In this document: positions 1 to 64,000 of the stretch, piece by piece | Position numbering within the stretch: the stretch's first letter is position 1 | Layout: each line of letters begins with the position of its first letter | Origin: a virus | Direction: 5' to 3' (one strand) | Virus record (IMG/VR): IMGVR_UViG_3300024503_000485 | Span: 1-64,000 of that record | DNA: 64,000 bases | Notes under the pieces: generated by a model | Seen by the model: the letters and a program-made list of their open reading frames with translations, nothing else | Told to the model about the DNA's origin: nothing | Databases searched by the model: none | Program-made: the position numbers and the translations under genes

Positions 1-513
1 CATGTCGCGAGCAAACTCTTCGTAGGTCTTACCTTTTGAATTATGCTTAACATAAATCTCAGTAAGATTCTTTTTCATTTTTAAAATCTCTTCTGCTTGA
101 ATTTGAATATCTGTAGCTTGACCACGGGCGCCGCCGCTGGGTTGATGAATCATGTGACGAGCGTTTGGCAACATATAACGTTTACCTTCTGCTCCTGCTT
201 GTGCTAACAAACTTCCCATTGAACAAGCCTGTCCCATAACGTAGGTAGCCACAGGGCATTTAATAAACTGCATTGTGTCATAAATGCTCATGCCTGCTGT
301 AACAACACCACCTGGGCTATTAATAAACAGACTAATTTCTTTATCTGGATTTTCGCTTTCTAAAAATAATAGTTGTGCAACTACAATATTTGCCATGTGG
401 TCTTCAACTTCACCTGTTAACATGACAATACGCTCTTTAAGTAATCTGCTATAGATATCGTATGCACGTTCGCCTTTTGATGTAGACTCAACTACCATTG
501 GTACTAAACTCAT
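1..513 (-). CDS. clpP: ATP-dependent Clp protease proteolytic subunit ClpP, truncated by the window edge
   Basis: The minus-strand translation from the ATG at 511-513 reads [34 protein letters not shown]...HQPSGG, the typical ClpP N-terminus. The ORF continues past position 1. Confidence 0.85.
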
Positions 514-1449
514 TTATGCTTCCTTAATGTTAGAAATATTTTTTAGTTTAAGCTCTTCCATTAGGTCCGTCAACCATCGTAATACCTTTACATTTGGTTT
601 ATAACCCAGTTCGGCTAATCTTGTAATATCTGCTTCTGTATTTGCTACTGCTCCAACACGTGGCGGAACAACTATTTGTCTATGACTAATAATGTCTGCC
701 AATTGTTTGATACTTACAGATTGGCCTGATCCTAAATTGAATACGTCTCCGTGTTCACCGTACTCTAGAACAATCATAAGACCTTTGATAACATCACTAA
801 CATGAACAAAGTCTCTGCGTTGATCACCACCGCCGTGTAACAACAACGGTTGATTGGTTTCCCAGGCAGAAATAAACTTTGGAATCACTAATGCGTTTTT
901 GCCAAAGTCCATAAAGTCTCCGTACATGGTAAAAGGTCTTATTATTATTAATTCTGTATCCCCAACAAGACTCTGCACGTGAAGTGCCCATTCTGCAGAC
1001 ATCTTGCTCACAGCATAAGGATTGGTTGGCATCAATTGGCTATCTTCTCGTTGTTTGATTGTACCGTTGTTTCCATACACTGAGCTAGAACTTATATAAA
1101 CAAATTTCCTTACACCCATAGTTTGGCATAAACTAAAAAATTTATGTGTTGCTGTTATGTTTACATTATAGTATTCAGCGTACTCATTCCAACTAGGATC
1201 AATCCTAGATCGATTGGCCATATGAACAACAACATCAACTTCTTTAAGATGTTCTTTTAAAACTGGAATATCTTCTGTTATATCGCAATAATGTATTTGA
1301 TTATTGTGCGACCACCCTTCTCGAACACTTTGGTCCCATAAGAACGGAGGTTTATCAATCAATACCGTTTCGTCAAACATTTGTTTTAAGAATGGGGTAG
1401 CATTGCGTCCAAGAAACCCATTTGCTCCAGTGATCATTAATTTGCTCAT
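514..1449 (-). CDS. NAD-dependent nucleoside-diphosphate-sugar epimerase/dehydratase (SDR family)
   Basis: N-terminal Rossmann motif ITGANGFLG, with YxxxK-type SDR catalytic region, 311 aa. Confidence 0.75.
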   Translation of the reverse strand: MSKLMITGANGFLGRNATPFLKQMFDETVLIDKPPFLWDQSVREGWSHNNQIHYCDITEDIPVLKEHLKEVDVVVHMANRSRIDPSWNEYAEYYNVNITATHKFFSLCQTMGVRKFVYISSSSVYGNNGTIKQREDSQLMPTNPYAVSKMSAEWALHVQSLVGDTELIIIRPFTMYGDFMDFGKNALVIPKFISAWETNQPLLLHGGGDQRRDFVHVSDVIKGLMIVLEYGEHGDVFNLGSGQSVSIKQLADIISHRQIVVPPRVGAVANTEADITRLAELGYKPNVKVLRWLTDLMEELKLKNISNIKEA

Positions 1450-1545
1450 ATATTAATTTATTTGTCAATGACTTGATTTTTTAGTAATCTGAGCATATAA
1501 TACATTCTCGGCGTTAAATACACTTTGTTAACCAAAAGTAAAAAA

Positions 1546-2064
1546 ATGAGTACCCTACTATTAAATGCAGACATGCAACCAATTAGCCTACTTCCGCTAT
1601 CTTGTGTAGATTGGCAGGAAGCCATTCGCTATATGGTTTTGGACAAGGCCGAAGTCCTTGAGTGGTATGACGACTGGATTGTTCATTCAGCTCGTTGGGA
1701 AACTAAAGTTCCTGCTGTACTAATGCTCAAGGAATATCAAAAGCCTAAGAACACAATGCGCTTATCTAAGCGTAATGTATTCTTGCGAGACCAATATACT
1801 TGCCAATACTGCGGTACAGAAGTAACAGATCAAACTGCTACTTTGGACCATGTACATCCTGTGTCAAAAGGAGGTAAGACCACTTGGGAAAACTCTACAA
1901 CTGCATGTAAGCCTTGCAACTATAAAAAGGCTGCTCATGTAGGTAAGATGAAACCAAAATTGTCTCCATACAAACCCCACTTTTGGGATCTAGTTGAAAA
2001 GAGAAAACTAAAAGGTTTTCACTTACATCATCCAAGCTGGGCATCTTATTTGGGTGTTGAATGA
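1546..2064 (+). CDS. HNH endonuclease
   Basis: CQYCG...LDHVHPVSKGG...WEN...CKPCNYKK is an HNH / zinc-finger motif pattern. Confidence 0.8.
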   Translation: MSTLLLNADMQPISLLPLSCVDWQEAIRYMVLDKAEVLEWYDDWIVHSARWETKVPAVLMLKEYQKPKNTMRLSKRNVFLRDQYTCQYCGTEVTDQTATLDHVHPVSKGGKTTWENSTTACKPCNYKKAAHVGKMKPKLSPYKPHFWDLVEKRKLKGFHLHHPSWASYLGVE

Positions 2065-2651
2065 CTCCGATCAGTCTATCTCCAGCGGTTGTATGGAAAG
2101 GCCATTATTCTGGTGACCTAAGTGAGTTGGTTAAACGAGCTTCTCATAAACTCAAAACTGGATCACAACTTAATAACAGAGTAGAACGGGACGGAGGGAT
2201 AAGTTCTTCCTCCGATCCCGATGCGCCTCACTACTGGGAAGAATCAAACGATTTTCTTGTTTGGGCGGGACCAATGATAGAAAAAGTTTGGGCTGAATGG
2301 CAACTTCCAAAATGTGACTTATCAATAAGCTCTAGTTGGGTTAACCTTCATCCTTTTAACGGATGGACTGACGAACACACTCACGGTAGTGTTCCGTTGG
2401 TCTGCGTTTTATATGTTGAACAACCTGCCAACGGTGGAAACTTAGAAATTTTTGATCCAATGTTTCATATTTGGAGCGGAAGTCTTAGAGTTGAGCTTCC
2501 TTGGAAAGAAGTTGAAGTCCAAACGGGAGATGTATTAATGTTCCCAGGTTGGATGCTACATAAAACTCAAAAAAACAACTCAAACGATGATCGGATCGTT
2601 ATGAGTATAAACATTAGCCCAAATCCTCACACATTCCATAGAACATTTTAG
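2061..2651 (+). CDS. 2OG-Fe(II) oxygenase family protein (phage TIGR02466-like paralog 1)
   Basis: C-terminal motif FPGWMLHKT is shared with the paralogs at 8545, 12287, 35022 and 38997. The family is common in T4-like marine phages. Confidence 0.55.
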   Translation: MTPISLSPAVVWKGHYSGDLSELVKRASHKLKTGSQLNNRVERDGGISSSSDPDAPHYWEESNDFLVWAGPMIEKVWAEWQLPKCDLSISSSWVNLHPFNGWTDEHTHGSVPLVCVLYVEQPANGGNLEIFDPMFHIWSGSLRVELPWKEVEVQTGDVLMFPGWMLHKTQKNNSNDDRIVMSINISPNPHTFHRTF

Positions 2652-2652
2652 G

Positions 2653-2681
2653 TTGACATCTGTATTTTCCTGTGTTATACT
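2653..2681 (+). promoter_or_regulatory. sigma70-type early promoter (GGTTGACA-N17-TATACT)
   Basis: TTGACA at 2653-2658, 17-nt spacer, TATACT at 2676-2681. It precedes small ORF 2714-2890. Confidence 0.6.
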
Positions 2682-2713
2682 AGTAACATAGTAAACTTCG
2701 TATAGGGAGATAT

Positions 2714-2890
2714 ATGGATACACTTTTAATGTTATGGGTTTTGGCTTGGGGCAACAATGCTTATAATGAGTTGACAGAACCTCCGCCCGAAGTTATAATA
2801 ACAAAGTTACCTGTATCGCCTGAATTGTATTACCCAGACCTCACAAATGAAGATATGTGGGACCCAAACTGGATCAACAAGAAAGTTTAA
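2714..2890 (+). CDS. hypothetical small protein (58 aa)
   Basis: ATG after RBS AGGGAGA, directly downstream of the promoter. Absent from the ORF track because it is under 60 aa. Confidence 0.35.
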   Translation: MDTLLMLWVLAWGNNAYNELTEPPPEVIITKLPVSPELYYPDLTNEDMWDPNWINKKV

Positions 2891-2891
2891 A

Positions 2892-3245
2892 ATGCGTTAT
2901 ATATTAGCATCTTGGGATCGCGAAGGATTCGAATGTTTAGAAGACATTACTTCTAAGCATCCGGACATTTGGGAAAAAAACCAAATCATCGAAGTGCTCA
3001 AAGGCAACGAACTCCGAACAAATCCGTTGGCACAACAAATCGGACACATGACTCTTCGTGCTCGTTTCAATTCGCAACGTTGTTATGAAATCTATGTGTT
3101 CACCACAGAAGATGATATAGAATTTAAAGATGTAGAAGATTGGATGATTGCTGATCCACAAAGTTTAGTTAATTGGATTCGTGTTAATCACTATGCCAAA
3201 ATCTACTCGGACTATCACCCCAACCACAAACCTGTAATTGTTTAA
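2892..3245 (+). CDS. hypothetical protein
   Basis: ORF starting MRYILASWDREGF. The track's longer start overlaps the upstream small ORF. Confidence 0.45.
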   Translation: MRYILASWDREGFECLEDITSKHPDIWEKNQIIEVLKGNELRTNPLAQQIGHMTLRARFNSQRCYEIYVFTTEDDIEFKDVEDWMIADPQSLVNWIRVNHYAKIYSDYHPNHKPVIV

Positions 3246-3253
3246 GGACTTAT

Positions 3254-4576
3254 ATGCGAACACAACCACAAGTTATTATTCAGCGTCTTGAAGCAGACAA
3301 TAGCCGTCTAGCTAAAGAAGCTGTTATTGCTGATGCTATGACCGAAGGCTTAGATGAGTTCTTCGAAGGCGTAAAAATGGCGTTAGACAATCTTTATACA
3401 TTTGGTGTTAAACAGGTCCCTACATCAGACAAAGATGGACAGGGACTAAGTTGGGATAACTTTAAACAACTGGCAGAGAGTTTATATCGTCGTGAGCTCA
3501 CCGGTCATGCCGCACGTGATGCTATCCAATTGGCTATGGATGTGGCAACCAAAGATCAATGGAATGATTTTTATCGTCGTATTCTTATTAAAGATCTGCG
3601 CTGTGGTGTTAGCGAAAAGACCGTTAACTCTGTAGCAAAGAAACAAAAGAAATTAGAATATGCTGTGCCAGTATTTGAATGCCAGCTTAGCCACGATAGT
3701 GCTAATCACGAAAGCAAACTTACAGGTAAGAAAATTGTAGAGCGTAAGTTAGATGGTGTTCGTTGTTTAACGGTAATTGATTATGAACAACGCACCGTGA
3801 CACAATATACACGTAATGGTAAAGTCCTTGAAAACTTTAAACACATTACCGATTATCTGCAAAATTATATTGACGAGTTTGGTCGTTCATATGTATTAGA
3901 CGGCGAAATTATGAGCAATTCGTTTCAAGATTTAATGAAACAAGTTCATCGTAAAGACAATGTAAATGCGTCTGATGCTGTTCTCAATTTGTTTGATATT
4001 GTACCATTAGTGGAATTCAAACAAGGCAAGAGTACATTAGGTCAACGTCGTCGTAGTGCTTTCCTAAAAAATTGGGAAAACATCTTTAATGATTCGGGTT
4101 TTATAACCATTGTGCCTCAACGAGAATTCAATCTTGATGTGTTCACAGACGAAATTGATTTCAAAGACTACATGAAAGAAATGGTCGAGGCAGGCTATGA
4201 AGGCGTAATGATCAAAGATCCTGATGCCAAATATGAATGTAAACGTAGTACCTCTTGGCTTAAGATGAAACCGTTTATTGAAGTTAGTCTATCAGTTACG
4301 TCAGTAGAAGAAGGAACAGGACGTAATGTAGGCAAGTTAGGTGCTATTGTTTGTGAAGGTGTAGATGATGGTAAAAGGATTGTGGTCAATTGTGGTTCGG
4401 GTTTTACAGACGAACAAAGAGCAGAATTCTGGGAAGCTAAGGATACGCTCATTGGGCAGGTCGTGGAAGTCCGTGCAGATGCAGCGACTCGGAGCCAGGA
4501 TAGCGAAGATACGTGGTCGCTACGTTTTCCACGATTCCTCCGGTTCCGTGGATTTACAAAAGGTGAAAAACTCTAA
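3254..4576 (+). CDS. ATP-dependent DNA ligase (T4 gp30-like)
   Basis: Adenylation motif I KLDGVRC (KxDG), 440 aa, with OB-fold region. Confidence 0.85.
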   Translation: MRTQPQVIIQRLEADNSRLAKEAVIADAMTEGLDEFFEGVKMALDNLYTFGVKQVPTSDKDGQGLSWDNFKQLAESLYRRELTGHAARDAIQLAMDVATKDQWNDFYRRILIKDLRCGVSEKTVNSVAKKQKKLEYAVPVFECQLSHDSANHESKLTGKKIVERKLDGVRCLTVIDYEQRTVTQYTRNGKVLENFKHITDYLQNYIDEFGRSYVLDGEIMSNSFQDLMKQVHRKDNVNASDAVLNLFDIVPLVEFKQGKSTLGQRRRSAFLKNWENIFNDSGFITIVPQREFNLDVFTDEIDFKDYMKEMVEAGYEGVMIKDPDAKYECKRSTSWLKMKPFIEVSLSVTSVEEGTGRNVGKLGAIVCEGVDDGKRIVVNCGSGFTDEQRAEFWEAKDTLIGQVVEVRADAATRSQDSEDTWSLRFPRFLRFRGFTKGEKL

Positions 4577-4577
4577 G

Positions 4578-4817
4578 ATGCAAAAAGGTGCTATTAAAGA
4601 TCTAATCTATGGTGGTTTGGAAGAGATCTTAAACAACAGAAACTACTACTATCACTCCAGTGTGGGTGCTGCCTACAGCCATTTAACCGAGGACGGTAAA
4701 GTGGCAGTCGTTGAGTTTATGGACTTGATGTCGTGGAAGATCAAAGAAGCCAACGAAGCAGATCTAGAACGTAGAGCCAAACAACAAGTATTAGATCAAC
4801 TTAAAAAGAAAGATTAA
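4578..4817 (+). CDS. hypothetical protein
   Basis: In-frame ATG (MQKGAIKDL) immediately after the ligase stop. The track's longer ORF overlaps the ligase. Confidence 0.4.
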   Translation: MQKGAIKDLIYGGLEEILNNRNYYYHSSVGAAYSHLTEDGKVAVVEFMDLMSWKIKEANEADLERRAKQQVLDQLKKKD

Positions 4818-5488
4818 TGGACATAAAATTTTACTGCACCGATCCTGCCGTTGTAGAACATTTTTCTCCGCAGCCGGCAAATAAAGTTATACCACAATGG
4901 TATAAAGACCTGCCTGTTGACATTTTAGATCGTTGGGGGAAACTTGATGTGCCTAGTGCAAAACAATGTGTTCCTTTGCAGGATATGATTACCTCTGGGT
5001 ATATTTTATTCAATAGTTTTGATATAGAATTATATCCTAATATGATCGAAGGGATTGAAGATTACAAAGTTCGAACACCATCTAGAGAACACGTAAGCAG
5101 TCATCCGCACAAACAATGTCCTGTTCACATTGACGGGAAAAAGAAAAACTATATTAAAATTGTAAACGAATGGCTTGTTCGGACGCCTCCGGGCTATAGC
5201 TGTTTGTTTATACAACCATTTTACCATTTTGAAGAAAACTTCAAATTGTTGCCTGCTATTGTTGATACAGATACATTTGATATTCCAGTTCAATTTCCGG
5301 GATATCTAACAGGTAAACATGAGTGCTATACTATCAAATCAGGTACTCCGTTAATGCAGGTTATTCCTTTTAAAAGAGAAGATTGGAATATGAGTGTTGA
5401 GCTTAAACAACCTCAAAAAAGTTTCTTAGAATTTTCTTTTTCAAATACTTATAGAAGTATTTTTCATCGTAAGAAACATTACAAATGA
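4817..5488 (+). CDS. hypothetical protein, possible 2OG oxygenase-like (HxD at VHIDG)
   Basis: 223-aa ORF. The HID motif and a later His are only weak evidence. Confidence 0.4.
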   Translation: MDIKFYCTDPAVVEHFSPQPANKVIPQWYKDLPVDILDRWGKLDVPSAKQCVPLQDMITSGYILFNSFDIELYPNMIEGIEDYKVRTPSREHVSSHPHKQCPVHIDGKKKNYIKIVNEWLVRTPPGYSCLFIQPFYHFEENFKLLPAIVDTDTFDIPVQFPGYLTGKHECYTIKSGTPLMQVIPFKREDWNMSVELKQPQKSFLEFSFSNTYRSIFHRKKHYK

Positions 5489-5715
5489 CAATTAGCTACA
5501 TTCCAAATTACACTATAGAAAACACTACTATCAGTGTAAACGAGAACGCATATAATACCATTCAATGCTATGCTGGCGGTGCTGAAATGCTTCGTGTTGC
5601 TAAAGATGGATTTTATGTTCGTGGAGTAAAAGTGCCACAGGATGATAAAGAAGCAGAAACCGTGTACAATGCATTCAAGGCATTTTTAATGTGGTCAGAA
5701 CTTAATAGGAGATGA
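5485..5715 (+). CDS. hypothetical protein
   Basis: 76-aa ORF, translationally coupled to its neighbours. Confidence 0.4.
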   Translation: MTISYIPNYTIENTTISVNENAYNTIQCYAGGAEMLRVAKDGFYVRGVKVPQDDKEAETVYNAFKAFLMWSELNRR

Positions 5716-5716
5716 T

Positions 5717-5896
5717 ATGAGTGGACGTGGATTTATTGCAGAAGAACTGCCAACCGTTTGTGAAATGTGCGGAAAGATAGACGAATGTCGTCCCTATGGT
5801 CCAAACGATGAGCAAATTTGTTTTGAGTGTGCTATGAAAGACGAAGAAACAACTCAAAAGAAAATGGCTGCTTATATTTTCGGAGTTGAAGAATGA
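5717..5896 (+). CDS. small zinc-ribbon protein (CxxC...CxxC)
   Basis: VCEMCGK...ICFECAM, 59 aa. Confidence 0.45.
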   Translation: MSGRGFIAEELPTVCEMCGKIDECRPYGPNDEQICFECAMKDEETTQKKMAAYIFGVEE

Positions 5897-6069
5897 TTAG
5901 ACTAGTATTGGTATTTGCTTTTTTGGCAGCAGTCATCCATTTTACCATTACAACTTGGAGAAACATGACCGGAAAGGAACGTTGGTCGTTGACAAAAACT
6001 CTAGGTTATAGTATAATTGTTTCACTGCTAGCAATAGTGGTAATGATGTTTATCGTAGTTTTATTTTAA
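5893..6069 (+). CDS. small membrane protein
   Basis: 58 aa with two hydrophobic segments. ATGA overlap with the upstream gene. Confidence 0.4.
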   Translation: MIRLVLVFAFLAAVIHFTITTWRNMTGKERWSLTKTLGYSIIVSLLAIVVMMFIVVLF

Positions 6070-6080
6070 GGACACACACA

Positions 6081-6875
6081 ATGAAGCGTATTGCAACTCT
6101 TTCTATCCTTGCCGCGGCTATTTTGGCCACTGGCTGTACTCGTATTGAAACTGGTGAAGTTGGTCTGCGGGTCGGCTTTGACAAACAAGTTAAGAATGAT
6201 GAGCTCTTGCCTGGCAGTTTTAATCAAACCATTATTGGAGATGTTCTTACATTCCCGGTTAAGGATGTTAACGTCAAACTGGATGACATGACTCCTATTG
6301 CCAAAGATAACAGCACAATGAAAGACTTTGATGCTATTGTTATCTATAGTTTGAACCAAGCACAGGTAGCAGAACTTTACAATACAAAAAGCAAAGCATT
6401 TCACGTTAAACATGACGGTGATACTTATCTAATGTTTAATTACATTTACAATGCTGCTCGTAATGCTATCTACAAAGAAGCACGTAAGTATGAAGCATTG
6501 GACATGGCGGACAATCGTCAGCAAATGGAAACTGCTATTAAAGAACAAATCCAAAAAACTCTTGTAGAAGAAAAATTGGATGGTTCAATTACTATTACAC
6601 AAGTTCTTGTTCGTAATGTTGTGCCAGCAGACTCCGTTGTAGAATCAGCCAATGCTCTTGTTCGTGCAAAGAATGAGTTCAAACAAAAAGAAGTTGAAGT
6701 GGCTACTGCTAAGAAAGAAGCAGAGCGTATGCAAGCTCTGAGCAATCAAGGCGCCCAATCAATTGCTTACATGAACGCACAGGCCGCACTTAATATCTCA
6801 GAAGGTATTAAGAACGGTAAGGTACAGACAATTGTTGTTCCTAGCAACATGACTGGTTTGATGATTAACAAGTAA
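6081..6875 (+). CDS. SPFH/band-7 (prohibitin/HflK-like) lipoprotein
   Basis: Lipoprotein signal ILAAAILATGC, followed by an SPFH-like domain and a coiled-coil C-terminus. Confidence 0.65.
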   Translation: MKRIATLSILAAAILATGCTRIETGEVGLRVGFDKQVKNDELLPGSFNQTIIGDVLTFPVKDVNVKLDDMTPIAKDNSTMKDFDAIVIYSLNQAQVAELYNTKSKAFHVKHDGDTYLMFNYIYNAARNAIYKEARKYEALDMADNRQQMETAIKEQIQKTLVEEKLDGSITITQVLVRNVVPADSVVESANALVRAKNEFKQKEVEVATAKKEAERMQALSNQGAQSIAYMNAQAALNISEGIKNGKVQTIVVPSNMTGLMINK

Positions 6876-7393
6876 TGAAGATCTTCGGACGCTCAGGGGG
6901 CTACTACTTATTTTGGTGTAGTGCCCTCTACCTAGTGATAGGTATGCTAGATATATTTTTTATCGAAGCAGACCTATCACCGCAAATACAGATAGCATGG
7001 TTATCTGTTCTAGTTGCTCCCTTTGTGTTTCCACCCTGGGGGCGTTGGTTTAATTTAGATATAAATTGGGATAAGAAAATGTTCAATTTGTTTGGCAAAA
7101 AAGATAAAGGCAATGTTGTAGACTTTCCTAAACTGGTAGAGCCTACAGAACCTAAACCAGAACCCAAAAAAGAAGAACCTGCTAAGATTTTTTATCGCCT
7201 GGGCCTAACTGACAACAACCGTGTTAGTTTCCAAATGGGCTACAGCGAGATTACCATGAATAAGGCAGGTTGTCAACAAATGATTGATCAACTTGAATTC
7301 TTTAAAGGTCAACTCTACGACGACAACGACACAACCCCGCCCGATCCAGACGGCGGTGAACCAGTTCCAGTTCCAGAACAAAAGGCTGCGTGA
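6875..7393 (+). CDS. membrane protein, Pro/Glu-rich C-terminus
   Basis: N-terminal TM segments and a PEPKPEPKKEEP low-complexity stretch. Confidence 0.45.
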   Translation: MKIFGRSGGYYLFWCSALYLVIGMLDIFFIEADLSPQIQIAWLSVLVAPFVFPPWGRWFNLDINWDKKMFNLFGKKDKGNVVDFPKLVEPTEPKPEPKKEEPAKIFYRLGLTDNNRVSFQMGYSEITMNKAGCQQMIDQLEFFKGQLYDDNDTTPPDPDGGEPVPVPEQKAA

Positions 7394-7507
7394 TGGTTAT
7401 TGAAATCGTGATGTGGGGATTCCTATCAGCTTTTGGCTGGTGGGGAGCCAACCATTATGTAATTGAACCTTACTTTCCTCCACCTATCGAAAAAAAGAAA
7501 GAAGACA

Positions 7508-8182
7508 ATGGGATCGATTCTAAGTGATATTTTTGATGATTGGAGAAACGATGCGTCTTATTACAAGCCGCAACATAAAAACTACAATCAGCCTGTAAAG
7601 ATTATTAGGGTTCCGTGTTGTCACAATGACGATCAAGAACCTGTGTCTATCATTTGTCCAGACATGAAAAACGGGCCATGGATCGCCGGTGGTGCATGTC
7701 TACGCTGGTATCAAGGTCTTCCTGTAGGAGATGCTGATATTGATGTGTTCTGTTCATCTCCTGAACAGGCACAACAAATTATCGATGAGATTAAAAGCTA
7801 CGGTCGTTATTCTACAAAATTTGAAAGTGAAAATGCCACCACGTTAAGCTATCATAGTAAAGATAGTAAGTATTGGACTTTACAGATCATTAAGCGTAGG
7901 TATTTTAAAAACTTACAAGAAGTTATTGATAATTTTGATATTAGTGTTTGTCAAATTGGCACAGGAGGTCAAGAGTGGTTAATGGGTAAAACTACTGCTC
8001 GAGATATTCGTGAGAAAAATCTAAGAATGAACATGCCATTGCAACCAGATGCTGCTAAACGTCTTGCAAAATATTGGACTTATGGTTATCGTCCTGTAGA
8101 CGGTTTGCTTGATTCTGTTCGAAATAATCCTGTAGCAAAACAAGAATTCCAAGTAGATGGAGATTACGAAAATGCGTTCTGA
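7508..8182 (+). CDS. hypothetical protein, possible nucleotidyltransferase fold
   Basis: GPWIAGGACLRW...GDADIDVF resembles the G[SG]x9-13DxD signature. Confidence 0.35.
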   Translation: MGSILSDIFDDWRNDASYYKPQHKNYNQPVKIIRVPCCHNDDQEPVSIICPDMKNGPWIAGGACLRWYQGLPVGDADIDVFCSSPEQAQQIIDEIKSYGRYSTKFESENATTLSYHSKDSKYWTLQIIKRRYFKNLQEVIDNFDISVCQIGTGGQEWLMGKTTARDIREKNLRMNMPLQPDAAKRLAKYWTYGYRPVDGLLDSVRNNPVAKQEFQVDGDYENAF

Positions 8183-8552
8183 ACTAAGTTGGAGTGTACT
8201 AGATCCAAAACCGGTTCTATTGTATATTAGAAATTCTGACGAATATATATGTTATTGGAACGGCATTGCTATGACACATACTATGGCTATGAATATGGCT
8301 TTAGAACCGTTTGGTATCTTTGCTACTCCAGAAATGAAAACATCTATGGAACAGGACTATCGAAGAATCTATTATGCAGGAGGTTTCGATACTCGTGCTT
8401 GGGATTTTAAAGTTTCAGAAAGCCCAATATATCCATATGTAAAACGTTTAATGGCTGAACATATTAAAAAGACCATTGCTGAACAAAAACGTCCTATTGC
8501 AGAAGTATTAGGATGGTTTGATTATAGTAGGGCTCGAACAGATAATGATTGA
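8157..8552 (+). CDS. hypothetical protein
   Basis: 131-aa ORF. Confidence 0.4.
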   Translation: MEITKMRSELSWSVLDPKPVLLYIRNSDEYICYWNGIAMTHTMAMNMALEPFGIFATPEMKTSMEQDYRRIYYAGGFDTRAWDFKVSESPIYPYVKRLMAEHIKKTIAEQKRPIAEVLGWFDYSRARTDND

Positions 8553-9141
8553 AGATATATTTGCTATTTCAATATATAGAACAAAATATAAAGATAACAT
8601 TGTTGAATTACAAAACAATGTTATCCCCCTTCTTGAGCCTGTCTTTGCTGAAACAATTAAAGACAATCAAGGTTCAATGAGGAACGGTGGATTATGCTCT
8701 TATAATGTTGTACGCAATTTACAATCAATGCCCGAACTACAAGGGTTATTAGAATTTTTAACAGAACATGTTAATGCATATTGGCAACATTTAAATTATT
8801 CAGGAAAACCTGCTATTGTTGAGATGTGGGCCAATCGATATGCTCCAGGGTCATTTATCGATACGCACAATCATAGTCCAGTTCCGTTAACATCAAGTTT
8901 TTATCTTAAGAAAAATAAAGATTCGGGCAATCTTGTTTTTGAACACCCAAATGAAGTAATACTTAAACATCAACCATATTCATTTAACAATAGAAGTTCA
9001 TATCACCAGTTGTTTGATTACGAAGTGCCTGTTGAAGAAGGAGACCTTGTTATCTTTCCTTCATATCTAAGACACAAGACTATGCCCAATCAATCTACAG
9101 AAGATAGAATTATTATTGGTACAAACATATTCGCTGTATGA
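8545..9141 (+). CDS. 2OG-Fe(II) oxygenase family protein (paralog 2)
   Basis: HNHSP...FPSYLRHKT C-terminal signature shared with the other paralogs. Confidence 0.55.
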   Translation: MIEDIFAISIYRTKYKDNIVELQNNVIPLLEPVFAETIKDNQGSMRNGGLCSYNVVRNLQSMPELQGLLEFLTEHVNAYWQHLNYSGKPAIVEMWANRYAPGSFIDTHNHSPVPLTSSFYLKKNKDSGNLVFEHPNEVILKHQPYSFNNRSSYHQLFDYEVPVEEGDLVIFPSYLRHKTMPNQSTEDRIIIGTNIFAV

Positions 9142-9788
9142 TAAGAACTATTGAACCGGATATATTAATGCTCGATCCTGATCAGTGTATGGAATTTTAT
9201 TCTGCACATAGAGAAGGGTTAAGAGAGTTTTTCATTAGTCAGATAGCCACTCACAAAGTACAAGGTGATGTTGCTGATTTAGGATGTGGTCCTGCAGACT
9301 ATTCTTTTGCATTATCTAGAGAATTTAGAAACATTCATATTGATTGTTATGACGGTTCCCCTGCTATGATAGATCTTGCTAGAGAATTTGTTGTTGCAGA
9401 TAATAGACAAATTACATTATACAACAAAATGTTTAGCGATATTGATAAAAAGTATGACTGGATTATATCTACAAATACTCTACATCATTTTCACAACCCA
9501 AATGATTTTTGGAACGTTGTAAAAAACATTTCGAAACCAGGATCGAATGTTTTTGTATTGGATCTAGCTCGACCCGACAGCGAAGATACAATTGAGTATT
9601 ACATAAACACATTTTCTTTTTTAGATGGCGAGAAATTTAAAGAAGATTTTAGAAACTCTTTAAGAGCCGCTTTTACCAAAACCGAATTAGAAGAACAATT
9701 AAAACTAAATGGGCTGACAGGCCTATCTGTACAATCATTTTCATTCCCTTTGGAAGTGTTAATTGTACAAGGAAAGATTGACAACTAA
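9138..9788 (+). CDS. SAM-dependent methyltransferase
   Basis: Motif I VADLGCGPADY, class I MTase layout. Confidence 0.65.
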   Translation: MIRTIEPDILMLDPDQCMEFYSAHREGLREFFISQIATHKVQGDVADLGCGPADYSFALSREFRNIHIDCYDGSPAMIDLAREFVVADNRQITLYNKMFSDIDKKYDWIISTNTLHHFHNPNDFWNVVKNISKPGSNVFVLDLARPDSEDTIEYYINTFSFLDGEKFKEDFRNSLRAAFTKTELEEQLKLNGLTGLSVQSFSFPLEVLIVQGKIDN

Positions 9789-9827
9789 TAATAATTCACG
9801 TATAATGTAGTTAGAAAGGACACAAAG

Positions 9828-10067
9828 ATGGACATGGATCAAGCAGCAGTTTTTTTGGCTGGATCAATTTTGACGGCTATAGGATTTTTAGTTATACTAG
9901 GAGCAATCTTAATTGCTAATAACCTTATAGCCAAGTACTGGAAGTCTTGGGGTTGGCATTGGATGCCGTGGTGGGCAGGCGAGCCTCAAAGATTTATGAC
10001 TCAAGAAGAAGTAGAGAAAATTGCACCAACATTAAATGACACAAACGACATTAAGGTGAATAAATGA
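9828..10067 (+). CDS. small membrane protein
   Basis: One TM helix and a Trp-rich segment. Confidence 0.4.
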   Translation: MDMDQAAVFLAGSILTAIGFLVILGAILIANNLIAKYWKSWGWHWMPWWAGEPQRFMTQEEVEKIAPTLNDTNDIKVNK

Positions 10068-10606
10068 TTACTCTAAAGCAATTTATGGAAACTTGTAACT
10101 ATCGTATTACTGAAGGTAGTGAATACGGTTGGCAATGTTTTGGGCGTGATGCTTATCGCTTAGATTCTTGGAATGGCGATATTGAAGGACACACAATTAC
10201 CATTGTGTTTGATACCAAAACACAGGTTGTCTATGAAGTAGAAGCATTTGACTATAAACGTGAACGTGCTTATCGTATGATCAATCTTGCGTTCAAACCT
10301 GCCTTTGATGCAGAAGTTGAGGATCGAGAAATCCTTGATATGGCTTGGGAAAAAGATGACGGTACACCCGTTAAGTATGTTGACATTGATGTAGATGAAG
10401 ACTTTCTTGAAAAGGCCTATGCTATCTGCAACGATCAAGAATATGATACTCGTGTACAGGTTCAAGTAGAGTTCTCAGACGAAGAACTTTTAAATTACAT
10501 GAAGATTGCTCACGAACGCGATATTACTTTTAATCAACTTGTAGAACAAGCATTAAAGGCTGCAATCGATCTTAATGCTTCTATTAAGAATCTTAGATTA
10601 GACTAA
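10064..10606 (+). CDS. hypothetical protein
   Basis: 180-aa acidic ORF. Confidence 0.4.
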   Translation: MITLKQFMETCNYRITEGSEYGWQCFGRDAYRLDSWNGDIEGHTITIVFDTKTQVVYEVEAFDYKRERAYRMINLAFKPAFDAEVEDREILDMAWEKDDGTPVKYVDIDVDEDFLEKAYAICNDQEYDTRVQVQVEFSDEELLNYMKIAHERDITFNQLVEQALKAAIDLNASIKNLRLD

Positions 10607-11155
10607 CCAAGTATTCACTGCCTGTGTTCCTGCAAGTTCACAGCAGTGACTCCATAGGTCTCTTGGTGGTATTGTAAATAGATCTTCTGGGCCTGGAGCA
10701 CGGGCAACTATCCAGCTAGAATCAATGGTCCACGGACCTTCACCGTCCATTTCCATTTCAAGTTGTCCTGGTGCCCAACTGCTTAGACCAATCATAACTC
10801 TAAACCATTTTGGTCTATCGCCATCGATGATCTTGTGAAACATATTCATTGAACTGGTCATTGACCAATGTGTTCCAATTCTTAAGGTATTGTCTGCTGT
10901 CCAGCTTGGGTCATGCAACATCCATACCGTGTTAACTCCAACTGGCCCACCCCAATATAAAGGAATGTCTTGTTCCAGAGATATTTCAATTGGTTTTATT
11001 ATTTCATTAACGGTATGACCGGACGGTCTGTTAATGCACAAGCCCTGACTACCCTGATTTGTATCCTGGGTCAATAATATTACGGTTTGTTTAAATCTTG
11101 GGTCTGCCATTGCTGGCGGAGATATCAATAAATCTCCAGGGCGGTATTGAGTCAT
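10598..11155 (-). CDS. YqgE/AlgH-like (UPF0301/DUF179) protein
   Basis: N-terminus PGDLLISPPAMADPRFKQTVILLTQDTNQGSQGLCINRP matches the AlgH family signature. Confidence 0.5.
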   Translation of the reverse strand: MTQYRPGDLLISPPAMADPRFKQTVILLTQDTNQGSQGLCINRPSGHTVNEIIKPIEISLEQDIPLYWGGPVGVNTVWMLHDPSWTADNTLRIGTHWSMTSSMNMFHKIIDGDRPKWFRVMIGLSSWAPGQLEMEMDGEGPWTIDSSWIVARAPGPEDLFTIPPRDLWSHCCELAGTQAVNTWLV

Positions 11156-11158
11156 TGT

Positions 11159-11647
11159 TTAACTCCAATCAGGTAAAGGGCCTCCGTATTTTTTGCCTTT
11201 GATCTTTTTGCCTCTAACTTTAACACGTTCGCTGCCTACCTTGTGTGATTTGCCGCCTTCTCTTGATCTGTACCCTTGACTCTTGCATGAAGCAAGCTGG
11301 CTGGCTCCAAGGGCACTATCGGGCTTTCCCGATGTACATAAGGCACGCGATGCAGGTTCTTCTGCAACTGCTTCATCGTCTGTGCCACCTCCAAACATAA
11401 CATCATCGTTGATTGGAAAATCTAAATCCATAAAACGCTCAGGTAATTGAGCTGTGCTGATAATCATTTCAAGCTCTTCTTCTGTTGGATGTACTTTCAA
11501 AAGAACTTTGGCAGCTTCATCGTGAGCATCGCCATTTTCCCAAATATTAATATCATAGTGTTCTTTGTAAAGTTCAGCCACGGCCTGCATGACCTTATGA
11601 TAATCTGTGGTGAATATATTTTCTGTAATAATATCTTTTATTTTCAT
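11159..11647 (-). CDS. hypothetical protein
   Basis: 162-aa ORF with a basic C-terminus. Confidence 0.4.
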   Translation of the reverse strand: MKIKDIITENIFTTDYHKVMQAVAELYKEHYDINIWENGDAHDEAAKVLLKVHPTEEELEMIISTAQLPERFMDLDFPINDDVMFGGGTDDEAVAEEPASRALCTSGKPDSALGASQLASCKSQGYRSREGGKSHKVGSERVKVRGKKIKGKKYGGPLPDWS

Positions 11648-11648
11648 A

Positions 11649-11882
11649 TTAAGCTACCTGAGCAACTGCGTAGATCGCGTTGACTAAAAGTGTTTTAGTA
11701 TCTAGGTCAGTGGCTTCTGCATCAAGTCTATCTGCTCGAACTAGGTCTAACATTAGTTCTCGATATTCATCCGCTGATATACCACCCTGTTGATATTGGC
11801 CAGCAATTTCCAAGGCCATTTGAGCTCTTTGTGCTGCCCAACTTGGGCCATTGGCTGCTAGATGTTGTAGGTGTTCAAACAT
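11649..11882 (-). CDS. hypothetical protein
   Basis: 77-aa ORF. Confidence 0.35.
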   Translation of the reverse strand: MFEHLQHLAANGPSWAAQRAQMALEIAGQYQQGGISADEYRELMLDLVRADRLDAEATDLDTKTLLVNAIYAVAQVA

Positions 11883-12271
11883 TAGAATCTCCCAAGGATA
11901 CTAGCTGCGGCACGCTCTGCTTGTGCTGCCATTAGTTTCTTTTTAATTTCACAATAGACCTTAGAACCCTGTTGTGTCTGTGCTCGAGTAACCATGTCTC
12001 CTACGGTTTCCTGTAAGGGTTTGATAATGTTAATAACATCCTGATGTCTACGACCAGCGGATTGGCTGTATAATTCAAACCAACGTAGATCCTGTTGTAT
12101 CTTTAGTACCTGTGGTAACTGCTCTTGAGAGCAGTCCAAACGATCAATGTCTGCACGAACATCGATTATTCTAGAACTTTGATTAGGATCCGAAAAACTA
12201 GGAATCATGCCTACTAGGCTTGAGCAGCCAGAAAGCATGAAAACACATACTAGAGCAATTAGTCTATTCAT
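11882..12271 (-). CDS. lipoprotein
   Basis: Signal and lipobox LSGCSS. Confidence 0.5.
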   Translation of the reverse strand: MNRLIALVCVFMLSGCSSLVGMIPSFSDPNQSSRIIDVRADIDRLDCSQEQLPQVLKIQQDLRWFELYSQSAGRRHQDVINIIKPLQETVGDMVTRAQTQQGSKVYCEIKKKLMAAQAERAAASILGRF

Positions 12272-12286
12272 AAAAATATTTAGTTC

Positions 12287-12868
12287 TTAGGCTAGATTAA
12301 ATGCTATGCTGACTCGCTGTTTATCTGTGCGGTTAACTCCTACCTTGTGTGTTAACCAACTAGGAAACATGATCAAAGTTCCTGTTTTTGGCTGTATATG
12401 ATGGCTCTGACGTTGTGGCAGTAGATCTGCGGGCCATAGTCTAAGATGATCTACAGGGTTAGGGCTTTTAAAGGTTAAATTACCCTCATCACCATCTGCT
12501 TGATAATAGTAGCAGCCCGAAATAGCTCGTTCCGGATGTACATGATCGTACATGAAGTTTTTGGGCTCGTAGATATTGACCCAGCTGTCTGTGAGCCTAA
12601 AGGGTCTAACTGGATATTTGATAAAATTACACCAATCACGTAGACTTTCAAATATAGAGTCAGTTAGGTGGTTCATGCCCAGGTCCACAATATCGTTGGA
12701 GCCGTCAAATTTAAAGCTGGAACTAACTTCGTCGTCCCAGGGATTATCCTTGACTTCCAACTGGTCTAATGCTTGTTTGATCTGTGCCTGTACTCGATCT
12801 AGTTCTTCGCCCTCTAGTTCACGTACATAAACAGGAGCATAAAATAAGTGTAGTTTTTGTGATTTCAT
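12287..12868 (-). CDS. 2OG-Fe(II) oxygenase family protein (paralog 3)
   Basis: FPSWLTHKV signature. Start trimmed to MKSQK to abut the upstream gene. Confidence 0.5.
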   Translation of the reverse strand: MKSQKLHLFYAPVYVRELEGEELDRVQAQIKQALDQLEVKDNPWDDEVSSSFKFDGSNDIVDLGMNHLTDSIFESLRDWCNFIKYPVRPFRLTDSWVNIYEPKNFMYDHVHPERAISGCYYYQADGDEGNLTFKSPNPVDHLRLWPADLLPQRQSHHIQPKTGTLIMFPSWLTHKVGVNRTDKQRVSIAFNLA

Positions 12869-13476
12869 TTGAATACCAAGTAAGTTGAAAGAATGTATTT
12901 GGTTTGTCCGTCTTGGGGCATAAGCCCTGCATGAGGAAAATGCCAAGTGGGTGTGAATATACAGAGCCGACCTCGACGAGCAGCCACGGTCATGTTTTCC
13001 AAAGGAAACTCTGTGCCAGCGTCCGAATCGTTGAGATAAAACAAACAGGCCAAAAATCTAGATGAAGTTTCTAGGGTAGTATTATCAGCGTGTAGTTTAA
13101 ACTCATGACGACCATTGGGTCTATAGCATTTGATTCTAAAACCCTCTAGGGCAAAGTCATAGGGCAAGATGTTTAGAGTGTCCCAATCACGCTTATAGTC
13201 ACTGACCAAGGGTATGACCCTAGCTGAGAGTTGATCGCAGGTCTCAGTCCAATCATAGGCCCAGTGGCTGCTTTTCTTATAAAGATCCCAGGGATTACGA
13301 GCCTGAGGGTGGCGTGTAGAGTGTAGATCTAATTCAATTAATTTGGCCCACTCGCCCGGACGTTCCTTATGGAATCGAGCGCAGAGTTCAAAGGCCTTGA
13401 CCATTTCATCGCAGAATTCTGGGTCAAGGGCAGCGTCAATGACCCGTATGTAGTTTTTGTCGTAGACTATTTCCAT
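12865..13476 (-). CDS. prolyl-4-hydroxylase-like 2OG-Fe(II) oxygenase
   Basis: HxD (LHADN) and distal His (WHFPHAG) in a P4Hc-like arrangement. Confidence 0.55.
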   Translation of the reverse strand: MEIVYDKNYIRVIDAALDPEFCDEMVKAFELCARFHKERPGEWAKLIELDLHSTRHPQARNPWDLYKKSSHWAYDWTETCDQLSARVIPLVSDYKRDWDTLNILPYDFALEGFRIKCYRPNGRHEFKLHADNTTLETSSRFLACLFYLNDSDAGTEFPLENMTVAARRGRLCIFTPTWHFPHAGLMPQDGQTKYILSTYLVFK

Positions 13477-13496
13477 GCAGTATTTACTGCTGGGGC

Positions 13497-14339
13497 CTAG
13501 CTGCCAAATACGATTGTGAATGCTGTTTGTCTAAGGGCCAGGTTATCCACATAGGCCTTGGTAGTGGCCTGAAGGGGTTCTGTTACTGCTTCTGTTAGGC
13601 TAAGGGTACCCAGGGTAGTTATGTGTAGCCATTGGGGGTCTGTGTATTCTTGAGTTTCTAAAACAGCACCCTCTTGATAGGGCCCTGTTTCAAGCTCAAA
13701 GTTTAAGACATAGTCAGGGCCAGTGCCTTCAATGGTCACTGAGCTGCCCGAGCCCGAGGGTCTAGTTGTAACAGAGCCTATGCTGATCTCAGGTGCAGGG
13801 CCTGCGACATAGCCAGCTACCTGTTCACGCCCATCCGACCAGCGATATATGAGATTGCCCGTGGCTGTGTCTACTCTAAGACTTTCTATTTGCTGAGCTG
13901 CGGCCGAAGTTTGTACCACTTCTGTAGTGATCAGCTGTGCCCTAGGCGTTTGAGCAGTTTCATCGCTGACCAAGCCTGAGGTAGTCAAAGCCCAGGTTAG
14001 GCTAAGATTTTCAGCTGTGACAATGTTGTCTGTGGTTAATAGTTCAAGGGGAAACTGAGTGCCCAGAACTGATCTGCCCTTGCGAATGTTCTGTTGATAA
14101 TGATCAAACCAAGCACGTGACCAATCAATTCTATTCTTATACTCTTCACGGTCTATGGTGATGCTGACAATGGTCTGTCCTAGCAGATCCGAGCTAGGCG
14201 GGTTAGCTGTGCGTATTTCCTTACTGGTAAATTTAAGCGCAACTTCTCGAATGGCTCTAGCATTGGCCCTAGTGGGTGTAACTCCTGAGCGTATCAAGGA
14301 GTCTGTGAGCACACGATGTTGATTTTTGGTAAGAGCCAT
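13497..14339 (-). CDS. hypothetical protein (Thr/Ser/Gly-rich, GC-rich codons)
   Basis: 280-aa ORF at the edge of the GC-rich block. Confidence 0.4.
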   Translation of the reverse strand: MALTKNQHRVLTDSLIRSGVTPTRANARAIREVALKFTSKEIRTANPPSSDLLGQTIVSITIDREEYKNRIDWSRAWFDHYQQNIRKGRSVLGTQFPLELLTTDNIVTAENLSLTWALTTSGLVSDETAQTPRAQLITTEVVQTSAAAQQIESLRVDTATGNLIYRWSDGREQVAGYVAGPAPEISIGSVTTRPSGSGSSVTIEGTGPDYVLNFELETGPYQEGAVLETQEYTDPQWLHITTLGTLSLTEAVTEPLQATTKAYVDNLALRQTAFTIVFGS

Positions 14340-14351
14340 ACTAGTATTTAA

Positions 14352-14702
14352 TTAAACCCAGCTGCGACTATGACTTCTAGATAATTCTGGGTATTTGATT
14401 TCAAAGAACACACGATTACGATCAGGCACAAAAAAGTCTATGTCGCCCCCAGGTTGTATACTGAGAAAGCCACCCCACGCTTGTACATCACGCCAAATCT
14501 GTTCAGGATCTAACCCATGTCGAAAGTGATGATATCTATAACAATGATCTGTGATCTGAATCGCCATCCTGTACTTATCCAAAATGGCCGAGCATAATTC
14601 TATAAGCCGCGAAGCGGCAGCGGTAGCGCCATAAATATCAAATGAGGAAATTGCTGTTAATTTTAACTCTAGGCCTAGAGGCATGCTCACAGCTTTGCCC
14701 AC
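14352..14702 (-). CDS. hypothetical protein
   Basis: 116-aa ORF. Confidence 0.4.
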   Translation of the reverse strand: MGKAVSMPLGLELKLTAISSFDIYGATAAASRLIELCSAILDKYRMAIQITDHCYRYHHFRHGLDPEQIWRDVQAWGGFLSIQPGGDIDFFVPDRNRVFFEIKYPELSRSHSRSWV

Positions 14703-14754
14703 AGGGCCTTACAGAAGATCCACATAGAGTGTGTGTGCAGATAAGGATACAGGT

Positions 14755-15012
14755 ATGAAACAACAGGTTTGGTATCTGGTGCATAAAGACACCCAAAGAC
14801 GCTTAAAGTACTACAGGTCTCTTGCGGGTGCTCGTATAGCACAAAGAGCACGTAATCATAGACTGGGCTTTATTGAGCGTGTAGAGCGTGTAGAGATATG
14901 GGATAACTGGGAAGTGGAAAGGTGCAAAAATAAAGCGGGTCTTATCTTAGAAGCAACTTGGTGTATAGTAGAAGACACCGTGGACATTGAGGATTTATAT
15001 GCAGAAGAATGA
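14755..15012 (+). CDS. hypothetical early protein
   Basis: ATG after RBS AAGGA. This is the first plus-strand gene of the GC-rich cassette block. Confidence 0.4.
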   Translation: MKQQVWYLVHKDTQRRLKYYRSLAGARIAQRARNHRLGFIERVERVEIWDNWEVERCKNKAGLILEATWCIVEDTVDIEDLYAEE

Positions 15013-15128
15013 TACGAAACTACAAGCATTACTAGCAAGTATAGTCTTAGTCTTGGTCTACTGGCTGTTTTGGATCATAACACATTAAATACTTGTATAA
15101 CAACAAACAACTACGCAGGAGCGTGTAT

Positions 15129-15332
15129 ATGCGTAATCCAGAAGAAATTTCTAAATGGGTAAGAACAGAACTGGCTAGAGTAAATCCCTATACAGATAAA
15201 CTTAGAGCACATCTTTGGGCAGTGGGTTTTCTAAGTTCAATTATAGCTAGTCTAATATGGGCAGACTCTAAGAACTTGACGAGTTTTAGACTGGCTGTGG
15301 CTGCTAAACTCAAAGAACAAGATAGACTATGA
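15129..15332 (+). CDS. hypothetical small membrane protein
   Basis: RBS CAGGAGCG, one TM segment. Confidence 0.4.
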   Translation: MRNPEEISKWVRTELARVNPYTDKLRAHLWAVGFLSSIIASLIWADSKNLTSFRLAVAAKLKEQDRL

Positions 15333-15792
15333 CCTATAATGGCCCCGCTGTAGAATCAACGTGTACATATATGTAGTATAGGCCTAAAGGCCGAGGGAAC
15401 TATATATACATTCTTACTGAAGGATAAGAATCAAAGATTCTTACTGAGCTGTAGACGTTGATTTTACTGGGGTTTTGCAGCTGGGTCAGTAAGTAGCAAA
15501 AAGTGTGATTTACTGAGCCTAGACTCGCGTACAGGCCCCGCTGCGTAGGGTGTGCGCAAGGAAAAAGTGCAGAAAAGTGTGATAAAGTGTGAAATTGTGT
15601 GGTATTTGAACTATGCCTCATAACCAATTCACCACGGTAGAGTCTACACTAAAAGATTCTAGCCTAGACTCTGCTCAAACGATTCAGAATCCACCATTTC
15701 TCAGGGAGAATCCACCGTGAATCCACCGTGAACTAGTGCTCTTAAACCAGTCTACGGTAGGCGCAAAGTGGCCCCGCTGCTGTAGATTGTGG

Positions 15793-15821
15793 TTGACATA
15801 CTCACGTAATGACTATATAAT
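15793..15821 (+). promoter_or_regulatory. early sigma70-type promoter (GGTTGACA-N17-TATAAT)
   Basis: TTGACA at 15793-15798, TATAAT at 15816-15821. Confidence 0.65.
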
Positions 15822-15828
15822 ATCGCAT

Positions 15829-16083
15829 ATGACACAAAGAGAAGTATTTGAATATAACAATGAAGAAGAAGCCGAAATGGCTCAGATTCATAGTCTACAC
15901 ATTAATCAGAACGCTATAGATTCTGTACAAGCAGAGTTGGCTCGTCAAAGATCACAGCCTAGTCTAGAGGAATGTGAAGACTGCGGTGAAGCTATTCCAC
16001 AGGCTAGACAGCAAATGGTCCCAGGTTGTACACGCTGCGTATACTGCCAAGGCTTATTTGAGCGTCGTAGAGCTGGATACTAA
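15829..16083 (+). CDS. TraR/DksA-family C4 zinc-finger protein
   Basis: C-terminal CEDCGEAIPQARQQMVPGCTRCVYCQ is the dksA/traR C4-type finger. The start sits just downstream of the promoter. Confidence 0.65.
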   Translation: MTQREVFEYNNEEEAEMAQIHSLHINQNAIDSVQAELARQRSQPSLEECEDCGEAIPQARQQMVPGCTRCVYCQGLFERRRAGY

Positions 16084-16153
16084 TAGGCCCCGCTGCTATA
16101 CACACGTACATGTATGCAAAAGAAAAGACTATTATCTAAAAGCAGAGACTCTA

Positions 16154-16452
16154 TGACCCTACCTGATGAACGTTATCGCGCTGTAGAGCAAACACAGCGT
16201 TTTCTAGAATCACTATTAGATTCTGCACAAACTCCCAGAGTACCCAAAAAGATCCGAGATTCAGCAAGAAGTCTGCTGCGCCACTATCCCTCACGTTGGG
16301 ATCTAGATCGTGCAGCAGCAGCTAGTCCTGATGTTTTTATACGTAGACTTGATCCCTTGTACAAGATGGTCAAGACTCATGACATGCAGCAGCGTATGGC
16401 CGAGGATGTGGAAGAAGATCTACGTGAAGCTAAGAATAGAGGTGAACTATGA
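16154..16452 (+). CDS. hypothetical protein
   Basis: ORF MTLPDERYRAVEQ... An alternative upstream ATG at 16114 would overlap a repeat element. Confidence 0.4.
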
Positions 16453-16625
16453 CTAGGATAAAGATTGTTCAACCGGTGGAAGCGGACGGGGAAGTGGCTA
16501 TGACTCCAGAAGAACTAGCACTAGCACAGGCTCGTCAACGTGCTGCGCTGGTGCCTAAATACGGGGAACCTGGCTGGAATCCTGATGCTCGCGACCCCGA
16601 CACTGACACCTTACCCAATCAATAA
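16449..16625 (+). CDS. hypothetical small protein
   Basis: 58 aa, ATGA-coupled to the upstream gene. Confidence 0.35.
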   Translation: MTRIKIVQPVEADGEVAMTPEELALAQARQRAALVPKYGEPGWNPDARDPDTDTLPNQ

Positions 16626-16631
16626 TTAATT

Positions 16632-16705
16632 CACGCATTAGCTCAGTTGGATAGAGCAACAGCCTTCTAAGCTGTGGGTCAGGGGTTCGAATCCCTTATG
16701 CGTGG
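16632..16705 (+). tRNA. tRNA-Arg (anticodon UCU)
   Basis: Manual cloverleaf: acceptor CACGCAT/ATGCGTG, D-stem GCTC/GAGC, anticodon loop CTTCTAA, T-loop TTCGAAT. An encoded CCA follows at 16706-16708. Confidence 0.8.
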
Positions 16706-16712
16706 CCAGTTA

Positions 16713-16787
<75 letters not shown>

Positions 16788-16799
16788 CCACTTGAGAAA

Positions 16800-16832
16800 C
16801 CCTATAGTCAACTCAGCTATAGGGTTTTTTCT
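16800..16832 (+). terminator. rho-independent terminator
   Basis: 8-bp stem CCCTATAG/CTATAGGG followed by T6. Confidence 0.7.
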
Positions 16833-16860
16833 TGTCCAAACGGCTGTGATCGTGTACAAT
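16832..16860 (+). promoter_or_regulatory. sigma70-type promoter (TTGTCC-N17-TACAAT)
   Basis: Lies immediately after the tRNA terminator and drives small ORF 16882-17010. Confidence 0.45.
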
Positions 16861-16881
16861 ATGCATTTAAACAAGGACAGC

Positions 16882-17010
16882 AATGACAGCACTACAGCAA
16901 AAGTTCTACGCTGCGTTAGCCTCGCTACAGCAGCACACAAATTTAGATGACGAAGAACAGCAAGACGCAATTGCTGCACTCGCGCAGCTAATCGAGGATC
17001 ACGTCAAATA
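16882..17010 (+). CDS. hypothetical small protein (42 aa)
   Basis: RBS AAGGA then ATG. Reads MTALQQKFYAALASLQQHTNLDDEEQQDAIAALAQLIEDHVK. Confidence 0.3.
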
Positions 17011-17044
17011 ACCCTAGGCCCTCTAGGGTCTTAGACAAAATTGG

Positions 17045-17073
17045 TTGACATTTTGGCGCAGAGATCGTACAAT
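17045..17073 (+). promoter_or_regulatory. early sigma70-type promoter
   Basis: TGGTTGACA, 17-nt spacer, TACAAT. Confidence 0.65.
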
Positions 17074-17097
17074 ATACATATGTTGAAGGAGCGGCGA

Positions 17098-17418
17098 ATG
17101 CGAGCAAAGAGATCAGATCGTAATCACATCATCTATGAACTACGTGTTAACGGTGAGAACTACATTGGTGTCACAGCCAAGACTGAATCAACTATTAATA
17201 AGAGTGTTCGCGCTCGTGCTGCCAAGCACTTCTATCGTGCCAAAACAGAAACTAAGAATTGGCTGCTTTGCTCAGCTCTACGCAAGCTCAACAGCAAAGA
17301 AGAAATTGAAATCATTGTTCACGAGATTGTTCGTGGCAAAGCCCTGGCCCATAAGCGCGAAGTAGAAATCCGCAGACTGGTAGGCCCTACACTAAACACA
17401 GACACACGAGGAGACTAA
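17098..17418 (+). CDS. small GIY-YIG nuclease-domain protein
   Basis: HIIYELRVNGENYIGVT is a GIY-x10-YIG motif, followed by basic residues. About 106 aa, resembling YhbQ/UPF0213 or a minimal freestanding GIY-YIG protein. Confidence 0.55.
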   Translation: MRAKRSDRNHIIYELRVNGENYIGVTAKTESTINKSVRARAAKHFYRAKTETKNWLLCSALRKLNSKEEIEIIVHEIVRGKALAHKREVEIRRLVGPTLNTDTRGD

Positions 17419-17419
17419 C

Positions 17420-17674
17420 ATGGACTTGACCGTAGAAATGTATCGTATAGATCGTCGCTGCAAAGCGGGCCGAGTACTAGTAATGAAGCAGGACTACACA
17501 GACGTGAGCTGGGCCCAAATGGAGCGCATGTACCCACGTCGTCCACGCTACATCGTAGAGTTTCACGAGACTTGGGTTACAAAGACTAACCTTATGACGG
17601 GCTTGCCCTATCAGGAACGTTACGATACCCCACATTGCTGTTCAGCAGCCAGCGAGACCTACTGGAGCATGTAG
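17420..17674 (+). CDS. hypothetical protein
   Basis: 84-aa ORF. Confidence 0.4.
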   Translation: MDLTVEMYRIDRRCKAGRVLVMKQDYTDVSWAQMERMYPRRPRYIVEFHETWVTKTNLMTGLPYQERYDTPHCCSAASETYWSM

Positions 17675-17677
17675 GGG

Positions 17678-17706
17678 TTGACAACTAGGAATTTTGGCAG
17701 TATAAT
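17678..17706 (+). promoter_or_regulatory. early sigma70-type promoter
   Basis: GGTTGACAAC...TATAAT with 17-nt spacer. Confidence 0.65.
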
Positions 17707-17734
17707 ACAGGCTTACAACGTTAAGGAGCGACCT

Positions 17735-17911
17735 ATGACTAACCCAATCCCTTCTAGCAACATTTGGCACACACCCGCAGATCTCAACGAGCTGCAGGAT
17801 ATGATCAATCAGTTCACAGGCCAGGAAGCTGCGCTGGCTGCACACGTGATGATGTTGACCCTGAACACCTGCCACAAATTAGTCGATGAAGCTATCAAGG
17901 AGGCCGCATGA
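17735..17911 (+). CDS. hypothetical small protein
   Basis: RBS AAGGAGCG, 58 aa. Confidence 0.4.
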   Translation: MTNPIPSSNIWHTPADLNELQDMINQFTGQEAALAAHVMMLTLNTCHKLVDEAIKEAA

Positions 17912-18273
17912 GGTACTGGGACGAACTGCTGCGCGAGCAGCGTAATGGTCTAACCGTGATCGTGGACAAGACCTGGGAAGACTGCTCTATTCGCGATCTC
18001 TTTGATGAAAGCTGCTGTGATGTAGAGGACCTGGAACGTAAGGTTAACAGGGGCGATTTGGATTGGTTTATGCTCAGAGCTCGCGTCATGTACAATGATC
18101 TGGAACTGGGCTCAGAGATCTGTGGAGGGTTCCTCTACGAAGATGCTCGCGATGTGCTGCGTGATGGTATGGCTGACGAGATGATCTGGCAAGCAGAGGA
18201 AGAAGCCAAACGACAATTACCCGGCCTTATTGAAGGGTTATTGCGTGTAGAGGTTGACAAATTGGCTGCGTGA
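17908..18273 (+). CDS. hypothetical protein
   Basis: 121 aa, acidic. Confidence 0.4.
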   Translation: MRYWDELLREQRNGLTVIVDKTWEDCSIRDLFDESCCDVEDLERKVNRGDLDWFMLRARVMYNDLELGSEICGGFLYEDARDVLRDGMADEMIWQAEEEAKRQLPGLIEGLLRVEVDKLAA

Positions 18274-18282
18274 GCATACAAT
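18254..18282 (+). promoter_or_regulatory. early sigma70-type promoter
   Basis: GGTTGACAA, N17, TACAAT. Lies within the 3' end of the upstream ORF. Confidence 0.6.
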
Positions 18283-18309
18283 AGAGACTTAGCAACAAAG
18301 GAGCGCGAT

Positions 18310-18648
18310 ATGCAGACACTTTTTAGCACAGCAGGCGACGGCTTGTGGAGCAACGTAGCAAAGCCTGTACACATTGTAGACATGCAACTTGCCTACATTA
18401 ACGACGAGAGAGATTTTGGCGAGCTGCGTGTTTACTTTAACACTAAGTTTTGGGACGTTAACAAAGACGGTCTCATTTACACAGACAGCAACTTTATTGA
18501 AGAACTGCGCAATTTTTTAATTGCACAAGAACTAACTGACGACTGCGACTACAGCGAGCAAGGCATGCAGGGAGACAACTACGTTAGCTTAGACGTGGGA
18601 GAGGGCTTTATTGCTGCGTGGGATGCAAAGTTTAACTTGTTTGCATAA
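18310..18648 (+). CDS. hypothetical protein
   Basis: RBS AAGGAGCG, 112 aa. Confidence 0.4.
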   Translation: MQTLFSTAGDGLWSNVAKPVHIVDMQLAYINDERDFGELRVYFNTKFWDVNKDGLIYTDSNFIEELRNFLIAQELTDDCDYSEQGMQGDNYVSLDVGEGFIAAWDAKFNLFA

Positions 18649-18654
18649 GCACAA

Positions 18655-18691
18655 AACGGGGGTTGACAACAGCCCCCGTTTATAGTACAAT
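18655..18691 (+). promoter_or_regulatory. early promoter whose -35 sits in a hairpin loop
   Basis: Stem AACGGGGG/CCCCCGTT (18655-18662 and 18673-18680) encloses TTGACAACAG. TACAAT at 18686-18691. Confidence 0.6.
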
Positions 18692-18720
18692 AGACACACA
18701 TTAACACAAAGGAGCGTGAA

Positions 18721-19143
18721 ATGGCTACTCGAAGCACTATTGCAATGGAGCAACCCGACGGTCGCGTAATGCAGATCTACTGCCACTGGGACGGTTACCT
18801 TGATCACAACGGAGAGATCCTTCAGGAGCACTATCGTGATCGCGCTAAGGTTTTGGCACTCATGTATCTGGGCGATATCAGCTCCTTAGCTCCTAGCATC
18901 GGAGAACCGCACGATTGGGACAACTGCCCTGAGGGTGTCTGCAACGCCTACGGACGCGATCGTGGCGAATCGGGCTGTGAAGCTCGTGTGTTCAAGGACT
19001 TTGAGGACTACAAGGCCAACCACCAGTACGAAGAATACGAGTATATCTTCCGTTCGGACGATCAGTGGTATGTTTCCGAATACAGCCGAGCCTACCGCGC
19101 ACTTGAGCAGGTGCTGGCAGAAGCAGAAACCCTAGAGGATTAA
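18721..19143 (+). CDS. hypothetical protein
   Basis: RBS AAGGAGCG, 140 aa. Confidence 0.4.
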   Translation: MATRSTIAMEQPDGRVMQIYCHWDGYLDHNGEILQEHYRDRAKVLALMYLGDISSLAPSIGEPHDWDNCPEGVCNAYGRDRGESGCEARVFKDFEDYKANHQYEEYEYIFRSDDQWYVSEYSRAYRALEQVLAEAETLED

Positions 19144-19162
19144 GGGTTATTACTGAATGGGG

Positions 19163-19191
19163 TTGACAACAGCCTCATTTGGTAATATAAT
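19163..19191 (+). promoter_or_regulatory. early sigma70-type promoter
   Basis: GGTTGACAACAGCC, N17, TATAAT. Confidence 0.65.
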
Positions 19192-19224
19192 AGAGGTATG
19201 TTCAACAAATGCATAGGAGCGAAA

Positions 19225-20298
19225 ATGCCAGCAGTAATTGAGATTCGTGAGGGTTCGTATAAGATCCGTGGCTCAGATGTGAGCATGGCCGGTAACCGTT
19301 TCGAACTAGTAGAGCAATACAAAGAAGGTGCTCAGGGTGGTTATGTAACCGTAGAAGGTGGCTCTGTACAGCCTGCTAACCCTGGCATTCCAGATCGTAA
19401 GATCCGTATTCGTTGCAGTTCAGCACAAAGTTACATGATTGTCGCCGGTGAAGTGCCAGCAATGCCCGCAGGTGATAAAAGTTTGGAGCAGATTAAAATT
19501 TCAGATAATGCCGTAGCACACGAAACGGACGAGCAGATCATCGAACGTCTTCGTAACCGTTTTGACGTGCTCAAAGATATGACCAAAGCAGTCAAAGAAG
19601 GTACCGTGCGAGCTATGATCGTCACAGGCCCTCCAGGCGTGGGCAAGAGCTTTGGTGTAGAAGAAGTACTAAGCAAGGACGATCTCTTTGATATGATGGG
19701 TCAGCGCAAGCCCAAATATGAGATTGTCAAAGGCGCAATGTCAGCAGTGGGTCTGTACAGCAAGCTCTATCACTACAGCGAAAAAGGCAATGTTATCGTG
19801 TTTGATGACTGCGACTCTGTGCTGTTGGATGACCTTAGCCTTAATATTTTGAAGGCTGCTCTGGACTCTAGCAAGAAGCGTACTATCTCTTGGAACACTG
19901 ACAGCCGTGTTCTGCGTTCAGAAGGAGTGCCAGATCGCTTTGAATTTAAAGCAGGCGCTATCTTTATCACTAACATCAAGTTTGAGAATGTGCGTTCTAA
20001 GAAACTGCAGGATCACCTTGCCGCTCTTGAAAGCCGTTGCCACTACATTGATCTTCAAATGGACACAGATCGCGAAAAGGTCTTGCGCATTAAGCAGATC
20101 ACCCAAGATGGCATGTTGGACAGCTACGAGTTTGAAGACTGCGTTAAGGATGAGATCATTGATTACATTCTTGAAAAACGAGCACAAATGCGTGAGCTGA
20201 GCCTGCGTACGGTACTCAAGGTAGCAGACCTGCGCAAGAGCTTTCCTACAAATTGGAAGAGCATGGCAGAAGTTACCGTTATGAAGCGAGGTGCCTAA
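19225..20298 (+). CDS. AAA+ ATPase (Walker A GPPGVGKS, Walker B VIVFDDCD, sensor-1 FITN, SRC-type arginine-finger motif)
   Basis: P-loop and DD Walker B, with ESRCHYIDL resembling the clamp-loader/RFC-like SRC box. Has a ~110-aa N-terminal extension. RBS TAGGAGCG. Confidence 0.6.
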   Translation: MPAVIEIREGSYKIRGSDVSMAGNRFELVEQYKEGAQGGYVTVEGGSVQPANPGIPDRKIRIRCSSAQSYMIVAGEVPAMPAGDKSLEQIKISDNAVAHETDEQIIERLRNRFDVLKDMTKAVKEGTVRAMIVTGPPGVGKSFGVEEVLSKDDLFDMMGQRKPKYEIVKGAMSAVGLYSKLYHYSEKGNVIVFDDCDSVLLDDLSLNILKAALDSSKKRTISWNTDSRVLRSEGVPDRFEFKAGAIFITNIKFENVRSKKLQDHLAALESRCHYIDLQMDTDREKVLRIKQITQDGMLDSYEFEDCVKDEIIDYILEKRAQMRELSLRTVLKVADLRKSFPTNWKSMAEVTVMKRGA

Positions 20299-20540
20299 TG
20301 GAAGGCCCGTCTAAGACCTGTACTTGGATTGGGCCCGAGCAGGACCCTTTGAAGCACTGGCCCATTCATTACTGCGGGTGTCCTAGTGTTCAAGGGTCTA
20401 GCTACTGCGCTGATCACTACTGGAAGGTCTATGCTCGAGGCACTTCAGTTAACGGCCGTCGACGTGAACGTGCCATAGAGCAAGAGATTCAACAACTTAA
20501 ACAAGCACAAGAGCTTGAGGAGTATGAAAATGAAAACTAA
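20298..20540 (+). CDS. GcrA C-terminal-domain-like protein
   Basis: CTWIGPEQDP...HYCGCPSVQGSSYCADHYWKVY matches the GcrA C-terminal signature C.WP.G.P...FCG...PYC..H...AY. The N-terminal HTH is absent. Coupled to the upstream ATPase through a TAATG overlap. Confidence 0.55.
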   Translation: MEGPSKTCTWIGPEQDPLKHWPIHYCGCPSVQGSSYCADHYWKVYARGTSVNGRRRERAIEQEIQQLKQAQELEEYENEN

Positions 20541-20730
20541 CATCTTTACAATTGCCCTGCTGGCGCTTGTAATCGTATTCTTTTTTGCCGTAGGTCCTAT
20601 CCTGGTAATTTGGAGTATGAATACACTATTCCCCGTGTTGGCCATTCCGTATACGTTTTGGACATGGTTAAGCGTGGTCTTGCTCGGCGCATTCTTTCGA
20701 GCAAATGTTTCCATTAAACGGAAAGATTGA
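20524..20730 (+). CDS. small membrane protein
   Basis: Two TM helices. Confidence 0.4.
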   Translation: MKMKTNIFTIALLALVIVFFFAVGPILVIWSMNTLFPVLAIPYTFWTWLSVVLLGAFFRANVSIKRKD

Positions 20731-20732
20731 GG

Positions 20733-20761
20733 TTGCTATTTTACAACAAGAATGCTACTAT
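20733..20761 (+). promoter_or_regulatory. possible promoter variant (GGTTGCTA-N17-TACTAT)
   Basis: Weaker match to the cassette promoter consensus. Confidence 0.35.
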
Positions 20762-20810
20762 ATTGACACGCTGTGGAACACAGCCATATAACATAAAGGA
20801 AAACACAGAC

Positions 20811-21086
20811 ATGAAACGTATCTCTAAAGACTCAAAGACTTTTAAGATTTTTACTGCACTACAAAATGGTGACAAACTAACTGCAAGCCAAGCTGAGAAG
20901 CGTTTTGGCGTAAAGAACCTGGCTGCTGAAGCAAGCCGTCTCCGCCAAGCTGGTTATGCTGTTTATGCTAACTCTCGCAAGGCAGGTAATGGTGTTACCG
21001 TTACTGAGTATGAACTAGGCCGTCCTTCACGCGAGATCGTTGCTCTAGGCTACTTAGCTCGTAACATGGGCATGACATTGGCTTAA
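20811..21086 (+). CDS. putative HTH DNA-binding protein
   Basis: LTASQAEKRFGVKNLAAEASRLRQAGY is a helix-turn-helix-like segment. 91 aa. Confidence 0.4.
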   Translation: MKRISKDSKTFKIFTALQNGDKLTASQAEKRFGVKNLAAEASRLRQAGYAVYANSRKAGNGVTVTEYELGRPSREIVALGYLARNMGMTLA

Positions 21087-21135
21087 TAGGTCGCTCCACA
21101 AAACCAAGCCGATTCGCTCCCGGGGCGGTTTTGGA

Positions 21136-21162
21136 ATAGGGTCCTAAGGGCCCTATTTTTTT
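21136..21162 (+). terminator. rho-independent terminator
   Basis: 9-bp stem ATAGGGTCC/GGGCCCTAT followed by T7. Confidence 0.65.
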
Positions 21163-21208
21163 GGCCGTTTGTTGCAAAAAAGCCACAGGCCGGCACTCTC
21201 CAAAATGG

Positions 21209-21237
21209 TTGACAGAACTGCTGTTTGATGGTATAAT
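21209..21237 (+). promoter_or_regulatory. early sigma70-type promoter
   Basis: GGTTGACAG, N17, TATAAT. Confidence 0.65.
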
Positions 21238-21260
21238 AGAGTTATTGTTAAGGAGCGATG

Positions 21261-21905
21261 ATGAGCACATTTACAGCAGATCAAGTTTGGGGCCTAGCTG
21301 TTAGGGCTGATACACAGAATGGCGGCTACTGCAAAGAGCCTGTATTCGCTGCTACCGCTACACACGGGATCGATTACAATAACGTGATCAAACAAGCCAA
21401 CAAGGTTCTGGTCAAGAACTGGCTCAGAGAGAATGCTCAGCCTACAGCAGAAGAGATCACTCTTGGCCAAGAGTATCGTAACTATTTCAAAACATTCACC
21501 CTCAAAGCACTCACTGGCAAGATCAATGACTTTGAGACCACAGCTATGAAGATTGCAGCCAAAGACGAGTTCACTGGCCGTGATATGTTGGACTTTGCTG
21601 TTGTCAGCTGTTTACCCAGCGTAGCTCGTCGTGATAAGGCCCAAACAGAGCTCAAGCGAGAGATCTATCAAAGCGAGCAACTCTCCGGCGCTGTAGGTGA
21701 TGAGATCGTAGGGGAGATCGAAGTGATCCGCACACGATTCAACCCTGAATACAACAAGTATCGCATCACTGCTCGTATGGGTGAGAGCTTTATTGATTTT
21801 TGGTACAAGGATGATGTCAAAGGCACTATCCGTATCAAGGGCAAGATCAAGAATGTTCGTGGCGATAAAACAACACAGCTCAACTATGTTAAAAAAGTTG
21901 GTTGA
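21261..21905 (+). CDS. hypothetical protein
   Basis: RBS AAGGAGCG, 214 aa. Confidence 0.45.
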   Translation: MSTFTADQVWGLAVRADTQNGGYCKEPVFAATATHGIDYNNVIKQANKVLVKNWLRENAQPTAEEITLGQEYRNYFKTFTLKALTGKINDFETTAMKIAAKDEFTGRDMLDFAVVSCLPSVARRDKAQTELKREIYQSEQLSGAVGDEIVGEIEVIRTRFNPEYNKYRITARMGESFIDFWYKDDVKGTIRIKGKIKNVRGDKTTQLNYVKKVG

Positions 21906-21930
21906 CAACTGCACCAAGAGGTGCTACAAT
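21902..21930 (+). promoter_or_regulatory. early sigma70-type promoter
   Basis: GTTGACAACTG, N17, TACAAT. Overlaps the upstream stop codon. Confidence 0.6.
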
Positions 21931-21982
21931 AATGATACTGGGAAAGTAATTGTTTTAACTCTTTTTATTAGCGAGGTCTAGA

Positions 21983-23068
21983 ATGGCAAAAGCACAAGAC
22001 GTTTCCGTCCGTCAAGTTGGCCCTAAGGGTGCCAAAAAAGCAATCCGTCACGCAATTAAAATGCGTCGTCCTGTATTCCTGTGGGGCCCTCCAGGTATTG
22101 GTAAGTCCGATCTCGTGAAGCAGATCGGTGATGATTCCAACCGTGAGGTTATTGATGTGCGCCTAGCACTTTGGGAACCCACCGACATCAAAGGTATTCC
22201 GTATTACAACGCAGACCAGGGCAAGATGGTTTGGGCTCCTCCCGCAGAACTGCCCATTGACCCAGAGTCCACTGCTATCATCTTCTTGGATGAATTGAAC
22301 TCTGCTCCTCCTGCTGTTCAGGCCGCGGCCTATCAGTTGGTGCTGAACCGTCGTGTTGGTACCTATGTTCTGCCTAAGGGTGTTGACGTAGTCGCCGCTG
22401 GTAACCGTGAAGGTGACCGTGGTGTTACCTATCGTATGCCTGCTCCGTTGGCTAACCGCTTCCTGCACTTGGAAATGAAGGTGGACTTTGATGACTGGCA
22501 AGATTGGGCTACCCTTAACAAGGTGCATCCTGAGGTTGTAGGTTATGTGGGTTTTGCCAAGCAAGACTTGTATGACTTCGATCCTAAGAGCCCTAGCAAG
22601 TCATTTGCTACTCCTCGTTCTTGGAGTTTCGTCAGCGACCTGTTAGGTGATGACGGTGTTGACGAAGATACTTTGTCTACATTGGTAAGTGGTGCTATTG
22701 GTGACGGCTTGGCTGTTAAGTTTATGGCTCACCGTAAGATTGCTGGCAAATTGCCTAAGGCAGAAGACATCCTTATTGGCAAGGTCAAGGACCTTCAGAT
22801 CAAGGAAGTGTCAGCGATGTATTCTTTGACCGTTTCATTGTGCTACGAGTTGAAAGACCGTGCAGAGAAAAAGGTTAAAGATTGGGATGCTCAGGCAGAC
22901 AACTTCTTCCGCTACATGATGGACAATTTCCCAACTGAGATTGTGGTCATGGGTGCTAAGACTGCTCTTACCAACTACGACTTGCCGTTGGACGCTACAA
23001 AGATGAAGAGCTTTGACGAGTTCCACAAGCGTTTTGGTAAGTATGTTTTGAAAGCGATGGAGAATTAA
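21983..23068 (+). CDS. cobS: MoxR-like AAA+ ATPase (CobS-like, AAA_5)
   Basis: Walker A GPPGIGKS, Walker B IIFLDELN, then SAPPAVQAAAYQLVLNRRVG, typical of the MoxR/CobS clade. 361 aa, matching phage cobS. Confidence 0.65.
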   Translation: MAKAQDVSVRQVGPKGAKKAIRHAIKMRRPVFLWGPPGIGKSDLVKQIGDDSNREVIDVRLALWEPTDIKGIPYYNADQGKMVWAPPAELPIDPESTAIIFLDELNSAPPAVQAAAYQLVLNRRVGTYVLPKGVDVVAAGNREGDRGVTYRMPAPLANRFLHLEMKVDFDDWQDWATLNKVHPEVVGYVGFAKQDLYDFDPKSPSKSFATPRSWSFVSDLLGDDGVDEDTLSTLVSGAIGDGLAVKFMAHRKIAGKLPKAEDILIGKVKDLQIKEVSAMYSLTVSLCYELKDRAEKKVKDWDAQADNFFRYMMDNFPTEIVVMGAKTALTNYDLPLDATKMKSFDEFHKRFGKYVLKAMEN

Positions 23069-23130
23069 GACCTCGCCCATCGCCGGGCGGGGGCTCACCC
23101 AGGGCTTCCGCCCACCTTTTGGAGTGCCGG

Positions 23131-23170
23131 GCGGTGTTGTAAATACGCAACATCGTCCGGTTTCTTTTTG
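23131..23170 (+). terminator. putative terminator hairpin (imperfect 13-bp stem plus T-tract)
   Basis: CCGGGCGGTGTTG...CAACATCGTCCGG followed by TTTCTTTTT. Confidence 0.4.
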
Positions 23171-23171
23171 G

Positions 23172-23200
23172 TTGACAAACCCGGATCCTGGTGCTATAAT
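23172..23200 (+). promoter_or_regulatory. early sigma70-type promoter
   Basis: GGTTGACAAAC, N17, TATAAT. Confidence 0.65.
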
Positions 23201-23225
23201 ATACACATACTAAGGAGAGCGACTA

Positions 23226-24434
23226 ATGTCTACAAACATCGTTGATAAATTAACTACTGCACGGGTCGGTCTATTGCTCAAAGCACCGTTCTTTGGCAAC
23301 ATGGCAACTCGTATGCGTTTAGTCTGTGCTGACGACTGGTGCCCTACTGCGGCGACCAATGGCCGTGACTTTTATTACAACACAAAGTTCATCGAAAAAC
23401 TTTCAGAGAAAAAACTAGAGTTCCTGTTTGGTCACGAGATCCTTCACTGCGTGTTTGATCACTTTGGCCGTGTAGGTAGCCGTGATCGTCAACTTTCTAA
23501 CATCGCACAGGACTTTGCTGTAAACCAAATCCTTGTAGACGAGCGTATTGGTGAGAAGATCACTGAGGTTAAGATCTGTTATGATCCTAAGTTCCGTGGA
23601 CTTGCTTGGGAAGAAATCTACGATATTCTGTATGAAAAAGCAGAGAAGATTCCTATGGATCAACTGATGAAAGAGTTGGGCGATCTGTTGGACGAGCACA
23701 TTAAGGAACAAGAGGGTGCTGGCTCAGAAGATGACAAGACCAAAGACGGTAAGAGCAAGCCTAGCCTTAGCAAAGAAGAAGCAGAACGCATCAAGCAAGA
23801 GATCAAAGAAGCAATGATCCAAAGTGCCGCGGCCGCTGGTGCAGGCAAGACTCCTGCAGGCATTATGCGTATGATTAAGTCTATGACTGAGCCTAAGATG
23901 GACTGGCGTCAGTTGGTGCAACAAGAGATCCAAAGCATTGTTCGCAACGACTACTCCTTCCAGCGTGTTAATCGCAAGAGTATGCACTCAGGCGCAATCT
24001 TGCCAGGCATGAAAGAAGCAACTACCATTGACGTGGCTATTGCTGTTGACATGAGTGGTAGTATTGGTGAAGAAGATGCCAGCACATTCCTTTCGGAGAT
24101 CAAAGGCATCATGGACCAATACGAGGACTTCAAGATCAACCTGTGGTGCTTTGACACAGAGATCTATAACCCACAAGAGATCACTCATGACAACTCACAT
24201 GACTTGCTTGAGTATGAACCTCAAGGTGGCGGTGGCACAGACTTTGATGTCAACTTTACCTACATGGAAGAGAATGACATTCGCCCTAAGAAGTTCATTA
24301 TGTTCACAGACGGCTATCCCTGTGGTAGTTGGGGTCCTGAGGACTACTGCGACACAATCTTTATCGTTAAGGGCAATACACAAGCAGAGGCGCCCTTTGG
24401 TCAAACGGTGATCTACGAAAAAGAGGCGGGCTAG
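23226..24434 (+). CDS. VWA-domain protein with N-terminal HExxH putative metallopeptidase-like domain (CobT-like/DUF2201-type partner of the MoxR ATPase)
   Basis: HEILH motif near the N-terminus; C-terminal MIDAS motif DMSGS (DxSxS), followed by a vWA-like region. Confidence 0.55.
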   Translation: MSTNIVDKLTTARVGLLLKAPFFGNMATRMRLVCADDWCPTAATNGRDFYYNTKFIEKLSEKKLEFLFGHEILHCVFDHFGRVGSRDRQLSNIAQDFAVNQILVDERIGEKITEVKICYDPKFRGLAWEEIYDILYEKAEKIPMDQLMKELGDLLDEHIKEQEGAGSEDDKTKDGKSKPSLSKEEAERIKQEIKEAMIQSAAAAGAGKTPAGIMRMIKSMTEPKMDWRQLVQQEIQSIVRNDYSFQRVNRKSMHSGAILPGMKEATTIDVAIAVDMSGSIGEEDASTFLSEIKGIMDQYEDFKINLWCFDTEIYNPQEITHDNSHDLLEYEPQGGGGTDFDVNFTYMEENDIRPKKFIMFTDGYPCGSWGPEDYCDTIFIVKGNTQAEAPFGQTVIYEKEAG

Positions 24435-24517
24435 GAGAGTGCCGGGGGGTGTGGCTAAAAAGCCACACTTCCACCAAAGGCCCCGCTGCTACACGTATGC
24501 ACGTATATAGATTATGG

Positions 24518-24546
24518 TTGACAGATAGATAATTTGGCCTTATAAT
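24518..24546 (+). promoter_or_regulatory. early sigma70-type promoter
   Basis: GGTTGACAG, N17, TATAAT. Confidence 0.65.
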
Positions 24547-24577
24547 ACATATACACAGACACAGAAAGGGGCGGTAA

Positions 24578-24721
24578 ATGGAACTAGTAATTGCATTTGT
24601 CCTTGGGCTCATAGTAATGGACTTAATGTGGGCCTGGCGCTTGGGCATCCCTCAGATGCTTTGGGCACGTTGGAAGTATCGCAAAGTCCTTAAACAAATG
24701 TCAGAACAGGAGCAATCATGA
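24578..24721 (+). CDS. small membrane protein (47 aa)
   Basis: RBS AAGGGG then ATG; one TM helix. Confidence 0.3.
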   Translation: MELVIAFVLGLIVMDLMWAWRLGIPQMLWARWKYRKVLKQMSEQEQS

Positions 24722-24846
24722 AAGTATTCATCGCAGGTACAATCTTTGGTCTCGTAGTGGCTACCGTAGGATTATCGGGCATCGCTAAGATCTTCGATAA
24801 TGGGGTTGCCAAAGTCCAGGAAGTATCTAAAGAAGCTGCGAAGTAA
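24718..24846 (+). CDS. small membrane protein (42 aa)
   Basis: RBS ACAGGAGCAATCATG, identical to the 16-mer at 32703. One TM helix. Confidence 0.3.
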   Translation: MKVFIAGTIFGLVVATVGLSGIAKIFDNGVAKVQEVSKEAAK

Positions 24847-25055
24847 TGCCTAGATACACGTTCTGGCGCAATTCTATAATCTGCGAAGTCTACGAACTTG
24901 AAGCAGGTTCAGAAGAGGAAGCACGTGAAAAGCTCATGAATGGAGAAGTGGACCCAATGACCGAAGAATGGGTTGATTGGGCCACTGACAACTTCGAGCT
25001 GGAAGACGTGGAAGATGAATTGGTAACATTCTTAAAATCAAAGGAAACAACATGA
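24846..25055 (+). CDS. small highly acidic protein
   Basis: 69 aa, rich in Glu and Asp. Confidence 0.4.
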   Translation: MPRYTFWRNSIICEVYELEAGSEEEAREKLMNGEVDPMTEEWVDWATDNFELEDVEDELVTFLKSKETT

Positions 25056-25243
25056 CTTTTGGTATGATCGTTGAAGATCCCTTTTATGATGAAGATGGTG
25101 TACTCATTGACGAGGATGCTGATTGGGAAGATGTTGCAGACCCGGGCGACCTAGTCTACAACGAAGACATCGGCGAATGGTTGGACAAAGAGCTAGCTGC
25201 TCACGATCGCACCTACAGCCCATTCGATACAATCAACAGCTAA
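25052..25243 (+). CDS. small highly acidic protein
   Basis: 63 aa, about 35% Asp/Glu. Confidence 0.4.
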   Translation: MTFGMIVEDPFYDEDGVLIDEDADWEDVADPGDLVYNEDIGEWLDKELAAHDRTYSPFDTINS

Positions 25244-25258
25244 CGTACATCATTTTGG

Positions 25259-25288
25259 TTGACAACTTGGCTTTTTGGTGTTAAACTA
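25259..25288 (+). promoter_or_regulatory. early sigma70-type promoter
   Basis: GGTTGACAACT, N18, TAAACT. Confidence 0.5.
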
Positions 25289-25312
25289 TAGGCATAGTGA
25301 AAGGAGCCAGCT

Positions 25313-25516
25313 GTGAATCAAAATGAATTTGAATACCTGAAGCGAGCCGTTGATGCATTGGGATCGTCAGAGACAACTCCGATGGCCCGTGTCAAGATCT
25401 TAAGGACGATGGAGCAGATCGCCGGACGCTGTGCCGTGGTGATCGAGAGGGAGTTCCAAGACCGCGTAGATCAGAACTTGGCCAATGCACATTTGGTTGA
25501 CCTTTTGAGAAAATGA
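25313..25516 (+). CDS. hypothetical protein (GTG start)
   Basis: RBS AAGGAGCC, then GTG at 25313. Confidence 0.35.
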   Translation: MNQNEFEYLKRAVDALGSSETTPMARVKILRTMEQIAGRCAVVIEREFQDRVDQNLANAHLVDLLRK

Positions 25517-25525
25517 TTGTATAAT
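25497..25525 (+). promoter_or_regulatory. early sigma70-type promoter within the 3' end of the upstream ORF
   Basis: GGTTGACC, N17, TATAAT. Confidence 0.55.
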
Positions 25526-25550
25526 TTTAACACTAACTTAAGGAGCGAAT

Positions 25551-26177
25551 ATGCCTAATTGGTGCAACAACAACTTGACGCTGGAGCATGATGATCCAGC
25601 AATGATTACCCGTGCTAAAGAAGCACTTGATCGTGGAGAGTTCCTGCAGGAGTTTATTCCTGTGCCCAAAGAACTCACAGAGACCATGGCAGGATCCTAC
25701 GGGGATGATGCCAAACAAAAGGATCTGGAAGCACAGATGAAAGCCAATGTGGCCAAATATGGCTACAGCAACTGGTATGACTTCTGCGTGGGTGAATGGG
25801 GAACCAAATGGGATGTAGGCGGTGATGGACAAAGCGACATCCACCCAGACGGTAAGAGTCTATTCACTTCTTTTGATTCAGCATGGTCACCACCCGTGAA
25901 TGCTTATCAGAAGTTGGAACAACTTGGCTTCCGTGTGAACGCAATGTTCTACGAATCCGGTATGGCATTTGCTGGTATTTACGAAGATGGCAACTGCGAG
26001 GACTTTAGCCTAGAAGGCATGAGTGCCGATGAGATCGAGCAGAACTATCCAGAGTTGGACGAAGCATTCTGCATCGCCGAGGCTATCCGTGAATTCCAGG
26101 AAGAGGACGAAGAGCTCACAGAGTGGATCAAGGATGGTGTTGAGCAGAACAAGAAACTAGGACTTGTTTCAGAATGA
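25551..26177 (+). CDS. hypothetical acidic protein (N-terminus MPNWCNNNL)
   Basis: RBS TAAGGAGCG, 208 aa. Confidence 0.45.
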   Translation: MPNWCNNNLTLEHDDPAMITRAKEALDRGEFLQEFIPVPKELTETMAGSYGDDAKQKDLEAQMKANVAKYGYSNWYDFCVGEWGTKWDVGGDGQSDIHPDGKSLFTSFDSAWSPPVNAYQKLEQLGFRVNAMFYESGMAFAGIYEDGNCEDFSLEGMSADEIEQNYPELDEAFCIAEAIREFQEEDEELTEWIKDGVEQNKKLGLVSE

Positions 26178-26473
26178 TGCACATTGTTAAACTCGACAAG
26201 AGATACGATGGTTATGGAAGATTTAGCCATCGTGTCGAGTTTATCAGTTATGGCGCAGGTGCGAGGCTTACAGATCAAAAGAATTGGATTAAGTCTCGCA
26301 ACTACTTGTGGACGCAATTCGGTCCGAGTGCCGAATTGCACCTAGCTCGCCCAGAGTTATTCGATGGGGTCCAACCAAAATGGGCCTGGGATGATTCTAA
26401 GAGTGCTATATATTTGAAAGACGAATCTTACACAATGTTCGTTTTGAAATGGGAGTCATGGCAAAATGCCTAG
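26174..26473 (+). CDS. hypothetical protein
   Basis: 99-aa ORF. Confidence 0.4.
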   Translation: MMHIVKLDKRYDGYGRFSHRVEFISYGAGARLTDQKNWIKSRNYLWTQFGPSAELHLARPELFDGVQPKWAWDDSKSAIYLKDESYTMFVLKWESWQNA

Positions 26474-26660
26474 AGAGTTTAACTTCAGTTTTCACGTGGT
26501 CTGCGCCGGGGACGGCAAGGCAGACGTGGGCCGAGTCGAAGAAATGATCGATTTGGCCATGCAGGATCTGGTCTACGACGACGAGTTCATCGCCGCCTTG
26601 GACGAGAAGGACAGCGTTACTATTCAAGTAATTCCGCAATTTGGACAAACAAATGGTTGA
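26466..26660 (+). CDS. hypothetical small protein
   Basis: 64-aa ORF. Confidence 0.35.
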   Translation: MPREFNFSFHVVCAGDGKADVGRVEEMIDLAMQDLVYDDEFIAALDEKDSVTIQVIPQFGQTNG

Positions 26661-26685
26661 CAAACTTGAATAGTGATGCTACATT
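26657..26685 (+). promoter_or_regulatory. early sigma70-type promoter
   Basis: GGTTGACAAAC, N17, TACATT. Confidence 0.5.
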
Positions 26686-26741
26686 ATTAACATGCCCAAT
26701 AGGCATATCTTTAACACACACACTTTTTGGAGAACTTTAAA

Positions 26742-27044
26742 ATGGCTACAGATAAGAAATTTGCGGTTGCTGGTGTTTCGACACTGGAAGGTAAGACCAA
26801 GCTTCGTTTCGCTAACGATGTTATGCGCATCAAGATCTTGGCAAAGAACGGTCACAAGGATGTTGAGCTCGTTGAGCTGCCATCAGAGATGACCAAGGCT
26901 GAGGCTGTACAACACCTCAAGAGCGTTGGTTTCGGCTCAGGCAATGCTGCTGTACAAGCTGCGATCGCCTACGCTGAGAAGAAGAATCCAGCCCCTAAAG
27001 CTGTTAAGACTACTGCCGCGAAGGCAGAGGCTGTTACCGCTTAA
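26742..27044 (+). CDS. hypothetical protein (Ala/Lys-rich C-terminus)
   Basis: RBS GGAG, 100 aa. Confidence 0.4.
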   Translation: MATDKKFAVAGVSTLEGKTKLRFANDVMRIKILAKNGHKDVELVELPSEMTKAEAVQHLKSVGFGSGNAAVQAAIAYAEKKNPAPKAVKTTAAKAEAVTA

Positions 27045-27075
27045 ATCCGATTCGCTCCCGGTAGCGGTAACCTTG

Positions 27076-27112
27076 GGCCCTAGTATGCACACGTATACTA
27101 GGGCGTTTTTTT
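27076..27112 (+). terminator. rho-independent terminator
   Basis: 10-bp stem GCCCTAGTAT/ATACTAGGGC followed by T8. Confidence 0.7.
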
Positions 27113-27121
27113 TGACTTCGG

Positions 27122-27150
27122 TTGACAACTGGATTAACTGATCATATAAT
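27122..27150 (+). promoter_or_regulatory. early sigma70-type promoter
   Basis: GGTTGACAACTG, N17, TATAAT. Confidence 0.65.
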
Positions 27151-27189
27151 AGTATTAACGAATTGGAGCACAGGAGCTTAAATACACAC

Positions 27190-27516
27190 ATGAGCAAATT
27201 AGAATACCTTGCAAGACCTCTGGTAGCATTCGATGCTTATAACAAAGATCATAGGCGCTACTACGCAGAGTTCCTAGAATACGGTGGATGGGGGCGATGT
27301 CCAGTTCGCTTTATTTGTCCCAGTGATTCCGGTTCAGATCTAACACTAATGATCAAGAACCACCTAACTGAATACTACATTGATCGCGAGTTTGGGGGCG
27401 GCAAACTGCAACAGCTCAAAAGCGAAGAACTCAGCGAAACCGCAGACGAAATGTATCGAAGAGCAGGGAAACTTCGTAAGGAAGCAGCCGCCCTGTTGAA
27501 TCCCAGGAGAACCTAA
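27190..27516 (+). CDS. hypothetical protein
   Basis: 108-aa ORF. Confidence 0.4.
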   Translation: MSKLEYLARPLVAFDAYNKDHRRYYAEFLEYGGWGRCPVRFICPSDSGSDLTLMIKNHLTEYYIDREFGGGKLQQLKSEELSETADEMYRRAGKLRKEAAALLNPRRT

Positions 27517-27902
27517 TGAGCGACCTTGATGTAACCATGATCATCCTTTACGGCCTTGGCCTACTTTCAGGCTGGTGGGCATCTAAGATCTTTCATCTGC
27601 ACCTACTACGCAGCATCCTGAAGGATCTTGGGGTGAGTCAGCAGGATCTACTCGCACTCCTTAACCGATCAGAAGAAGAATCATCCGATGATCCCGAGCT
27701 GGATCAGATCGATATCAAAGTTGAGAAGCATAGTAACACACTCTATGCGTTTCGTAAAGACAACGATCAGTTCCTAGGGCAGGGCAACAGCAAGGAGCAG
27801 CTGATCGAAGCCATGGCGCAGCGTATGAAGAATGTAAGGTTGATCGTGGTTGAGGGCCGTGAATACATGGAGTCCAAAACGGTTGACACGACCGCGGTTT
27901 GA
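27516..27902 (+). CDS. hypothetical membrane-anchored protein
   Basis: N-terminal TM helix. Confidence 0.4.
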   Translation: MSDLDVTMIILYGLGLLSGWWASKIFHLHLLRSILKDLGVSQQDLLALLNRSEEESSDDPELDQIDIKVEKHSNTLYAFRKDNDQFLGQGNSKEQLIEAMAQRMKNVRLIVVEGREYMESKTVDTTAV

Positions 27903-27917
27903 GCTTACAATTGAGTT

Positions 27918-28469
27918 ATGAAAATTACAGAACTCCAGAACCTATACCGCGCAGGCCAGATCATCCGCAAGGCAGATCACGCAGACAAGTTGGACATCCA
28001 ATTGGATCCCACAATGACTCGCGAGCTGTTTCGACAAGAAGTTGGCCGTGTTTACTTCATCGTAGTCAACGGTGAAATCAAGAAGATTGGCGGCTCACAG
28101 GCCAAGGGCGGACTCAAGGGAACCTTAGGGGCCTACTTCACTGGTTTTGCCAAGGGCATGAGCGCCAGGACCTATTGCGTATGGAACTTCATGCGCCAGC
28201 AGATCGATCAAGGGCACACGGTTGAGATCTATGTTACATTTGCTCCCCTGGTTGAAGCAACCATTCCAGGTCCCCTGGGACATGTAACCGTACACATTCC
28301 TGTAGACTATCATACCATTGAGAAGAGCTACGTGGATCACTTCGTGCTGGTCGAGAGCAAGCATCCTTACTTGAACATGCAGGAAAGTGCGGGCCGTTGG
28401 GAAGATACGGGGCTTTTAGAAGGCTATCACGGGCTTTGGGTTCCACAACAAGAAACCCTAGCAGCCTAA
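27918..28469 (+). CDS. hypothetical protein
   Basis: 183 aa. It has two His-x-Thr-like segments (GHTVEI, GHVTVH), but assignment to the 2H phosphoesterase family is not secure. Confidence 0.4.
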   Translation: MKITELQNLYRAGQIIRKADHADKLDIQLDPTMTRELFRQEVGRVYFIVVNGEIKKIGGSQAKGGLKGTLGAYFTGFAKGMSARTYCVWNFMRQQIDQGHTVEIYVTFAPLVEATIPGPLGHVTVHIPVDYHTIEKSYVDHFVLVESKHPYLNMQESAGRWEDTGLLEGYHGLWVPQQETLAA

Positions 28470-28488
28470 GGGTTATTCAAAAAAGTGG

Positions 28489-28518
28489 TTGACAACAGCC
28501 TCTAGATCGCATATAATA
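28489..28518 (+). promoter_or_regulatory. early sigma70-type promoter
   Basis: GGTTGACAACAGCC, N18, TATAAT. Confidence 0.6.
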
Positions 28519-28548
28519 CAAGCTCAACAAACAACTTAGGAGCGAAAC

Positions 28549-28902
28549 ATGGAAGCACAAGCACGTGAGTATTTTGTCCGTCGTCTTAACGAAGTAGCAC
28601 AAGAAAAAGTGCAGGCCAAAGCAGTAGAACTTTACGGCGCAAGTGGCCGTCCAGAACAGCCTACTTGGGGCATGGTGTTTGAGGGCATTAAATCCGGCGA
28701 GATTACCCTTAAAGCAGACAAGGTGGACTATACGGGTCCTTACCTCAACCCTACGGACGTGGAGTGGCCTGCTATGGAAGCCAAAAAGGCAGAGCTGGAA
28801 GCATATCGCAAGTTGGTAGCCGCTGAGAAGCAACGGGCTATGGACGCTGTCTATTTGGACGAGAGCGCACAAGAAGCCCTTAAGGCTTTTGAAGCAATTT
28901 AA
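28549..28902 (+). CDS. hypothetical protein
   Basis: RBS TAGGAGCG, 117 aa. Confidence 0.45.
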   Translation: MEAQAREYFVRRLNEVAQEKVQAKAVELYGASGRPEQPTWGMVFEGIKSGEITLKADKVDYTGPYLNPTDVEWPAMEAKKAELEAYRKLVAAEKQRAMDAVYLDESAQEALKAFEAI

Positions 28903-28910
28903 ACAACAAA

Positions 28911-28936
28911 AGCCCTACACTCCGTAGGGCTTTTTC
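28911..28936 (+). terminator. rho-independent terminator
   Basis: Stem AGCCCTAC/GTAGGGCT followed by T5. Confidence 0.65.
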
Positions 28937-28965
28937 TTGACCTTTTGGCACTTTGGACATATAAT
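28937..28965 (+). promoter_or_regulatory. early sigma70-type promoter (TTGACC-N17-TATAAT)
   Basis: Directly abuts the terminator. Confidence 0.6.
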
Positions 28966-28989
28966 ACACTTACACAGAAGGAGAAGTGT

Positions 28990-29172
28990 ATGAGAGTAGA
29001 AGTCAAAAGCCTATACAGAGTTCAATGCACAGAGTATGAAAGAGGCTATGGTCAAAGGGACATGGGTGTGGTGTTCTTTGACACAGAAGAAGAAGCCAAG
29101 CAGTTCTGCCTAGAATACGCCTCGGGTGATAGCGAATGCTACTTCCGAGCAAGCTACGAAAAGATCAACTAA
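28990..29172 (+). CDS. hypothetical small protein
   Basis: RBS GAAGGAGAAG, 60 aa. Confidence 0.4.
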   Translation: MRVEVKSLYRVQCTEYERGYGQRDMGVVFFDTEEEAKQFCLEYASGDSECYFRASYEKIN

Positions 29173-29188
29173 TTCTAGAAAGCCTAAA

Positions 29189-29425
29189 ATGAAAAGCAAA
29201 GACACACAGATCTACAAGAACATTGGCTCTATCCAGGCAGTACAGGGTGACGAAGGCCGCTACTACTTCTACACTCACTTTGCTACAGGTAACACCTGCG
29301 ACGAAGACACTATCAAAGGTGCCAAAGAGATGTTGGATTGGGAAGAAAAGAACCATCAAGAAGTACAGGCTGCGATCCGTGTGCTTCAGGGTCGAGGTTA
29401 CAGAGTATTCAAAGAGGTTTGTTAA
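29189..29425 (+). CDS. hypothetical small protein
   Basis: 78-aa ORF. Confidence 0.35.
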   Translation: MKSKDTQIYKNIGSIQAVQGDEGRYYFYTHFATGNTCDEDTIKGAKEMLDWEEKNHQEVQAAIRVLQGRGYRVFKEVC

Positions 29426-29664
29426 TGGGATGGGTAGTCTACGATGCTCGTACGGGGCACATGCAAAAGTATTACAAGCTGGCCCGTACAGCCAAGAGTA
29501 TCGTCACGCAGCACAACACAGAACGAATCTATGAGGACTGGATCTATCGTCCTCAGAGCACTTGGGCCTGCTGCTCCTATGCAGACTACGAAGGGATCTT
29601 AATGGGTCTGCGTGGGGAAGCGTTTAAGATGTGGCAGTTTGTTAAGAATAACCCGCAGAGCTAA
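29425..29664 (+). CDS. hypothetical small protein
   Basis: TAATG coupling to the upstream gene, 79 aa. Confidence 0.35.
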   Translation: MGWVVYDARTGHMQKYYKLARTAKSIVTQHNTERIYEDWIYRPQSTWACCSYADYEGILMGLRGEAFKMWQFVKNNPQS

Positions 29665-29681
29665 AGGGTCTTTCTTTTTGG

Positions 29682-29710
29682 TTGACCTTTGGGCCTTTTG
29701 GTGCTATACT
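29682..29710 (+). promoter_or_regulatory. early sigma70-type promoter (GGTTGACC-N17-TATACT)
   Basis: Consensus -35 and -10 with a 17-nt spacer. Confidence 0.6.
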
Positions 29711-29733
29711 ATAGGTATAGTAAGGAGCGTGAA

Positions 29734-29982
29734 ATGATAACAGAAAAACAACGTGTTGTAAATGCCCTAAAGGGTTGGCAGTTCATCCGTGGAACCCATG
29801 GTTGCTTGTATGATCGTGGCTCAGCAGATTCCTACTACGGCCGTCCACGTCAACCTCACTACGGTGGAGTGGGAGGCGATTCCGGCCGCCGAGTCTCGGT
29901 CAACGATGCTGCATCCGTGGCCGAATACTTGGCAGGCTACGACTACAACGAGCGTTATGGAGACAAAAAGAACTATGATTAA
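29734..29982 (+). CDS. hypothetical protein
   Basis: RBS TAAGGAGCG, 82 aa. Confidence 0.4.
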   Translation: MITEKQRVVNALKGWQFIRGTHGCLYDRGSADSYYGRPRQPHYGGVGGDSGRRVSVNDAASVAEYLAGYDYNERYGDKKNYD

Positions 29983-30199
29983 TCATGGCCTACAATGGCT
30001 GGGCACAGCCGCTCTGATCTCTATGTATATTGTGATGAGCTTCTTTCCTGAGCGATATCCGCTGAATATCCTCTTAGGATTACTGGGAGGTCTATGCTAT
30101 TTTGCGTGGTCGTATCGTGTGGCAAATAAGCCACAGATGATCGTTAACTTCGCAGGAATAGCCGTGTGTGCCGCAGGGTTATTTCGTTATTTTGATTGA
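29976..30199 (+). CDS. small membrane protein
   Basis: Two TM helices; overlaps the upstream stop. Confidence 0.35.
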
Positions 30200-30224
30200 C
30201 ACTCAGGCACTTTGGCTATACAAT
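30196..30224 (+). promoter_or_regulatory. early sigma70-type promoter (TTGACA-N17-TACAAT)
   Basis: Consensus -35 and -10 with a 17-nt spacer. Confidence 0.55.
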
Positions 30225-30256
30225 TAACACATACGCTAAACAACTAGGAGCAGAAA

Positions 30257-30439
30257 ATGGTTACACAAGCACAGGCAATGTTTGTATTTGTAGTAGGACT
30301 ACTAATCACAATGTTGGGCACAGGTGGTGTAGAAGCCAGCATCTCTAACCTAGAACTTCTACAAGGTCTAGCAGTGGCCATCACTGGCCTAGGCTGTATG
30401 GGCTGTGGTGTGCTCATGCTTAGGCAAGCCGAGGACTAA
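30257..30439 (+). CDS. small membrane protein
   Basis: RBS TAGGAGCAG, two TM helices. Confidence 0.4.
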   Translation: MVTQAQAMFVFVVGLLITMLGTGGVEASISNLELLQGLAVAITGLGCMGCGVLMLRQAED

Positions 30440-30440
30440 T

Positions 30441-30752
30441 ATGGAAGCCCTAGTTGAAACAACTGGGGGCCAGTTCCCCGCGCACACATATCTACTAGAC
30501 GGTACTACCCTAGTAGCCTATGTAAAGGTCAACGAAACTACGCCCGTCTATTTCAAAAGCGGTATCAAGGGCTTTGATAAGCGTGGTAGGCAGTTCGTTA
30601 AGGGTAACATCAACTTATTCAAAGTAAAGGCAACTAATGACACAAGATCTGTCCAAGGCTCAAAAGGCCAAGTCTACTCAGTCAACGACGCAGAGAAAAC
30701 CTGTACCTGTCCAGGATTTACATTTAGAGGTACCTGCAAACACTTGGGCTAA
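30441..30752 (+). CDS. SWIM-type zinc-finger small protein
   Basis: C-terminal CTCPGFTFRGTCKH matches CxCxnCxH. Confidence 0.45.
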   Translation: MEALVETTGGQFPAHTYLLDGTTLVAYVKVNETTPVYFKSGIKGFDKRGRQFVKGNINLFKVKATNDTRSVQGSKGQVYSVNDAEKTCTCPGFTFRGTCKHLG

Positions 30753-30773
30753 CATGATAAAGGTATTGATGCA

Positions 30774-31001
30774 ATGAGCATACAACTACACGGACTGACC
30801 CGCCAGCAGTATCAGATCGCTGACATGATCTGGAGCTGTGAATCACAAGAGGATGTTCAACGCTTGATCAATAACCTGCCCGCAGAGTATAAGAAGGACG
30901 CTGTGGTCATACACGATCTAATGATAGCAGCAGTCATGGACCAACATATGGAGATCACTGAAGATGTTCGTGCGCTTATTCATAGTATTGCTAGCCGCTA
31001 G
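30774..31001 (+). CDS. hypothetical small protein
   Basis: 75-aa ORF. Confidence 0.35.
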   Translation: MSIQLHGLTRQQYQIADMIWSCESQEDVQRLINNLPAEYKKDAVVIHDLMIAAVMDQHMEITEDVRALIHSIASR

Positions 31002-31170
31002 CTTAACAGCCTGCACAGCCTTTAGGGATCCACGTGATGCTGCGTGGGATCCTAGGCAGGATCAAGGTCGTTACCTTCACGAACAGATTCCAAATTGGCA
31101 GCATGAAGCCCTCAGAGTCTGTGGTGGTGGTGACCGAGTGAGGAGACCTGGTATGACCGATCGGTGTTGA
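30964..31170 (+). CDS. putative lipoprotein/secreted small protein
   Basis: Signal-like LLAASLTAC. Confidence 0.3.
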   Translation: MFVRLFIVLLAASLTACTAFRDPRDAAWDPRQDQGRYLHEQIPNWQHEALRVCGGGDRVRRPGMTDRC

Positions 31171-31641
31171 TGGTCGGTCGGTGGTCGGTGGTGAGGGGTA
31201 ACATATGTTAGTAAGTACTAACAAGCTAGTAAGGGGTAGCAAATCACCACCCTGAAAAGAAAAGTACTGCCCTTAAAAATTTTGCGCGGCCAATTTTTTC
31301 CCCTGTAGACCCATTTTGCTGTAAATACACTCATGAAAGATCAAATTGAACGTAACGGGCGACTCTATGAGTACTCAGCCACTGACGATTGTTGGTATCC
31401 TGTGCCCACTGAAGACCAGTATGATTTTCAACGTTTTGTTATTTTTATCAGCACAATTCTAGTTATTTGTTATCTAGCCTATGCAACACTCACATAATTA
31501 TATTGGCCCACATTGGCGTAGTAGTCTGCCATTTTACCCATGGACCATACTTGCTCGTAGGCCCGAATTTGTCGCTGATCCCTTGTTGAATCAAAAGAGC
31601 TCATGGGAGTTCAAGCCCGATCCTGTTATACATCCTAAACT

Positions 31642-31839
31642 ATGATAGAATACGCTGTACTCACACGGGATCCTGATTTTTTGAAGTTTGCGGAATTTAT
31701 ACAAGCACACAATCTCAGCCACGAAATACATCTTAATCGTACTCGTGTACACCTAGTTGAAAACTCTAGTCTACACCTAGAGTTTTTATTGAGATTTCCC
31801 AGTGCTTTTCCCATAACCACTTTCACGGAGTCGCTATGA
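31642..31839 (+). CDS. hypothetical small protein
   Basis: 65-aa ORF. Confidence 0.3.
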   Translation: MIEYAVLTRDPDFLKFAEFIQAHNLSHEIHLNRTRVHLVENSSLHLEFLLRFPSAFPITTFTESL

Positions 31840-32390
31840 CTGAACCTAGAATAATACCTAATTTATTAGGCCCCAGCACATTTGAATATGCACAATCACG
31901 TTTTACGGATCTAGGCATACACTGGTACTACATGCCCGTGACCAGCTGTGAAAAAGATCAAATGCAGTATGCAGGCAGCTTTAGTCATTTGATCTATAAA
32001 AATGGAGAACCCATTAGTCCCTTATGGGATCTTAGTCTACAGATACTCTTAGCTGCCTGTGATCATCACGGTGAACGACTAGCAGAAATTGCTCGTGTTA
32101 GACTGGGCTTTTGTACTCGTACACCCTATGCTGTGGAGCATACACCGCATCAAGATTTTCAAGGACCGCATCGTACGGGCATATATTACCCTATTACCGC
32201 TGACGGCCCTACTACTATCTACGCAGAGAAAACAGAACAACTTGATGGTGCGTATACTCTGTTGGCTAGTCAACAGCCTAGGGCTAACCTTTGGATGGAC
32301 TTTGACGGCGAACATTTTCACAGCAGCACTACTCCCGTAGATCACGAAAATCGCTTGGTTTTGACCCTAAACTACAGAATACAAGAATAA
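31836..32390 (+). CDS. hypothetical protein, possible 2OG-Fe(II) oxygenase-like
   Basis: His/Asp-containing segments (HTPHQD...HFHSS). Weak evidence. Confidence 0.35.
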   Translation: MTEPRIIPNLLGPSTFEYAQSRFTDLGIHWYYMPVTSCEKDQMQYAGSFSHLIYKNGEPISPLWDLSLQILLAACDHHGERLAEIARVRLGFCTRTPYAVEHTPHQDFQGPHRTGIYYPITADGPTTIYAEKTEQLDGAYTLLASQQPRANLWMDFDGEHFHSSTTPVDHENRLVLTLNYRIQE

Positions 32391-32407
32391 TGTCGTAAAT
32401 ACAAGAT

Positions 32408-32632
32408 ATGCTTCTAGTGTATCTTGAACCTTTTGTTCGTGAGCAAGAGGACCTACTACAATCCTGGCGGGATCTAGTACACTATTGGCCTCGTAGTTAT
32501 GCGCACACAGATGCTTATAACTCTGCTATACCTACAGATTGGTGGCTCTTGTTTAGGGATGCTCGTTACTCTAGTATATGGTTGATCAAATACCCTGAAC
32601 ACTCAAGAATTATGCTGACCTTATTCGACTAA
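32408..32632 (+). CDS. hypothetical protein
   Basis: 74-aa ORF. Confidence 0.3.
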   Translation: MLLVYLEPFVREQEDLLQSWRDLVHYWPRSYAHTDAYNSAIPTDWWLLFRDARYSSIWLIKYPEHSRIMLTLFD

Positions 32633-32715
32633 AAAATCTTGCGCTTGGCGCTTCGCGCTAAAAAATTGCGCTGCGGCTTCGCCGATCTTGATAAATATTC
32701 GAAACAGGAGCAATC

Positions 32716-32922
32716 ATGCCACAGGCCTATAAAATCATGGCACGTAACACTAGAACAGGTGTCAGAATACAAAAACAATTTCTAGATGGAGCCACCGTCA
32801 CAAACTATGATATGGCTCTAGAACACGCTCAAGATCTAGCTCAGCGTCAAAGTTCACGCAGTCGCGAAACTTGGGTGGGCGAAGTAGAAATCTACACCGT
32901 GGGCAACAAGCCCGGTCAGTGA
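32716..32922 (+). CDS. hypothetical small protein
   Basis: RBS ACAGGAGCAATCATG, 68 aa. Confidence 0.4.
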   Translation: MPQAYKIMARNTRTGVRIQKQFLDGATVTNYDMALEHAQDLAQRQSSRSRETWVGEVEIYTVGNKPGQ

Positions 32923-33350
32923 TACATATAGTTCACTGAATCTTCATTTTCCCTAAATGTCTCGGCCCCGTTTTTATGATGAAAACGTCGGGCCATTTCT
33001 GTCTTTGGACTTAGAGTAACAAAGGTCTTGACTTCGGGGCTGTTTTCTTTGATGTCTGCCTGTGCTTGTGTGATCAACTCACGACCTGCACCTGCGGCAT
33101 AGCTCCAAATGGTATAGAACACAGCAGTGGTAGAGTTTACTGCTAGATTGGCTAGATCATCAACATTCTTAGGAATGTCTGCTAGAAACTTAACACAGGT
33201 CACAGCCAAAGGACGGTTTTCTTCATCTTTGAGTACATAGACCTTGCCGTGTTCGTCAACTCGAAAGTCCGCAGGAATTTCTGGACGCACAGGATCGTCT
33301 TTGAGTAGGCTCAATAGTTCTTCGTTGATGGTGGTGATTTTTTCTAGCAT
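32916..33350 (-). CDS. GNAT-family N-acetyltransferase (putative)
   Basis: YAAGAGRELI resembles acetyl-CoA motif A (Q/RxxGxG/A). 144 aa. Confidence 0.4.
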   Translation of the reverse strand: MLEKITTINEELLSLLKDDPVRPEIPADFRVDEHGKVYVLKDEENRPLAVTCVKFLADIPKNVDDLANLAVNSTTAVFYTIWSYAAGAGRELITQAQADIKENSPEVKTFVTLSPKTEMARRFHHKNGAETFRENEDSVNYMYH

Positions 33351-33405
33351 GATGTTAATGATTATATAACATTACTTATCATCTTGTCAATAAAACTAGC
33401 AGATA

Positions 33406-34299
33406 ATGTTTTACCAGATAAGTATGCTTATGACAGAACCGAGATTATTCATTACCGGCGATAGCTTTGCCATATTTCCCAAAGATCCTGATCCAGTGAA
33501 AAATTGGGGACTGCTCTTAGCTGACCTGTTGGGTCAGGAATTAGGACAGACCCTACAGGTGGTCAATAACAGCCTTATGGGCTGTGCTCAAGATTGGAAT
33601 TGGCTGAGTCTTCAAAATTGGTACGAACATACAATCACAGAACATGACTATGTGGTCATAGCTCTAACTCATCCTAGCCGTCAGTGGTTCTTTGAAAACA
33701 GCCCTGAAATTGCCAATGCTAATCTAATTGATCTAGATCGTTGGGTCACTCGAGAGCAGGCCAAGACCGTAGAGCTGTTTATCAAATACATGCAACGTCC
33801 TAGTTTAGATCTAATAGCAGTTCAAAATCGTTTGGCCTATTTGGCCTATATGACTAGACTTAAGGGTCTAAGGCCGCCTGTGATTATGAAATGTTTTACA
33901 CAGGAATTTGGACAGGCCAATACGTGGCCAGATCTTAAGATTGCTCAGGGTGATCTAATGAACATACAACGTTATGAGTTTGAGGACATAGACATAGATA
34001 TTCGTTCGGATTTTTGGAAAGGACTAGACAGCAGGTACAATCATCTGTGTAGATCCAATCACACCATCCTAGCTCAAAAGGTCTTTGACACCCTAACCAA
34101 AGGCGCAGAGTTAGATCTTACCACAGGGTTTATTCAAGGTCTGCTTAAAAACAATACTCTTGATGACCTAGACTTTGTTCAACGAGAATTGGATTATCCT
34201 ACGTTTCTAAAAAATCGTGAAAAGCTCAAAAAGAGCCGTGGTCCAATACTGCCGTGGAAAACCAGAGTTAATATCCAAACCGGACAGGATGATGCTTGA
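33406..34299 (+). CDS. putative SGNH/GDSL-family hydrolase
   Basis: N-terminal LFITGDSFAIF is a GDS(L)-like block. 297 aa. Confidence 0.35.
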   Translation: MFYQISMLMTEPRLFITGDSFAIFPKDPDPVKNWGLLLADLLGQELGQTLQVVNNSLMGCAQDWNWLSLQNWYEHTITEHDYVVIALTHPSRQWFFENSPEIANANLIDLDRWVTREQAKTVELFIKYMQRPSLDLIAVQNRLAYLAYMTRLKGLRPPVIMKCFTQEFGQANTWPDLKIAQGDLMNIQRYEFEDIDIDIRSDFWKGLDSRYNHLCRSNHTILAQKVFDTLTKGAELDLTTGFIQGLLKNNTLDDLDFVQRELDYPTFLKNREKLKKSRGPILPWKTRVNIQTGQDDA

Positions 34300-34324
34300 C
34301 ACCTGCTGTTAATCTTAGTATAAT
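34296..34324 (+). promoter_or_regulatory. early sigma70-type promoter (TTGACA-N17-TATAAT)
   Basis: Precedes the BI-1-like gene. Confidence 0.6.
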
Positions 34325-34344
34325 ACATAGACAAGGAGACCACA

Positions 34345-35025
34345 ATGTTTGATTCAATTACAACTTATCGTTCAGCTGAAGCTATCAATAGTGCCATGGC
34401 CAGTGTTTATAAACACATGGGTCTAGCAGTATTGACCAGTATGATCGTTTCATTGTTTGTAGGAACCAATCCTGCACTATTGGCCTTTTTCTTTACAGGC
34501 TTTATAAAATGGATTGTTATATTTGCACCGCTGGTAGCTATTATTGCTCTTAGTATGAATATGGATTCTATGAGCAAGGGCACAGCACAACTAGCTCTAC
34601 ATGGCTTTGCCGCGCTAATGGGCTTGAGCTTTGCTACTATCTTTGCTGTCTACACTATGGGCAGTATTTTTTCAGCTTTTATGAGTGCCGCAGTATTGTT
34701 TGGCGTTATGAGCTTTTATGGTTATTTTACCAAGAAGAGTTTAGATAGCCTAGGCCAGTTTATGTTCATAGGCCTAATTGCCATTATCATTGCTAGTCTA
34801 ATCAATATCTTTATTGGCAGCACCTTAATGCAAATGGTTATTTCGGCTATTGCTGTTATTATCTTTCTAGGCCTTACTGCCTACGACACACAAAAGATTC
34901 GAGAAATGGTCAGCTATGATACAGCGGAAGGCAATGCTGAAATTGTTGGCGCACTAACTCTGTATCTTGATTTTATTAATCTTTTCCTAAATCTTCTACA
35001 ACTATTTGGCGGTAGAAAAGATTGA
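34345..35025 (+). CDS. Bax-inhibitor-1/YccA-family membrane protein
   Basis: Seven hydrophobic helices and a C-terminal region typical of BI-1/YccA. Confidence 0.6.
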   Translation: MFDSITTYRSAEAINSAMASVYKHMGLAVLTSMIVSLFVGTNPALLAFFFTGFIKWIVIFAPLVAIIALSMNMDSMSKGTAQLALHGFAALMGLSFATIFAVYTMGSIFSAFMSAAVLFGVMSFYGYFTKKSLDSLGQFMFIGLIAIIIASLINIFIGSTLMQMVISAIAVIIFLGLTAYDTQKIREMVSYDTAEGNAEIVGALTLYLDFINLFLNLLQLFGGRKD

Positions 35026-35585
35026 ACGAATATGTTTTATTCCCTACAATAGTTAGGGAATACGATTTCAGCAAGGACCCAGATTTTCATGTCCTTGCTG
35101 ATTTTGTTTCTAAACAAAAAACAGAACCACATAGACTAGTAGGCTGGGCAGAAAGCAGTTACGGTGTAGGCCGTAGTCTTTTTGATAATTTTATTCTCAA
35201 AGGCATACGACAAAAACTACAGGCCGCTGTTGATGCATATATCATTGAACTTGGTATAGCACCAGTTAAAATAACCAATAGTTGGTTTAATAAACTAGGT
35301 CAACATCAACGTGTAGAAACTCATAGACATGAATTAAGTGTTGTGTCAGGAGCATTCTATGTTCATGCAGATCCCGGTAGTGTGGGACTAAAATTATTCA
35401 GTCCTTTGGCACAACTTCGTATGTACGAACAGATTGTAAATCACAATGCTGTTAATGCTAATTTTATTGAAATGGAATGTTGTACAGGTCAGCTAATTTT
35501 ATTTCCTAGCTGGATAGAACACGGAACCGATAATAATCAAACCGATAGTAGAATTACGGTTAGTTTTAATACAGAATATTGTTAG
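35022..35585 (+). CDS. 2OG-Fe(II) oxygenase family protein (paralog)
   Basis: HRHELS...FPSWIEHGT signature. Confidence 0.55.
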   Translation: MNEYVLFPTIVREYDFSKDPDFHVLADFVSKQKTEPHRLVGWAESSYGVGRSLFDNFILKGIRQKLQAAVDAYIIELGIAPVKITNSWFNKLGQHQRVETHRHELSVVSGAFYVHADPGSVGLKLFSPLAQLRMYEQIVNHNAVNANFIEMECCTGQLILFPSWIEHGTDNNQTDSRITVSFNTEYC

Positions 35586-36276
35586 TCTGTTCTAGACTAA
35601 GTTCTTGATCTTCTAATTCACGAATCTTTTCAGTAATCTCGTCAATAAGACCTAGGTTACGTAGAATCTTAAAAACTAGATTTTCCACAGACCATTCTCC
35701 GGCACGCTCAAGTCCGGCCTTTCTCATAGTAGTAATTTTTTCTTTTACTGCTCTAAGTTTTTCTAGATCCTTAGAAACCATCGCTTCTTCAATGGCTTTC
35801 ATTATACCATCTTTCTTTGCTTCCACGGCAGCATCGTCTACTTCCGGCTTGACCTTCTTTGGTTCTACCAGCCATTGACCTTTAGCTATGCTATACACTC
35901 CTGTGCTGTGGTGCGGCTCATCTTCTCCTTGAACATAACATTCAACTGGAAGACCTTTGATAGTGATAGTGTGTTGTTCTGCCCAAAGTGCCTTTTTGGC
36001 GCTGTATAATTCTCGTTCGTCGTCCGTTGGAGAACCTTTGACAATGACATGAAGATCTAGGTCAGAATGTTTAGTCCAGGTATAATTTGCATTAGATCCT
36101 GTTATGGTATAATCAACAATATCTAGATCCACTCCAACAAAATCTACAAAGGCTTTGGCAATGTCCATTAGTTTGGCTTCAACTTCTAGATCTAATGAAT
36201 CACCGTCCCATATTCTAGGATTTAATCTTTTATTGACCGTAACAACAGAAGATGCTGTAAACTCACGTAACTTCAT
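35566..36276 (-). CDS. Pol-beta-superfamily nucleotidyltransferase-fold protein
   Basis: TGSNANYTWTKHSDLDLHVIV matches the GSx9-13DhD motif. Confidence 0.5.
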   Translation of the reverse strand: MKLREFTASSVVTVNKRLNPRIWDGDSLDLEVEAKLMDIAKAFVDFVGVDLDIVDYTITGSNANYTWTKHSDLDLHVIVKGSPTDDERELYSAKKALWAEQHTITIKGLPVECYVQGEDEPHHSTGVYSIAKGQWLVEPKKVKPEVDDAAVEAKKDGIMKAIEEAMVSKDLEKLRAVKEKITTMRKAGLERAGEWSVENLVFKILRNLGLIDEITEKIRELEDQELSLEQTNNILY

Positions 36277-36687
36277 TTAAACTCCAAATCGATTACGTTT
36301 TTTTGTTGCAACAGGACTGCTCTTATTGACGTCTTTGGTTTCATGACTACCTGTTGATGTAATTTGTTTTTTAGCACTAGAACTTAAACCAATTTGATTT
36401 AATGCATCATCAATAATATCTTTGGTTGTGTTAGTATAACTAATAACAATAGCGTTTTCACCCCAAGGACTTTTTGCTTGAAACGTATCTCTTTTAATAA
36501 CGTCGTCTTTGGCTTTATTTGCTCGAGCATTTGCTAAAGCAACACCAAATCGGTATTGCTTATATGGGTCTTGATTAGGTAGAGCAGGAATAACAAATGC
36601 GCTTGGAATCGCTTCCGCGACATCGTCTTCCATGCCATTCTCTCTAGACTCTTGAATAAATTCTTTAGCTCTCATTAGCAGTTCCAA
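36277..36687 (-). CDS. hypothetical protein
   Basis: 136-aa ORF. Confidence 0.4.
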   Translation of the reverse strand: MELLMRAKEFIQESRENGMEDDVAEAIPSAFVIPALPNQDPYKQYRFGVALANARANKAKDDVIKRDTFQAKSPWGENAIVISYTNTTKDIIDDALNQIGLSSSAKKQITSTGSHETKDVNKSSPVATKKRNRFGV

Positions 36688-37301
36688 CGTCTACGTGCTT
36701 TACAGATTGCCTTATCTGGAGTTTTCGAACAATCAATGTGATGCATTTTCTTTTGACCGGCTGATCTTGAGCAATAGCTCTTACGACGTTTGCTGGCCTT
36801 AGAACCTTTTTTAAGTTTACTTGGTTTGGTAGTTACAGCAGTTTTTAATTTGCTGCCTGGATGTTCTCTACGATAAGCATTAACAGCTTTTTTGCTCATG
36901 CCATCGGTTTTGTCTTTCTTGTTGACTTTTTGCCAATCTTCTAATACAGGTTGTGTAACTGCAAACACATATAATTCGTCATCAGTTAGAGATTCTAAAT
37001 CTTCCCATACTAGATCAACATCAACTTGATTATGTTCTGCAATTCTAGAAATGATAGATTCGATTAAATCAAATTCTTGTTCTAGACTTTCATTTTTAGG
37101 TTTTTTGCCTTGCTTTTTCATATTGACAGCAATAGCTGCCTGTTGTGCCGGGCTACCTGCTTCATCGACACTTTCGTTAGGAACGCAATTATTAACACGA
37201 ACACCACCTTTAATTTTGGTGCCCTCTTTGTGCTTGCCTTTCCAACATTTAGCGTCTAAACGTTGTTTTATAGCTTCTGTAATAAATTCTTGTGCTCGCA
37301 T
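36675..37301 (-). CDS. hypothetical Lys-rich protein
   Basis: 208 aa, very basic. Confidence 0.4.
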   Translation of the reverse strand: MRAQEFITEAIKQRLDAKCWKGKHKEGTKIKGGVRVNNCVPNESVDEAGSPAQQAAIAVNMKKQGKKPKNESLEQEFDLIESIISRIAEHNQVDVDLVWEDLESLTDDELYVFAVTQPVLEDWQKVNKKDKTDGMSKKAVNAYRREHPGSKLKTAVTTKPSKLKKGSKASKRRKSYCSRSAGQKKMHHIDCSKTPDKAICKARRRWNC

Positions 37302-37322
37302 AGTGTAAATCCGATTAATACA

Positions 37323-37568
37323 CTATTTAGCCCATCTTAGGTGATACTCTACTTCTATTTTAGAATCGTAAAATTCTACTACAAGTGCAAGATTTTCAGC
37401 TATTTTTTCAACAACTAATTGACACTTTGTTTTGGGCTGAGCTAAAATCCATTCTAAATGATCTACACCAATCAGCTTTTGTATTTTAGGCCAATCTATA
37501 TCAATGTTGCCAACAACTTCAATATCTGGGGACGACCACTCTGCTAGAGTAACTTTAGTATGTTTCAT
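37323..37568 (-). CDS. hypothetical small protein
   Basis: 81-aa ORF. Confidence 0.4.
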   Translation of the reverse strand: MKHTKVTLAEWSSPDIEVVGNIDIDWPKIQKLIGVDHLEWILAQPKTKCQLVVEKIAENLALVVEFYDSKIEVEYHLRWAK

Positions 37569-39000
37569 CTTCAGAGCTCATCGAATTTAAAATCTCACGC
37601 AATTTTGTAGATTCGACATTAGCTCTTACTTTACCCAAACTTGCACCTTGTGTAGGATCTGTAATAACTCCATCACTATCTACGTTCTTTGGTGCTTGTA
37701 CGGTTGTTCTTGATTTGATAGATTCGATAATACTAGAACTTCCTCTACTTGCCCCTGCGTGTTCTTGTTCGTCTTCTGGTAGATCAGAAATCTTTAAACT
37801 TTCTAGATTAAATTCTAAATCTACCTTCATACCAACACCGCTAGAACTACGTGTTTTCATAAGTTGAATTTGATAGCGTCCACGTTCACGCATAGCACGT
37901 GATGTAAAAATACCAAACACATTATCTGCGGTTTGAATTTTACTTAAACCACCTGAAATATGTGAATGATCAAATTCTACTTCTTCAACAGCGCCACGAT
38001 TCAACTGACTCGCAGTTACAAGTATACAATTCTTTTCTACTGCTAGATTACGCAATTCTTCCGATACATATTTGTCTTTAATAAACAAATCTGCTGGACT
38101 AATTTTCTTACTCATAGGCATTAATAAGTCTAGATAGTCAACTAACAATACATCAACTTTTCTGCCTGTTTTAATTTCAAATTCTTTTAGATATGCTCTC
38201 AGATCGTTTGCAGTTTTACCAGAAGGCATATATTTGATTTGCAATGCTCCAGATTTCTTTCCAATGATCTTAACTTTCATTTCAACATCGTCAAGATCTT
38301 TAAAAATTTCTTTTGTTGGAATTCCAGTTGTCATTGCATCAATACGCATAGCAACTAAATCTTCCGAAAGTTCTAATGTTAGGTACACGACGTTAAGTCC
38401 TTGCAAACACCAATTAACACCTAAGTTTGCCAAGAACAAAGATTTACCTGCACCCGAACCACCGGCAAAAATATTCAACTCTCCGCGGTTCATTCCACCA
38501 AACAATTTACGATCAAGACTTGGCCAACCTGTGCTAATTTGTCCGTTCTTATCTTTAATTTTTAATAAACGAGCTCTCGGGTCTGCAAAATAATCAGTGC
38601 CCATATCTTTAGTTAAAGATATTTGAACTGCTTCTTTAATCTTCGTTTCAACCTGACCGTAGTCTTTCTTTTCTAATAAATCTGCTGAGTCAATGATTGC
38701 ACGTTCAAGCGCCTTGTGCCTAGTAAAAGACTCGAATTCATCCATTAGCCATTCGTTGTGACCTTCTTTTATATCTTCAGGTTTTTTAAGATCTATCCTG
38801 CAACTTGCATTAACCATTTCATAGTCAGGCAATACAGCATATTCTTTTGCATACACATTGATAAATTCTGCTGCATCTTGTAACTTTCGATCAAACAATG
38901 TGTGATCAAAGATACCTTGACAACGAACAAATACTTCTGCATCTGCAAGCATCAACTCGAGATATAATTTTTGTACTTCGTAATCGTATGTTTTTATCAT
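37555..39000 (-). CDS. 41: DnaB-family replicative DNA helicase (T4 gp41-like)
   Basis: Walker A GGSGAGKSLF, DnaB C-terminal domain motifs, 481 aa. Confidence 0.85.
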   Translation of the reverse strand: MIKTYDYEVQKLYLELMLADAEVFVRCQGIFDHTLFDRKLQDAAEFINVYAKEYAVLPDYEMVNASCRIDLKKPEDIKEGHNEWLMDEFESFTRHKALERAIIDSADLLEKKDYGQVETKIKEAVQISLTKDMGTDYFADPRARLLKIKDKNGQISTGWPSLDRKLFGGMNRGELNIFAGGSGAGKSLFLANLGVNWCLQGLNVVYLTLELSEDLVAMRIDAMTTGIPTKEIFKDLDDVEMKVKIIGKKSGALQIKYMPSGKTANDLRAYLKEFEIKTGRKVDVLLVDYLDLLMPMSKKISPADLFIKDKYVSEELRNLAVEKNCILVTASQLNRGAVEEVEFDHSHISGGLSKIQTADNVFGIFTSRAMRERGRYQIQLMKTRSSSGVGMKVDLEFNLESLKISDLPEDEQEHAGASRGSSSIIESIKSRTTVQAPKNVDSDGVITDPTQGASLGKVRANVESTKLREILNSMSSEDETY

Positions 39001-39617
39001 CTTATAATTTTATAATCTACAACAATGCATCGTCTCGGTGTTGACTTTACCGGATATACACCATGTAAGACACTTCCTGTCATTAAAATACAACGCCCTT
39101 CTTTAGGCATTAATGTTTTATAAATCGTTTCCTCACCACCTGCTATTACAGCAAAAATAGAACCCCACGCTGATTCTTTTGGCGGATCTTGCGGTTTATA
39201 ATGATATAAATTATCAAGATAAATGACCTGCGTAACACAATCGCTATCATGATTATGCATACTTTGCCATCCGTTTTCTTGATAGTCCATATACCACGCA
39301 ATAGTTGGCTGAATATTTAAATTCAACTCGTGATCAAATAATGTCTTTTTAGTCCATTCAAAAAGTTTTTCCTGAATGTTTTGCCAATTATTATGTGGTT
39401 TAAAATTGCCTGAAAATTGCCTATGATAAAATGTTTCTGATAATTTATTATCGCACCAAAGTGGATACTGCCTGGCATTGACTGCTACGGTTTCTTTGCT
39501 ATATTCTTTTGTTTCATCTAAATCTGTTGTTAATACAAATAGTTCTTTGTAATTGGGATAAAATGAATCAACAAGCCATTGTGTTCCACTAACATATTTC
39601 ATAACTTTATTATACAC
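38997..39617 (-). CDS. hypothetical protein, possible 2OG-Fe(II) oxygenase paralog
   Basis: MHNHDSD...SVLHGVYP resembles the paralog signature. Confidence 0.4.
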   Translation of the reverse strand: MYNKVMKYVSGTQWLVDSFYPNYKELFVLTTDLDETKEYSKETVAVNARQYPLWCDNKLSETFYHRQFSGNFKPHNNWQNIQEKLFEWTKKTLFDHELNLNIQPTIAWYMDYQENGWQSMHNHDSDCVTQVIYLDNLYHYKPQDPPKESAWGSIFAVIAGGEETIYKTLMPKEGRCILMTGSVLHGVYPVKSTPRRCIVVDYKIIR

Positions 39618-40554
39618 GAACCTCTATGTGTTTTACAACCCCAAGGTTAGCATTCCAGACTCGTTGCTTGGTATGATATAATACAGCACCGATACTACTA
39701 CTAGGATCACCAGGTTGTGGCAGGCTCCAAATATAGTTAAACTTTGGCTCTACTACTGATTTATTTGTTTTACTATTCATCGCGCAACCGCCCATGTATA
39801 CTAGACAATCAGTACCTGTTAGATCTTTGGCTTTTTTCATAACCATATCAACTTGTTCAGTAAACACTTCTTGAACAGCGGCAGCTATGTGATATTTGTT
39901 TTCTTCTGTAACTTCAAACGGCCAATCCCAAATACCTTTATGCATGTTTTTATATGCAGTTACTAAAGTTCCCATATATTCTTTTACAGCAAAATAATAT
40001 TTGTTAGGATCTCCCTTATCGGAATCTTGTTGTAATAAAAATTCATCTTGAACCGGTTTGTAACCAATAAGTTCTGTGAATGCAGAATAAAATAATCCTA
40101 GGCTATTAGGATAATCTTTATGCCAAACTTTTTTAATTTCTCCGTGCTTACCTTCCCAGATACTAGCACATTCCCACTCACCTATAGCATCAAGGACTAC
40201 AATTGCACAATGATTAAAGGGACTGGTATAATATCCGGCAGCAGCATGGCTAGCATGATGTGGGGTATAATGAATCTTTGCATAGTCGGCTCTAATTTGT
40301 CTAATATAATTTGATGGTAATGCAGAAAAATCAAACACTCTATTCCATTGACCTGCATAGGCCTGGCGTGTTTTCTTAACCCAGGGGCGTTCATACCAAA
40401 AAATATTATCCGGAGTCCCTACATCAAGAGCCTTCCTGATAGTGCTACTTTCTAGTGTATCAGATTTATCGAATGTGTTCGAAACAAATTCGTTATTTTT
40501 AAACACGGCTAGACTCGAGCCGTGATTGAGTGCGTTAATTCCCCAATTAATCAT
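39610..40554 (-). CDS. carbamoyltransferase (NodU/CmcH)-like N-terminal-domain protein
   Basis: MINWGINALNHGSSLAVF and HHASHAAAGYY match carbamoyltransferase N-domain motifs. The 314-aa length lacks the C-terminal YrdC-like domain. Confidence 0.5.
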   Translation of the reverse strand: MINWGINALNHGSSLAVFKNNEFVSNTFDKSDTLESSTIRKALDVGTPDNIFWYERPWVKKTRQAYAGQWNRVFDFSALPSNYIRQIRADYAKIHYTPHHASHAAAGYYTSPFNHCAIVVLDAIGEWECASIWEGKHGEIKKVWHKDYPNSLGLFYSAFTELIGYKPVQDEFLLQQDSDKGDPNKYYFAVKEYMGTLVTAYKNMHKGIWDWPFEVTEENKYHIAAAVQEVFTEQVDMVMKKAKDLTGTDCLVYMGGCAMNSKTNKSVVEPKFNYIWSLPQPGDPSSSIGAVLYHTKQRVWNANLGVVKHIEVRV

Positions 40555-40647
40555 TTGTAGATAAACGGATCACGTTTTCTCAGTTCAGCAAGACGTTTTT
40601 TCCATGCCTTGTGTTCTTGATATTTCCTCCAGGGAAATGTAATAAAA

Positions 40648-41676
40648 TCAATTATTGTTTTCAGCATTTTTTAATATCTCTAATTTAGTTTGAAGGTTAC
40701 GTTTAGCAATTTCAATTTTAATAGGACCTTCTTGTGCTGTTTTAATAGCATCGACAATGACAAATAATTTTCCATATTTTTGTACTGCATCGGCAGTATC
40801 TTTTACATCATTGTCCCACGTTGGAAAAGCTACCTTCCATCCTAATTCTTTGGCCTGTTCTATCAAAATTAAACCTGCTTTGTCTTGGTCAGGAATCACA
40901 ATAACTTCCTTGCCTAGACTATTAATTATCCTACTTTGTTGTTCAGAAACTTCATTAGTGAGAAGTGCAACACCGCCTACAGCTAATGCATCAAATGGTC
41001 CTTCGCATACAAATACATATTTGTGATCTTCAGATTGTTCGTCAACATTAAAGACAAAAAACGGATGTTGATCTGATAGATATTTTGGTTTTCCGTCGGT
41101 GACTTTTCTGGCAGTATTGCCAACGATTTTTCCTTGATAGAAAAACGGAATAATGACTCGAGTTTCGTAACCGGCAGCAGGACTCCAATAAAAATGATTA
41201 TCTAATGGATCAAATCCTCTCAAAGATATGTATTCTATAACAGGATCTAACCAAAGAGCAGTCATGTCGTCATACATGTCAAGCCATTTGGCTATTGGCA
41301 TTGCGCCTTCTGGAAGCTCTTTTTCTGTAAAGTCTACTTTAGGTTGGTATTGTTCAGGCTTGTACTCTTCGCTTTCTGTTTTAAGAGCTTCAAAGATCAT
41401 TTCTTTAACTATATCATCGCTGGCGCCCATCCATCGAACCAACGTTTTCATTTTTTCGCCAATTGGACTTCCTGGTTGCCATCCGGTGGTAAATTTGCAG
41501 TTAAAGCAGTTATAGACTATTCCGTTACCGTCGAAGCGAACGCCTGCCCGTTTACGAGTATCCGGACTATGTCCGCGATGCTGGCAACAAGGTGCGTTGA
41601 AACTGAGCCAACCAGAAGGGCTCGGTTTAGTTTTAACAGGAAGCAATCTACGAAATAAGTCTACGACCATAGTCAT
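40648..41676 (-). CDS. 61: DNA primase (T4 gp61-like, zinc-binding plus TOPRIM)
   Basis: N-terminal Cys4 (CCQHRG...CFNCKF), TOPRIM FVCEGPFDALAVGG, 342 aa. Confidence 0.8.
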   Translation of the reverse strand: MTMVVDLFRRLLPVKTKPSPSGWLSFNAPCCQHRGHSPDTRKRAGVRFDGNGIVYNCFNCKFTTGWQPGSPIGEKMKTLVRWMGASDDIVKEMIFEALKTESEEYKPEQYQPKVDFTEKELPEGAMPIAKWLDMYDDMTALWLDPVIEYISLRGFDPLDNHFYWSPAAGYETRVIIPFFYQGKIVGNTARKVTDGKPKYLSDQHPFFVFNVDEQSEDHKYVFVCEGPFDALAVGGVALLTNEVSEQQSRIINSLGKEVIVIPDQDKAGLILIEQAKELGWKVAFPTWDNDVKDTADAVQKYGKLFVIVDAIKTAQEGPIKIEIAKRNLQTKLEILKNAENNN

Positions 41677-41688
41677 AAACTTATTATA

Positions 41689-42519
41689 CTATCTGTATAG
41701 TATCTTGTCAAATGTTCCTGTATTAGGAATTGCCGGTTTGTGTTTGACTCTTAACCATTTCCATTTTCCTTCAATATTTGAATAGGAAAGATTATTAGTG
41801 GTAAAGGTCAGTGTGTCCAATGTGGTCCAGGATGTTGGAGTTCCACCTTCAAACATACTACCTTCTATAGTAACTTCGCCGGAATAATTGGTCATATAAA
41901 AAGCAAAGGTATGTGTGCTTTTTGATGTTGATAATTCATAACTAGCGTCAATTAAACTGCTATAATAAATTGGATTTCCGGTGTCACCTGTTACGCTAGG
42001 CTGTAATAATAAAAACTTTGTTATTTCAATACTATCTAACGGATCGCCTTGGGCATCTCCTTTAATCTCAATAACAGCTTCGGTGCCGTATTGGCTATCA
42101 ATGTATACCGGAGTTTTTTTGGCAACGTATTTGGTTGTATCTGCACTATCTAAAGTACGTTCTTCTTTATAGATGCTATATTGATAAAAACCAGGTCGTA
42201 AATCATAAAGTTCGCTGGCGGTTAACTCGACATTGAGTTTACCAGACGACAGCGTAACTACGGTACAATCTTTGGATAATACAAGTTCTCGATTTTCACG
42301 ATTAACAAGATTAAAAACAAATGAATAGTTTTTGTTTGTTAAATCAATTGCTTTTTCGTCTGAATTTCTAACCTGTATATCTATAGGATTATCAATACCG
42401 CGATAAATTTTTATATTTCTATTATACACTCTACGATACCTCTCTGTTGTCCAAGATCCGGGAACATTTGTATAGACATCGATTCTATTTGGATATAAAT
42501 AAACTGGATTTAGTTGCAT
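41689..42519 (-). CDS. hypothetical protein
   Basis: 276-aa ORF. Confidence 0.45.
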   Translation of the reverse strand: MQLNPVYLYPNRIDVYTNVPGSWTTERYRRVYNRNIKIYRGIDNPIDIQVRNSDEKAIDLTNKNYSFVFNLVNRENRELVLSKDCTVVTLSSGKLNVELTASELYDLRPGFYQYSIYKEERTLDSADTTKYVAKKTPVYIDSQYGTEAVIEIKGDAQGDPLDSIEITKFLLLQPSVTGDTGNPIYYSSLIDASYELSTSKSTHTFAFYMTNYSGEVTIEGSMFEGGTPTSWTTLDTLTFTTNNLSYSNIEGKWKWLRVKHKPAIPNTGTFDKILYR

Positions 42520-42548
42520 ACACTAGTGAGCCCTTTAGCATATTTAGT

Positions 42549-42920
42549 ATGAGAATAACAGAAAATTTACAACAAAACTTTCCTTTTATAAGTGTTATAA
42601 ACCACGTAAATCAAGAATACGTGGGTATTATCATTAATCAGGATGCGCAGGTAACCAGCTTTTACGATTACGTAGCATTACGGAGCGAAGAAGAAAAATC
42701 TAAGTTTTTAGAGCTTGGAGAAGCATGGTGGTGGGAATCAAATAGACAAATTCCTATCAACATATTCCTAGCTAAAGAAATACAGGTATTTAGATACGCT
42801 ATTAAAAATTTTGCAACTAAAGATGTAAGGGTAATGTTTGGACCGTGTACTAGTTTAAATGATATTATCACAAAAAGAATTAAGCGTAAATCAATTACAC
42901 TAGTTAGGCGAAGTACTTAA
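42549..42920 (+). CDS. hypothetical protein
   Basis: Start trimmed to avoid overlap with the minus-strand gene. Confidence 0.3.
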   Translation: MRITENLQQNFPFISVINHVNQEYVGIIINQDAQVTSFYDYVALRSEEEKSKFLELGEAWWWESNRQIPINIFLAKEIQVFRYAIKNFATKDVRVMFGPCTSLNDIITKRIKRKSITLVRRST

Positions 42921-43495
42921 CTAAATCCGTAACTAACACCTTCGCAGATTAGATTCATCTGAACAACAATAGCCATGGCATATGCTGTAGCATGGCTTTT
43001 CTTAAAATAGTATTCGTCATTCTCCGGTTTCGTCCATACTTCCGTCATCACCGTAGTCCAATCTTTGCCAATCAGATAACGTTTCGCTGGGCGTATCATT
43101 GCTAGAATGGCCGCCAGTTGTTCCACACTCTTTGGCTTCATTTGTCTTAATATAGAACCATGCCCGTTTACGTGAAAGAGTAAGTTGACGAAATCGTCTT
43201 GCTCTAAAAGATCCCATAGTGGCTCCGTATTCATTAGTTGGATAAGATGTTCTTCATTACGTACACCTTTGTATATGTGAACATTTAAAAAATCTATCTT
43301 AAAATAACCTAAATCCTCTGCCTGATCGTAAGGAATAGAACAAAGTCCAGAAACGGCATCAACAGGAACATCGTGTAGGTATATTCCTGTATTATGTTTG
43401 ACTAATTTAGTATCTTCAAGTCTACTTGCAGATGTAGTCTTAAAAAATTTAAGAGCCTCGTCTCTGTTAACAAAGTCTATATCGATATCTGGCAT
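42917..43495 (-). CDS. hypothetical protein
   Basis: 192-aa ORF. Confidence 0.45.
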   Translation of the reverse strand: MPDIDIDFVNRDEALKFFKTTSASRLEDTKLVKHNTGIYLHDVPVDAVSGLCSIPYDQAEDLGYFKIDFLNVHIYKGVRNEEHLIQLMNTEPLWDLLEQDDFVNLLFHVNGHGSILRQMKPKSVEQLAAILAMIRPAKRYLIGKDWTTVMTEVWTKPENDEYYFKKSHATAYAMAIVVQMNLICEGVSYGFS

Positions 43496-43719
43496 TACTG
43501 CAACCTAGTGCTTTCAAATAATAATAAAGGTAGTGTGTCTGCTAAGAATTGTGCATATTCTTCGGCATCTTCTTCGTCGTCAAACCCGCTAAATTTAACA
43601 TAAACATCGGGCGAATCAGAACCAACCACTACCTCAATATCAATGTCATCCCTTGAAATAAATTCCTCGTTTTCTTTAAGTTCTTCTTCTACTATCTCTT
43701 CTTTTTGTCGTTTTGGCAT
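43495..43719 (-). CDS. hypothetical acidic small protein
   Basis: 74-aa ORF. Confidence 0.4.
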   Translation of the reverse strand: MPKRQKEEIVEEELKENEEFISRDDIDIEVVVGSDSPDVYVKFSGFDDEEDAEEYAQFLADTLPLLLFESTRLQ

Positions 43720-44435
43720 TATTGTATCTTCGCCTCCTTGATGACATCTTTAACTAATTCAATATCGGCGGGCAGTGATTTAAAACGTCTAAGCCAGAAC
43801 TGAGGATCAATAACTGGACCAACTATTTCTAACTGCTCGTCGTTCATGCGTGTAAGCATGTCTTTACCAGACTTGCTATTTAACAATATCCATGGACTAA
43901 TTAATCCTTCTCGAATATCGTGAGCAGCTCTATTTAAATTAACAAATGCAAAATAATGTTCCCACGGAGCATTGTTTTTTTCACCCCAATCCATCATAGT
44001 TGATATAGTTCTTTGAATTGCTCCGTCTGCAGGTTCTTTCTTAATCATCTCGGTGATATAAGTTTCGTACAATTCATCTCTACACCAGTGGTCTAATTTC
44101 ACCCCACTTCGTAAAACGTAGTCTATAAACATTTCCGGATAAATGGGGGCGGTGTTAACTAAAAAACTTCCAAATTTTACAAATGCTGTGTAATAAGGAC
44201 TTGATGCAAATTCGTCAAAGGTTTTTTGAACTTTTCCTTTGCTAGACAATTCATAAAATTTCTGAAATGTTAAAAGTCCTGCCTGAACATGTTTTTCATT
44301 TTTGGCTAGGTATCGACGTTTTTGTTCACAAATATGCACGGTCAAAGTTTTTTCTTTGACAAATTCCTTACCGCAATGCTCGCATTTAAAATTTGATTGC
44401 ATTGATTTCTTTTTTATCCCAACCAAGTGACGCAC
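43719..44435 (-). CDS. hypothetical protein with N-terminal C2H2-like zinc finger
   Basis: FKCEHCGKEF...HICEQK. Confidence 0.45.
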   Translation of the reverse strand: MRHLVGIKKKSMQSNFKCEHCGKEFVKEKTLTVHICEQKRRYLAKNEKHVQAGLLTFQKFYELSSKGKVQKTFDEFASSPYYTAFVKFGSFLVNTAPIYPEMFIDYVLRSGVKLDHWCRDELYETYITEMIKKEPADGAIQRTISTMMDWGEKNNAPWEHYFAFVNLNRAAHDIREGLISPWILLNSKSGKDMLTRMNDEQLEIVGPVIDPQFWLRRFKSLPADIELVKDVIKEAKIQ

Positions 44436-44865
44436 AATATTCCTTAATTTCTTTATCGGTAGATATCATGGCAAGAGTCTCGACATCCGACCATTTCATG
44501 TTTGGAAATAAATTTGCTAAAAACTCTTCTTTTTTGTTTTTCTCACGTTTTAAAGGAAGCCATTCGTGAAAATATGTTTTCTTAGTTTCGTGAGAGCATA
44601 AACACAAAGACTGCCATAAAAGTTTAGGATGTTTTTGTATTCCTGCCCAATTCTTGTTATAAAATTCATTTACGGTTAATACAAAATGTTCTTGTAATTC
44701 TCGATTACTCGATTTTACATTACTAATATAACGTGTAAGATTCCACAAGTCGCCTTTGATTTCTTTACGACCATCTTCTGTAGCAGCATCCCAAAGTTCT
44801 TTTAATCCCATGTCCACTGCTGGGATCATATCTTTAAAAAGGTCTACGTGTTTATTCTTGCCCAT
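44386..44865 (-). CDS. hypothetical protein
   Basis: 159-aa ORF. Confidence 0.4.
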   Translation of the reverse strand: MGKNKHVDLFKDMIPAVDMGLKELWDAATEDGRKEIKGDLWNLTRYISNVKSSNRELQEHFVLTVNEFYNKNWAGIQKHPKLLWQSLCLCSHETKKTYFHEWLPLKREKNKKEEFLANLFPNMKWSDVETLAMISTDKEIKEYCASLGWDKKEINAIKF

Positions 44866-45199
44866 TATTTTTACTCAGGTAATACAACATTTTAACACGA
44901 TTAAGCGCCTCGTGTAAAGCAGGATTAGTCTTCGCGGCCTGCCGAATATTGTACCAAAGTTGATTTTCTAAAATGCTTTCTCTTGAAGCACCGCGAACTC
45001 TTGACGGATTATCTTCGGGTATCCAGTCCCACCCTATTGGCATTCTTTCTTCAACCGGTGCACCTTTTTCTCGAGCATATACAACACCTTCTTGGCGTTC
45101 ATAGATATACTCGGCACCTGGTTTAAGACTGCCCATGATTATATCCCACCGTTTCTCTTTCAATGTCGTCATGATCAAATTCTGCCCAATACAATTCAA
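44852..45199 (-). CDS. hypothetical protein
   Basis: 115-aa ORF. Confidence 0.4.
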   Translation of the reverse strand: MNCIGQNLIMTTLKEKRWDIIMGSLKPGAEYIYERQEGVVYAREKGAPVEERMPIGWDWIPEDNPSRVRGASRESILENQLWYNIRQAAKTNPALHEALNRVKMLYYLSKNNGQE

Positions 45200-45479
45200 A
45201 TGCTACCGTATCTTCAAGGGCTTCAAATTGATGATATTCGCCAGGCATCACTTTAGTAAAATCGCCTGCTTCTAAGATAGTCTCATCGACAAGATCGTAG
45301 TTGTTTTTCCAAACACGAATAATAAGTTTACCTGATTCAACAAAAAATCCATTCCACTTATATTTGTGTTTATGCTTTGAACAGACGCCGCCTTTCCGGG
45401 CTTCAATACGGTGAAACTCTAATACACCATTGGCTTCAAGGAGTTCTGTTTGACCCCACACTTTACCTGCTTTCATCAT
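45123..45479 (-). CDS. cupin-domain protein
   Basis: Two-His cupin motifs (KHKHKYKWNGFFV...GEYHQFEA). 118 aa. Confidence 0.5.
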   Translation of the reverse strand: MMKAGKVWGQTELLEANGVLEFHRIEARKGGVCSKHKHKYKWNGFFVESGKLIIRVWKNNYDLVDETILEAGDFTKVMPGEYHQFEALEDTVAFELYWAEFDHDDIERETVGYNHGQS

Positions 45480-45486
45480 AATCCTT

Positions 45487-45993
45487 TTAAATGACCTTAT
45501 CGAGTTGAAGTATCTCGCATTGTCTACTTACTTCTTTAACAAAAAATGCACACGGAGGATTATCTCCGTCGTGCAATGGAACCGTGAGCATATGTCCGTT
45601 TTTCATTTTAGGAAAATACCAACGAACATCTTGATAGATATTAATAATTTCAATAGGAAAATATTCTGCCTTAAATCCTTTAATAGGATTAAAAATAAGA
45701 GCATCAAATCCCCGTTCATTGATGCTAGTTAACGGCAATACTTCTGGATCTAATCCGCAGTCTTTATCCCCTACTACCATACACCAATCCAAAGGCATTT
45801 GTACTTCATACCCGCCAATGTTTAATAAAATGGCTGGGCTATTAAATGACTCTAAAAATATTAGAGGCATAAAATAAAAATCTGGTTCGCTAGGGTTAGA
45901 ATTATCTAATACACTAAATCTCGTATCTTCATCTACCTCTTCTGGTAAATCATTTAAATCAAATGATTTATTGTTTAATGTTAAAATTCTCAT
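45487..45993 (-). CDS. hypothetical protein
   Basis: 168-aa ORF. Confidence 0.4.
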   Translation of the reverse strand: MRILTLNNKSFDLNDLPEEVDEDTRFSVLDNSNPSEPDFYFMPLIFLESFNSPAILLNIGGYEVQMPLDWCMVVGDKDCGLDPEVLPLTSINERGFDALIFNPIKGFKAEYFPIEIINIYQDVRWYFPKMKNGHMLTVPLHDGDNPPCAFFVKEVSRQCEILQLDKVI

Positions 45994-47444
45994 GTTGTTA
46001 CCTTTGTAATTGTGAAAGGATATTTTGCTTCTTTATAATATTTTTTCCTTTCAGTTAAATGCCGTTTGGCATATTTGCATGTAGAGGTAATATCCCAAAT
46101 CTCTACATGGTCTTTGTCTTCTGCTTTTCTAATGCCTCGTCCAATAGATTGGATAACGCGGACAAAGCTCTTTCCGGGCTCAATAAGAACCAGATTAAAA
46201 ATCCTTGGAATATTAATACCCACAGCGGCCACACCGTAAGTCGCCACAATAATCTTGTCATCACTTGTTTTAACATCATCGTATTCTTCTTTCCTGTCAT
46301 CTAATTTAACAGAGCCGTTGATAAAGACCGCACCGGGTAGTAGGTTAATTAACTTGTCTCCTGTGTCAATCCTGTTGACTAAGACAAGTGTATTTCCTGA
46401 AGTGGAAATATCTTTAACCTTATTTGCAATCCAACTAATTCTAGTAGGATCGGTAACTAACCATGAATATTCTTCGGCGTAACTTCTGAATACTTCTATG
46501 TTGTTAGTTTGTAAAATATTAATATTGAGTTGAGCAAGAACATCTTTTTGTTGTAAATCATAAGCAGATACACGATTAATAACTGGACCTATACTTGCAA
46601 GTATGCCTTGAAACTCCCAAGCTTCTTTAGGTATGGTGCCTGTTAATCCCCAACGTATAGCGCAGTTTTTAAAATTTTGAGTCAATAATTTTGTTAAAAC
46701 ATCTGCTTTGGCCTGATGAACTTCGTCAACAATAATAGCCACAACCCCTTCGCAAAATTCTGCAAGGCTAAGACTTTCTTCATCATAGCTTTTTTTGTCT
46801 AATACATTAAGACTTTGCCATGTACAGATAGTGTGTGTTCGATTTAATTCTTTTCGATCACCGAAATACACACCAACATCTAAACCTAGGTTTTTGTAGT
46901 CTTCTTCAGTCTGGACAACAAGCGATTTGTTCGGAACAATAACCATCGTACGACCATACGGTTCACAAAGATGCGACAACGTCGCTGTAGTAATCGTTTT
47001 ACCTGCACCTGTTGCTACCTCCTGTAAGGCTTGTTGATTTTCTAAAAATTTATTAACAACATCGTATTGATAATCTCTCAATATGATAGGTTTACCTGCT
47101 TCTGGATGACCTTTTGGCCATGTCTTGCCTTTGTCAGCCCAATAGTTTTCATTTATTTGCTTAAAGTCAAACGCATGAGGTTGTCTTAGATCCTCTACAT
47201 CAATATCAAATCCTGATTCTTCAATAATAGGTAATATAACATCTAAGTGTGCTAGATATCCATTGCCGCCAATACCAAAATATGTTTTAGTACCGTCCCA
47301 TCTACCTAGTTTGTAAGCGGGCATATGACGTGCATAGGGAAGGTCATACTTGAGTTTGTTTGCTAGCTTTCTTCGAACTTCAACAGGCAAACCGTCAAGT
47401 TTAATATTAACCTCATCCTTAATTATTAATTTACAAGTCGACAA
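45990..47444 (-). CDS. uvsW: UvsW-like SF2 DNA helicase
   Basis: N-terminal RWDG region, LRDYQ, Walker A TGAGKT, DEVH box, 484 aa. Confidence 0.8.
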   Translation of the reverse strand: MSTCKLIIKDEVNIKLDGLPVEVRRKLANKLKYDLPYARHMPAYKLGRWDGTKTYFGIGGNGYLAHLDVILPIIEESGFDIDVEDLRQPHAFDFKQINENYWADKGKTWPKGHPEAGKPIILRDYQYDVVNKFLENQQALQEVATGAGKTITTATLSHLCEPYGRTMVIVPNKSLVVQTEEDYKNLGLDVGVYFGDRKELNRTHTICTWQSLNVLDKKSYDEESLSLAEFCEGVVAIIVDEVHQAKADVLTKLLTQNFKNCAIRWGLTGTIPKEAWEFQGILASIGPVINRVSAYDLQQKDVLAQLNINILQTNNIEVFRSYAEEYSWLVTDPTRISWIANKVKDISTSGNTLVLVNRIDTGDKLINLLPGAVFINGSVKLDDRKEEYDDVKTSDDKIIVATYGVAAVGINIPRIFNLVLIEPGKSFVRVIQSIGRGIRKAEDKDHVEIWDITSTCKYAKRHLTERKKYYKEAKYPFTITKVTT

Positions 47445-48612
47445 TATTCCTATCCTTTTGAACAGCTGGTTTTACATCGCTTAGATATAAAACACAATAG
47501 TGGTTATCAATCCACGTTTGAGACATATTGCTCATAGGAGGAAAAGATTTGTTCACTACTATAATACTAACATCGTCTTCTTCTTTAATCAACCACTTTG
47601 CAGGCTTTTTAAAGATTAGTAATCTACCTTCAGACAAATCTCCACCGAGACCCGAAGCTCTAACCCATTCGTTGAACTTTGGATCTTCGTCGTTCCTACT
47701 TCGAAAACAAATTTTTATTTCCTCTTTGCTAACTCCATTGTTAATGGCGGAGATAACAAACGACTCTAACCAACTTTTTAAATGATTATCTTCACTGACT
47801 ATTAAAATAACTTTTTTCTTTACGGTTTTATACAAATTAAAAAATTTACTAAAATCGTCGGTCCAAAAATAATTTGTATTATATGAGGCTACTCTATGAA
47901 TAAGATTTTTTGATGTAGACCCGTACAATACATAACCCATACGCTTTGCCAGCATTAGGTCGTGATCTAATTCTTTTAATTTTCTAGAATCAAAATACTC
48001 TTGTGCAGACGAAGTTGCGTTTTGTAATACTACTTCATCGTTTACAATTTTGCAGGCTGGAGCATAATACTCTGCGTCGTTCCAAATCTGTTCAACATCT
48101 GCTAGTGCATGATTAAATGATTCGTCAATATTAAATCCGTGTCTAATTGCAAATTCATTTACTAAAATTAAATTTAAATCGTAGATGTTATATTTTCTAA
48201 CTTTATCGTCTGGATTCCAAAGAGATCGATCTTCTCTGTTATTTTTAAGAACTTCTTTTTCAAAAACTTCTTTAAGAGAATAAGGATGTTTTAAGCATAA
48301 CCAAAGTTTATCATTTTTGTCTTTTTCAACAAAAATGCTTTTAGTCATATCTAAATTTCTAAAAGGATTTTTCCATGTTGCGTTTTGTAATCTAAAATTT
48401 AAATTTAATTGTCGTGTACTAAAATGATTTTTATATTTTTCCATTAACTTGATAACATAGTTTGCCTGCGCTTGGGTAAGATTTTTGTTATCTGCAATTA
48501 AATTGAAAAAATTTGTCAATACGACAATGTCCTGATTATTCAAGAAATTTGTAGATATAACCGAAGTATAAAATTCGGTAAAGATGTCTTCGAAATATTC
48601 ATTCGCCGCCAT
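47431..48612 (-). CDS. hypothetical protein
   Basis: 393-aa ORF. Confidence 0.45.
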   Translation of the reverse strand: MAANEYFEDIFTEFYTSVISTNFLNNQDIVVLTNFFNLIADNKNLTQAQANYVIKLMEKYKNHFSTRQLNLNFRLQNATWKNPFRNLDMTKSIFVEKDKNDKLWLCLKHPYSLKEVFEKEVLKNNREDRSLWNPDDKVRKYNIYDLNLILVNEFAIRHGFNIDESFNHALADVEQIWNDAEYYAPACKIVNDEVVLQNATSSAQEYFDSRKLKELDHDLMLAKRMGYVLYGSTSKNLIHRVASYNTNYFWTDDFSKFFNLYKTVKKKVILIVSEDNHLKSWLESFVISAINNGVSKEEIKICFRSRNDEDPKFNEWVRASGLGGDLSEGRLLIFKKPAKWLIKEEDDVSIIVVNKSFPPMSNMSQTWIDNHYCVLYLSDVKPAVQKDRNIVDL

Positions 48613-48642
48613 AATAATATTATAGCAGAAATAATTTAAAAA

Positions 48643-49482
48643 TCAAGACTTTTGTAAAATATTTACTAACCTTTTTTGAGGAATTCCGTCAACCATTTCT
48701 GATAATAACCACTCGGTATGACAAAGTTTTTTGAACCAGTCGCTCCGTTCAGGAATAATTGGGTTTTCTATATTTTCAAAGTTATTAGAAAGTTCGCCTG
48801 CAAGACTTGTTTGATCGCAAATTACAGGTACACCGTTAATTGATGCTTTAACTGCTGGACCACTATTAAAATTTACTACACAATGATAATTATAATCTAT
48901 ATCAAAATCATCGTAGGTATTTGCCACTAATCTTGGATATTGTACCAACACATTTGGAGAATTTACAACTACAGGCGACCGTGGATGTGGCCTTACAACA
49001 ATTAACCTATCAGTATATTTTCTTATTTCTGCTACGGTATTTTTTACCCAAACAGACATAGACGGTTGACCAACCCACTGGAGGCTTTTTTCATGCTGAC
49101 TAGCAATTAGTATTTCTTTTCGTCGTAGTGTATTTTCTGGTTTTAATTGAATATTTAATTTTTGTGGTCGTGCTTCGTCAATCTCATCTTGATTTCCAAA
49201 TTCACCTAGGCCGTTAATATTATTTAAACTAACCCTCCACGTTAATCCTCTAACCAAATTTCCAACTTCAATAATCATCACAGGAATATTAGCTGCTTGG
49301 CATTGTTCGTAAACAGATTTATTACTAAACATTCTTCCATGCCAAAGTACGCTCCAGATAACAGCTACATCTTCTTCCTTATCGACAATAGTATGTCCTA
49401 ATTTTTTTAGTCCAAGTTCAAAGGCATCAAATACAGGCCCACTATTCATGGCTCCATACTTTCTATACAATTTAAATTTCAT
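48643..49482 (-). CDS. putative glycosyl/phosphoglycosyl transferase, paralog family A (1 of 3)
   Basis: Shares EIRKYTDRLIVVRPHP, NFNSGPAV...INGVPV and IENP..P.R..W blocks with ORFs 52446 and 54798. Confidence 0.45.
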   Translation of the reverse strand: MKFKLYRKYGAMNSGPVFDAFELGLKKLGHTIVDKEEDVAVIWSVLWHGRMFSNKSVYEQCQAANIPVMIIEVGNLVRGLTWRVSLNNINGLGEFGNQDEIDEARPQKLNIQLKPENTLRRKEILIASQHEKSLQWVGQPSMSVWVKNTVAEIRKYTDRLIVVRPHPRSPVVVNSPNVLVQYPRLVANTYDDFDIDYNYHCVVNFNSGPAVKASINGVPVICDQTSLAGELSNNFENIENPIIPERSDWFKKLCHTEWLLSEMVDGIPQKRLVNILQKS

Positions 49483-49525
49483 AGTTTTTTGAATTATAAA
49501 TAACAGAGTATTTAATTCTAATTCA

Positions 49526-49942
49526 ATGAGTAAATTTGAAAAAACGTTAAGAAAGAAAGTAGGAAAGCCCCAAAATACTATTCTATTGGGATTAGGGCCT
49601 AGCGAGATTGAAACAGCATCAAACGTTTTTCAATCTGTATTTGTATTTTCTTCTATAGATCAGTCGTTTAAAAATAGAAACGTAATCTATTTTGAAAACT
49701 TTAACGATATGGCCAAATTACCGGAAGTAAATTTTATACTTATTAATCCTGAAAATATTAAAGAAATGCCAAATATTACACCAATATTAAAAAATTCAAA
49801 ACCGCTGGTTATGATACTTTCAGGGGAATATATACATAAACGTTTTTCAAAGTGGCTAATTGAAGAAATGCATTATGAACTAGTTGAACTCGACACTCAT
49901 CGTCAACTATGGAAAAAGAAACGATTATTAGGACAATTATGA
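49526..49942 (+). CDS. hypothetical protein
   Basis: 138-aa ORF. Confidence 0.4.
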   Translation: MSKFEKTLRKKVGKPQNTILLGLGPSEIETASNVFQSVFVFSSIDQSFKNRNVIYFENFNDMAKLPEVNFILINPENIKEMPNITPILKNSKPLVMILSGEYIHKRFSKWLIEEMHYELVELDTHRQLWKKKRLLGQL

Positions 49943-50919
49943 AAAAGACAGCATTTGTAACAGGAATGACAGGACAAGACGGTCCATATCTTGCTAAACT
50001 TCTTCTAGAAAAAGATTATAAAGTATATGGTCTTGTAAAAAGATATTCTAATCCAAATTTAGATAATATCAAATATTTAGGTATTGAAAACGACATTGAG
50101 TTGATCACCGGCGATATTACAGACGACGGATGTATCAACCATTTAGTTAAAAGTCTTAAACCAAATGAATTTTATAATCTTGCCGCTCAAAGTTTTGTAG
50201 GAGCAAGCTGGGACCTTAATAAATTAACCACTGAAGTTAATGCTGTTGGCCCTTTAAATAATCTTAATGCTATTAAGCAGCATAGTCCAGAAACAAAATA
50301 TTATCAAGCAAGCACTTCCGAAATGTACGGTAATAGCATTGAAATTTCCGGAGGACACCAAGACGAAACAACACCGTTCTGGCCCCGTAGTCCATACGGA
50401 GTTGCAAAATTATATGCTTACTGGATCACCGTAAATTTTAGAGAAAGTTACGGAATTCATGCTTCAAATGGAATATTGTTTAATCACGAAAGTCCTATTC
50501 GAGGTAAAGAATTTGTTACAAGAAAAATTACAGATGGCGTAGCAAAAATTAAATGTGGCCTTGCTGACAAAATTACTTTAGGTAATTTAGATTCTAGAAG
50601 AGACTGGGGTTTTGCCGGTGATTTTGTTGAAGCTATGTGGTTAATGTTACAACAAGACGAACCGGGCGATTATGTTATTGCCACAGGAGTTCAATACACT
50701 ATTGGTGATTTATTAGAACGTGCATTTAGATATGCAGGCATCGAAGACTGGGAAAAATATATTGAATCAGATCCAAGATTTAAGAGACCGGCAGAGCTTT
50801 ATAGCCTTTGTGGAAACCCCGCTAAAGCAGAAAATGTCCTTGGGTGGAAACGTAAAACTAGTTTTGACGATCTAGTTAAAATGATGGTTGAAGCAGATAT
50901 CAAACGTTATACTAAATGA
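49939..50919 (+). CDS. gmd: GDP-mannose 4,6-dehydratase
   Basis: N-terminus KTAFVTGMTGQDGPYLAKLLLEKDYKVYGLVKR matches the GMD signature; SDR YxxxK present. Confidence 0.8.
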   Translation: MKKTAFVTGMTGQDGPYLAKLLLEKDYKVYGLVKRYSNPNLDNIKYLGIENDIELITGDITDDGCINHLVKSLKPNEFYNLAAQSFVGASWDLNKLTTEVNAVGPLNNLNAIKQHSPETKYYQASTSEMYGNSIEISGGHQDETTPFWPRSPYGVAKLYAYWITVNFRESYGIHASNGILFNHESPIRGKEFVTRKITDGVAKIKCGLADKITLGNLDSRRDWGFAGDFVEAMWLMLQQDEPGDYVIATGVQYTIGDLLERAFRYAGIEDWEKYIESDPRFKRPAELYSLCGNPAKAENVLGWKRKTSFDDLVKMMVEADIKRYTK

Positions 50920-51740
50920 CAACAAAATTTGCAGTAGTCACTACTTTTCATCAGGCTGGGTACGAAAAATACGGTCGAAGGATGATTCAAACCTTTTTAG
51001 AATCATGGCCTAAAGATGTAACCTTATATGTGTATCCTGAGAATTGTGCAGTAATTGAAACTGCTCCAAACCTCGTTGTGAGAGATTTACACTCGTCAAG
51101 TCCCGAACTAGTTGCATTTAAAGAAAAGTGGAAAAATGACCCAAAAGCCAGAGGGGAAGTAGCCATGGGACCTCCTGGACCTAAGGGAAAGATTCCCGGA
51201 ATTGGTTTTCGTTGGGATGCTATTAGATTTAGTCATAAAATTTATTCGGTATGTCATGCGGCAGAAAATACCGATGCCGATATACTGCTTTGGATGGATG
51301 CTGACATGGTTTGCCATACCACACTTCCGGTGCATTTTTTAGAAAAAATGGCAGGTACTCATGTGGGTTTGGGATTTTTAGGTAGAGAAAATAAATTTAC
51401 CGAATGTGGATTATATTCGATGAATTTAAGAAATCCTGCTACTCAAGAATTTTTAAAAGAATTTCAAAAGGCCTACGACACTGGCAGAATTTTCACCATG
51501 AAAGAGTGGAATGATTGTTGGGTTTTTGACGTTGTTCGAGAAGAAATTAAAAAACTTCATCCTGACTGGTATTGGTACAACTGGAGTAAGGGATTAATCA
51601 AAGGAGAAGGCCATCCGCTGGTTAATAGTCCTTGGGGTGCTTATCTCGATCACCTTAAAGGTAACCGAAAAAATACCGGAAAAAGCCTAAAAACAGATTT
51701 TATTCGTCAGCGTACTGAAAAATATTGGATTACTCAGTAA
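50916..51740 (+). CDS. putative DxD-motif glycosyltransferase, paralog family B
   Basis: ILLWMDADMV block shared with ORFs 51730 and 53381. Confidence 0.4.
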   Translation: MTTKFAVVTTFHQAGYEKYGRRMIQTFLESWPKDVTLYVYPENCAVIETAPNLVVRDLHSSSPELVAFKEKWKNDPKARGEVAMGPPGPKGKIPGIGFRWDAIRFSHKIYSVCHAAENTDADILLWMDADMVCHTTLPVHFLEKMAGTHVGLGFLGRENKFTECGLYSMNLRNPATQEFLKEFQKAYDTGRIFTMKEWNDCWVFDVVREEIKKLHPDWYWYNWSKGLIKGEGHPLVNSPWGAYLDHLKGNRKNTGKSLKTDFIRQRTEKYWITQ

Positions 51741-52476
51741 TTTGATATTCGTGTTTTGAATGCTTGGCTTTGTAATGATCTAAATATTCCCCAAGCACGG
51801 TATGCTTCATTGGAGTTTTGTAAGGCTTTTTAAAATCTTTGCATAAATCATTGCCTTTTGCTCCGATTTTTTCAAAAACATAACCATATACATCGTTATC
51901 GTAAAATCTTCTTAAATTTTTTGAATCTTGTTCAACAAAGTGTCTACGATACTCATTTCTAAAATTAAAAAAGTTTGGATGTTTTGTGTTTACAGCAGAA
52001 AAACCAGTCTCAGGAACAAACCATCTACCAGGAGTTCCGTCTTTAGCTGACAAATATGTAACTCCCATGTGAGTGCTAAGAACATTGTCAGGTAAAACTG
52101 ATTTTAACAAGTCTAAAGGAAGTTTTTTCTTTGTAATAACATCGGCGTCTAACCAAATAATTCGATCAGCATCGCTGTTAAACATTGCGTGTATAAAACT
52201 AAAAGATTTTTTAGCAAATTTTCTTTCTTGACCGCCTATACCTTTAGTATTTTGAAAAATTTCATATGCAGGGTCTAATTCTTTAAAGTCTATTTGTTTA
52301 ATTCGGTTTATGTTTGGTAATTGAAACTCTTCGACATAGCAAGTCAGTGTTAATTCTTCTGGCCAATATGTTAACCAAGACTCTACAGAGTCTCTTCCGA
52401 TGAGATTATAATAATATTCGTTGAAACTTGTTATAACTTCTATTTTCATACATACTTTCTCATATGAGACCAACAT
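51730..52476 (-). CDS. putative DxD-motif glycosyltransferase, paralog family B
   Basis: IIWLDADVI block. Confidence 0.4.
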   Translation of the reverse strand: MLVSYEKVCMKIEVITSFNEYYYNLIGRDSVESWLTYWPEELTLTCYVEEFQLPNINRIKQIDFKELDPAYEIFQNTKGIGGQERKFAKKSFSFIHAMFNSDADRIIWLDADVITKKKLPLDLLKSVLPDNVLSTHMGVTYLSAKDGTPGRWFVPETGFSAVNTKHPNFFNFRNEYRRHFVEQDSKNLRRFYDNDVYGYVFEKIGAKGNDLCKDFKKPYKTPMKHTVLGEYLDHYKAKHSKHEYQITE

Positions 52477-53384
52477 TCCCCGTTGGTAATTTCTTCAAAG
52501 TTCCAATGGAACATAGCCAACCGTTCTACCCATTTTTGTCTGTCTGGTAAATTAGGATTTTCAATGTCAGATAAATTCATATTTGAAATTTCTGCACACT
52601 GACTTTTTTCAGGATCGGTGACAAAAATAGGATATCCTTCAATTGCGGCTCCTACGGTTGGACTTGAATTATAATTTACCACAGCCCAGCAATTTTTTAA
52701 ATCATGTTCTAGTGTTGTGCCTGGTTGTGATAACCTAATATTGTTATTTTTGTGACCAAGTTTTTTTATCAAGTTTTGAGGACTTAAATAATCTTTTGAG
52801 CCTTTGTCACCTGGATGTGCTCTTAATACAATTTCTCTATCAGTGTATTTTCTAATCTCTTTTAAGGTTGCTGCGGTCCATTCTACCACATCATATCCAC
52901 CCATCGACCATCCGCCATTTCGTTGTAAACAAAATAAAATGTGATTTCCTGTAGTGCGATAGTCTTTTAAAGATAAATTTAAATTTTTAGAAAGAGTTAT
53001 CCAACGTTGAGGATCAATTTCTTTATCGCAATACTCTCCTGTATTAGGAAATATTCCGTTAAAACTATATCTTAAATAATGTTTAGGATTTGTATTATCT
53101 TTATATAAAAATAAATTACTATCTGCCAATAAAACTTTTTTATTTGCATTAAGTTGATAATCAATGATTTTTCTTCTAAATTCTAAATGTGCAGTTCCTT
53201 TAGATCCTGCATGAACCCATCCTATGCTCATACCTACGTCAGCAGGAACAACTCGCATGTCGGTCACAAGTTCAACTTCGTCACCGTATTTTTGAACCCC
53301 AGTGGCATATAATTTTAAAATTTCTCCTTTTTCAACATTTTTGTTGTTAGGAGGAATACAAGCTAGGTATGCTGCAAATTTCAT
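52446..53384 (-). CDS. putative glycosyl/phosphoglycosyl transferase, paralog family A (2 of 3)
   Basis: EIRKYTDREIVLRAHPGDKG, NYNSSPTV, IENPNLPDRQKW. Confidence 0.45.
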   Translation of the reverse strand: MKFAAYLACIPPNNKNVEKGEILKLYATGVQKYGDEVELVTDMRVVPADVGMSIGWVHAGSKGTAHLEFRRKIIDYQLNANKKVLLADSNLFLYKDNTNPKHYLRYSFNGIFPNTGEYCDKEIDPQRWITLSKNLNLSLKDYRTTGNHILFCLQRNGGWSMGGYDVVEWTAATLKEIRKYTDREIVLRAHPGDKGSKDYLSPQNLIKKLGHKNNNIRLSQPGTTLEHDLKNCWAVVNYNSSPTVGAAIEGYPIFVTDPEKSQCAEISNMNLSDIENPNLPDRQKWVERLAMFHWNFEEITNGECWSHMRKYV

Positions 53385-54808
53385 TTATTAGTATTTTTAA
53401 TTAAAAGTTCTTTATTTAGAATACCAATGTGATGATGAAAATATTCATTCAACGGGCTGTACTTAATGGAAAATTCATTTTTTCGTTCATCGGCGCCATT
53501 GAGTTGCCACTTATCTGCTGTATCGCAATAAGAACCAATTCCATATTTTCCTATTAAAGACCCTAGCATATGATTATCGTATATTTGCCTTTGTTGATAA
53601 ATTTGTCCATTATACCAACCAGTAGAATATTCTCTAATAAATGCCGGAAATGCTTCGTGTTTTGTATTAAACGCAACAATTCCAGTTTCTAAATCTAACC
53701 CCGTACCAGGAATTAATGTTGCACATACTCGAGCGCCGGGGCTCAGTAATTCTTTTGCTTTTGAGAAAGATAAGGGACGTTTAACAGAAATATCAGCGTC
53801 TAACCAAACTACAAGACCACCAAATTTTCTTGCTGCCCATACCTGTACACGACTCTTTTTCCAGAATCTATCTGCTTTAGTTCCTCCCATTGCTTCTTGA
53901 ACCCAAGGGTCCTGTGTATTAGCAACATCTTTCCAGAACATAAAATTTTTACCAAATCCTAGATCTACAGGTTTGTCATCCCAAACAAAAACAACATCGC
54001 CCGGTAATGTATTTCTCCAAGATGCAAGTGTAATACTACCTACTTCGTTAAAATAATCTCTAGAAAGACTAGTAACAAACGTCAATGGAGGACGAGGCTT
54101 AGAACCAAATTCTAATCCCAACTCATTAGCATAATCAATTAAGTATTGATACCATACATTTTTATATAAACAATCCATGTAATGGGGGAACCAAGGTCCG
54201 CCCTCAGTCCAGTGGTATGCAACAGGCTTTCCGTCTTTTGTTTCATCATTCCATCCGACAAGAAAATTATATTTTGTTGAAACAGAACCAATCTCGTGAT
54301 CCTGTAACCATTGGAACCTATGTAAAAATTGTCCTGTTTGAGAATTTACCACCTCTGGTGTTAATGCTCTGTTTGATGGATGCTCACAATTCCATAAAAT
54401 CATCGAACTCCAGTTCTTTCTTGGATACTGGGCCTGTTGTTTGTTGTCCATCTTTACGGTATTTGTTGGTTGATGATTATGTTGAACAACCATTACAGCA
54501 TATTTTGGATCTGCTTGAGCAAATAATTCTGATATGTTACCGTCCCAAACAAAATCACAATCGCAGAATAAAGCCCAACCTTTGTATTTTTGTAAAGATG
54601 GCACTAAAAATCTAGTAAATGTAAATTCGGTGCTTCCTAAAGAATCGACATCTCTTGTATATAGACCGTCTCGTCTTAATTGGTCCTGTTTTAAAGGCTT
54701 AACAATAGCATCAGGTGTATTTTTATAGATTGAAAATTCGCATACCTTATATGCAATATCTTCTCTAGAATCGTAACCGATATAAACAGGTAAAAAATCA
54801 AAATTCAT
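53381..54808 (-). CDS. tandem two-domain DxD glycosyltransferase (family B duplicated)
   Basis: Two B-type domains: LFCDCDFVWDG in the N-terminal half and LVVWLDADISV in the C-terminal half. Confidence 0.4.
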   Translation of the reverse strand: MNFDFLPVYIGYDSREDIAYKVCEFSIYKNTPDAIVKPLKQDQLRRDGLYTRDVDSLGSTEFTFTRFLVPSLQKYKGWALFCDCDFVWDGNISELFAQADPKYAVMVVQHNHQPTNTVKMDNKQQAQYPRKNWSSMILWNCEHPSNRALTPEVVNSQTGQFLHRFQWLQDHEIGSVSTKYNFLVGWNDETKDGKPVAYHWTEGGPWFPHYMDCLYKNVWYQYLIDYANELGLEFGSKPRPPLTFVTSLSRDYFNEVGSITLASWRNTLPGDVVFVWDDKPVDLGFGKNFMFWKDVANTQDPWVQEAMGGTKADRFWKKSRVQVWAARKFGGLVVWLDADISVKRPLSFSKAKELLSPGARVCATLIPGTGLDLETGIVAFNTKHEAFPAFIREYSTGWYNGQIYQQRQIYDNHMLGSLIGKYGIGSYCDTADKWQLNGADERKNEFSIKYSPLNEYFHHHIGILNKELLIKNTNK

Positions 54809-55613
54809 TTAACATTCTCCAGGCTGCGCCATTTTTTAATTCATCAATGTGATATTGTCCGTAGGCTAAATGGCAAGCCCATGCATATACTTTATCTTTG
54901 TCGGGATAGTACGGAGTTTCGATTTGACTCAAATCTTGTGATGCAACAGGAGAAGCTGCATGTGTAGGTGCTAGCGTAAATGCAGGATATCCGTATAAAA
55001 TTGCTTCGGTTGCTGAATTTGAATTATATGTAACTAACGCATGAACATCGTCATCAAGTGCTTCTTTTAACGTATTTGTAAGTACACGATCTGTTCTGCT
55101 TTTAACTCGTTGGCGTACAACAATTTCTCTATCTGTATATTGTTTAAGAGTATAGATAGTATCGTTGATCCATTCTTCTAAATCAATATTATAAAACTTA
55201 CAAGGTTTTTCATCAGGGGCTGCAATAAGAATTTTTTTGCCGCCTTTTTTCCAATTGTGAATAGGAATTCCTAATTTTCTAAATCTATCGTCTGGCCTTT
55301 GAATTATAGTATTTCCGTGTTGTATATCGTTTTTAACAATCCTATGCCAATATTTCCAACCCATGGGATTTAATGCACTTTTTTGATTACCCATATATCC
55401 GGTATCCATAAAATAAAAATCTCTATTATCAAACCAACAACGTTGCATGATTTTTTTCTTAAGAATACCTCTAAGGACAATGGGGTCTCTGCTGTGCTCA
55501 TATATAAAATCATCTGTGTTTATCACTCGACCATTAGCGCCAAGTGCAAACATGTTGATATATTCATCTTGTCCGTCTTTACTAAGAAAGATCCAATTGG
55601 TCATCTGTTTCAT
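54798..55613 (-). CDS. putative glycosyl/phosphoglycosyl transferase, paralog family A (3 of 3)
   Basis: QYTDREIVVRQ, TYNSNSATEAILYGYP, IETPYYPDKDKVYAW. Confidence 0.45.
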   Translation of the reverse strand: MKQMTNWIFLSKDGQDEYINMFALGANGRVINTDDFIYEHSRDPIVLRGILKKKIMQRCWFDNRDFYFMDTGYMGNQKSALNPMGWKYWHRIVKNDIQHGNTIIQRPDDRFRKLGIPIHNWKKGGKKILIAAPDEKPCKFYNIDLEEWINDTIYTLKQYTDREIVVRQRVKSRTDRVLTNTLKEALDDDVHALVTYNSNSATEAILYGYPAFTLAPTHAASPVASQDLSQIETPYYPDKDKVYAWACHLAYGQYHIDELKNGAAWRMLNEF

Positions 55614-56371
55614 TGTCTTTCTATATCATCTTCAATGCATTGTTCACCGTATTGAATTTCAACAACTTTCACAGGAACATCAAACGGATTAGTAAGTTGA
55701 TGCCACTCGTTAACTGGTACTTTGTACTCAACGTGCTTTCTTAAATGAACGCTAGGCATAGCGTAACCGCTGTTCATTAGTCTGTTTACTTCTGCTTCAC
55801 CGTCGCTGACTATCCAGTATTCTGCTCTTAATTTATGTCGTTGCATACTTAATTTTTTTCCAGGATCAACGGTTAGTTCTTTTACTTTCATTCCTGGTAC
55901 TTCGTGCAAGACACGATAATATCCCCACGGACGTTCGGTCTTTGGTGCTTTCCATTCTTGTAAAATCCATGAGCTAGAATTCATCTTATGTTCGCCGCCA
56001 ACTCCAAATACAAATTCTAAATTATCGTCTTTAATATCCATTTCGGGAATATTAGCATTTGTTCTATCACCGCCGTTAGCAAATATAATTTTATCGTTGG
56101 GATAAATTTCACGAACTTTTCTAATAGCATCTTTAGCTGAACCGTCGTCGTCGTTAAAATTAATAACTCGAGATACATTTGTTAAAGCGCCTAATATGCT
56201 TGAACGTTCTTCCCAAGGCATAAATTCTTGACCTTTTTTTCTTCTTAACCATGCATCGGAATTTGCACCAACAACTAGAACATCACCTAATTTTTTAGCT
56301 TCATTAATATAAGCAATATGGCCAGAATGAATAGGATCAAATCCTCCAGTAACTAACACTATATTTTTCAT
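55610..56371 (-). CDS. bifunctional sugar-phosphate nucleotidyltransferase (cytidylyltransferase-like HxGH) with C-terminal cupin
   Basis: TGGFDPIHSGHI is a CTP-transferase-like motif. The C-terminal WGYYRVL...MQRHKLRAEYWIV is a mannose-6-P-isomerase-type cupin. Confidence 0.6.
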   Translation of the reverse strand: MKNIVLVTGGFDPIHSGHIAYINEAKKLGDVLVVGANSDAWLRRKKGQEFMPWEERSSILGALTNVSRVINFNDDDGSAKDAIRKVREIYPNDKIIFANGGDRTNANIPEMDIKDDNLEFVFGVGGEHKMNSSSWILQEWKAPKTERPWGYYRVLHEVPGMKVKELTVDPGKKLSMQRHKLRAEYWIVSDGEAEVNRLMNSGYAMPSVHLRKHVEYKVPVNEWHQLTNPFDVPVKVVEIQYGEQCIEDDIERQ

Positions 56372-57552
56372 TTTAGTCCTTTCAAAATAGTTTCTAGTAA
56401 TAGTAAATCGTTGTCATTAACAAAATGATTGTTTCCAATATAAACACCAACATCGTGTAATATGTCGGCATTATGAGGGCTGTCTGTTTCAATATTATAT
56501 TTTTTTAAAAATGGATGTTTTAATAAATTTCCACTTACTACAGGCCGATATTCGATGCCGTGTTTTTTAAATTCGTCTAATAGTGTTATATATGTTTCTT
56601 TACTTTTACAAATAAAAGGAAAACAGAAACTACTATTAGTTTCATCTTCTTTAGGAAAAAAGAATTTATCAGGATATTGTTTAATAATTTTTAAATATTT
56701 TTTAAAATTTTCTTTACGGATATGAATCATGCTATCCAATCTTTTTAGTTGTGACATACCTAAAATTGCAGGTAACTCATGATTTCTAAAATTATATCCG
56801 TCTGTCATAAACAGAAAACTAGGAGGCAAGTTTGGATATTCATCTTGATATTTTTTAAAATATTCGGGAGATCCTTCTCTAGCTAGACCGTGACTTCTTT
56901 TTAATCTCATCAATTCATATAATTCTTGATTGTTTGTGGAAATCATTCCTCCCTCAACGGTAGTCATGTGATGGCCGAAATAAAAGCTAAAAGTTGCCCC
57001 TAAAGAATCTGAACCTCTTTTTTTGTTATTAGGATCGCAAACACCGTGTGATTCGCAAATGTCTTCTAGTATGAGCGCATCTGGAAATATTTCTTTGTAT
57101 TTTTCTATTTCAGCATCTAAGCCCAACAGATGTGTGACAAATATTATTTTAATGTCTTTATGTTTATTTTTTAATTTTTTTAACTTTTCAACATCGTAAC
57201 TAAAAGTTGATAAATCAATATCTGCAAAGATTGGTTTAAATCCAGTTTGAATTACTGGGGCAACGTTTGTGACCCATGTACACGCAGGAACTAAAACTTT
57301 ATCCCCGTCTTTAAAATTATATAACTCTTTAATAGCAGATAATAATAATAAATTTGCTGTGCTGCCAGACGAAACAAATAAAGAATATTTAGAACCTAAC
57401 CATTCATTCCACTGAGCCTCAAATAATTTTACTTTTTCTCCGTTAGTGAATTTTTTTGAAGTTAAAATGAACTTGATCATTTTAAATTTGTCTGGCCAAG
57501 TAATTGTATCTTTCATTAAAGGCCATTTTAGTATTGGTGGTTTATTGATCAT
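56368..57552 (-). CDS. DegT/DnrJ/EryC1 family PLP-dependent sugar aminotransferase/3-dehydratase (ColD/E1-like, His in place of Lys)
   Basis: SSGSTANLL, DIDLST, and FSFYFGHHMTTVEGG. In the last block His occupies the usual PLP-lysine position, as in the sugar 3-dehydratases ColD and E1. Confidence 0.65.
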   Translation of the reverse strand: MINKPPILKWPLMKDTITWPDKFKMIKFILTSKKFTNGEKVKLFEAQWNEWLGSKYSLFVSSGSTANLLLLSAIKELYNFKDGDKVLVPACTWVTNVAPVIQTGFKPIFADIDLSTFSYDVEKLKKLKNKHKDIKIIFVTHLLGLDAEIEKYKEIFPDALILEDICESHGVCDPNNKKRGSDSLGATFSFYFGHHMTTVEGGMISTNNQELYELMRLKRSHGLAREGSPEYFKKYQDEYPNLPPSFLFMTDGYNFRNHELPAILGMSQLKRLDSMIHIRKENFKKYLKIIKQYPDKFFFPKEDETNSSFCFPFICKSKETYITLLDEFKKHGIEYRPVVSGNLLKHPFLKKYNIETDSPHNADILHDVGVYIGNNHFVNDNDLLLLETILKGLK

Positions 57553-58270
57553 GGTAACAAATTGCCGTATGGTTTATATAAATTTCCGAGTAGCCGCGAA
57601 GATGAAATTCTTCGCAAATAATTGAAGTATCGCAATCAAATTTTTTAAATCTTTCATTAAACCAGCCGTACCGTGCACCGTCCTGAAATGGTTTTGCATC
57701 AAATAAGCATACTCCGTTACATGTTGAATAATATTTTCCAAAAGGAGTAATATCCCAATCTTTATGTAATTTTCCTCTGTCTTCGTCGGCGTGTCTTCGT
57801 GTAGCCCAAACATCATATAATTTTCCGTTTGTTCCTTTTGAAACCATTGATACAATATCAACTTTTGTTAAATTATATGTTTCTTGAAAATTTAAAATTT
57901 TTTCAACATCTTGTAGATCAAATCTCATATCGGATTCAATATCTAATATATGATCTACATTGTTAAGAAAATTTTTTGCTTCGATTGCTTTATTTCTTGC
58001 TGCTGCTAAATTTTTTACACGCTGTTCATCTTTAACAGAATGAAAAAATTCTGTTCCTATATTTTCGCAGATAATAGAAAAATCTTTAGCGAAGGACCAA
58101 TCTAAATTATTCAATTTAATTTTGGTATCATCAGTTGAATCGTTTTCATACAAAGAAATATAAAAATTATAATTAGGAAAATGCTCAACTATTGATTTTA
58201 TTTGAGAATAATATTGTTCTATTTTTTGACTAGAATTTCTAAAAATAGTGTATATCAAAATGTTTTTCAT
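57542..58270 (-). CDS. putative GT-A-type glycosyltransferase
   Basis: YENDSTDDT is DxD-like. 242 aa. Confidence 0.35.
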   Translation of the reverse strand: MKNILIYTIFRNSSQKIEQYYSQIKSIVEHFPNYNFYISLYENDSTDDTKIKLNNLDWSFAKDFSIICENIGTEFFHSVKDEQRVKNLAAARNKAIEAKNFLNNVDHILDIESDMRFDLQDVEKILNFQETYNLTKVDIVSMVSKGTNGKLYDVWATRRHADEDRGKLHKDWDITPFGKYYSTCNGVCLFDAKPFQDGARYGWFNERFKKFDCDTSIICEEFHLRGYSEIYINHTAICYHDQ

Positions 58271-58314
58271 GAACTATTTATAAAATAAATATTTGGCATT
58301 TTAAGGATTAGAAT

Positions 58315-58962
58315 ATGTGGGTATTAGCAAGTCGCGGAAGACCAAAGAACCTAAAACGGTTTATTAAATGCTGGAAAGAAACTAAAGGATCAACTCCAGT
58401 TTATATTAGATTAGATGAATGCGATCCAGAAATTGAAAATTATAAAAAATTAAATTATCCAAAAGAATTTCATGTTGTAATAGAATCTCGAGCCAGGTTA
58501 GGACGGGCAATGAACGAGATGGTTGAAAGGTATCCAAACGAACCGTGGTATGGATTACTAGCAGACGATTTAATCCCACAAACTCAAAATTGGGATCAAA
58601 AACTTGTAATTGCTGCTTCTAATAATTTTATATCTCAATGTAATGATTTAACAAGAAAGCCACAAAACTGCTGTCATCCTTGTATAGGGGGAGATTTGAT
58701 AAGAAAAATTGGATGGTTTGCTTTACCTGTATGCACCCATTATTGTGTTGAACTTCCTTGGAAAGAGCTTACTAAAAGAAATCCAGAAATTTTAAAATAT
58801 CTTTCAGATGTAGTTGTTGAACATGCGCATTATCGATTTGACAAAGCTGAATTGGACAACACATACAAAGAGTTAAAAACTTTAAAACATCCTGACCACG
58901 AAATTTGGGATCAATGGAAATTACAACATCTTGACGAATTTTGTATCAAGGCGTTGAGCTAA
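58315..58962 (+). CDS. hypothetical protein (possible glycosyltransferase-like)
   Basis: WYGLLADDLIP segment. 215 aa. Confidence 0.35.
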   Translation: MWVLASRGRPKNLKRFIKCWKETKGSTPVYIRLDECDPEIENYKKLNYPKEFHVVIESRARLGRAMNEMVERYPNEPWYGLLADDLIPQTQNWDQKLVIAASNNFISQCNDLTRKPQNCCHPCIGGDLIRKIGWFALPVCTHYCVELPWKELTKRNPEILKYLSDVVVEHAHYRFDKAELDNTYKELKTLKHPDHEIWDQWKLQHLDEFCIKALS

Positions 58963-59755
58963 AAAACAACTCAATATTTCTATCTTTATTATTGATGTTG
59001 TTAACTTGTTTTAATAATTCTAAATCAATTCCTAGACTAGACGCTTCTGTTTGAATAGCACTAATATCTTTTGGAAAGCATATGCCACCCCAACCAAATT
59101 TTCCATCTGGTCCGGGAACATTTAAATGTGTATAACCAATTCGATCATCATAAATGGTTAGATCTTTTAACGATTCAAAACTTACATTCTCTGCCTTTGC
59201 TAACTTATAAAATTCATTCATAAATGTTACCTTAGTGGCAAGGTACGCATTCATCATATACTTGTATAAGGCAGCAGACTTAATATCAGTAACTAAAAAT
59301 TGCCTGTGGACTAGAGGAACACCTGATCGAATAACATCTCTAGCAGTAACACATAATTCTCCGTTACCGCCTAGAATAAAATATCTACTATTTTGATAAT
59401 CGGCGCTAGCATTAGCCGCAGTTAAAAATTCTGGGCAATGAATTATTGAAGGATATTCTTTTAAAAGTTGATTGTATATGCTAGGAGTTGCTGTCGATTT
59501 GCATATTAACGGTATTTTTTCGCTAATGCCTGCATTATATAATTCTTTTAAAACCTGTTCAAGAATAGAGGCATCACAACTACCATTGTCTAAAGCTGGA
59601 GTTGGAACACAAATAAAGATTCCGTCGCAATCTAAGAATTTTTCATAGTCGGCACTATCTTCAAATTTTGGATCTCGAACTACTCTTTCATCATTACGAT
59701 GTGCCCAATAAATTGCTTCTCCAACAAAACCTAGACCAATAATTCCTATTTTCAT
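58946..59755 (-). CDS. nucleotide-sugar dehydrogenase-like Rossmann protein (short)
   Basis: MKIGIIGLGFVGEAI is a UDPG/GDP-Man dehydrogenase-type N-terminus. At 269 aa it is shorter than canonical enzymes. Confidence 0.45.
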   Translation of the reverse strand: MKIGIIGLGFVGEAIYWAHRNDERVVRDPKFEDSADYEKFLDCDGIFICVPTPALDNGSCDASILEQVLKELYNAGISEKIPLICKSTATPSIYNQLLKEYPSIIHCPEFLTAANASADYQNSRYFILGGNGELCVTARDVIRSGVPLVHRQFLVTDIKSAALYKYMMNAYLATKVTFMNEFYKLAKAENVSFESLKDLTIYDDRIGYTHLNVPGPDGKFGWGGICFPKDISAIQTEASSLGIDLELLKQVNNINNKDRNIELFFSSTP

Positions 59756-60207
59756 AGAGTAGCATCTTCCAGGCCAGCTGTTCTTAATTTAACAATGTTA
59801 GATAATTGCCATTGCTTGATGTCAAGACCTTTAATGATACCTAACCATTTGTTACGTAGCAAAGCAAAGTCATTGATAATTTTTTCAAAGTCTACAACGT
59901 CGGCTTCGCCCTCTACAAATTTTTCACAATCTCTAGAGGACAAAGCACGTTGATAGTTTTCAAGGTACTTACGAAAATGTTGACTTCGAAGTCTACGAAG
60001 TTCAATATTAAGATATTCGAGAATTGCTTCAATTTCTTGAAGCTGATTGAATCGATTTTCAACAATGCCGGGCATACTGGCAGCGGCCTTTTCAATATTT
60101 CCCGCTATGCGAGCATCATTCTTTGCTGCCAATAATTCAGCCTCATAGTATGCCACTGCATCAGGGATATTTGAGATGTCCTTTGAAACTCGATCATACC
60201 AATTCAT
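59752..60207 (-). CDS. hypothetical protein
   Basis: 151-aa ORF. Confidence 0.4.
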   Translation of the reverse strand: MNWYDRVSKDISNIPDAVAYYEAELLAAKNDARIAGNIEKAAASMPGIVENRFNQLQEIEAILEYLNIELRRLRSQHFRKYLENYQRALSSRDCEKFVEGEADVVDFEKIINDFALLRNKWLGIIKGLDIKQWQLSNIVKLRTAGLEDATL

Positions 60208-60441
60208 TTAATCCTCATCTTCGTAATATTCATCTTCTTCTTCGATCTCTTCGCCATCAATAGCATATTCAATAGCTGTGTCTAAATATGGATCTACGCC
60301 TAGTAGACTATCTAAAACACTTTCTTTAATACCATAATCTAACAATGTGTTAACAAAGTCAGCGGCAACGTCTTTGCGTTGTTTTTCAGGAATATGCTCT
60401 ACAACAATTGACCATAAATCTGCAATTAAATCTTCTTTCAT
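60208..60441 (-). CDS. hypothetical acidic small protein
   Basis: 77-aa ORF. Confidence 0.4.
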   Translation of the reverse strand: MKEDLIADLWSIVVEHIPEKQRKDVAADFVNTLLDYGIKESVLDSLLGVDPYLDTAIEYAIDGEEIEEEDEYYEDED

Positions 60442-61517
60442 TCTACGCTCTCCGGTTGGGATTCAATATTTGTAGTTATCTCAGAAACGGATTTTTCACC
60501 GTTTTTGATGATGTCGGACATAATTGCATCTAGCCCACCGTTTTCGTTTCTTTCCCAAGCCTTGCGGAATTGTTTGATAATTTCGCCATCGGCTGTTGTG
60601 TATACAAGGCTATTTCCTTCTTTCTTTAGAAGACCTTTTTCTTCTGCCAGATCTACCATTCCGCTATACGGATTCATACCTGTTTCATAAGGAATCTTTA
60701 CCTGTACACTTTCAAAAGGTTTTGCATAACGTGTTTTCATAATCTTACAAGCTGCACGAATACCTTTAACTTCTGAAATCTTGTTGCCGTCTTCGTCTTC
60801 TTTCAACTTTAACTTACGCATAGCAACAACAATAGAGCTTGCGTAGATAAAACCTTGTCCTCCACTGATTTTGTCATCTGGATCAAACATATCTTGACTT
60901 GCGTATGTGTGGTTAGTAGCAACTAAACCAATGTTTAAACTACCAAACATATTAACACAATTACGAACAAGTGCTGTAAGTGCTTTAGGTTTACGGCCCA
61001 TGTCGCCTTTTAAATCGCCTGCTTCGAACTGATTAACATCTGTAGGAGTTAACAACATACCTAGTGAATCAAGTACAAACAGAACCTTAGGACGGCTATC
61101 TTCAGGCATTGCTTTATATTCAGCAACAAATTCTGTAATAGTTTTTGCTACATCGTCAATCATTGCCATATTAAGTTTAAGCAACTTATCTTCGCTAGTA
61201 TCAACACCAAGTGCTTTTAACCAATCTTCATCGAGAGCATTTTCTGTATCGATTAGGATTGGATAAATTCCTTGTGCCTGTGCTGCCTTAATAAGGTTAC
61301 CTGAACAGATATATGATTTACCTGCGCCAGATTCACCGGCGAATACCGTAACTTTACCTAGCGGTACACCTTTATTAAAATCACCGCTAATCAAATAATT
61401 GAGAGCGTAGTTACCTGTTGAGATCCAATCAGTAGGATCATTAAAGCCAATTGACAAGCCTTCAATAGACTTTGTAATTGACTTTCTAAATTTAGAAATA
61501 TCAAATGCTTTTGCCAT
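60438..61517 (-). CDS. uvsX: UvsX RecA-like recombinase
   Basis: Walker A GESGAGKS, LVATNHTYASQ and RecA-fold blocks. Start set at MAKAFDISKF, which has an RBS. Confidence 0.8.
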   Translation of the reverse strand: MAKAFDISKFRKSITKSIEGLSIGFNDPTDWISTGNYALNYLISGDFNKGVPLGKVTVFAGESGAGKSYICSGNLIKAAQAQGIYPILIDTENALDEDWLKALGVDTSEDKLLKLNMAMIDDVAKTITEFVAEYKAMPEDSRPKVLFVLDSLGMLLTPTDVNQFEAGDLKGDMGRKPKALTALVRNCVNMFGSLNIGLVATNHTYASQDMFDPDDKISGGQGFIYASSIVVAMRKLKLKEDEDGNKISEVKGIRAACKIMKTRYAKPFESVQVKIPYETGMNPYSGMVDLAEEKGLLKKEGNSLVYTTADGEIIKQFRKAWERNENGGLDAIMSDIIKNGEKSVSEITTNIESQPESVE

Positions 61518-61576
61518 ATTATGTTCCCTGTAGTGGTAAGAGAGTGCGGGTATTGCCCACACTCTTTACTTTATTA

Positions 61577-62557
61577 TTATTGACTTTGACGAGCGCGAAT
61601 CTTGGCAAGAATGTCTTGCGCACGACTAGCACCTTCTGCTGCCGGAGCACTTGCTACAGGAGTAGACTGAGCTGCCGGAGCACTTGCTACAGGAGTAGGT
61701 TCTTCGTCAACTTCTTCAGCAGGAGCACTTGAGCGAGCTTTGTTAGGATCGCCTGTTGCAGCACCCATGCCTGCTGGTTTGAAGTATTGACCCCAACGGT
61801 CCATGTCATATGCTTCGCCATTAACTGATGCTTCAAACATTTCTTTCATAACCTTAAGCTCAACATCGGTTGGCTTCTTAGGCAAGAAGTCTGACAAGTT
61901 AAACAAACCATGGGTATCAACTGCGGATTTTTCTGCATCGGTTAGAGCACGTTCACGACGGCTCCACTTACTTGTAGAATAATCAGCAAAACCACCTTTG
62001 CTTGTTTTTGCGATACGGAAATCTACACCGCGGAGGTAATCAGTTGGTAGTTCTTCCAACTCTGGGTCCATTAGTGCTGAACGAATGATTTGATAGATTT
62101 GAGGACCGATGATGAATCTGCGAATTGGATTCTCTGGTGTTTTTTCTTCTTTGAGAGCATCTTCAACAACAAAGCCTTGGAAGATATATGAACGCTTTTT
62201 CCAATATTTACGACCCATATCCTCTAATGATTTGTCTTTAAACCAACCACGCACTTCTGAAAGGATTGGACATACGGAACCATCGTTATACATTTCAACA
62301 CAGGGAACCTGTACTTGAACTTTACGTGAATCGGTTTCGCCTTTAATTCCTGCGAATTCCAATTTGATCATTGCACGTTCAACCCAGAAAAATGTGTTGT
62401 TAGAATTGCCATCTGGTAGGAAACGAACTACGGCTTCCTTGCCTTCTTGCATGTTCCAATGTGGGTAAATTGCGTTGTCGCCGCCGCTTGATGTTTGTCC
62501 TGTGGACTTTGATTGTGCTTCTTGAAGTTTAGCACGAATTTCTGCTAATGTTGCCAT
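61577..62557 (-). CDS. gp32: gp32-like single-stranded DNA-binding protein
   Basis: VRFLPDGNSNN...VQVPCVEMYNDGSVCP has T4 gp32-like N-domain and zinc-ligand spacing. C-terminal low-complexity tail with a duplicated TPVASAPAA. Confidence 0.65.
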   Translation of the reverse strand: MATLAEIRAKLQEAQSKSTGQTSSGGDNAIYPHWNMQEGKEAVVRFLPDGNSNNTFFWVERAMIKLEFAGIKGETDSRKVQVQVPCVEMYNDGSVCPILSEVRGWFKDKSLEDMGRKYWKKRSYIFQGFVVEDALKEEKTPENPIRRFIIGPQIYQIIRSALMDPELEELPTDYLRGVDFRIAKTSKGGFADYSTSKWSRRERALTDAEKSAVDTHGLFNLSDFLPKKPTDVELKVMKEMFEASVNGEAYDMDRWGQYFKPAGMGAATGDPNKARSSAPAEEVDEEPTPVASAPAAQSTPVASAPAAEGASRAQDILAKIRARQSQ

Positions 62558-62682
62558 TTTATAGCCTCCTTATGCCTTTAATGTAAATGACTTTATGCCT
62601 ATCGCATAACAACTATTATGCGCTTTTTATTTAGCAAGATCAAGTCCTTTCTAAAAATTTATTTCACCAAAAAAAATCCACT
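62558..62682 (-). promoter_or_regulatory. gp32 mRNA leader: hairpin plus unstructured A/U-rich stretch (candidate autoregulatory translational operator)
   Basis: mRNA-sense hairpin GCGCATAA-TAGTTGT-TATGCG, followed by AUAAAGUCAUUUACAUUAAAGGCAUAAGGAGG before the ATG. Confidence 0.4.
62650..62682 (-). terminator. rho-independent terminator (minus strand)
   Basis: Minus-strand stem AATCCACTC/GAGTGGATT followed by T8, downstream of ORF 62683-63087. Confidence 0.6.
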
Positions 62683-63087
62683 CTATGAGTGGATTTGGTG
62701 ATAACGAATCATAGCCGCTGTTCTTGCTAAAAATAATTTCCACCGGATTTCTTCAGTAATTAAACCTTCAGGATCATCCGGTGTTGGGTCTGTTTGAATT
62801 CTTTGTAGATCTTTTCTTCGATAAGATGTAATGATATCGTCAACTTCAATAATGTTATCTTCGCTGTCATCTGCAAATAAAACAATTTTGTGAGGATTGC
62901 CTGTAAAAATTTTAGGTTTTTGTATTTTGATAGATCTTGCAAGGACCGGTCCTTTTTTGATCGCAATCTGAGCTGGTGACTCTATAGTTGTAGGTCTCCC
63001 AAAGAGTTCTTTCCCATTGAGACTCGTATTTGCCTGGCTTGTCCCAATTAAACTCATCGCAGCTAAGATTACTGCTAACCTTTTCAT
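62683..63087 (-). CDS. secreted/periplasmic protein
   Basis: Signal peptide MKRLAVILAAMSLIGTSQA. Confidence 0.5.
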   Translation of the reverse strand: MKRLAVILAAMSLIGTSQANTSLNGKELFGRPTTIESPAQIAIKKGPVLARSIKIQKPKIFTGNPHKIVLFADDSEDNIIEVDDIITSYRRKDLQRIQTDPTPDDPEGLITEEIRWKLFLARTAAMIRYHQIHS

Positions 63088-63105
63088 TTCTAGTCCTCAT
63101 TAACA

Positions 63106-63402
63106 TTATTGACAAGTCCTTGTAAGTGTTACACTACCGTCTGGATTGCGCACTTCAGTCCAAGGACTACATACTTGTTGTTGCGTATAAACGGGCGGTT
63201 GTTGAATAACCGCTGGCGGTTGTTGAACAACTACAGGACGAGTTGCGGCATATACCACAGCACCTCCAACTACAGCTGGAACTACCCAATTCCAACCTCT
63301 CCCATGATGCATATGGTGTCCGCCATGATAGCCATGATGTGGACCTGCTTGCGCACCAAAAGCAGATAAACCAATTAAACCTGCAATTAAGAGTTTTTTC
63401 AT
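63106..63402 (-). CDS. secreted His-rich small protein
   Basis: Signal peptide MKKLLIAGLIGLSAFGAQA, then GPHHGYHGGHHMHHGRGWNW. Confidence 0.5.
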   Translation of the reverse strand: MKKLLIAGLIGLSAFGAQAGPHHGYHGGHHMHHGRGWNWVVPAVVGGAVVYAATRPVVVQQPPAVIQQPPVYTQQQVCSPWTEVRNPDGSVTLTRTCQ

Positions 63403-63467
63403 AAAACCCTCCTTGATATTATAGTAACGCCCCAATGCCAACTTTCGTTGACAAGGGGCAACTAAAA

Positions 63468-63641
63468 TTACTTCTTAGCTTCTTCTTTCTTAGCAGGAGC
63501 TTTTGGAGCTTCCTTAGCAGCAGGTGCTGGCGCAGATGCAGCTGGTTTGGCTTCTGCTTTCTTTTCTTCTTTCTTAGGTGCATCTGCAGCGAAAGCGGAT
63601 ACTGCAAATAATGATGCTACTAAAGTTGCTACTAGTTTCAT
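63468..63641 (-). CDS. secreted Lys/Ala/Pro-rich small protein
   Basis: Signal peptide MKLVATLVASLFAVSAFA, then KKEEKKAEAKPAASAPAPAAKEAPKAPAKKEEAKK. Confidence 0.5.
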   Translation of the reverse strand: MKLVATLVASLFAVSAFAADAPKKEEKKAEAKPAASAPAPAAKEAPKAPAKKEEAKK

Positions 63642-63737
63642 AGTAATTTCCTTTTTAAAAGCACAGACAATCAGTGCCTGTGTAATATTATAACGCATTA
63701 ATAGGACCGAACGTTGACTAAAAAGTTTAAATTATTT

Positions 63738-63770
63738 TGCCCAAAAGAAAGGGCACCTAAGTGCCCTAAC
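63738..63770 (-). terminator. putative terminator (minus strand)
   Basis: Minus-strand AGGGCAC-TTAG-GTGCCCT followed by TTCTTTTG. Confidence 0.45.
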
Positions 63771-63788
63771 TATTGTATTTTCTTTTTA

Positions 63789-64000
63789 TTATAGGCCTGC
63801 TAATTCTCTAACTCTTGCCAATTCTGCTAATTCAGGATTTTGTTCTGTTGATTGTTGTGGTGCCATTCTTTCTACAAATTTACGAGCAACTTGTTCTGCC
63901 TGCTCACCAAACTTCTTGCCTACCATTGTGCAAACACCCTCTGGGCCTTTAGGGAATGTATTAGATTCCTTATCATAGAAACTTGTGATAAACTCTGCAA
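63789..64000 (-). CDS. hypothetical protein, C-terminal part; continues beyond the window
   Basis: Open minus-strand frame ending ...ELARVRELAGL with its stop at 63789-63791. Confidence 0.4.
   Translation of the reverse strand, partial: AEFITSFYDKESNTFPKGPEGVCTMVGKKFGEQAEQVARKFVERMAPQQSTEQNPELAELARVRELAGL

Follow-up and report, generated by a model that had tools for sequence, protein, structure and literature searches.

Temporal classes of codon usage and phage-encoded tRNAs were reportedly described in T4 by Cowe and Sharp in 1991 and by Kunisawa in 1992. Such classes and phage tRNAs are also known from other phages (PMC5683454, PMC5737525), and early genes with host-like codon use were reported (PMC5683454). 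Promoter-early stem-loop (PeSL) cassettes are described from T4-type hyperplastic regions, in RB49/phi1, PST/T4 and nt-1/KVP40 (Arbiol et al., 2010, PMC2839356; Comeau et al., 2014, PMC4122927). The Pseudomonas jumbo phage PA5oct was reported to depend on the host RNA polymerase, to use TTGAC/TATAATA promoters and to have numerous small genes in its early region (Lood et al., 2020, PMC7318152).

The locus studied here is a GC-rich block of small genes in a window of 64,000 nucleotides, i.e. the whole stretch of DNA that was analysed. The block is like the PeSL arrays in that near-perfect TTGACA-N17-TATAAT promoters, frequently preceded by a stem-loop, recur many times among small ORFans, and in that the motif bounds the indels and relocations seen between close relatives. 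It differs in belonging to a PA5oct-related jumbo phage of another lineage, in having a hairpin at only about half of its promoters, in its stem motif (AACCCT-loop-AGGGTT), and in forming one block of 15–20 kb with distinct base composition, a feature that the PeSL papers, as far as consulted, do not mention. Like PA5oct, it has numerous small, presumably early genes on a single strand, and in both phages AAA ATPase, MoxR, VWA and tRNA genes lie nearby; however, the homologous region of PA5oct has 27–40% GC without contrast to the rest of its genome, and amino-acid identity is only about 50%. As in T4 and other phages, the presumed early and later genes differ in synonymous codons, the early ones probably being nearer to the host, and the phage tRNAs read codons common in later genes (AGA, probably AUA). 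The codon contrast may therefore be regarded as a strong variant of the phenomenon already known from T4, from which it differs by its far larger magnitude (GC3 of 0.50–0.60 versus 0.26–0.36 between the two gene classes, in a contiguous domain visible in raw GC), its clade-wide conservation and a measurable separate substitution equilibrium. We propose, with a probability of roughly 0.58, that the block is native to a PA5oct-related uncultured jumbo myovirus and forms its conserved early region, which serves host take-over, with immediate-early genes tuned to the host.

Phage lineage and authenticity of the block

The initial annotation had placed the genome among marine T4-like phages. It was instead found to be related to the jumbo-phage group of PA5oct (Arenbergviridae) and to have replication genes of the T4 type, and PA5oct was the closest cultured relative for block and backbone alike (MoxR 51%, AAA ATPase 47%, gp41 51% identity). 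This equal identity, together with identical contigs from independent samples across both junctions, bore out the earlier view that the block is native to the phage and not a contaminant. Contigs of 99.6–100% identity from ten independent samples covered the window piecewise including both junctions, e.g. 7,115–24,339 (L182) and 24,345–45,025 (L173), both at 100%, and 3,499–16,771 (L185) at 99.96%, each from a different sample, which shows that the window is not a chimera. A search for the host yielded nothing beyond mis-binned phage contigs and distant homologues from alphaproteobacteria.

MoxR and gp41 were found together on four IMG/VR contigs, and the same GC step beside gp41 was present in more than 40 related contigs. 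Across relatives, GC3 was 0.50–0.65 in block genes and 0.29–0.36 in backbone genes, falling stepwise across the convergent operon boundary. The variable or foreign island implied by the initial annotation is thus not supported: these more than 40 contigs share the block in synteny and with its high GC, and synteny with like composition, which the initial annotation itself had named as refuting, points to a conserved domain. The earlier interpretation is therefore only partly supported.

Extent and borders of the compositional domain

Entropy segmentation of the 64-kb window delimited an uninterrupted GC-rich domain, about 22 kb long (12,901–34,710, GC 0.462), which was also apparent in the 1-kb composition profile and in per-gene GC3; the flanks had a GC of 0.387 (1–12,900) and 0.356 (34,711–64,000). 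The domain consists of a core (12,901–31,200, GC 0.470) and a tail (31,201–34,710, GC 0.421). GC computed numerically was thus not uniform, and the block of about 22 kb first noticed by eye is real, but less extreme than had been stated (46–47% and not about 50% GC, in flanks of 30–43% and not 30–38%). The borders, thought to be sharp near 11.6 and 33.4 kb, were placed about 1.3 kb further right by segmentation and are stepped, with intermediate zones at 11–16 and 31.2–34.7 kb, so that the original observation is partly confirmed.

The GC shift between core and flanks is mostly synonymous (GC3 0.50 versus 0.26; GC1 0.57 versus 0.48; GC2 0.38 versus 0.35), and intergenic GC was 0.44 in the core compared to 0.34–0.38 in the flanks. 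The domain does not match the plus-strand gene array exactly: minus-strand genes at 12.9–14.7 kb are GC-rich, and plus-strand genes at 15.1–16.5 and 31.3–35.6 kb have lower GC3, though inside the array. The minus-strand genes of the left edge (10,598–14,702), with intermediate GC3 (0.27–0.46), encode an AlgH-like DUF179 protein, two 2OG-Fe(II) oxygenases and a 280-aa ORF product; the 280-aa ORF had no homologue among the related loci.

Gene array and encoded proteins

Curation of ORFs and Shine-Dalgarno sites together with gene statistics delineated a single-orientation array of about 50 small plus-strand genes (14,755–35,585), a putative early region that runs towards the minus-strand replication genes and meets them at 35.6 kb. 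Nearly all genes are small, as noted before: 46 of the 54 candidate genes in 11,650–33,400 encode fewer than 200 aa (median 84 aa), and 47 are plus-strand genes. A conserved collinear core (19,225–24,434, plus strand) was present in 37–80 of 80 related loci, with GC3 of 0.50–0.65 in relatives. It encodes an AAA ATPase (19,225–20,298), a GcrA-C-terminal-like Cys-rich protein (20,298–20,540), a small membrane protein (20,530–20,730), an HTH_39 protein (20,811–21,086), a 214-aa protein (21,261–21,905), a MoxR-type ATPase (21,983–23,068) and a DUF2201 metallopeptidase/VWA protein (23,226–24,434). Around this core, small genes are reordered among relatives.

Most of the take-over candidates proposed earlier were recovered, i.e. 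an 84-aa TraR/DksA-type zinc-finger protein (15,829–16,083, plus strand; Pfam PF01258, E = 7.6e-8; phrog_54), the AAA ATPase, MoxR with VWA/DUF2201, several small, very acidic proteins, and the tRNAs; the GcrA match, with 17 bits, did not reach the cutoff of 26.9 (E = 0.11 for the profile against PDB). The block also contains HTH_39 and SWIM matches. Many of its ORFans had no PHROG or Pfam match, and seven block genes had no homologue in 160 related loci. We infer the labels "early" and "host take-over" from the promoters and from homology to the PA5oct early region.

Promoters, hairpins and Shine-Dalgarno sites

Nineteen near-consensus sigma70 promoters (TTGACA-N17-TAYAAT) are predicted on the plus strand between 15,793 and 30,224, with −35 starts at 15793, 17045, 17678, 18254, 18663, 19163, 21209, 21902, 23172, 24518, 25259, 25497, 26657, 27122, 27883, 28489, 28937, 29682 and 30196. 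The scan form TTGAC(A/C)-N17-TAnnnT gave 19 sites (15,793–30,196), all on the plus strand and all with a spacer of 17, and the block consensus was tGGTTGACA..TG....TAtAATA. Promoter-like sites numbered 49, compared to 27.5 ± 5.3 in shuffles. Most of the 19 promoters are followed 23–33 nt downstream by an AGGAGC(G) Shine-Dalgarno site and ATG. Nearly every gene had been credited with its own promoter and the same ribosome-binding site. Only 19 of the 39 plus-strand genes in 15.8–31.2 kb have such a promoter, and the exact TAAGGAGCG occurs four times. Of the 19 genes led by a promoter, about 12 have an AGGAGC-type Shine-Dalgarno site. Flanking terminator hairpins were not enriched in a simple terminator scan (15 found, 16.2 expected); a modest excess was detected directly upstream of promoters, where hairpins with dG <= −12 were found at 10 of 19 promoters versus 22% of control positions (p = 0.009).

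Among the plus-strand hairpin and promoter cassettes, one with ACCCTAG..CTAGGGT (17,011–17,073) is similar to AACCCT-loop-AGGGTT cassettes at 18,219–18,282, 19,129–19,191, 28,455–28,517 and 29,651–29,710. A terminator with a 15-bp stem directly precedes promoter 23172 (23,126–23,200, plus strand), and similar pairs lie at 27,077–27,150 and 28,908–28,965. The same promoter type had been claimed for the AT-rich part; consensus sites are indeed present at 2653 and 34296, but they carry neither the block-specific GG before the −35 nor the spacer motif. The latter site (34,296–34,324, plus strand) precedes a Bax1-I/YccA-like gene in the lower-GC tail, and another consensus sigma70 promoter, with a spacer of 18 (33,361–33,390, minus strand), would serve the minus-strand gene 32,916–33,350. 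T4-type late-promoter motifs (TATAAATA at 42,494–42,501, plus strand; 49495, plus; 58282, minus) all lie in the AT-rich flank, none in the block. This partition of sigma70 array versus late motifs was counted in favour of an early region, with the sigma70 consensus at 2653 lying in the flank as well. Among relatives, promoter density was 0.99/kb in GC-rich versus 0.21/kb in AT-rich sequence, so that an array of about 1/kb is conserved; relatives with an AT-rich MoxR neighbourhood had 0–3 such promoters per 20 kb, versus 20 or more. Within the block, GC3 did not track promoter or Shine-Dalgarno strength.

Cassette mobility

Comparison with a sister strain (strain B) supported the PeSL-type reading of the initial annotation: the block has hairpin/near-consensus sigma70 cassettes, and an indel and a relocated cassette end at promoters. 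An 84-aa gene (17,420–17,677, plus strand) is present here and absent in strain B, and the end of this indel coincides with the −35 of promoter 17678. A mobile cassette of promoter, leader and 117-aa gene (28,489–28,902, plus strand) was found in strain B behind the counterpart of promoter 18663; homology of that copy ends at the stop codon, followed by GGGGTTGACA. The segment 6,354–17,420 showed 97.4% identity to strain B, compared to only 73–83% in the rest of the strain B block core, and thereby reveals a recent exchange, the right breakpoint of which lies at the promoter cassette.

tRNAs, codon choice and substitution equilibrium

ARAGORN and Rfam identified tRNA-Arg(TCT) (16,632–16,708) and a tRNA(CAT) (16,713–16,790) on the plus strand, with a strong terminator hairpin, AAACCCTATAG...CTATAGGGTTTTTT, on their 3′ side (16,796–16,831, plus strand). 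An initiator identity of tRNA(CAT) was rejected; to judge from its acceptor stem (C4:G69, C5:G68), it may be a tRNA-Ile2 reading AUA. The codons most depleted in the block were ATA (0.03 versus 0.28), AGA (0.04 versus 0.31), which is the codon of the block-encoded tRNA-Arg(TCT), GGA, TTA and CGA. AGG and GGG, which end in G, were also rarer, and TCA, ACA and CCA were unchanged. In relatives, block and backbone differed at two-fold sites (0.70 versus 0.35) and little at four-fold sites (0.40 versus 0.34), which together with the depletion of AGG and GGG indicates a codon-specific difference and not plain GC.

Polarised synonymous changes gave an equilibrium GC3* of 0.60–0.61 in the block (current 0.54–0.58) and 0.34–0.40 in the backbone (current 0.27–0.34; z = 8.9); these values come from polarisation by parsimony, which is biased with outgroups that diverge by up to 22%, and recombination may have affected the triplets. 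The difference at four-fold sites was 0.40–0.56, compared to 0.67–0.72 at saturation; synonymous sites have thus largely turned over, and yet the contrast persists. Each region is near its own equilibrium, and the higher GC of the block is maintained, mainly as codon choice, which supports neither foreign DNA nor assembly error.

Proposed explanation and alternatives

The roughly 50 small genes of the array share one orientation, with 19 promoters in front of them, about half of which have a hairpin directly upstream. As described for the PeSLs of T4-type phages, the small accessory genes around the collinear core are moved as cassettes together with their promoters, through recombination between the conserved promoter/hairpin sequences. 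Immediate-early genes would need the unmodified sigma70 RNA polymerase and the tRNA pool of the host, which would lead to C/G-ending two-fold codons and avoidance of ATA, AGA, GGA, TTA, CGA and AGG. AT-rich middle and late genes could use these codons freely owing to matching phage tRNAs, tRNA-Arg(UCU) and probably tRNA-Ile2, both supplied from inside the early block. Tuning of immediate-early genes to the transcription and translation machinery of the host appears to be the best reading.

The raised intergenic GC, GC1 and GC2 fit a regional DNA-level bias as well, and were counted against the codon explanation. Also counted against it were the inexact match of the GC domain to the plus-strand array, the stepwise fall of GC3 at the convergent operon boundary of relatives, the lack of a relation between GC3 and promoter or Shine-Dalgarno strength, and the low GC of the PA5oct counterpart. 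Cassette recombination or a terminal-repeat position could cause GC-biased gene conversion or another repair spectrum, giving a neutral GC equilibrium independent of translation. Breakpoints at cassettes, varying cassette order among relatives, stepped or gradient-like borders across strand and operon boundaries, the higher GC3* of the block and the location of the PA5oct early region in a long terminal repeat (PMC7318152) are in line with such a bias. It is nevertheless unlikely, as four-fold sites are near-equal in relatives where two-fold sites differ two-fold, AGG and GGG are depleted whereas several codons ending in A are not, the GC of long core genes at a distance from cassettes is as high as that of cassette genes, and PA5oct shows nothing of the kind. 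The codon-specific pattern and the four-fold near-equality also make improbable a DNA-level selection unrelated to translation, by which GC would evade AT-seeking silencers (H-NS/MvaT/Lsr2-like) or suppress spurious sigma70 starts so that true promoters stand out, even though, across clades, high GC goes together with dense consensus promoters, and intergenic GC is raised. Moreover, the PA5oct early region is AT-rich despite the MvaT-type silencers of its host.

Acquisition or continual replenishment of the block from a GC-richer phage or host pool, not yet ameliorated, is highly improbable and largely refuted by the synteny and GC-richness in relatives. The block resembles a horizontally acquired genomic island in its atypical composition, tRNA genes and many ORFans, including the seven genes without homologue; modular exchange occurs, and the dinucleotide signature distance between block and right flank is somewhat greater than between the flanks. 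In contrast to such islands, it contains no mobility genes, integrase or attachment features, and its divergence from relatives and PA5oct is the same as that of the backbone. Conserved core genes are equally GC-rich as accessory genes, no amelioration signal was found (no S-to-W excess; GC3* at or above current GC3), and CpG and TpA depletion is common to block and left flank. That two genomes were joined by misassembly or contamination has a negligible probability given the independent assemblies; several assemblies of the strain do break in the block, with contig ends near 16.6–16.8, 20.1 and 31.2 kb, but these breaks coincide with the switch of co-occurring strains from 97% to about 75% identity.

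Extent and Gene Content of the GC-Rich Block

Entropy-based segmentation and a 1-kb composition profile placed a GC-rich domain at 12,901–34,710 (GC 0.462), divided into a core (12,901–31,200; GC 0.470) and a tail (31,201–34,710; GC 0.421), with a GC content of 0.387 in the left and 0.356 in the right flank. The GC-rich block of about 22 kb proposed in the initial annotation was thereby borne out, but its GC content was measured to be 46–47% instead of about 50%, and its borders, described as sharp, were stepped and lay approximately 1.3 kb further to the right. Per-gene analysis showed that the shift mainly concerned third codon positions (GC3 0.50 in the core vs. 0.26 in the flanks); the corresponding values were 0.57 vs. 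0.48 for GC1, 0.38 vs. 0.35 for GC2 and 0.44 vs. 0.34–0.38 for intergenic sequence. The domain did not coincide exactly with the array of plus-strand genes, as minus-strand genes at 12.9–14.7 kb were also GC-rich and plus-strand genes at 15.1–16.5 and 31.3–35.6 kb were intermediate in GC3. Palindrome avoidance was examined together with the dinucleotide signature, for which distances between block and flanks (51–99) overlapped those between flanks (41–69). GATC was in excess in the core at 16000–31200 (131 observed vs. 85 expected under a maximal-order Markov model; ratio 1.54, compared to 0.98 in the flanks).

Most of the 54 candidate genes curated in 11,650–33,400 were under 200 codons, as had been annotated (46 genes <200 aa; median 84 aa), and 47 were on the plus strand. 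Pfam and PHROG scans confirmed the TraR/DksA zinc finger (15829–16083), the AAA ATPase (19225–20298; phrog_1250) and the MoxR-type ATPase (21983–23068), the latter followed by a DUF2201 metallopeptidase/VWA protein (23226–24434), all on the plus strand. The same scans detected an HTH_39 protein and a SWIM finger within the block and several 2OG-Fe(II) oxygenases, an AlgH-like protein and a Bax1-I/YccA-like protein at its edges, while most of the small block genes were assigned to no family. In a PDB sequence search, the AAA ATPase had no match and MoxR matched generic AAA entries only.

The predicted GcrA C-terminal domain was matched only below threshold. The 80-aa protein encoded by 20298–20540 matched Pfam PF07750 (GcrA) with 17 bits, below the cutoff of 26.9, and when a profile of 19 homologues was compared to PDB, the two top-ranking hits were the GcrA chains 5yix_B and 7ye1_G, also at sub-threshold scores (E = 0.11 and 0.4). 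A GcrA-like identity is thus suggestive only, with the resemblance being to the sigma70-interacting C-terminal domain of GcrA. The protein is Cys-rich and conserved, with invariant C8, G12, C26, Y36, C37 and H40, and was present in 38 of 80 related loci.

Promoters, Leaders, and Hairpins

On the plus strand between 15,793 and 30,196, nineteen sites matched the pattern TTGAC(A/C)-N17-TAnnnT, all with a spacer of 17, and the minus strand of this interval contained no site of this near-consensus sigma70 form. Their extended consensus was tGGTTGACA..TG....TAtAATA. A promoter scan gave 49 promoter-like sites compared to 27.5 ± 5.3 in shuffled sequences, with the strong sites described above accounting for the excess. 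The block promoters serve 19 of the 39 plus-strand genes in 15.8–31.2 kb, and not nearly every gene as had been proposed. Promoter-led genes mostly have a leader of 23–33 nt with the Shine-Dalgarno sequence AGGAGC(G); the ribosome-binding string described as uniform, TAAGGAGCG, was found in its exact form just four times. Two genes deviate by having an ATG just 6–7 nt past the −10 hexamer and no Shine-Dalgarno sequence, namely those encoding TraR/DksA (15821–15829) and a 183-aa protein (27911–27918), which makes them candidates for leaderless transcripts. A T4-type late-promoter motif, TATAAATA, occurred three times, always within the AT-rich right flank.

A generic terminator scan showed no enrichment (15 found vs. 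16.2 expected). Hairpins with dG ≤ −12 were modestly enriched directly upstream of the promoters, being present in 10 of the 19 compared to 22% of control positions (p = 0.009), and six of these upstream hairpins had the inverted repeat AACCCT-loop-AGGGTT in common. Strong terminators immediately before promoters were found in three cases on the plus strand (23126, 27077, and 28908). In two places, strong hairpins (18640–18691 and 19150–19191) hold the −35 hexamer in the loop, e.g., AAACGGGGG-TTGACAACAG-CCCCCGTTT, so that the terminator of the upstream gene overlaps the promoter of the next. The unrelated proteins encoded by 18721–19143 and 27918–28469 both end in Glu-Thr-Leu. These shared residues result from the overlap of both coding ends with the conserved hairpin arm GAAACCCTAG, and the stop codon is located within the hairpin.

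Cassette Shuffling

Comparison with 80 related loci showed a collinear conserved core at approximately 19.2–24.5 kb, present in 37–80 of them, surrounded by small genes with patchy presence, faster divergence and changed order among relatives. Over 6,354–17,420, the window shares 97.4% identity with a co-occurring sister strain (contigs L181 and L184), after which identity fell abruptly to 73–83%. This pattern points to diverged phages having recently exchanged a segment of 11 kb or more, up to the promoter with its −35 at 17678. At the breakpoint, the window contains an extra 84-aa gene (17420–17677) that is not present in the sister strain, with the −35 of promoter 17678 as the end of the indel. 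Besides, a unit consisting of promoter, leader and gene 28549–28902 (28489–28902; 93% identity) was found in the sister strain behind the equivalent of promoter 18663, and homology of this relocated cassette stops exactly at the stop codon, which adjoins a −35 and is followed by GGGGTTGACA in the sister strain.

In T4-type phages, indels in hyperplastic regions have been described as mediated by promoter-early stem-loops (PeSLs), in which a stem-loop is combined with a near-consensus sigma70 promoter (PMC4122927, PMC2839356). The block has the same repeated near-consensus sigma70 promoter, in 19 copies with a spacer of 17, and is likewise rich in small, variable ORFs (median 84 aa), its accessory genes being patchy and reordered among relatives. 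The stem-loop of the composite PeSL was seen at about half of the promoters (10/19). Indels end at the motif in PeSL phages and also here, as seen for the indel and the relocation in one close strain pair. PeSL phages are T4-type (Tevenvirinae-like) myoviruses, and the present phage falls outside this group, being related to PA5oct. The initial suggestion of PeSL-type cassettes was therefore upheld as a mechanism with these qualifications, which extends promoter-bounded cassette shuffling past the classical T4-type phages.

Origin of the Block and Relatives of the Phage

Exact-protein look-ups identified contigs from ten independent samples that were 99.6–100% identical to the window and jointly cover it, including both junctions (L182, 7,115–24,339; L173, 24,345–45,025; L185, 3,499–16,771; L179, 51,577–64,000). 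An assembly chimera was thus ruled out, and the claim that the block is native to the phage holds. Independent same-strain assemblies break inside the block at about 16640–16770, about 20090 and 31170, with two contigs of one sample meeting at the tRNA genes; these breaks are probably due to co-occurring strains, which are nearly identical up to these points and about 75% identical past them.

Hundreds of relatives were found in IMG/VR, four contigs of which contained MoxR and the gp41-like helicase gene together. In more than 40 related contigs, GC content rose from 31–42% to 45–54% a few kb past gp41, and the syntenic position of this rise matched that in the window. Nearly all neighborhoods with 81–91% MoxR identity had 46–52% GC, the exception being one (L037; 81%) with 31–45%. 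Orthologs in relatives showed GC3 values of 0.50–0.65 for block genes and 0.29–0.36 for backbone genes, also within one contig. A more distant sister clade (L042–L080; MoxR identity of about 73%) has the same MoxR/VWA neighborhood at 33–45% GC, almost without TTGACA-N17-TATAAT promoters, and the density of consensus promoters per kb was 0.99 in GC-rich vs. 0.21 in AT-rich sequence. Across clades, high GC thus goes together with a dense set of consensus promoters. Since synteny and GC content are conserved in relatives, the contrast is a property of the lineage and not a strain-specific acquisition, and the idea of an unusual insertion, which presupposed a block that is not shared in position and composition by related phages, was not sustained.

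The flanks encode T4-type proteins of replication and recombination (gp41-like helicase, gp61-like primase, UvsW-like helicase, UvsX, gp32 and DNA ligase), and the TATAAATA motif is present as well. The phage is not a classical marine T4-like phage as proposed; its closest cultured relative, equally for backbone and block genes, was shown to be the Pseudomonas jumbo phage PA5oct (Arenbergviridae) at approximately 50% amino-acid identity (51% for backbone gp41; 47% for the AAA ATPase and 51% for MoxR of the block), followed by the giant phages Phosso, SCTP-2 and Atu_ph07. Megablast of the block against GenBank phages gave matches to the tRNAs only, and the backbone had no match, indicating that there is no close cultured relative. 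A search for the host by a GTDB scan with the Bax1-I-like protein was uninformative, as it found only phage contigs, placed in betaproteobacterial and Crocinitomicaceae MAG bins, and alphaproteobacterial homologs with 38–45% identity. PA5oct depends on host RNA polymerase and has TTGAC/TATAATA promoters, and its long terminal repeat is full of small genes that are strongly transcribed early (PMC7318152).

Maintenance of the GC Contrast

A foreign genomic island would be expected to be absent or replaced in close relatives, to show an excess of GC-to-AT changes, and to carry mobility genes at its borders. The block is instead present, syntenic and GC-rich in relatives, and neither integrase nor transposase was detected in 10.6–35.6 kb by Pfam and PHROG scans. 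The differences at four-fold sites between window and relatives were 0.40–0.56 in both regions, with 0.67–0.72 expected at saturation; synonymous sites have thus largely turned over, yet the GC contrast persists. Synonymous third-position changes were polarized by parsimony using triplets of relatives, and the equilibrium value of GC3 (GC3*) was derived from them. For the block, 241 W-to-S and 184 S-to-W changes gave a GC3* of 0.60 compared to a current GC3 of 0.54, and for the backbone, 437 and 318 changes, respectively, gave 0.34 compared to 0.27; the rate ratios of the two regions differed with z = 8.9. Polarization was imperfect, with outgroups up to 22% divergent and recombination possible; within the GC-rich clade only, GC3* was 0.61 for the block and 0.40 for the backbone. 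The separate values indicate that each region is near its own equilibrium, with no decay of the block toward backbone composition, and a GC3* at or above the current GC3 speaks strongly against a foreign origin without amelioration.

The contrast was largely codon-specific. In relatives, two-fold sites had a GC content of 0.70 in the block vs. 0.35 in the backbone, compared to 0.40 vs. 0.34 for four-fold sites. Depletion in the block was strongest for the codons ATA (0.03 vs. 0.28), AGA (0.04 vs. 0.31), GGA, TTA and CGA; within the window, AGA was at 0.11 in the block vs. 0.37. The G-ending codons AGG and GGG were also depleted, and TCA, ACA and CCA were unchanged. Such a pattern does not correspond to a uniform mutational or conversion bias and fits selection tied to tRNA availability. 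Comparing GC1 and GC2 with GC3 within orthologs was uninformative, because the proteins are constrained.

As annotated initially, the block contains tRNA genes; two were confirmed by tRNA scans (16,632–16,790, plus strand), and Rfam found these two and nothing further. One is tRNA-Arg(UCU), the identity of which is certain (gene anticodon TCT) and which reads AGA. The other, with a CAT anticodon (16713–16790), has a G1-C72 pair, C4:G69 and C5:G68, and no GGG/CCC anticodon stem, features by which it is not an initiator. C4:G69 and C5:G68 are TilS determinants of tRNA-Ile2, the reader of AUA, and tentatively this tRNA may be tRNA-Ile2; among all codons, ATA showed the strongest depletion in the block. 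PA5oct has been reported to encode TilS (PMC7318152).

In T4, early genes are written in host-preferred codons and later genes use codons read by phage tRNAs. The block resembles this temporal partition in that AGA and ATA, the codons read by tRNA-Arg(UCU) and tentatively by the CAT-anticodon tRNA, are depleted in it and frequent outside it, and in that the shift is codon-specific and not a uniform change in GC. Host-like codon use in early genes is also known from lambda (PMC5683454). Under such a mechanism, which we favor, immediate-early genes would use the preferred codons of the host and avoid those that it reads poorly, and later genes could use the avoided codons because the phage brings the matching tRNAs. 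A literature search for a phage early region that is GC-richer than the rest of the genome returned nothing relevant.

A regional DNA-level process, such as GC-biased conversion via recombination at the cassettes or selection on DNA composition itself, may contribute. Intergenic GC, GC1, and GC2 are raised too, the GC domain and the plus-strand array are not exactly coincident, and GC3 in relatives falls stepwise across a convergent operon boundary. Moreover, the homologous neighborhood of PA5oct has 27–40% GC, unlike the block, and this lack of a contrast counts against a model based on expression class and codons. In a reading that we consider unlikely, the early domain would be isochore-like, with a force acting on the DNA, and not translation, keeping it at a separate GC equilibrium; GC-biased conversion fed by constant recombination at the promoter cassettes, or selection for escape of the first-expressed DNA from host silencers that seek AT-rich DNA, would be the candidate causes. 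If true, either would represent a mode of organizing base composition within a virus genome that has not been described before.

The block shows two known phenomena, PeSL shuffling and temporal codon classes with phage tRNAs, in a strong variant, and its sequence features argue for an early-gene array that is conserved in a clade of jumbo phages related to PA5oct and has its own maintained, largely codon-specific equilibrium. Foreign DNA or mis-assembly thus need not underlie a sharp GC anomaly of a phage. If the block marks a temporal gene class with a long-term substitution equilibrium, it would provide a sequence-only marker of early regions that is useful for this abundant uncultured jumbo-phage group, and its preferred codons could aid host identification. 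The many co-occurring strains in public metagenomes offer a natural system in which codon-usage selection can be set against biased conversion in viruses.

Additional Observations

The assignment of the 7463–8182 product to Gad2, listed in a precomputed Pfam table, was rejected as it was not reproduced by our own scan. A 280-aa ORF on the minus strand (13497–14339; GC 0.49) had no homolog in 160 related IMG/VR loci and no Pfam family; it showed a weak PHROG match to a minor tail protein and was identical in same-strain and sister-strain contigs. A sugar-nucleotide/glycan cluster (47431–59755, and 514–1449) is located where the window is most AT-rich (30–34% GC) and encodes GDP-mannose 4,6-dehydratase, a DegT-type aminotransferase, a nucleotidyltransferase/cupin, a CAP59-like mannosyltransferase and a UDP-glucose dehydrogenase-like protein. 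Just left of the window, contig L177 carries additional genes for an epimerase, a kinase and ClpP.

What the first reader, a model, noticed from the sequence alone, without database searches (positions are those of the whole stretch)
48643..59755. An 11-kb nucleotide-sugar biosynthesis and glycosyltransferase island between uvsW and uvsX, with a ColD-like 3-dehydratase: candidate DNA hypermodification or glycan module
The island encodes GDP-mannose 4,6-dehydratase. Its DegT-family enzyme has His in the PLP-lysine position (FGHHMTTVEGG), which is diagnostic of the sugar 3-dehydratases ColD/E1 that act on the GMD product. This predicts a 3,6-dideoxyhexose (colitose-like) nucleotide sugar. It also carries an HxGH nucleotidyltransferase-cupin fusion, a short nucleotide-sugar dehydrogenase-like protein, a GT-A-like enzyme, and two transferase families in multiple copies: three family A genes and four family B domains, one gene being a tandem fusion. 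A distant SDR epimerase (514-1449) and a carbamoyltransferase-like gene (39610) may contribute. T4 places its DNA glucosyltransferases next to uvsX in the replication module, so this could be an elaborate DNA sugar hypermodification system. Alternatively it could modify virion or host surface glycans.
Basis: partly seen in the sequence, partly recalled or inferred. Interest (0 to 1): 0.75.

Follow-up and report, generated by a model that had tools for sequence, protein, structure and literature searches.

The report
Jumbo-phage glycan-building gene island
An uncultured aquatic jumbo phage carries an 11-kb block of sugar-activating enzymes and about ten soluble glycosyltransferase domains, including two unnamed families. 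It most likely builds a bacterial-LPS-like oligosaccharide with a strain-variable 3,6-dideoxy-sugar cap, and nothing tested so far points to DNA as the target.

Summary
Window 48643-59755 holds 13 genes between uvsY and a 393-aa gene that precedes uvsW. They are a GDP-mannose 4,6-dehydratase, a ColD-type 3-dehydratase (His aligned to ColD His188), a HIGH-nucleotidyltransferase/PMI-cupin fusion, a short NDP-sugar dehydrogenase and about ten glycosyltransferase domains. Correction: family B has three detectable domains, not four. The N-half of the 475-aa protein is a separate GT8/GT24-like domain. Family A models as a GT-B fold closest to retaining beta-Kdo transferases (KpsC, WbbB). Family B is a GT8-like GT-A fold. 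Neither has a Pfam, NCBIfam or PHROG model. Isolated relatives (Vibrio phage 2.275.O, CBB) lack the island. An abundant uncultured clade keeps it at this locus, with a conserved core and a swappable cassette next to uvsY; ColD belongs to that cassette. No island protein has a transmembrane segment. No thymidylate-synthase homologue, TET/JBP oxygenase or C5-methyltransferase was found in about 84 kb. An ADP-heptose pathway lies just beyond the window. Verdict: a glycan-assembly island. The acceptor is unresolved: virion protein about 0.35, host LPS/LOS about 0.3, DNA about 0.15. It is a new variant of a known kind.

The parts
48643..49482 (-). Family A glycosyltransferase paralogue A1 (279 aa). 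Predicted GT-B fold, beta-Kdo-transferase-like, with an RPHP motif. Coupled downstream to the 393-aa ORF and uvsW.
   Evidence: Paralogy. No Pfam, NCBIfam or PHROG hit. Conserved at 51-59% identity in relatives L007, L008 and L015.
49526..49942 (+). Conserved small ORF (138 aa) of unknown function. First gene of the plus-strand operon o138-GMD-B1. It diverges fast.
   Evidence: Present in L007, L008 and L016 at 26-35% identity. Only a weak TIR hit (0.027).
49909..50919 (+). GDP-mannose 4,6-dehydratase (336 aa).
   Evidence: PF16363 7.7e-116. TIGR01472 scores 404 bits, just under the cut-off of 415. 1rpn 5.8e-125. 87% identical in L007, L008 and L015; no hit in the deeper relatives L019 and L020.
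50916..51740 (+). Family B glycosyltransferase B1 (274 aa). GT-A fold, DxD motif WMDADM.
   Evidence: Weak GT2 hit.
51730..52476 (-). Family B glycosyltransferase B2 (gene callers start it at 52449, giving 239 aa). GT-A fold, GT8-like.
52446..53384 (-). Family A glycosyltransferase A2 (312 aa). GT-B fold closest to retaining beta-Kdo transferases, with an RAHP motif.
53381..54808 (-). Two-domain glycosyltransferase (475 aa). N-half is GT8/GT24-like (DxD motif FCDCDF); C-half (residues about 241-473) is family B.
   Evidence: phrog_28018 3.7e-52 on residues 6-222. PF01501 weak. The family B HMM matches residues 241-473 only. The two domains are unfused in L016, L018, L019 and L020.
54798..55613 (-). 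Family A glycosyltransferase A3 (271 aa). It lacks the HP motif and has RQRV instead.
55610..56371 (-). Fusion of a HIGH-type nucleotidyltransferase (RfaE-II/HldC-like) and a type II PMI cupin (253 aa). Inferred role: sugar-phosphate isomerase plus NDP-sugar pyrophosphorylase. It is the most deeply conserved gene of the island.
   Evidence: PF01467 plus PF01050. rfaE_dom_II 4.7e-20 and GMP_PMI C-terminal part 1.2e-20. 5x9q 5e-10. At least 8000 homologues (the scoring cap), the 120 best 75-87% identical. Retained in L019 and L020, where no GMD hit was found.
56368..57552 (-). ColD-type PMP-dependent GDP-4-keto-6-deoxy-D-mannose 3-dehydratase (394 aa). Part of the variable cassette.
   Evidence: 2gms 6e-64, His188 column. 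Replaced by other genes in L007, L008, L015 and L016.
57542..58270 (-). CAP59/GT69-like GT-A glycosyltransferase (242 aa), overlapping the start of ColD by 11 nt. Inferred to transfer the GDP-3,6-dideoxyhexose. Part of the variable cassette.
   Evidence: PF11735 1.2e-12. Gene overlap seen.
58315..58962 (+). Glycosyltransferase (215 aa, phrog_14945). Part of the variable cassette.
   Evidence: 2.3e-31. Homologues are annotated as glycosyltransferase in Streptomyces, Arthrobacter and Pelagibacter phages.
58946..59755 (-). Short NDP-sugar 6-dehydrogenase-like protein (269 aa) with no C-terminal nucleotide-sugar domain. It overlaps the uvsY stop codon by 4 nt. Part of the variable cassette.
   Evidence: 47% identical copy in L007, absent in L008.
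514..1449 (-). UDP-glucuronate-4-epimerase-like SDR (311 aa). First gene of a second sugar-nucleotide cluster (an ADP-heptose pathway) that runs off the left edge of the window. A possible contributor to the island, not a proven one.
   Evidence: Neighbours seen in L023.

Best explanation
The island is a self-contained cytoplasmic glycan-assembly line of an uncultured aquatic jumbo myovirus. It is not a DNA-base glycosylation system.

Sugar supply:
- The nucleotidyltransferase-cupin fusion makes an NDP-manno-type sugar. It is inferred to do this by ketose/aldose isomerisation followed by nucleotidyl transfer, as an analogue of bifunctional PMI-GMP enzymes. The product could be GDP-mannose or an NDP-heptose.
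- GMD converts GDP-mannose to GDP-4-keto-6-deoxy-D-mannose. This step is shown by homology.
- The ColD-type enzyme removes the C3 hydroxyl to give GDP-4-keto-3,6-dideoxy-D-mannose. This is shown by homology plus the His188 signature.
- The reduction or epimerisation to a colitose- or tyvelose-type sugar is not encoded in the island and is inferred.
- An ADP-heptose pathway and a UDP-uronate epimerase just outside the island, and possibly host CMP-Kdo, add further donors (inferred).

Assembly:
- Seven conserved soluble GT domains build a conserved core oligosaccharide. They are three Kdo-transferase-like GT-B enzymes (A1-A3), three family B GT-A domains and one GT8/GT24-like domain.
- A strain-variable cassette next to uvsY supplies and attaches the cap. 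In this phage the cassette is ColD, a GT69-like GT, another GT and a short dehydrogenase.

Acceptor:
- It is a protein or a lipid. My single best guess is phage structural proteins, that is virion glycosylation as in chloroviruses, mimiviruses and mycobacteriophages.
- Probabilities: non-DNA glycoconjugate about 0.7; virion protein specifically about 0.35.
For: - Enzyme identities.
- Fold assignments for the two unnamed families.
- No transmembrane segment in any island protein (highest 19-residue Kyte-Doolittle mean 1.27).
- Conserved core and swappable cassette at the same locus in L007, L008, L015, L016 and L018-L021.
- The GTs diverge faster (51-74% identity) than the backbone (82-91%).
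- About ten GT domains imply a multi-sugar product.
- No ThyA homologue, ThyX, TET/JBP oxygenase or C5-methyltransferase in the window or either 10-kb flank.

For a virion target in particular:
- Family A plus GT8-like homologues sit directly after the tail genes in Caulobacter phage CcrColossus.
- They sit at the head of the terminase-portal-capsid gene string of podovirus ct7QV12.
- Here, tail sheath and TerL lie on the same strand just upstream.
- Among viral structure models, the best matches to family A include four Tetraselmis virus 1 paralogues (ranks 2, 3, 7 and 8), two of them named 'capsule polysaccharide biosynthesis protein'.
- Family B resembles PBCV-1 A64R, which glycosylates that virus's capsid protein.
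- The same GT set occurs in phages of unrelated hosts such as SAR11 and Caulobacter, and related contigs are binned with Bacteroidota. This fits an acceptor that the phage itself supplies.
Against: - No acceptor was identified, and no glycoprotein or glycan data exist for this uncultured phage.
- The sugars and enzyme families are exactly those of the LPS core and O-antigen: Kdo-transferase-like, GT8, heptose and 3,6-dideoxyhexose. LPS-core assembly on lipid A also needs only peripheral GTs without membrane spans.
- Genes at both ends of the island are translationally coupled to uvsY and uvsW. This suggests expression with early or middle replication genes rather than with late virion genes.
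- No ColC-type enzyme is present, so the final sugar is unknown.
- The donor specificities of families A and B rest on fold similarity at 9-16% sequence identity.
Confidence: 0.55

Rival explanations
1. Remodelling of the host envelope. The soluble GTs extend the host's lipid A-Kdo core, or an undecaprenyl-linked intermediate, at the cytoplasmic face of the inner membrane. Host MsbA/Lpt or ABC-transporter machinery then exports the new LPS/LOS or capsule-like glycolipid. The changed cell surface would block superinfection, or stop progeny phage from being lost on cell debris.
For: - The enzyme families are those of LPS-core and capsule-linker synthesis: family A resembles KpsC/WbbB, and family B and the GT8 domain resemble LgtC/WbbM.
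- A phage-encoded ADP-heptose pathway lies beside the window.
- The 3,6-dideoxyhexose is a classical O-antigen sugar.
- A GT25 enzyme is present in L016 and a GT9 enzyme in CcrColossus.
- There are three family A paralogues, matching the three Kdo-transferase modules of KpsS plus KpsC. The KpsS/KpsC module count is recalled from memory, not tested here.
- LPS-core GTs need no membrane span, which fits.
- Coupling to early-type genes fits the need to act early.
- A temperate podovirus carries families A and B, as seroconverting phages would.
- This is the standard reading of similar cyanophage clusters (PMC12801897).
Against: - There is no initiating phosphoglycosyltransferase, flippase, polymerase, ligase or Gtr-type protein.
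- The same GT set is kept in phages of very different hosts. That requires a universal acceptor.
- Related GT paralogues exist in a giant virus of a eukaryotic alga.
- There is no experimental precedent for a lytic phage rebuilding the LPS core.
Confidence: 0.3
2. DNA hypermodification. The GTs attach a glycan to a hydroxylated or hydroxymethylated pyrimidine in phage DNA. This would protect the DNA from restriction and other nucleases, and the variable cassette would diversify the modification.
For: - The island sits between uvsY and uvsW, and its end genes are translationally coupled to them.
- T4 beta-gt lies next to uvsX (established knowledge).
- All island proteins are soluble.
- Phage DNA glycans containing Kdo, heptose and hexuronic acid are documented. 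One heptose cluster uses a CTP_transf-type nucleotidyltransferase, and secondary DNA GTs resemble GT8 enzymes and PBCV-1 A64R (10.1101/2023.12.21.572611).
- Full sugar-nucleotide pathways accompany the DNA arabinosylation clusters (PMC13326640).
- Six 2OG-Fe(II) oxygenase genes lie in the window.
Against: - No thymidylate-synthase homologue, TET/JBP oxygenase, C5-methyltransferase, dCTPase or dNMP kinase was found in about 84 kb. Such pathways are normally clustered with their GTs.
- The oxygenases belong to PF13759 or PF13640, not to the TET/JBP family.
- Known DNA glycans need one to three GTs and reach tri-saccharides or short arabinose chains. This island has about ten GT domains.
- Homologous GT sets occur in a temperate podovirus that replicates with host enzymes.
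- Mild avoidance of TGCA, AGCT and ACGT (observed/expected about 0.75) hints that the DNA is exposed to restriction. This evidence is weak.
Confidence: 0.15

Closest known systems
GDP-L-colitose pathway of E. coli O55/O111 and Yersinia (ColB/GMD, ColD, ColC)
   Same: GMD and a ColD-type 3-dehydratase with the His188 signature. Full-length similarity to the solved ColD structure.
   Different: There is no ColC (GDP-fucose-synthase-like) gene in the island or the window. There is no ManC-type guanylyltransferase; a HIGH-nucleotidyltransferase/PMI-cupin fusion stands in its place. The genes are phage-encoded and belong to a swappable cassette.
'LPS / cell-wall synthesis and modification' gene clusters of large marine cyanomyoviruses (ACG-2014f, S-SCSM2R, S-SCSM1, P-SSM2)
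   Same: Clusters of about 10 kb holding nucleotide-sugar enzymes, many soluble GTs, methyltransferases and sulfotransferases. ACG-2014f has GMD, a GDP-fucose-synthase-like SDR, and a ColD homologue that is 56% identical with the same FGHHMTTIEGG motif. S-SCSM2R has a 49%-identical GT8/GT24-like GT three genes from KdsB and KdsA. The function of these clusters is untested (PMC12801897).
   Different: The phage lineage is different (a jumbo phage related to 2.275.O, CBB and GAP32). Families A and B were not detected in those cyanophage clusters. Here the locus is fixed and anciently conserved between uvsY and uvsW, with a core-plus-cassette layout.
Giant-virus virion glycosylation machineries (PBCV-1 A064R/A64R and GMD; Mimivirus and Megavirinae fibril glycan clusters; Tetraselmis virus 1 'capsule polysaccharide' paralogues)
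   Different: The host is prokaryotic. No glycoprotein evidence exists here. Sequence identity is only 15-21%.
Phage DNA sugar-hypermodification clusters (T4 alpha/beta-gt; MT+5mYOX+GT clusters of Pyle et al.; RB69/DLP3/RL38JI 5-hydroxycytosine glycosylation)
   Same: Soluble GTs recruited from LPS-type families. Dedicated sugar-nucleotide enzymes, including CTP_transf-type nucleotidyltransferases. Proximity to replication and recombination genes.
   Different: No precursor-base enzyme is nearby. There are about ten GT domains rather than one to three. No GT resembles T4 alpha/beta-GT, JGT/TarP or GT4-type DNA GTs.
Retaining beta-Kdo glycosyltransferases KpsC, KpsS and WbbB (GT107/GT99; Pfam Capsule_synth)
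   Different: The window proteins themselves give no Pfam or PDB sequence hit. A3 lacks the HP motif. A QxxxD-type catalytic motif is not evident. The donor sugar is unknown.

Membership tests
ColD-type GDP-4-keto-6-deoxy-D-mannose 3-dehydratase | DegT/DnrJ/EryC1 (fold type I aminotransferase) sequence family | tested here: met
   PF01041 1.4e-59
ColD-type GDP-4-keto-6-deoxy-D-mannose 3-dehydratase | Histidine in place of the PLP-binding lysine (ColD His188) | tested here: met
   HMMER alignment to 2gms. The aligned column is the one changed in the H188N (3b8x) and H188K (2r0t) entries.
ColD-type GDP-4-keto-6-deoxy-D-mannose 3-dehydratase | Closer to ColD than to the CDP-sugar dehydrase E1 or to true aminotransferases | tested here: met
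   ColD 6e-64; E1 1.9e-32; best aminotransferase 2.9e-26
Complete GDP-L-colitose pathway | ColC (GDP-fucose-synthase-like 5-epimerase/4-reductase) present | tested here: not met
   None in the island. The SDR at 514-1449 is UDP-GlcA-epimerase-like and scores only 4.9e-13, over part of its length, against the GDP-fucose synthase model. Cyanophage ACG-2014f does have such an enzyme (4.8e-126).
Phage DNA sugar-hypermodification gene cluster | A precursor-base enzyme near the GTs: a thymidylate-synthase homologue, or a C5-methyltransferase plus TET/JBP dioxygenase | tested here: not met
   Pfam scan of essentially all window ORFs of 50 aa or more (a few doubtful short ORFs were left out), and of the called genes in both 10-kb flanks, found none. 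The remaining roughly 265 kb of the genome was not visible.
Phage DNA sugar-hypermodification gene cluster | A GT resembling known DNA GTs (T4 alpha/beta-GT, JGT/TarP-like GT-A, GT4-like arabinosyltransferases) | tested here: inconclusive
Phage DNA sugar-hypermodification gene cluster | Glycosylated bases in virion DNA | not testable with these tools
   The phage is uncultured and known only from metagenomes.
Retaining beta-Kdo transferases (GT99/GT107, Capsule_synth) | Modified GT-B fold most similar to KpsC/WbbB | tested here: met
Retaining beta-Kdo transferases (GT99/GT107, Capsule_synth) | HP motif in the C-terminal domain | tested here: inconclusive
   Present in A1 (RPHP) and A2 (RAHP), and nearly invariant across the family. 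Absent in A3 (RQRV). That this motif defines the family is recalled from memory.
Retaining beta-Kdo transferases (GT99/GT107, Capsule_synth) | Sequence membership in Pfam PF05159 | tested here: not met
   No hit for A1-A3 at E of 0.1 or better. Only 2 of 40 distant relatives reach it (best 9.4e-5).
Bifunctional PMI-GMP (type II phosphomannose isomerase / mannose-1-P guanylyltransferase) | C-terminal PMI cupin (PF01050) | tested here: met
   8.6e-24 on residues 144-252
Bifunctional PMI-GMP (type II phosphomannose isomerase / mannose-1-P guanylyltransferase) | N-terminal NTP_transferase (PF00483) domain | tested here: not met
   The N-domain is a HIGH-type CTP_transf_like domain. Its nearest relatives are heptose-1-P adenylyltransferases.
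Virus-encoded virion glycosylation systems | Soluble virus-encoded GTs linked to structural genes | tested here: inconclusive
   All island proteins are soluble. Sheath and TerL lie on the same strand 5-15 kb away. Homologous GTs adjoin tail or terminase genes in CcrColossus and ct7QV12. In this phage, however, the island is coupled to uvsY and uvsW.
Phage seroconversion / O-antigen modification systems | Membrane components (GtrA/B/C, Wzx, Wzy, O-acetyltransferase) | tested here: not met
   No hydrophobic segment in any island protein.

The most novel reading that the evidence does not exclude
The island, together with the neighbouring ADP-heptose pathway, decorates the phage's own DNA with an LPS-like hetero-oligosaccharide (Kdo- or heptose-type core with a 3,6-dideoxyhexose cap). 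The precursor-base enzyme would be encoded elsewhere in the genome, or would be of an unrecognised kind, for example one of the six PF13759/PF13640 2OG-Fe(II) oxygenases. This would be by far the largest and most elaborate DNA glycan known, diversified by cassette exchange.
Probability: 0.12. Interest if true: 0.9.

Novelty: new variant of a known kind. Interest (0 to 1): 0.55.

Why it matters
- Clusters of nucleotide-sugar and glycosyltransferase genes are common in large aquatic phages, yet none has a demonstrated product or target.
- This island is an unusually clean case. It has a fixed locus, a deeply conserved seven-domain GT core, a swappable capping cassette, and two large GT families with no curated model (family A has about 4,300 clusters at 50% identity).
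- It sits in a phage clade represented by thousands of metagenomic contigs.
- It gives a concrete and testable prediction: a Kdo/heptose-type core capped by a 3,6-dideoxyhexose.
- Phage 'aminotransferases' with the His188 signature, including those of cultured Synechococcus phages that carry a complete colitose-type pathway, look mis-annotated and are more likely sugar 3-dehydratases.
- Identifying the acceptor would show which strategy these abundant phages use: glycan-coated virions, rebuilt host LPS, or DNA protected by a giant glycan.

Tried and rejected
- Megablast of the island against 50,697 phage records: no match.
- Sequence searches of families A and B, the 475-aa GT and the phrog_14945 GT against PDB: nothing significant.
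- T4-type late promoter TATAAATA: three copies in the window, two of them in the island's short divergent intergenic regions. My own estimate from base composition is about 11 copies by chance, so no timing inference was drawn.
- Isoelectric points of the GTs are near neutral (5.6-8.8) and do not bear on DNA binding.
- Palindrome statistics: TGCA, AGCT and ACGT are mildly under-represented (observed/expected about 0.75) and GATC is over-represented (1.24). This is too weak to decide whether the DNA is modified.
- The two hypothetical ORFs between the GT24-like gene and KdsB in S-SCSM2R are not detectably family A or B.
- The 'moraphage' paper (PMC12619734) describes a different lineage, so only its references were used.
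- The phiCbK genomics paper says nothing about the GT cluster.
- The genome-contig scan found only phage contigs binned into MAGs or SAGs, so it gave no bacterial gene context for family A.
- The afdb50 fold library was not available, and Freeman et al. 2023 is not held.
- The 393-aa ORF (47431-48612) was considered as part of the island. It is conserved next to it but is coupled to uvsW and has no detectable domain, so it was left out.
- The carbamoyltransferase N-domain gene at 39610 shows no link to the island.

Full report
**What the window is.** The window is 100% identical to ENA metagenome contig ERZ27251701:k141_198002 (97,873 bp). Near-identical contigs (99.97-100%) occur in several sister samples. 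Its UvsX is 66-71% identical to those of jumbo myoviruses: Vibrio phage 2.275.O, Pectobacterium phage CBB, Cronobacter phage GAP32, Xanthomonas phage XbC2 and Agrobacterium phage Atu_ph07. Related contigs reach 350-352 kb. The source is therefore an uncultured aquatic jumbo phage. No isolate is close, and megablast of the island against phage genomes finds nothing.

Thirteen ORFs fill 48643-59755. All the named enzymes are confirmed.
- GMD: PF16363 7.7e-116, and 1rpn 5.8e-125 over the full length.
- ColD-type DegT enzyme: the best solved relative is E. coli ColD/WbdK at 6e-64 over residues 9-386. The first His of 'GHH' falls in the column mutated in the H188N and H188K ColD structures. ColD scores far better than the CDP-sugar dehydrase E1 (1.9e-32) or any aminotransferase (2.9e-26 or weaker).
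- HIGH-nucleotidyltransferase/PMI-cupin fusion: PF01467 plus PF01050.
- 269-aa nucleotide-sugar dehydrogenase: it keeps the catalytic Cys motif and lacks the C-terminal domain.
- GT69 (CAP59)-like GT.
- Three family A paralogues.

Three corrections are needed.
- Family B has three detectable domains, not four. The N-half of the 475-aa protein is a distinct GT8/GT24-like domain (phrog_28018).
- A further GT lies at 58315-58962.
- The island is bounded by uvsY and by a 393-aa ORF coupled to uvsW, not directly by uvsX and uvsW.

**The two unnamed families.** Neither family matches Pfam, NCBIfam, PHROGs or PDB sequences.

Family A:
- The AlphaFold2 model of A2 has pLDDT 87.6.
- An RxHP motif is nearly invariant across the family. 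A3 lacks it.
- Exhaustive HMMER finds 4,329 cluster representatives at 50% identity. Two of 40 diverse members weakly hit Pfam Capsule_synth.
- In a viral structure library the best matches include four Tetraselmis virus 1 paralogues (two of them named 'capsule polysaccharide biosynthesis protein'), uncultured tailed phages and Caulobacter phage CcrColossus.

Family B:
- The model of B2 has pLDDT 92.8.

**It is an insertion, but an old and stable one.** In 2.275.O and CBB the order is gp32-UvsX-UvsY-(one gene)-UvsW. In the uncultured clade the island always sits in that gap.
- Close relatives (L007, L008, L015, L016; backbone 82-91% identical) have it there.
- So do deeper relatives (L019-L021; UvsX 70-76% identical).
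- The deepest conserved set is the nucleotidyltransferase-cupin fusion, A1-A3, the GT8-like domain and family B domains.
- GMD is 87% conserved in the near relatives, but no hit was found in L019-L021.
- The segment next to uvsY is a swappable cassette. Here it holds ColD, the GT69-like GT, another GT and the short dehydrogenase.
  - L007 holds an FkbM-type methyltransferase, a GT17-like GT, an SDR and the short dehydrogenase.
  - L008 holds two methyltransferases, a GT17-like GT and a GalE-like SDR.
  - L015 holds a 505-aa NTP-transferase and a methyltransferase.
  - L016 replaces GMD with a PseB/FnlA-type UDP-GlcNAc dehydratase and an RmlD-like reductase, and adds GT25.
- The GTs diverge faster (51-74% identity) than the backbone.

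A conserved core with a variable 6-deoxy, 3,6-dideoxy or O-methyl cap is the pattern of exposed glycans such as O-antigens and chlorovirus or megavirus glycans.

**Sugar logic.**
- GMD followed by ColD gives GDP-4-keto-3,6-dideoxy-D-mannose.
- No ColC-type enzyme is present.
- That SDR opens a second cluster just beyond the window edge. In a 98%-identical strain it continues with ClpP, a cupin, a GmhB-type phosphatase (3.4e-40), an RfaE-II adenylyltransferase (2.8e-33), an RfaE-I kinase (2.6e-41) and an ADP-heptose 6-epimerase (3.8e-69). Together these form an ADP-heptose pathway.
- The N-domain of the island's nucleotidyltransferase-cupin fusion is nearest to heptose-1-P adenylyltransferases, and its C-domain is the PMI cupin. 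I infer that it performs the first and last steps of an NDP-manno-sugar pathway, like bifunctional PMI-GMP enzymes. Whether the product is GDP-mannose or an NDP-heptose is open.
- The GT69-like gene overlaps ColD by 11 nt. GT69 enzymes use GDP-mannose (established knowledge), so it is the likely transferase for the dideoxy sugar. This is an inference.

**The same parts occur in cultured phages.**
- Family A, family B and GT8-like genes sit together in Pelagibacter myophage Mosig, alongside methyltransferases and a sulfotransferase.
- In Caulobacter jumbo siphophages they lie directly after the tail genes, next to genes annotated as sialyltransferase-like and GT9.
- In a temperate P22-like podovirus they stand at the head of the terminase-portal-capsid string, and that genome has no annotated polymerase or base-modification gene.
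- Synechococcus phage ACG-2014f (54 records) has GMD, a GDP-fucose-synthase-like SDR, and a 56%-identical ColD homologue with the same His motif, annotated 'aminotransferase' or 'hypothetical'. This looks like a complete colitose-type pathway; I found no record or paper that names it as such.
- S-SCSM2R has a 49%-identical GT8/GT24-like GT three genes from KdsB and KdsA. Its authors class such genes as cell-wall synthesis and modification genes without testing them (PMC12801897).

**Which acceptor?**

Evidence against DNA:
- Published DNA-glycosylation clusters are anchored by a thymidylate-synthase homologue or by a methyltransferase plus TET enzyme. They use one to three GTs and reach tri-saccharides or short arabinose chains.
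- No such anchor is present in the window or in either 10-kb flank, about 84 kb in all.
- The six 2OG-Fe(II) oxygenases belong to PF13759 or PF13640, not to the TET/JBP family.
- There are about ten GT domains.
- Homologous GT sets occur in a temperate phage that replicates with host enzymes.

Evidence that keeps DNA alive:
- Kdo, heptose and uronic acids do occur on phage DNA, and a CTP_transf-type enzyme serves one such cluster.
- The genes at the two ends of the island are coupled to uvsY and uvsW.
- Three quarters of the genome was not seen.

Virion protein versus host lipid:
- No island protein has a membrane span. This excludes Wzx/Wzy/Gtr-type routes. It fits both cytoplasmic protein glycosylation and LPS-core-type assembly on lipid A.
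- Gene context in CcrColossus and the podovirus favours the virion. So do the giant-virus parallels, the sheath-TerL string upstream, and the conservation across phages of unrelated hosts.
- The LPS-like enzyme set and the early-type operon coupling favour the host envelope.
- I rate virion protein at about 0.35, host LPS/LOS or capsule-like glycolipid at about 0.30, DNA at about 0.15, and other acceptors as the remainder.

**Novelty and score.** Phage and giant-virus glycan clusters are a known kind. New here are:
- the fixed uvsY-uvsW locus in an abundant jumbo-phage clade;
- the core-plus-cassette architecture;
- two large uncurated GT families, one of them Kdo-transferase-like;
- the nucleotidyltransferase-cupin fusion;
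- the recognition of ColD-type dehydratases in phages.

I class it as a new variant of a known kind, with interest 0.55. The DNA reading, if true, would be remarkable (interest 0.9), but I give it about 0.12-0.15.

Noticed in passing
L023:7218-11939 (contig ERZ27251542:k141_359225, just beyond the left edge of the window; window 1-513 holds the start of the ClpP gene): A 98%-identical strain carries ClpP (6e-98), a WbuC-like cupin, GmhB, RfaE-II, RfaE-I and an ADP-heptose 6-epimerase. Together these form a phage-encoded ADP-heptose pathway lacking a GmhA-type isomerase. A 5-aminolevulinate synthase (8e-172), a haem-pathway auxiliary gene, lies on the opposite strand.
   Followed up: partly
window 2061-2651, 8518-9141, 12287-12946, 12865-13476, 35022-35585, 38997-39617: Six 2OG-Fe(II) oxygenase paralogues (PF13759 or PF13640) are scattered through the window. 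Their substrates are unknown. They are not TET/JBP-type.
   Followed up: partly
window 38997-40554: A carbamoyltransferase N-domain-only gene (314 aa, 1.2e-25) and a 2OG-Fe(II) oxygenase are wedged between the primase-like gene (40648-41676) and the DnaB-like helicase (37555-39000). This is an odd place for such enzymes and a possible modification function.
   Followed up: no
window 12000-33000: A stretch with G+C of 0.44-0.49, against 0.30-0.40 elsewhere. It is packed with short ORFs and holds tRNA-Arg(TCT) and tRNA-Met(CAT) at 16632-16790. It also has a MoxR-type AAA ATPase (21983-23068) and a DUF2201 metallopeptidase/VWA gene (23226-24434).
   Followed up: no
window 34345-35025: A phage-encoded Bax inhibitor-1/TMBIM-family membrane protein (PF01027, 6.4e-52). 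An SPFH/Band-7 protein (6081-6875) and an AlgH-like protein (10598-11155) are also present.
   Followed up: no
window 47431-48612: A 393-aa ORF with no detectable domain. It always lies between the island and uvsW and overlaps the uvsW start. It evolves much faster (34-49% identity) than its neighbours (82-91%). It is absent from 2.275.O and CBB.
   Followed up: partly
L019:12257-15024: In a deeper relative (a Crocinitomicaceae MAG contig) uvsW is split into two pieces about 1.3 kb apart. This suggests an intron, intein or homing-endonuclease insertion.
   Followed up: no
L017-L022 (genome-contig hits): Contigs of this phage clade are binned into bacterial MAGs (Lishizhenia, Crocinitomicaceae, Haliscomenobacter) and into a 335-kb contig filed under Candidatus Neomarinimicrobiota. 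This hints at Bacteroidota hosts and at contamination of MAGs by phage DNA. A SAR11 single-cell genome (G+C 0.25) also carries a family A gene.
   Followed up: partly
L013:7050-10167 (Synechococcus phage ACG-2014f): GMD, a GDP-fucose-synthase-like SDR and a ColD-type dehydratase form an apparently complete colitose-type pathway in a cultured cyanophage. The dehydratase is annotated 'aminotransferase' or 'hypothetical protein'.
   Followed up: partly
whole window: GATC is over-represented (observed/expected 1.24, z about 5). TGCA, AGCT and ACGT are under-represented (about 0.75).
   Followed up: no
L018 (Haliscomenobacter MAG contig): The whole island is inverted relative to uvsX and uvsY, with GMD next to uvsY. 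The island therefore rearranges as a unit.
   Followed up: no
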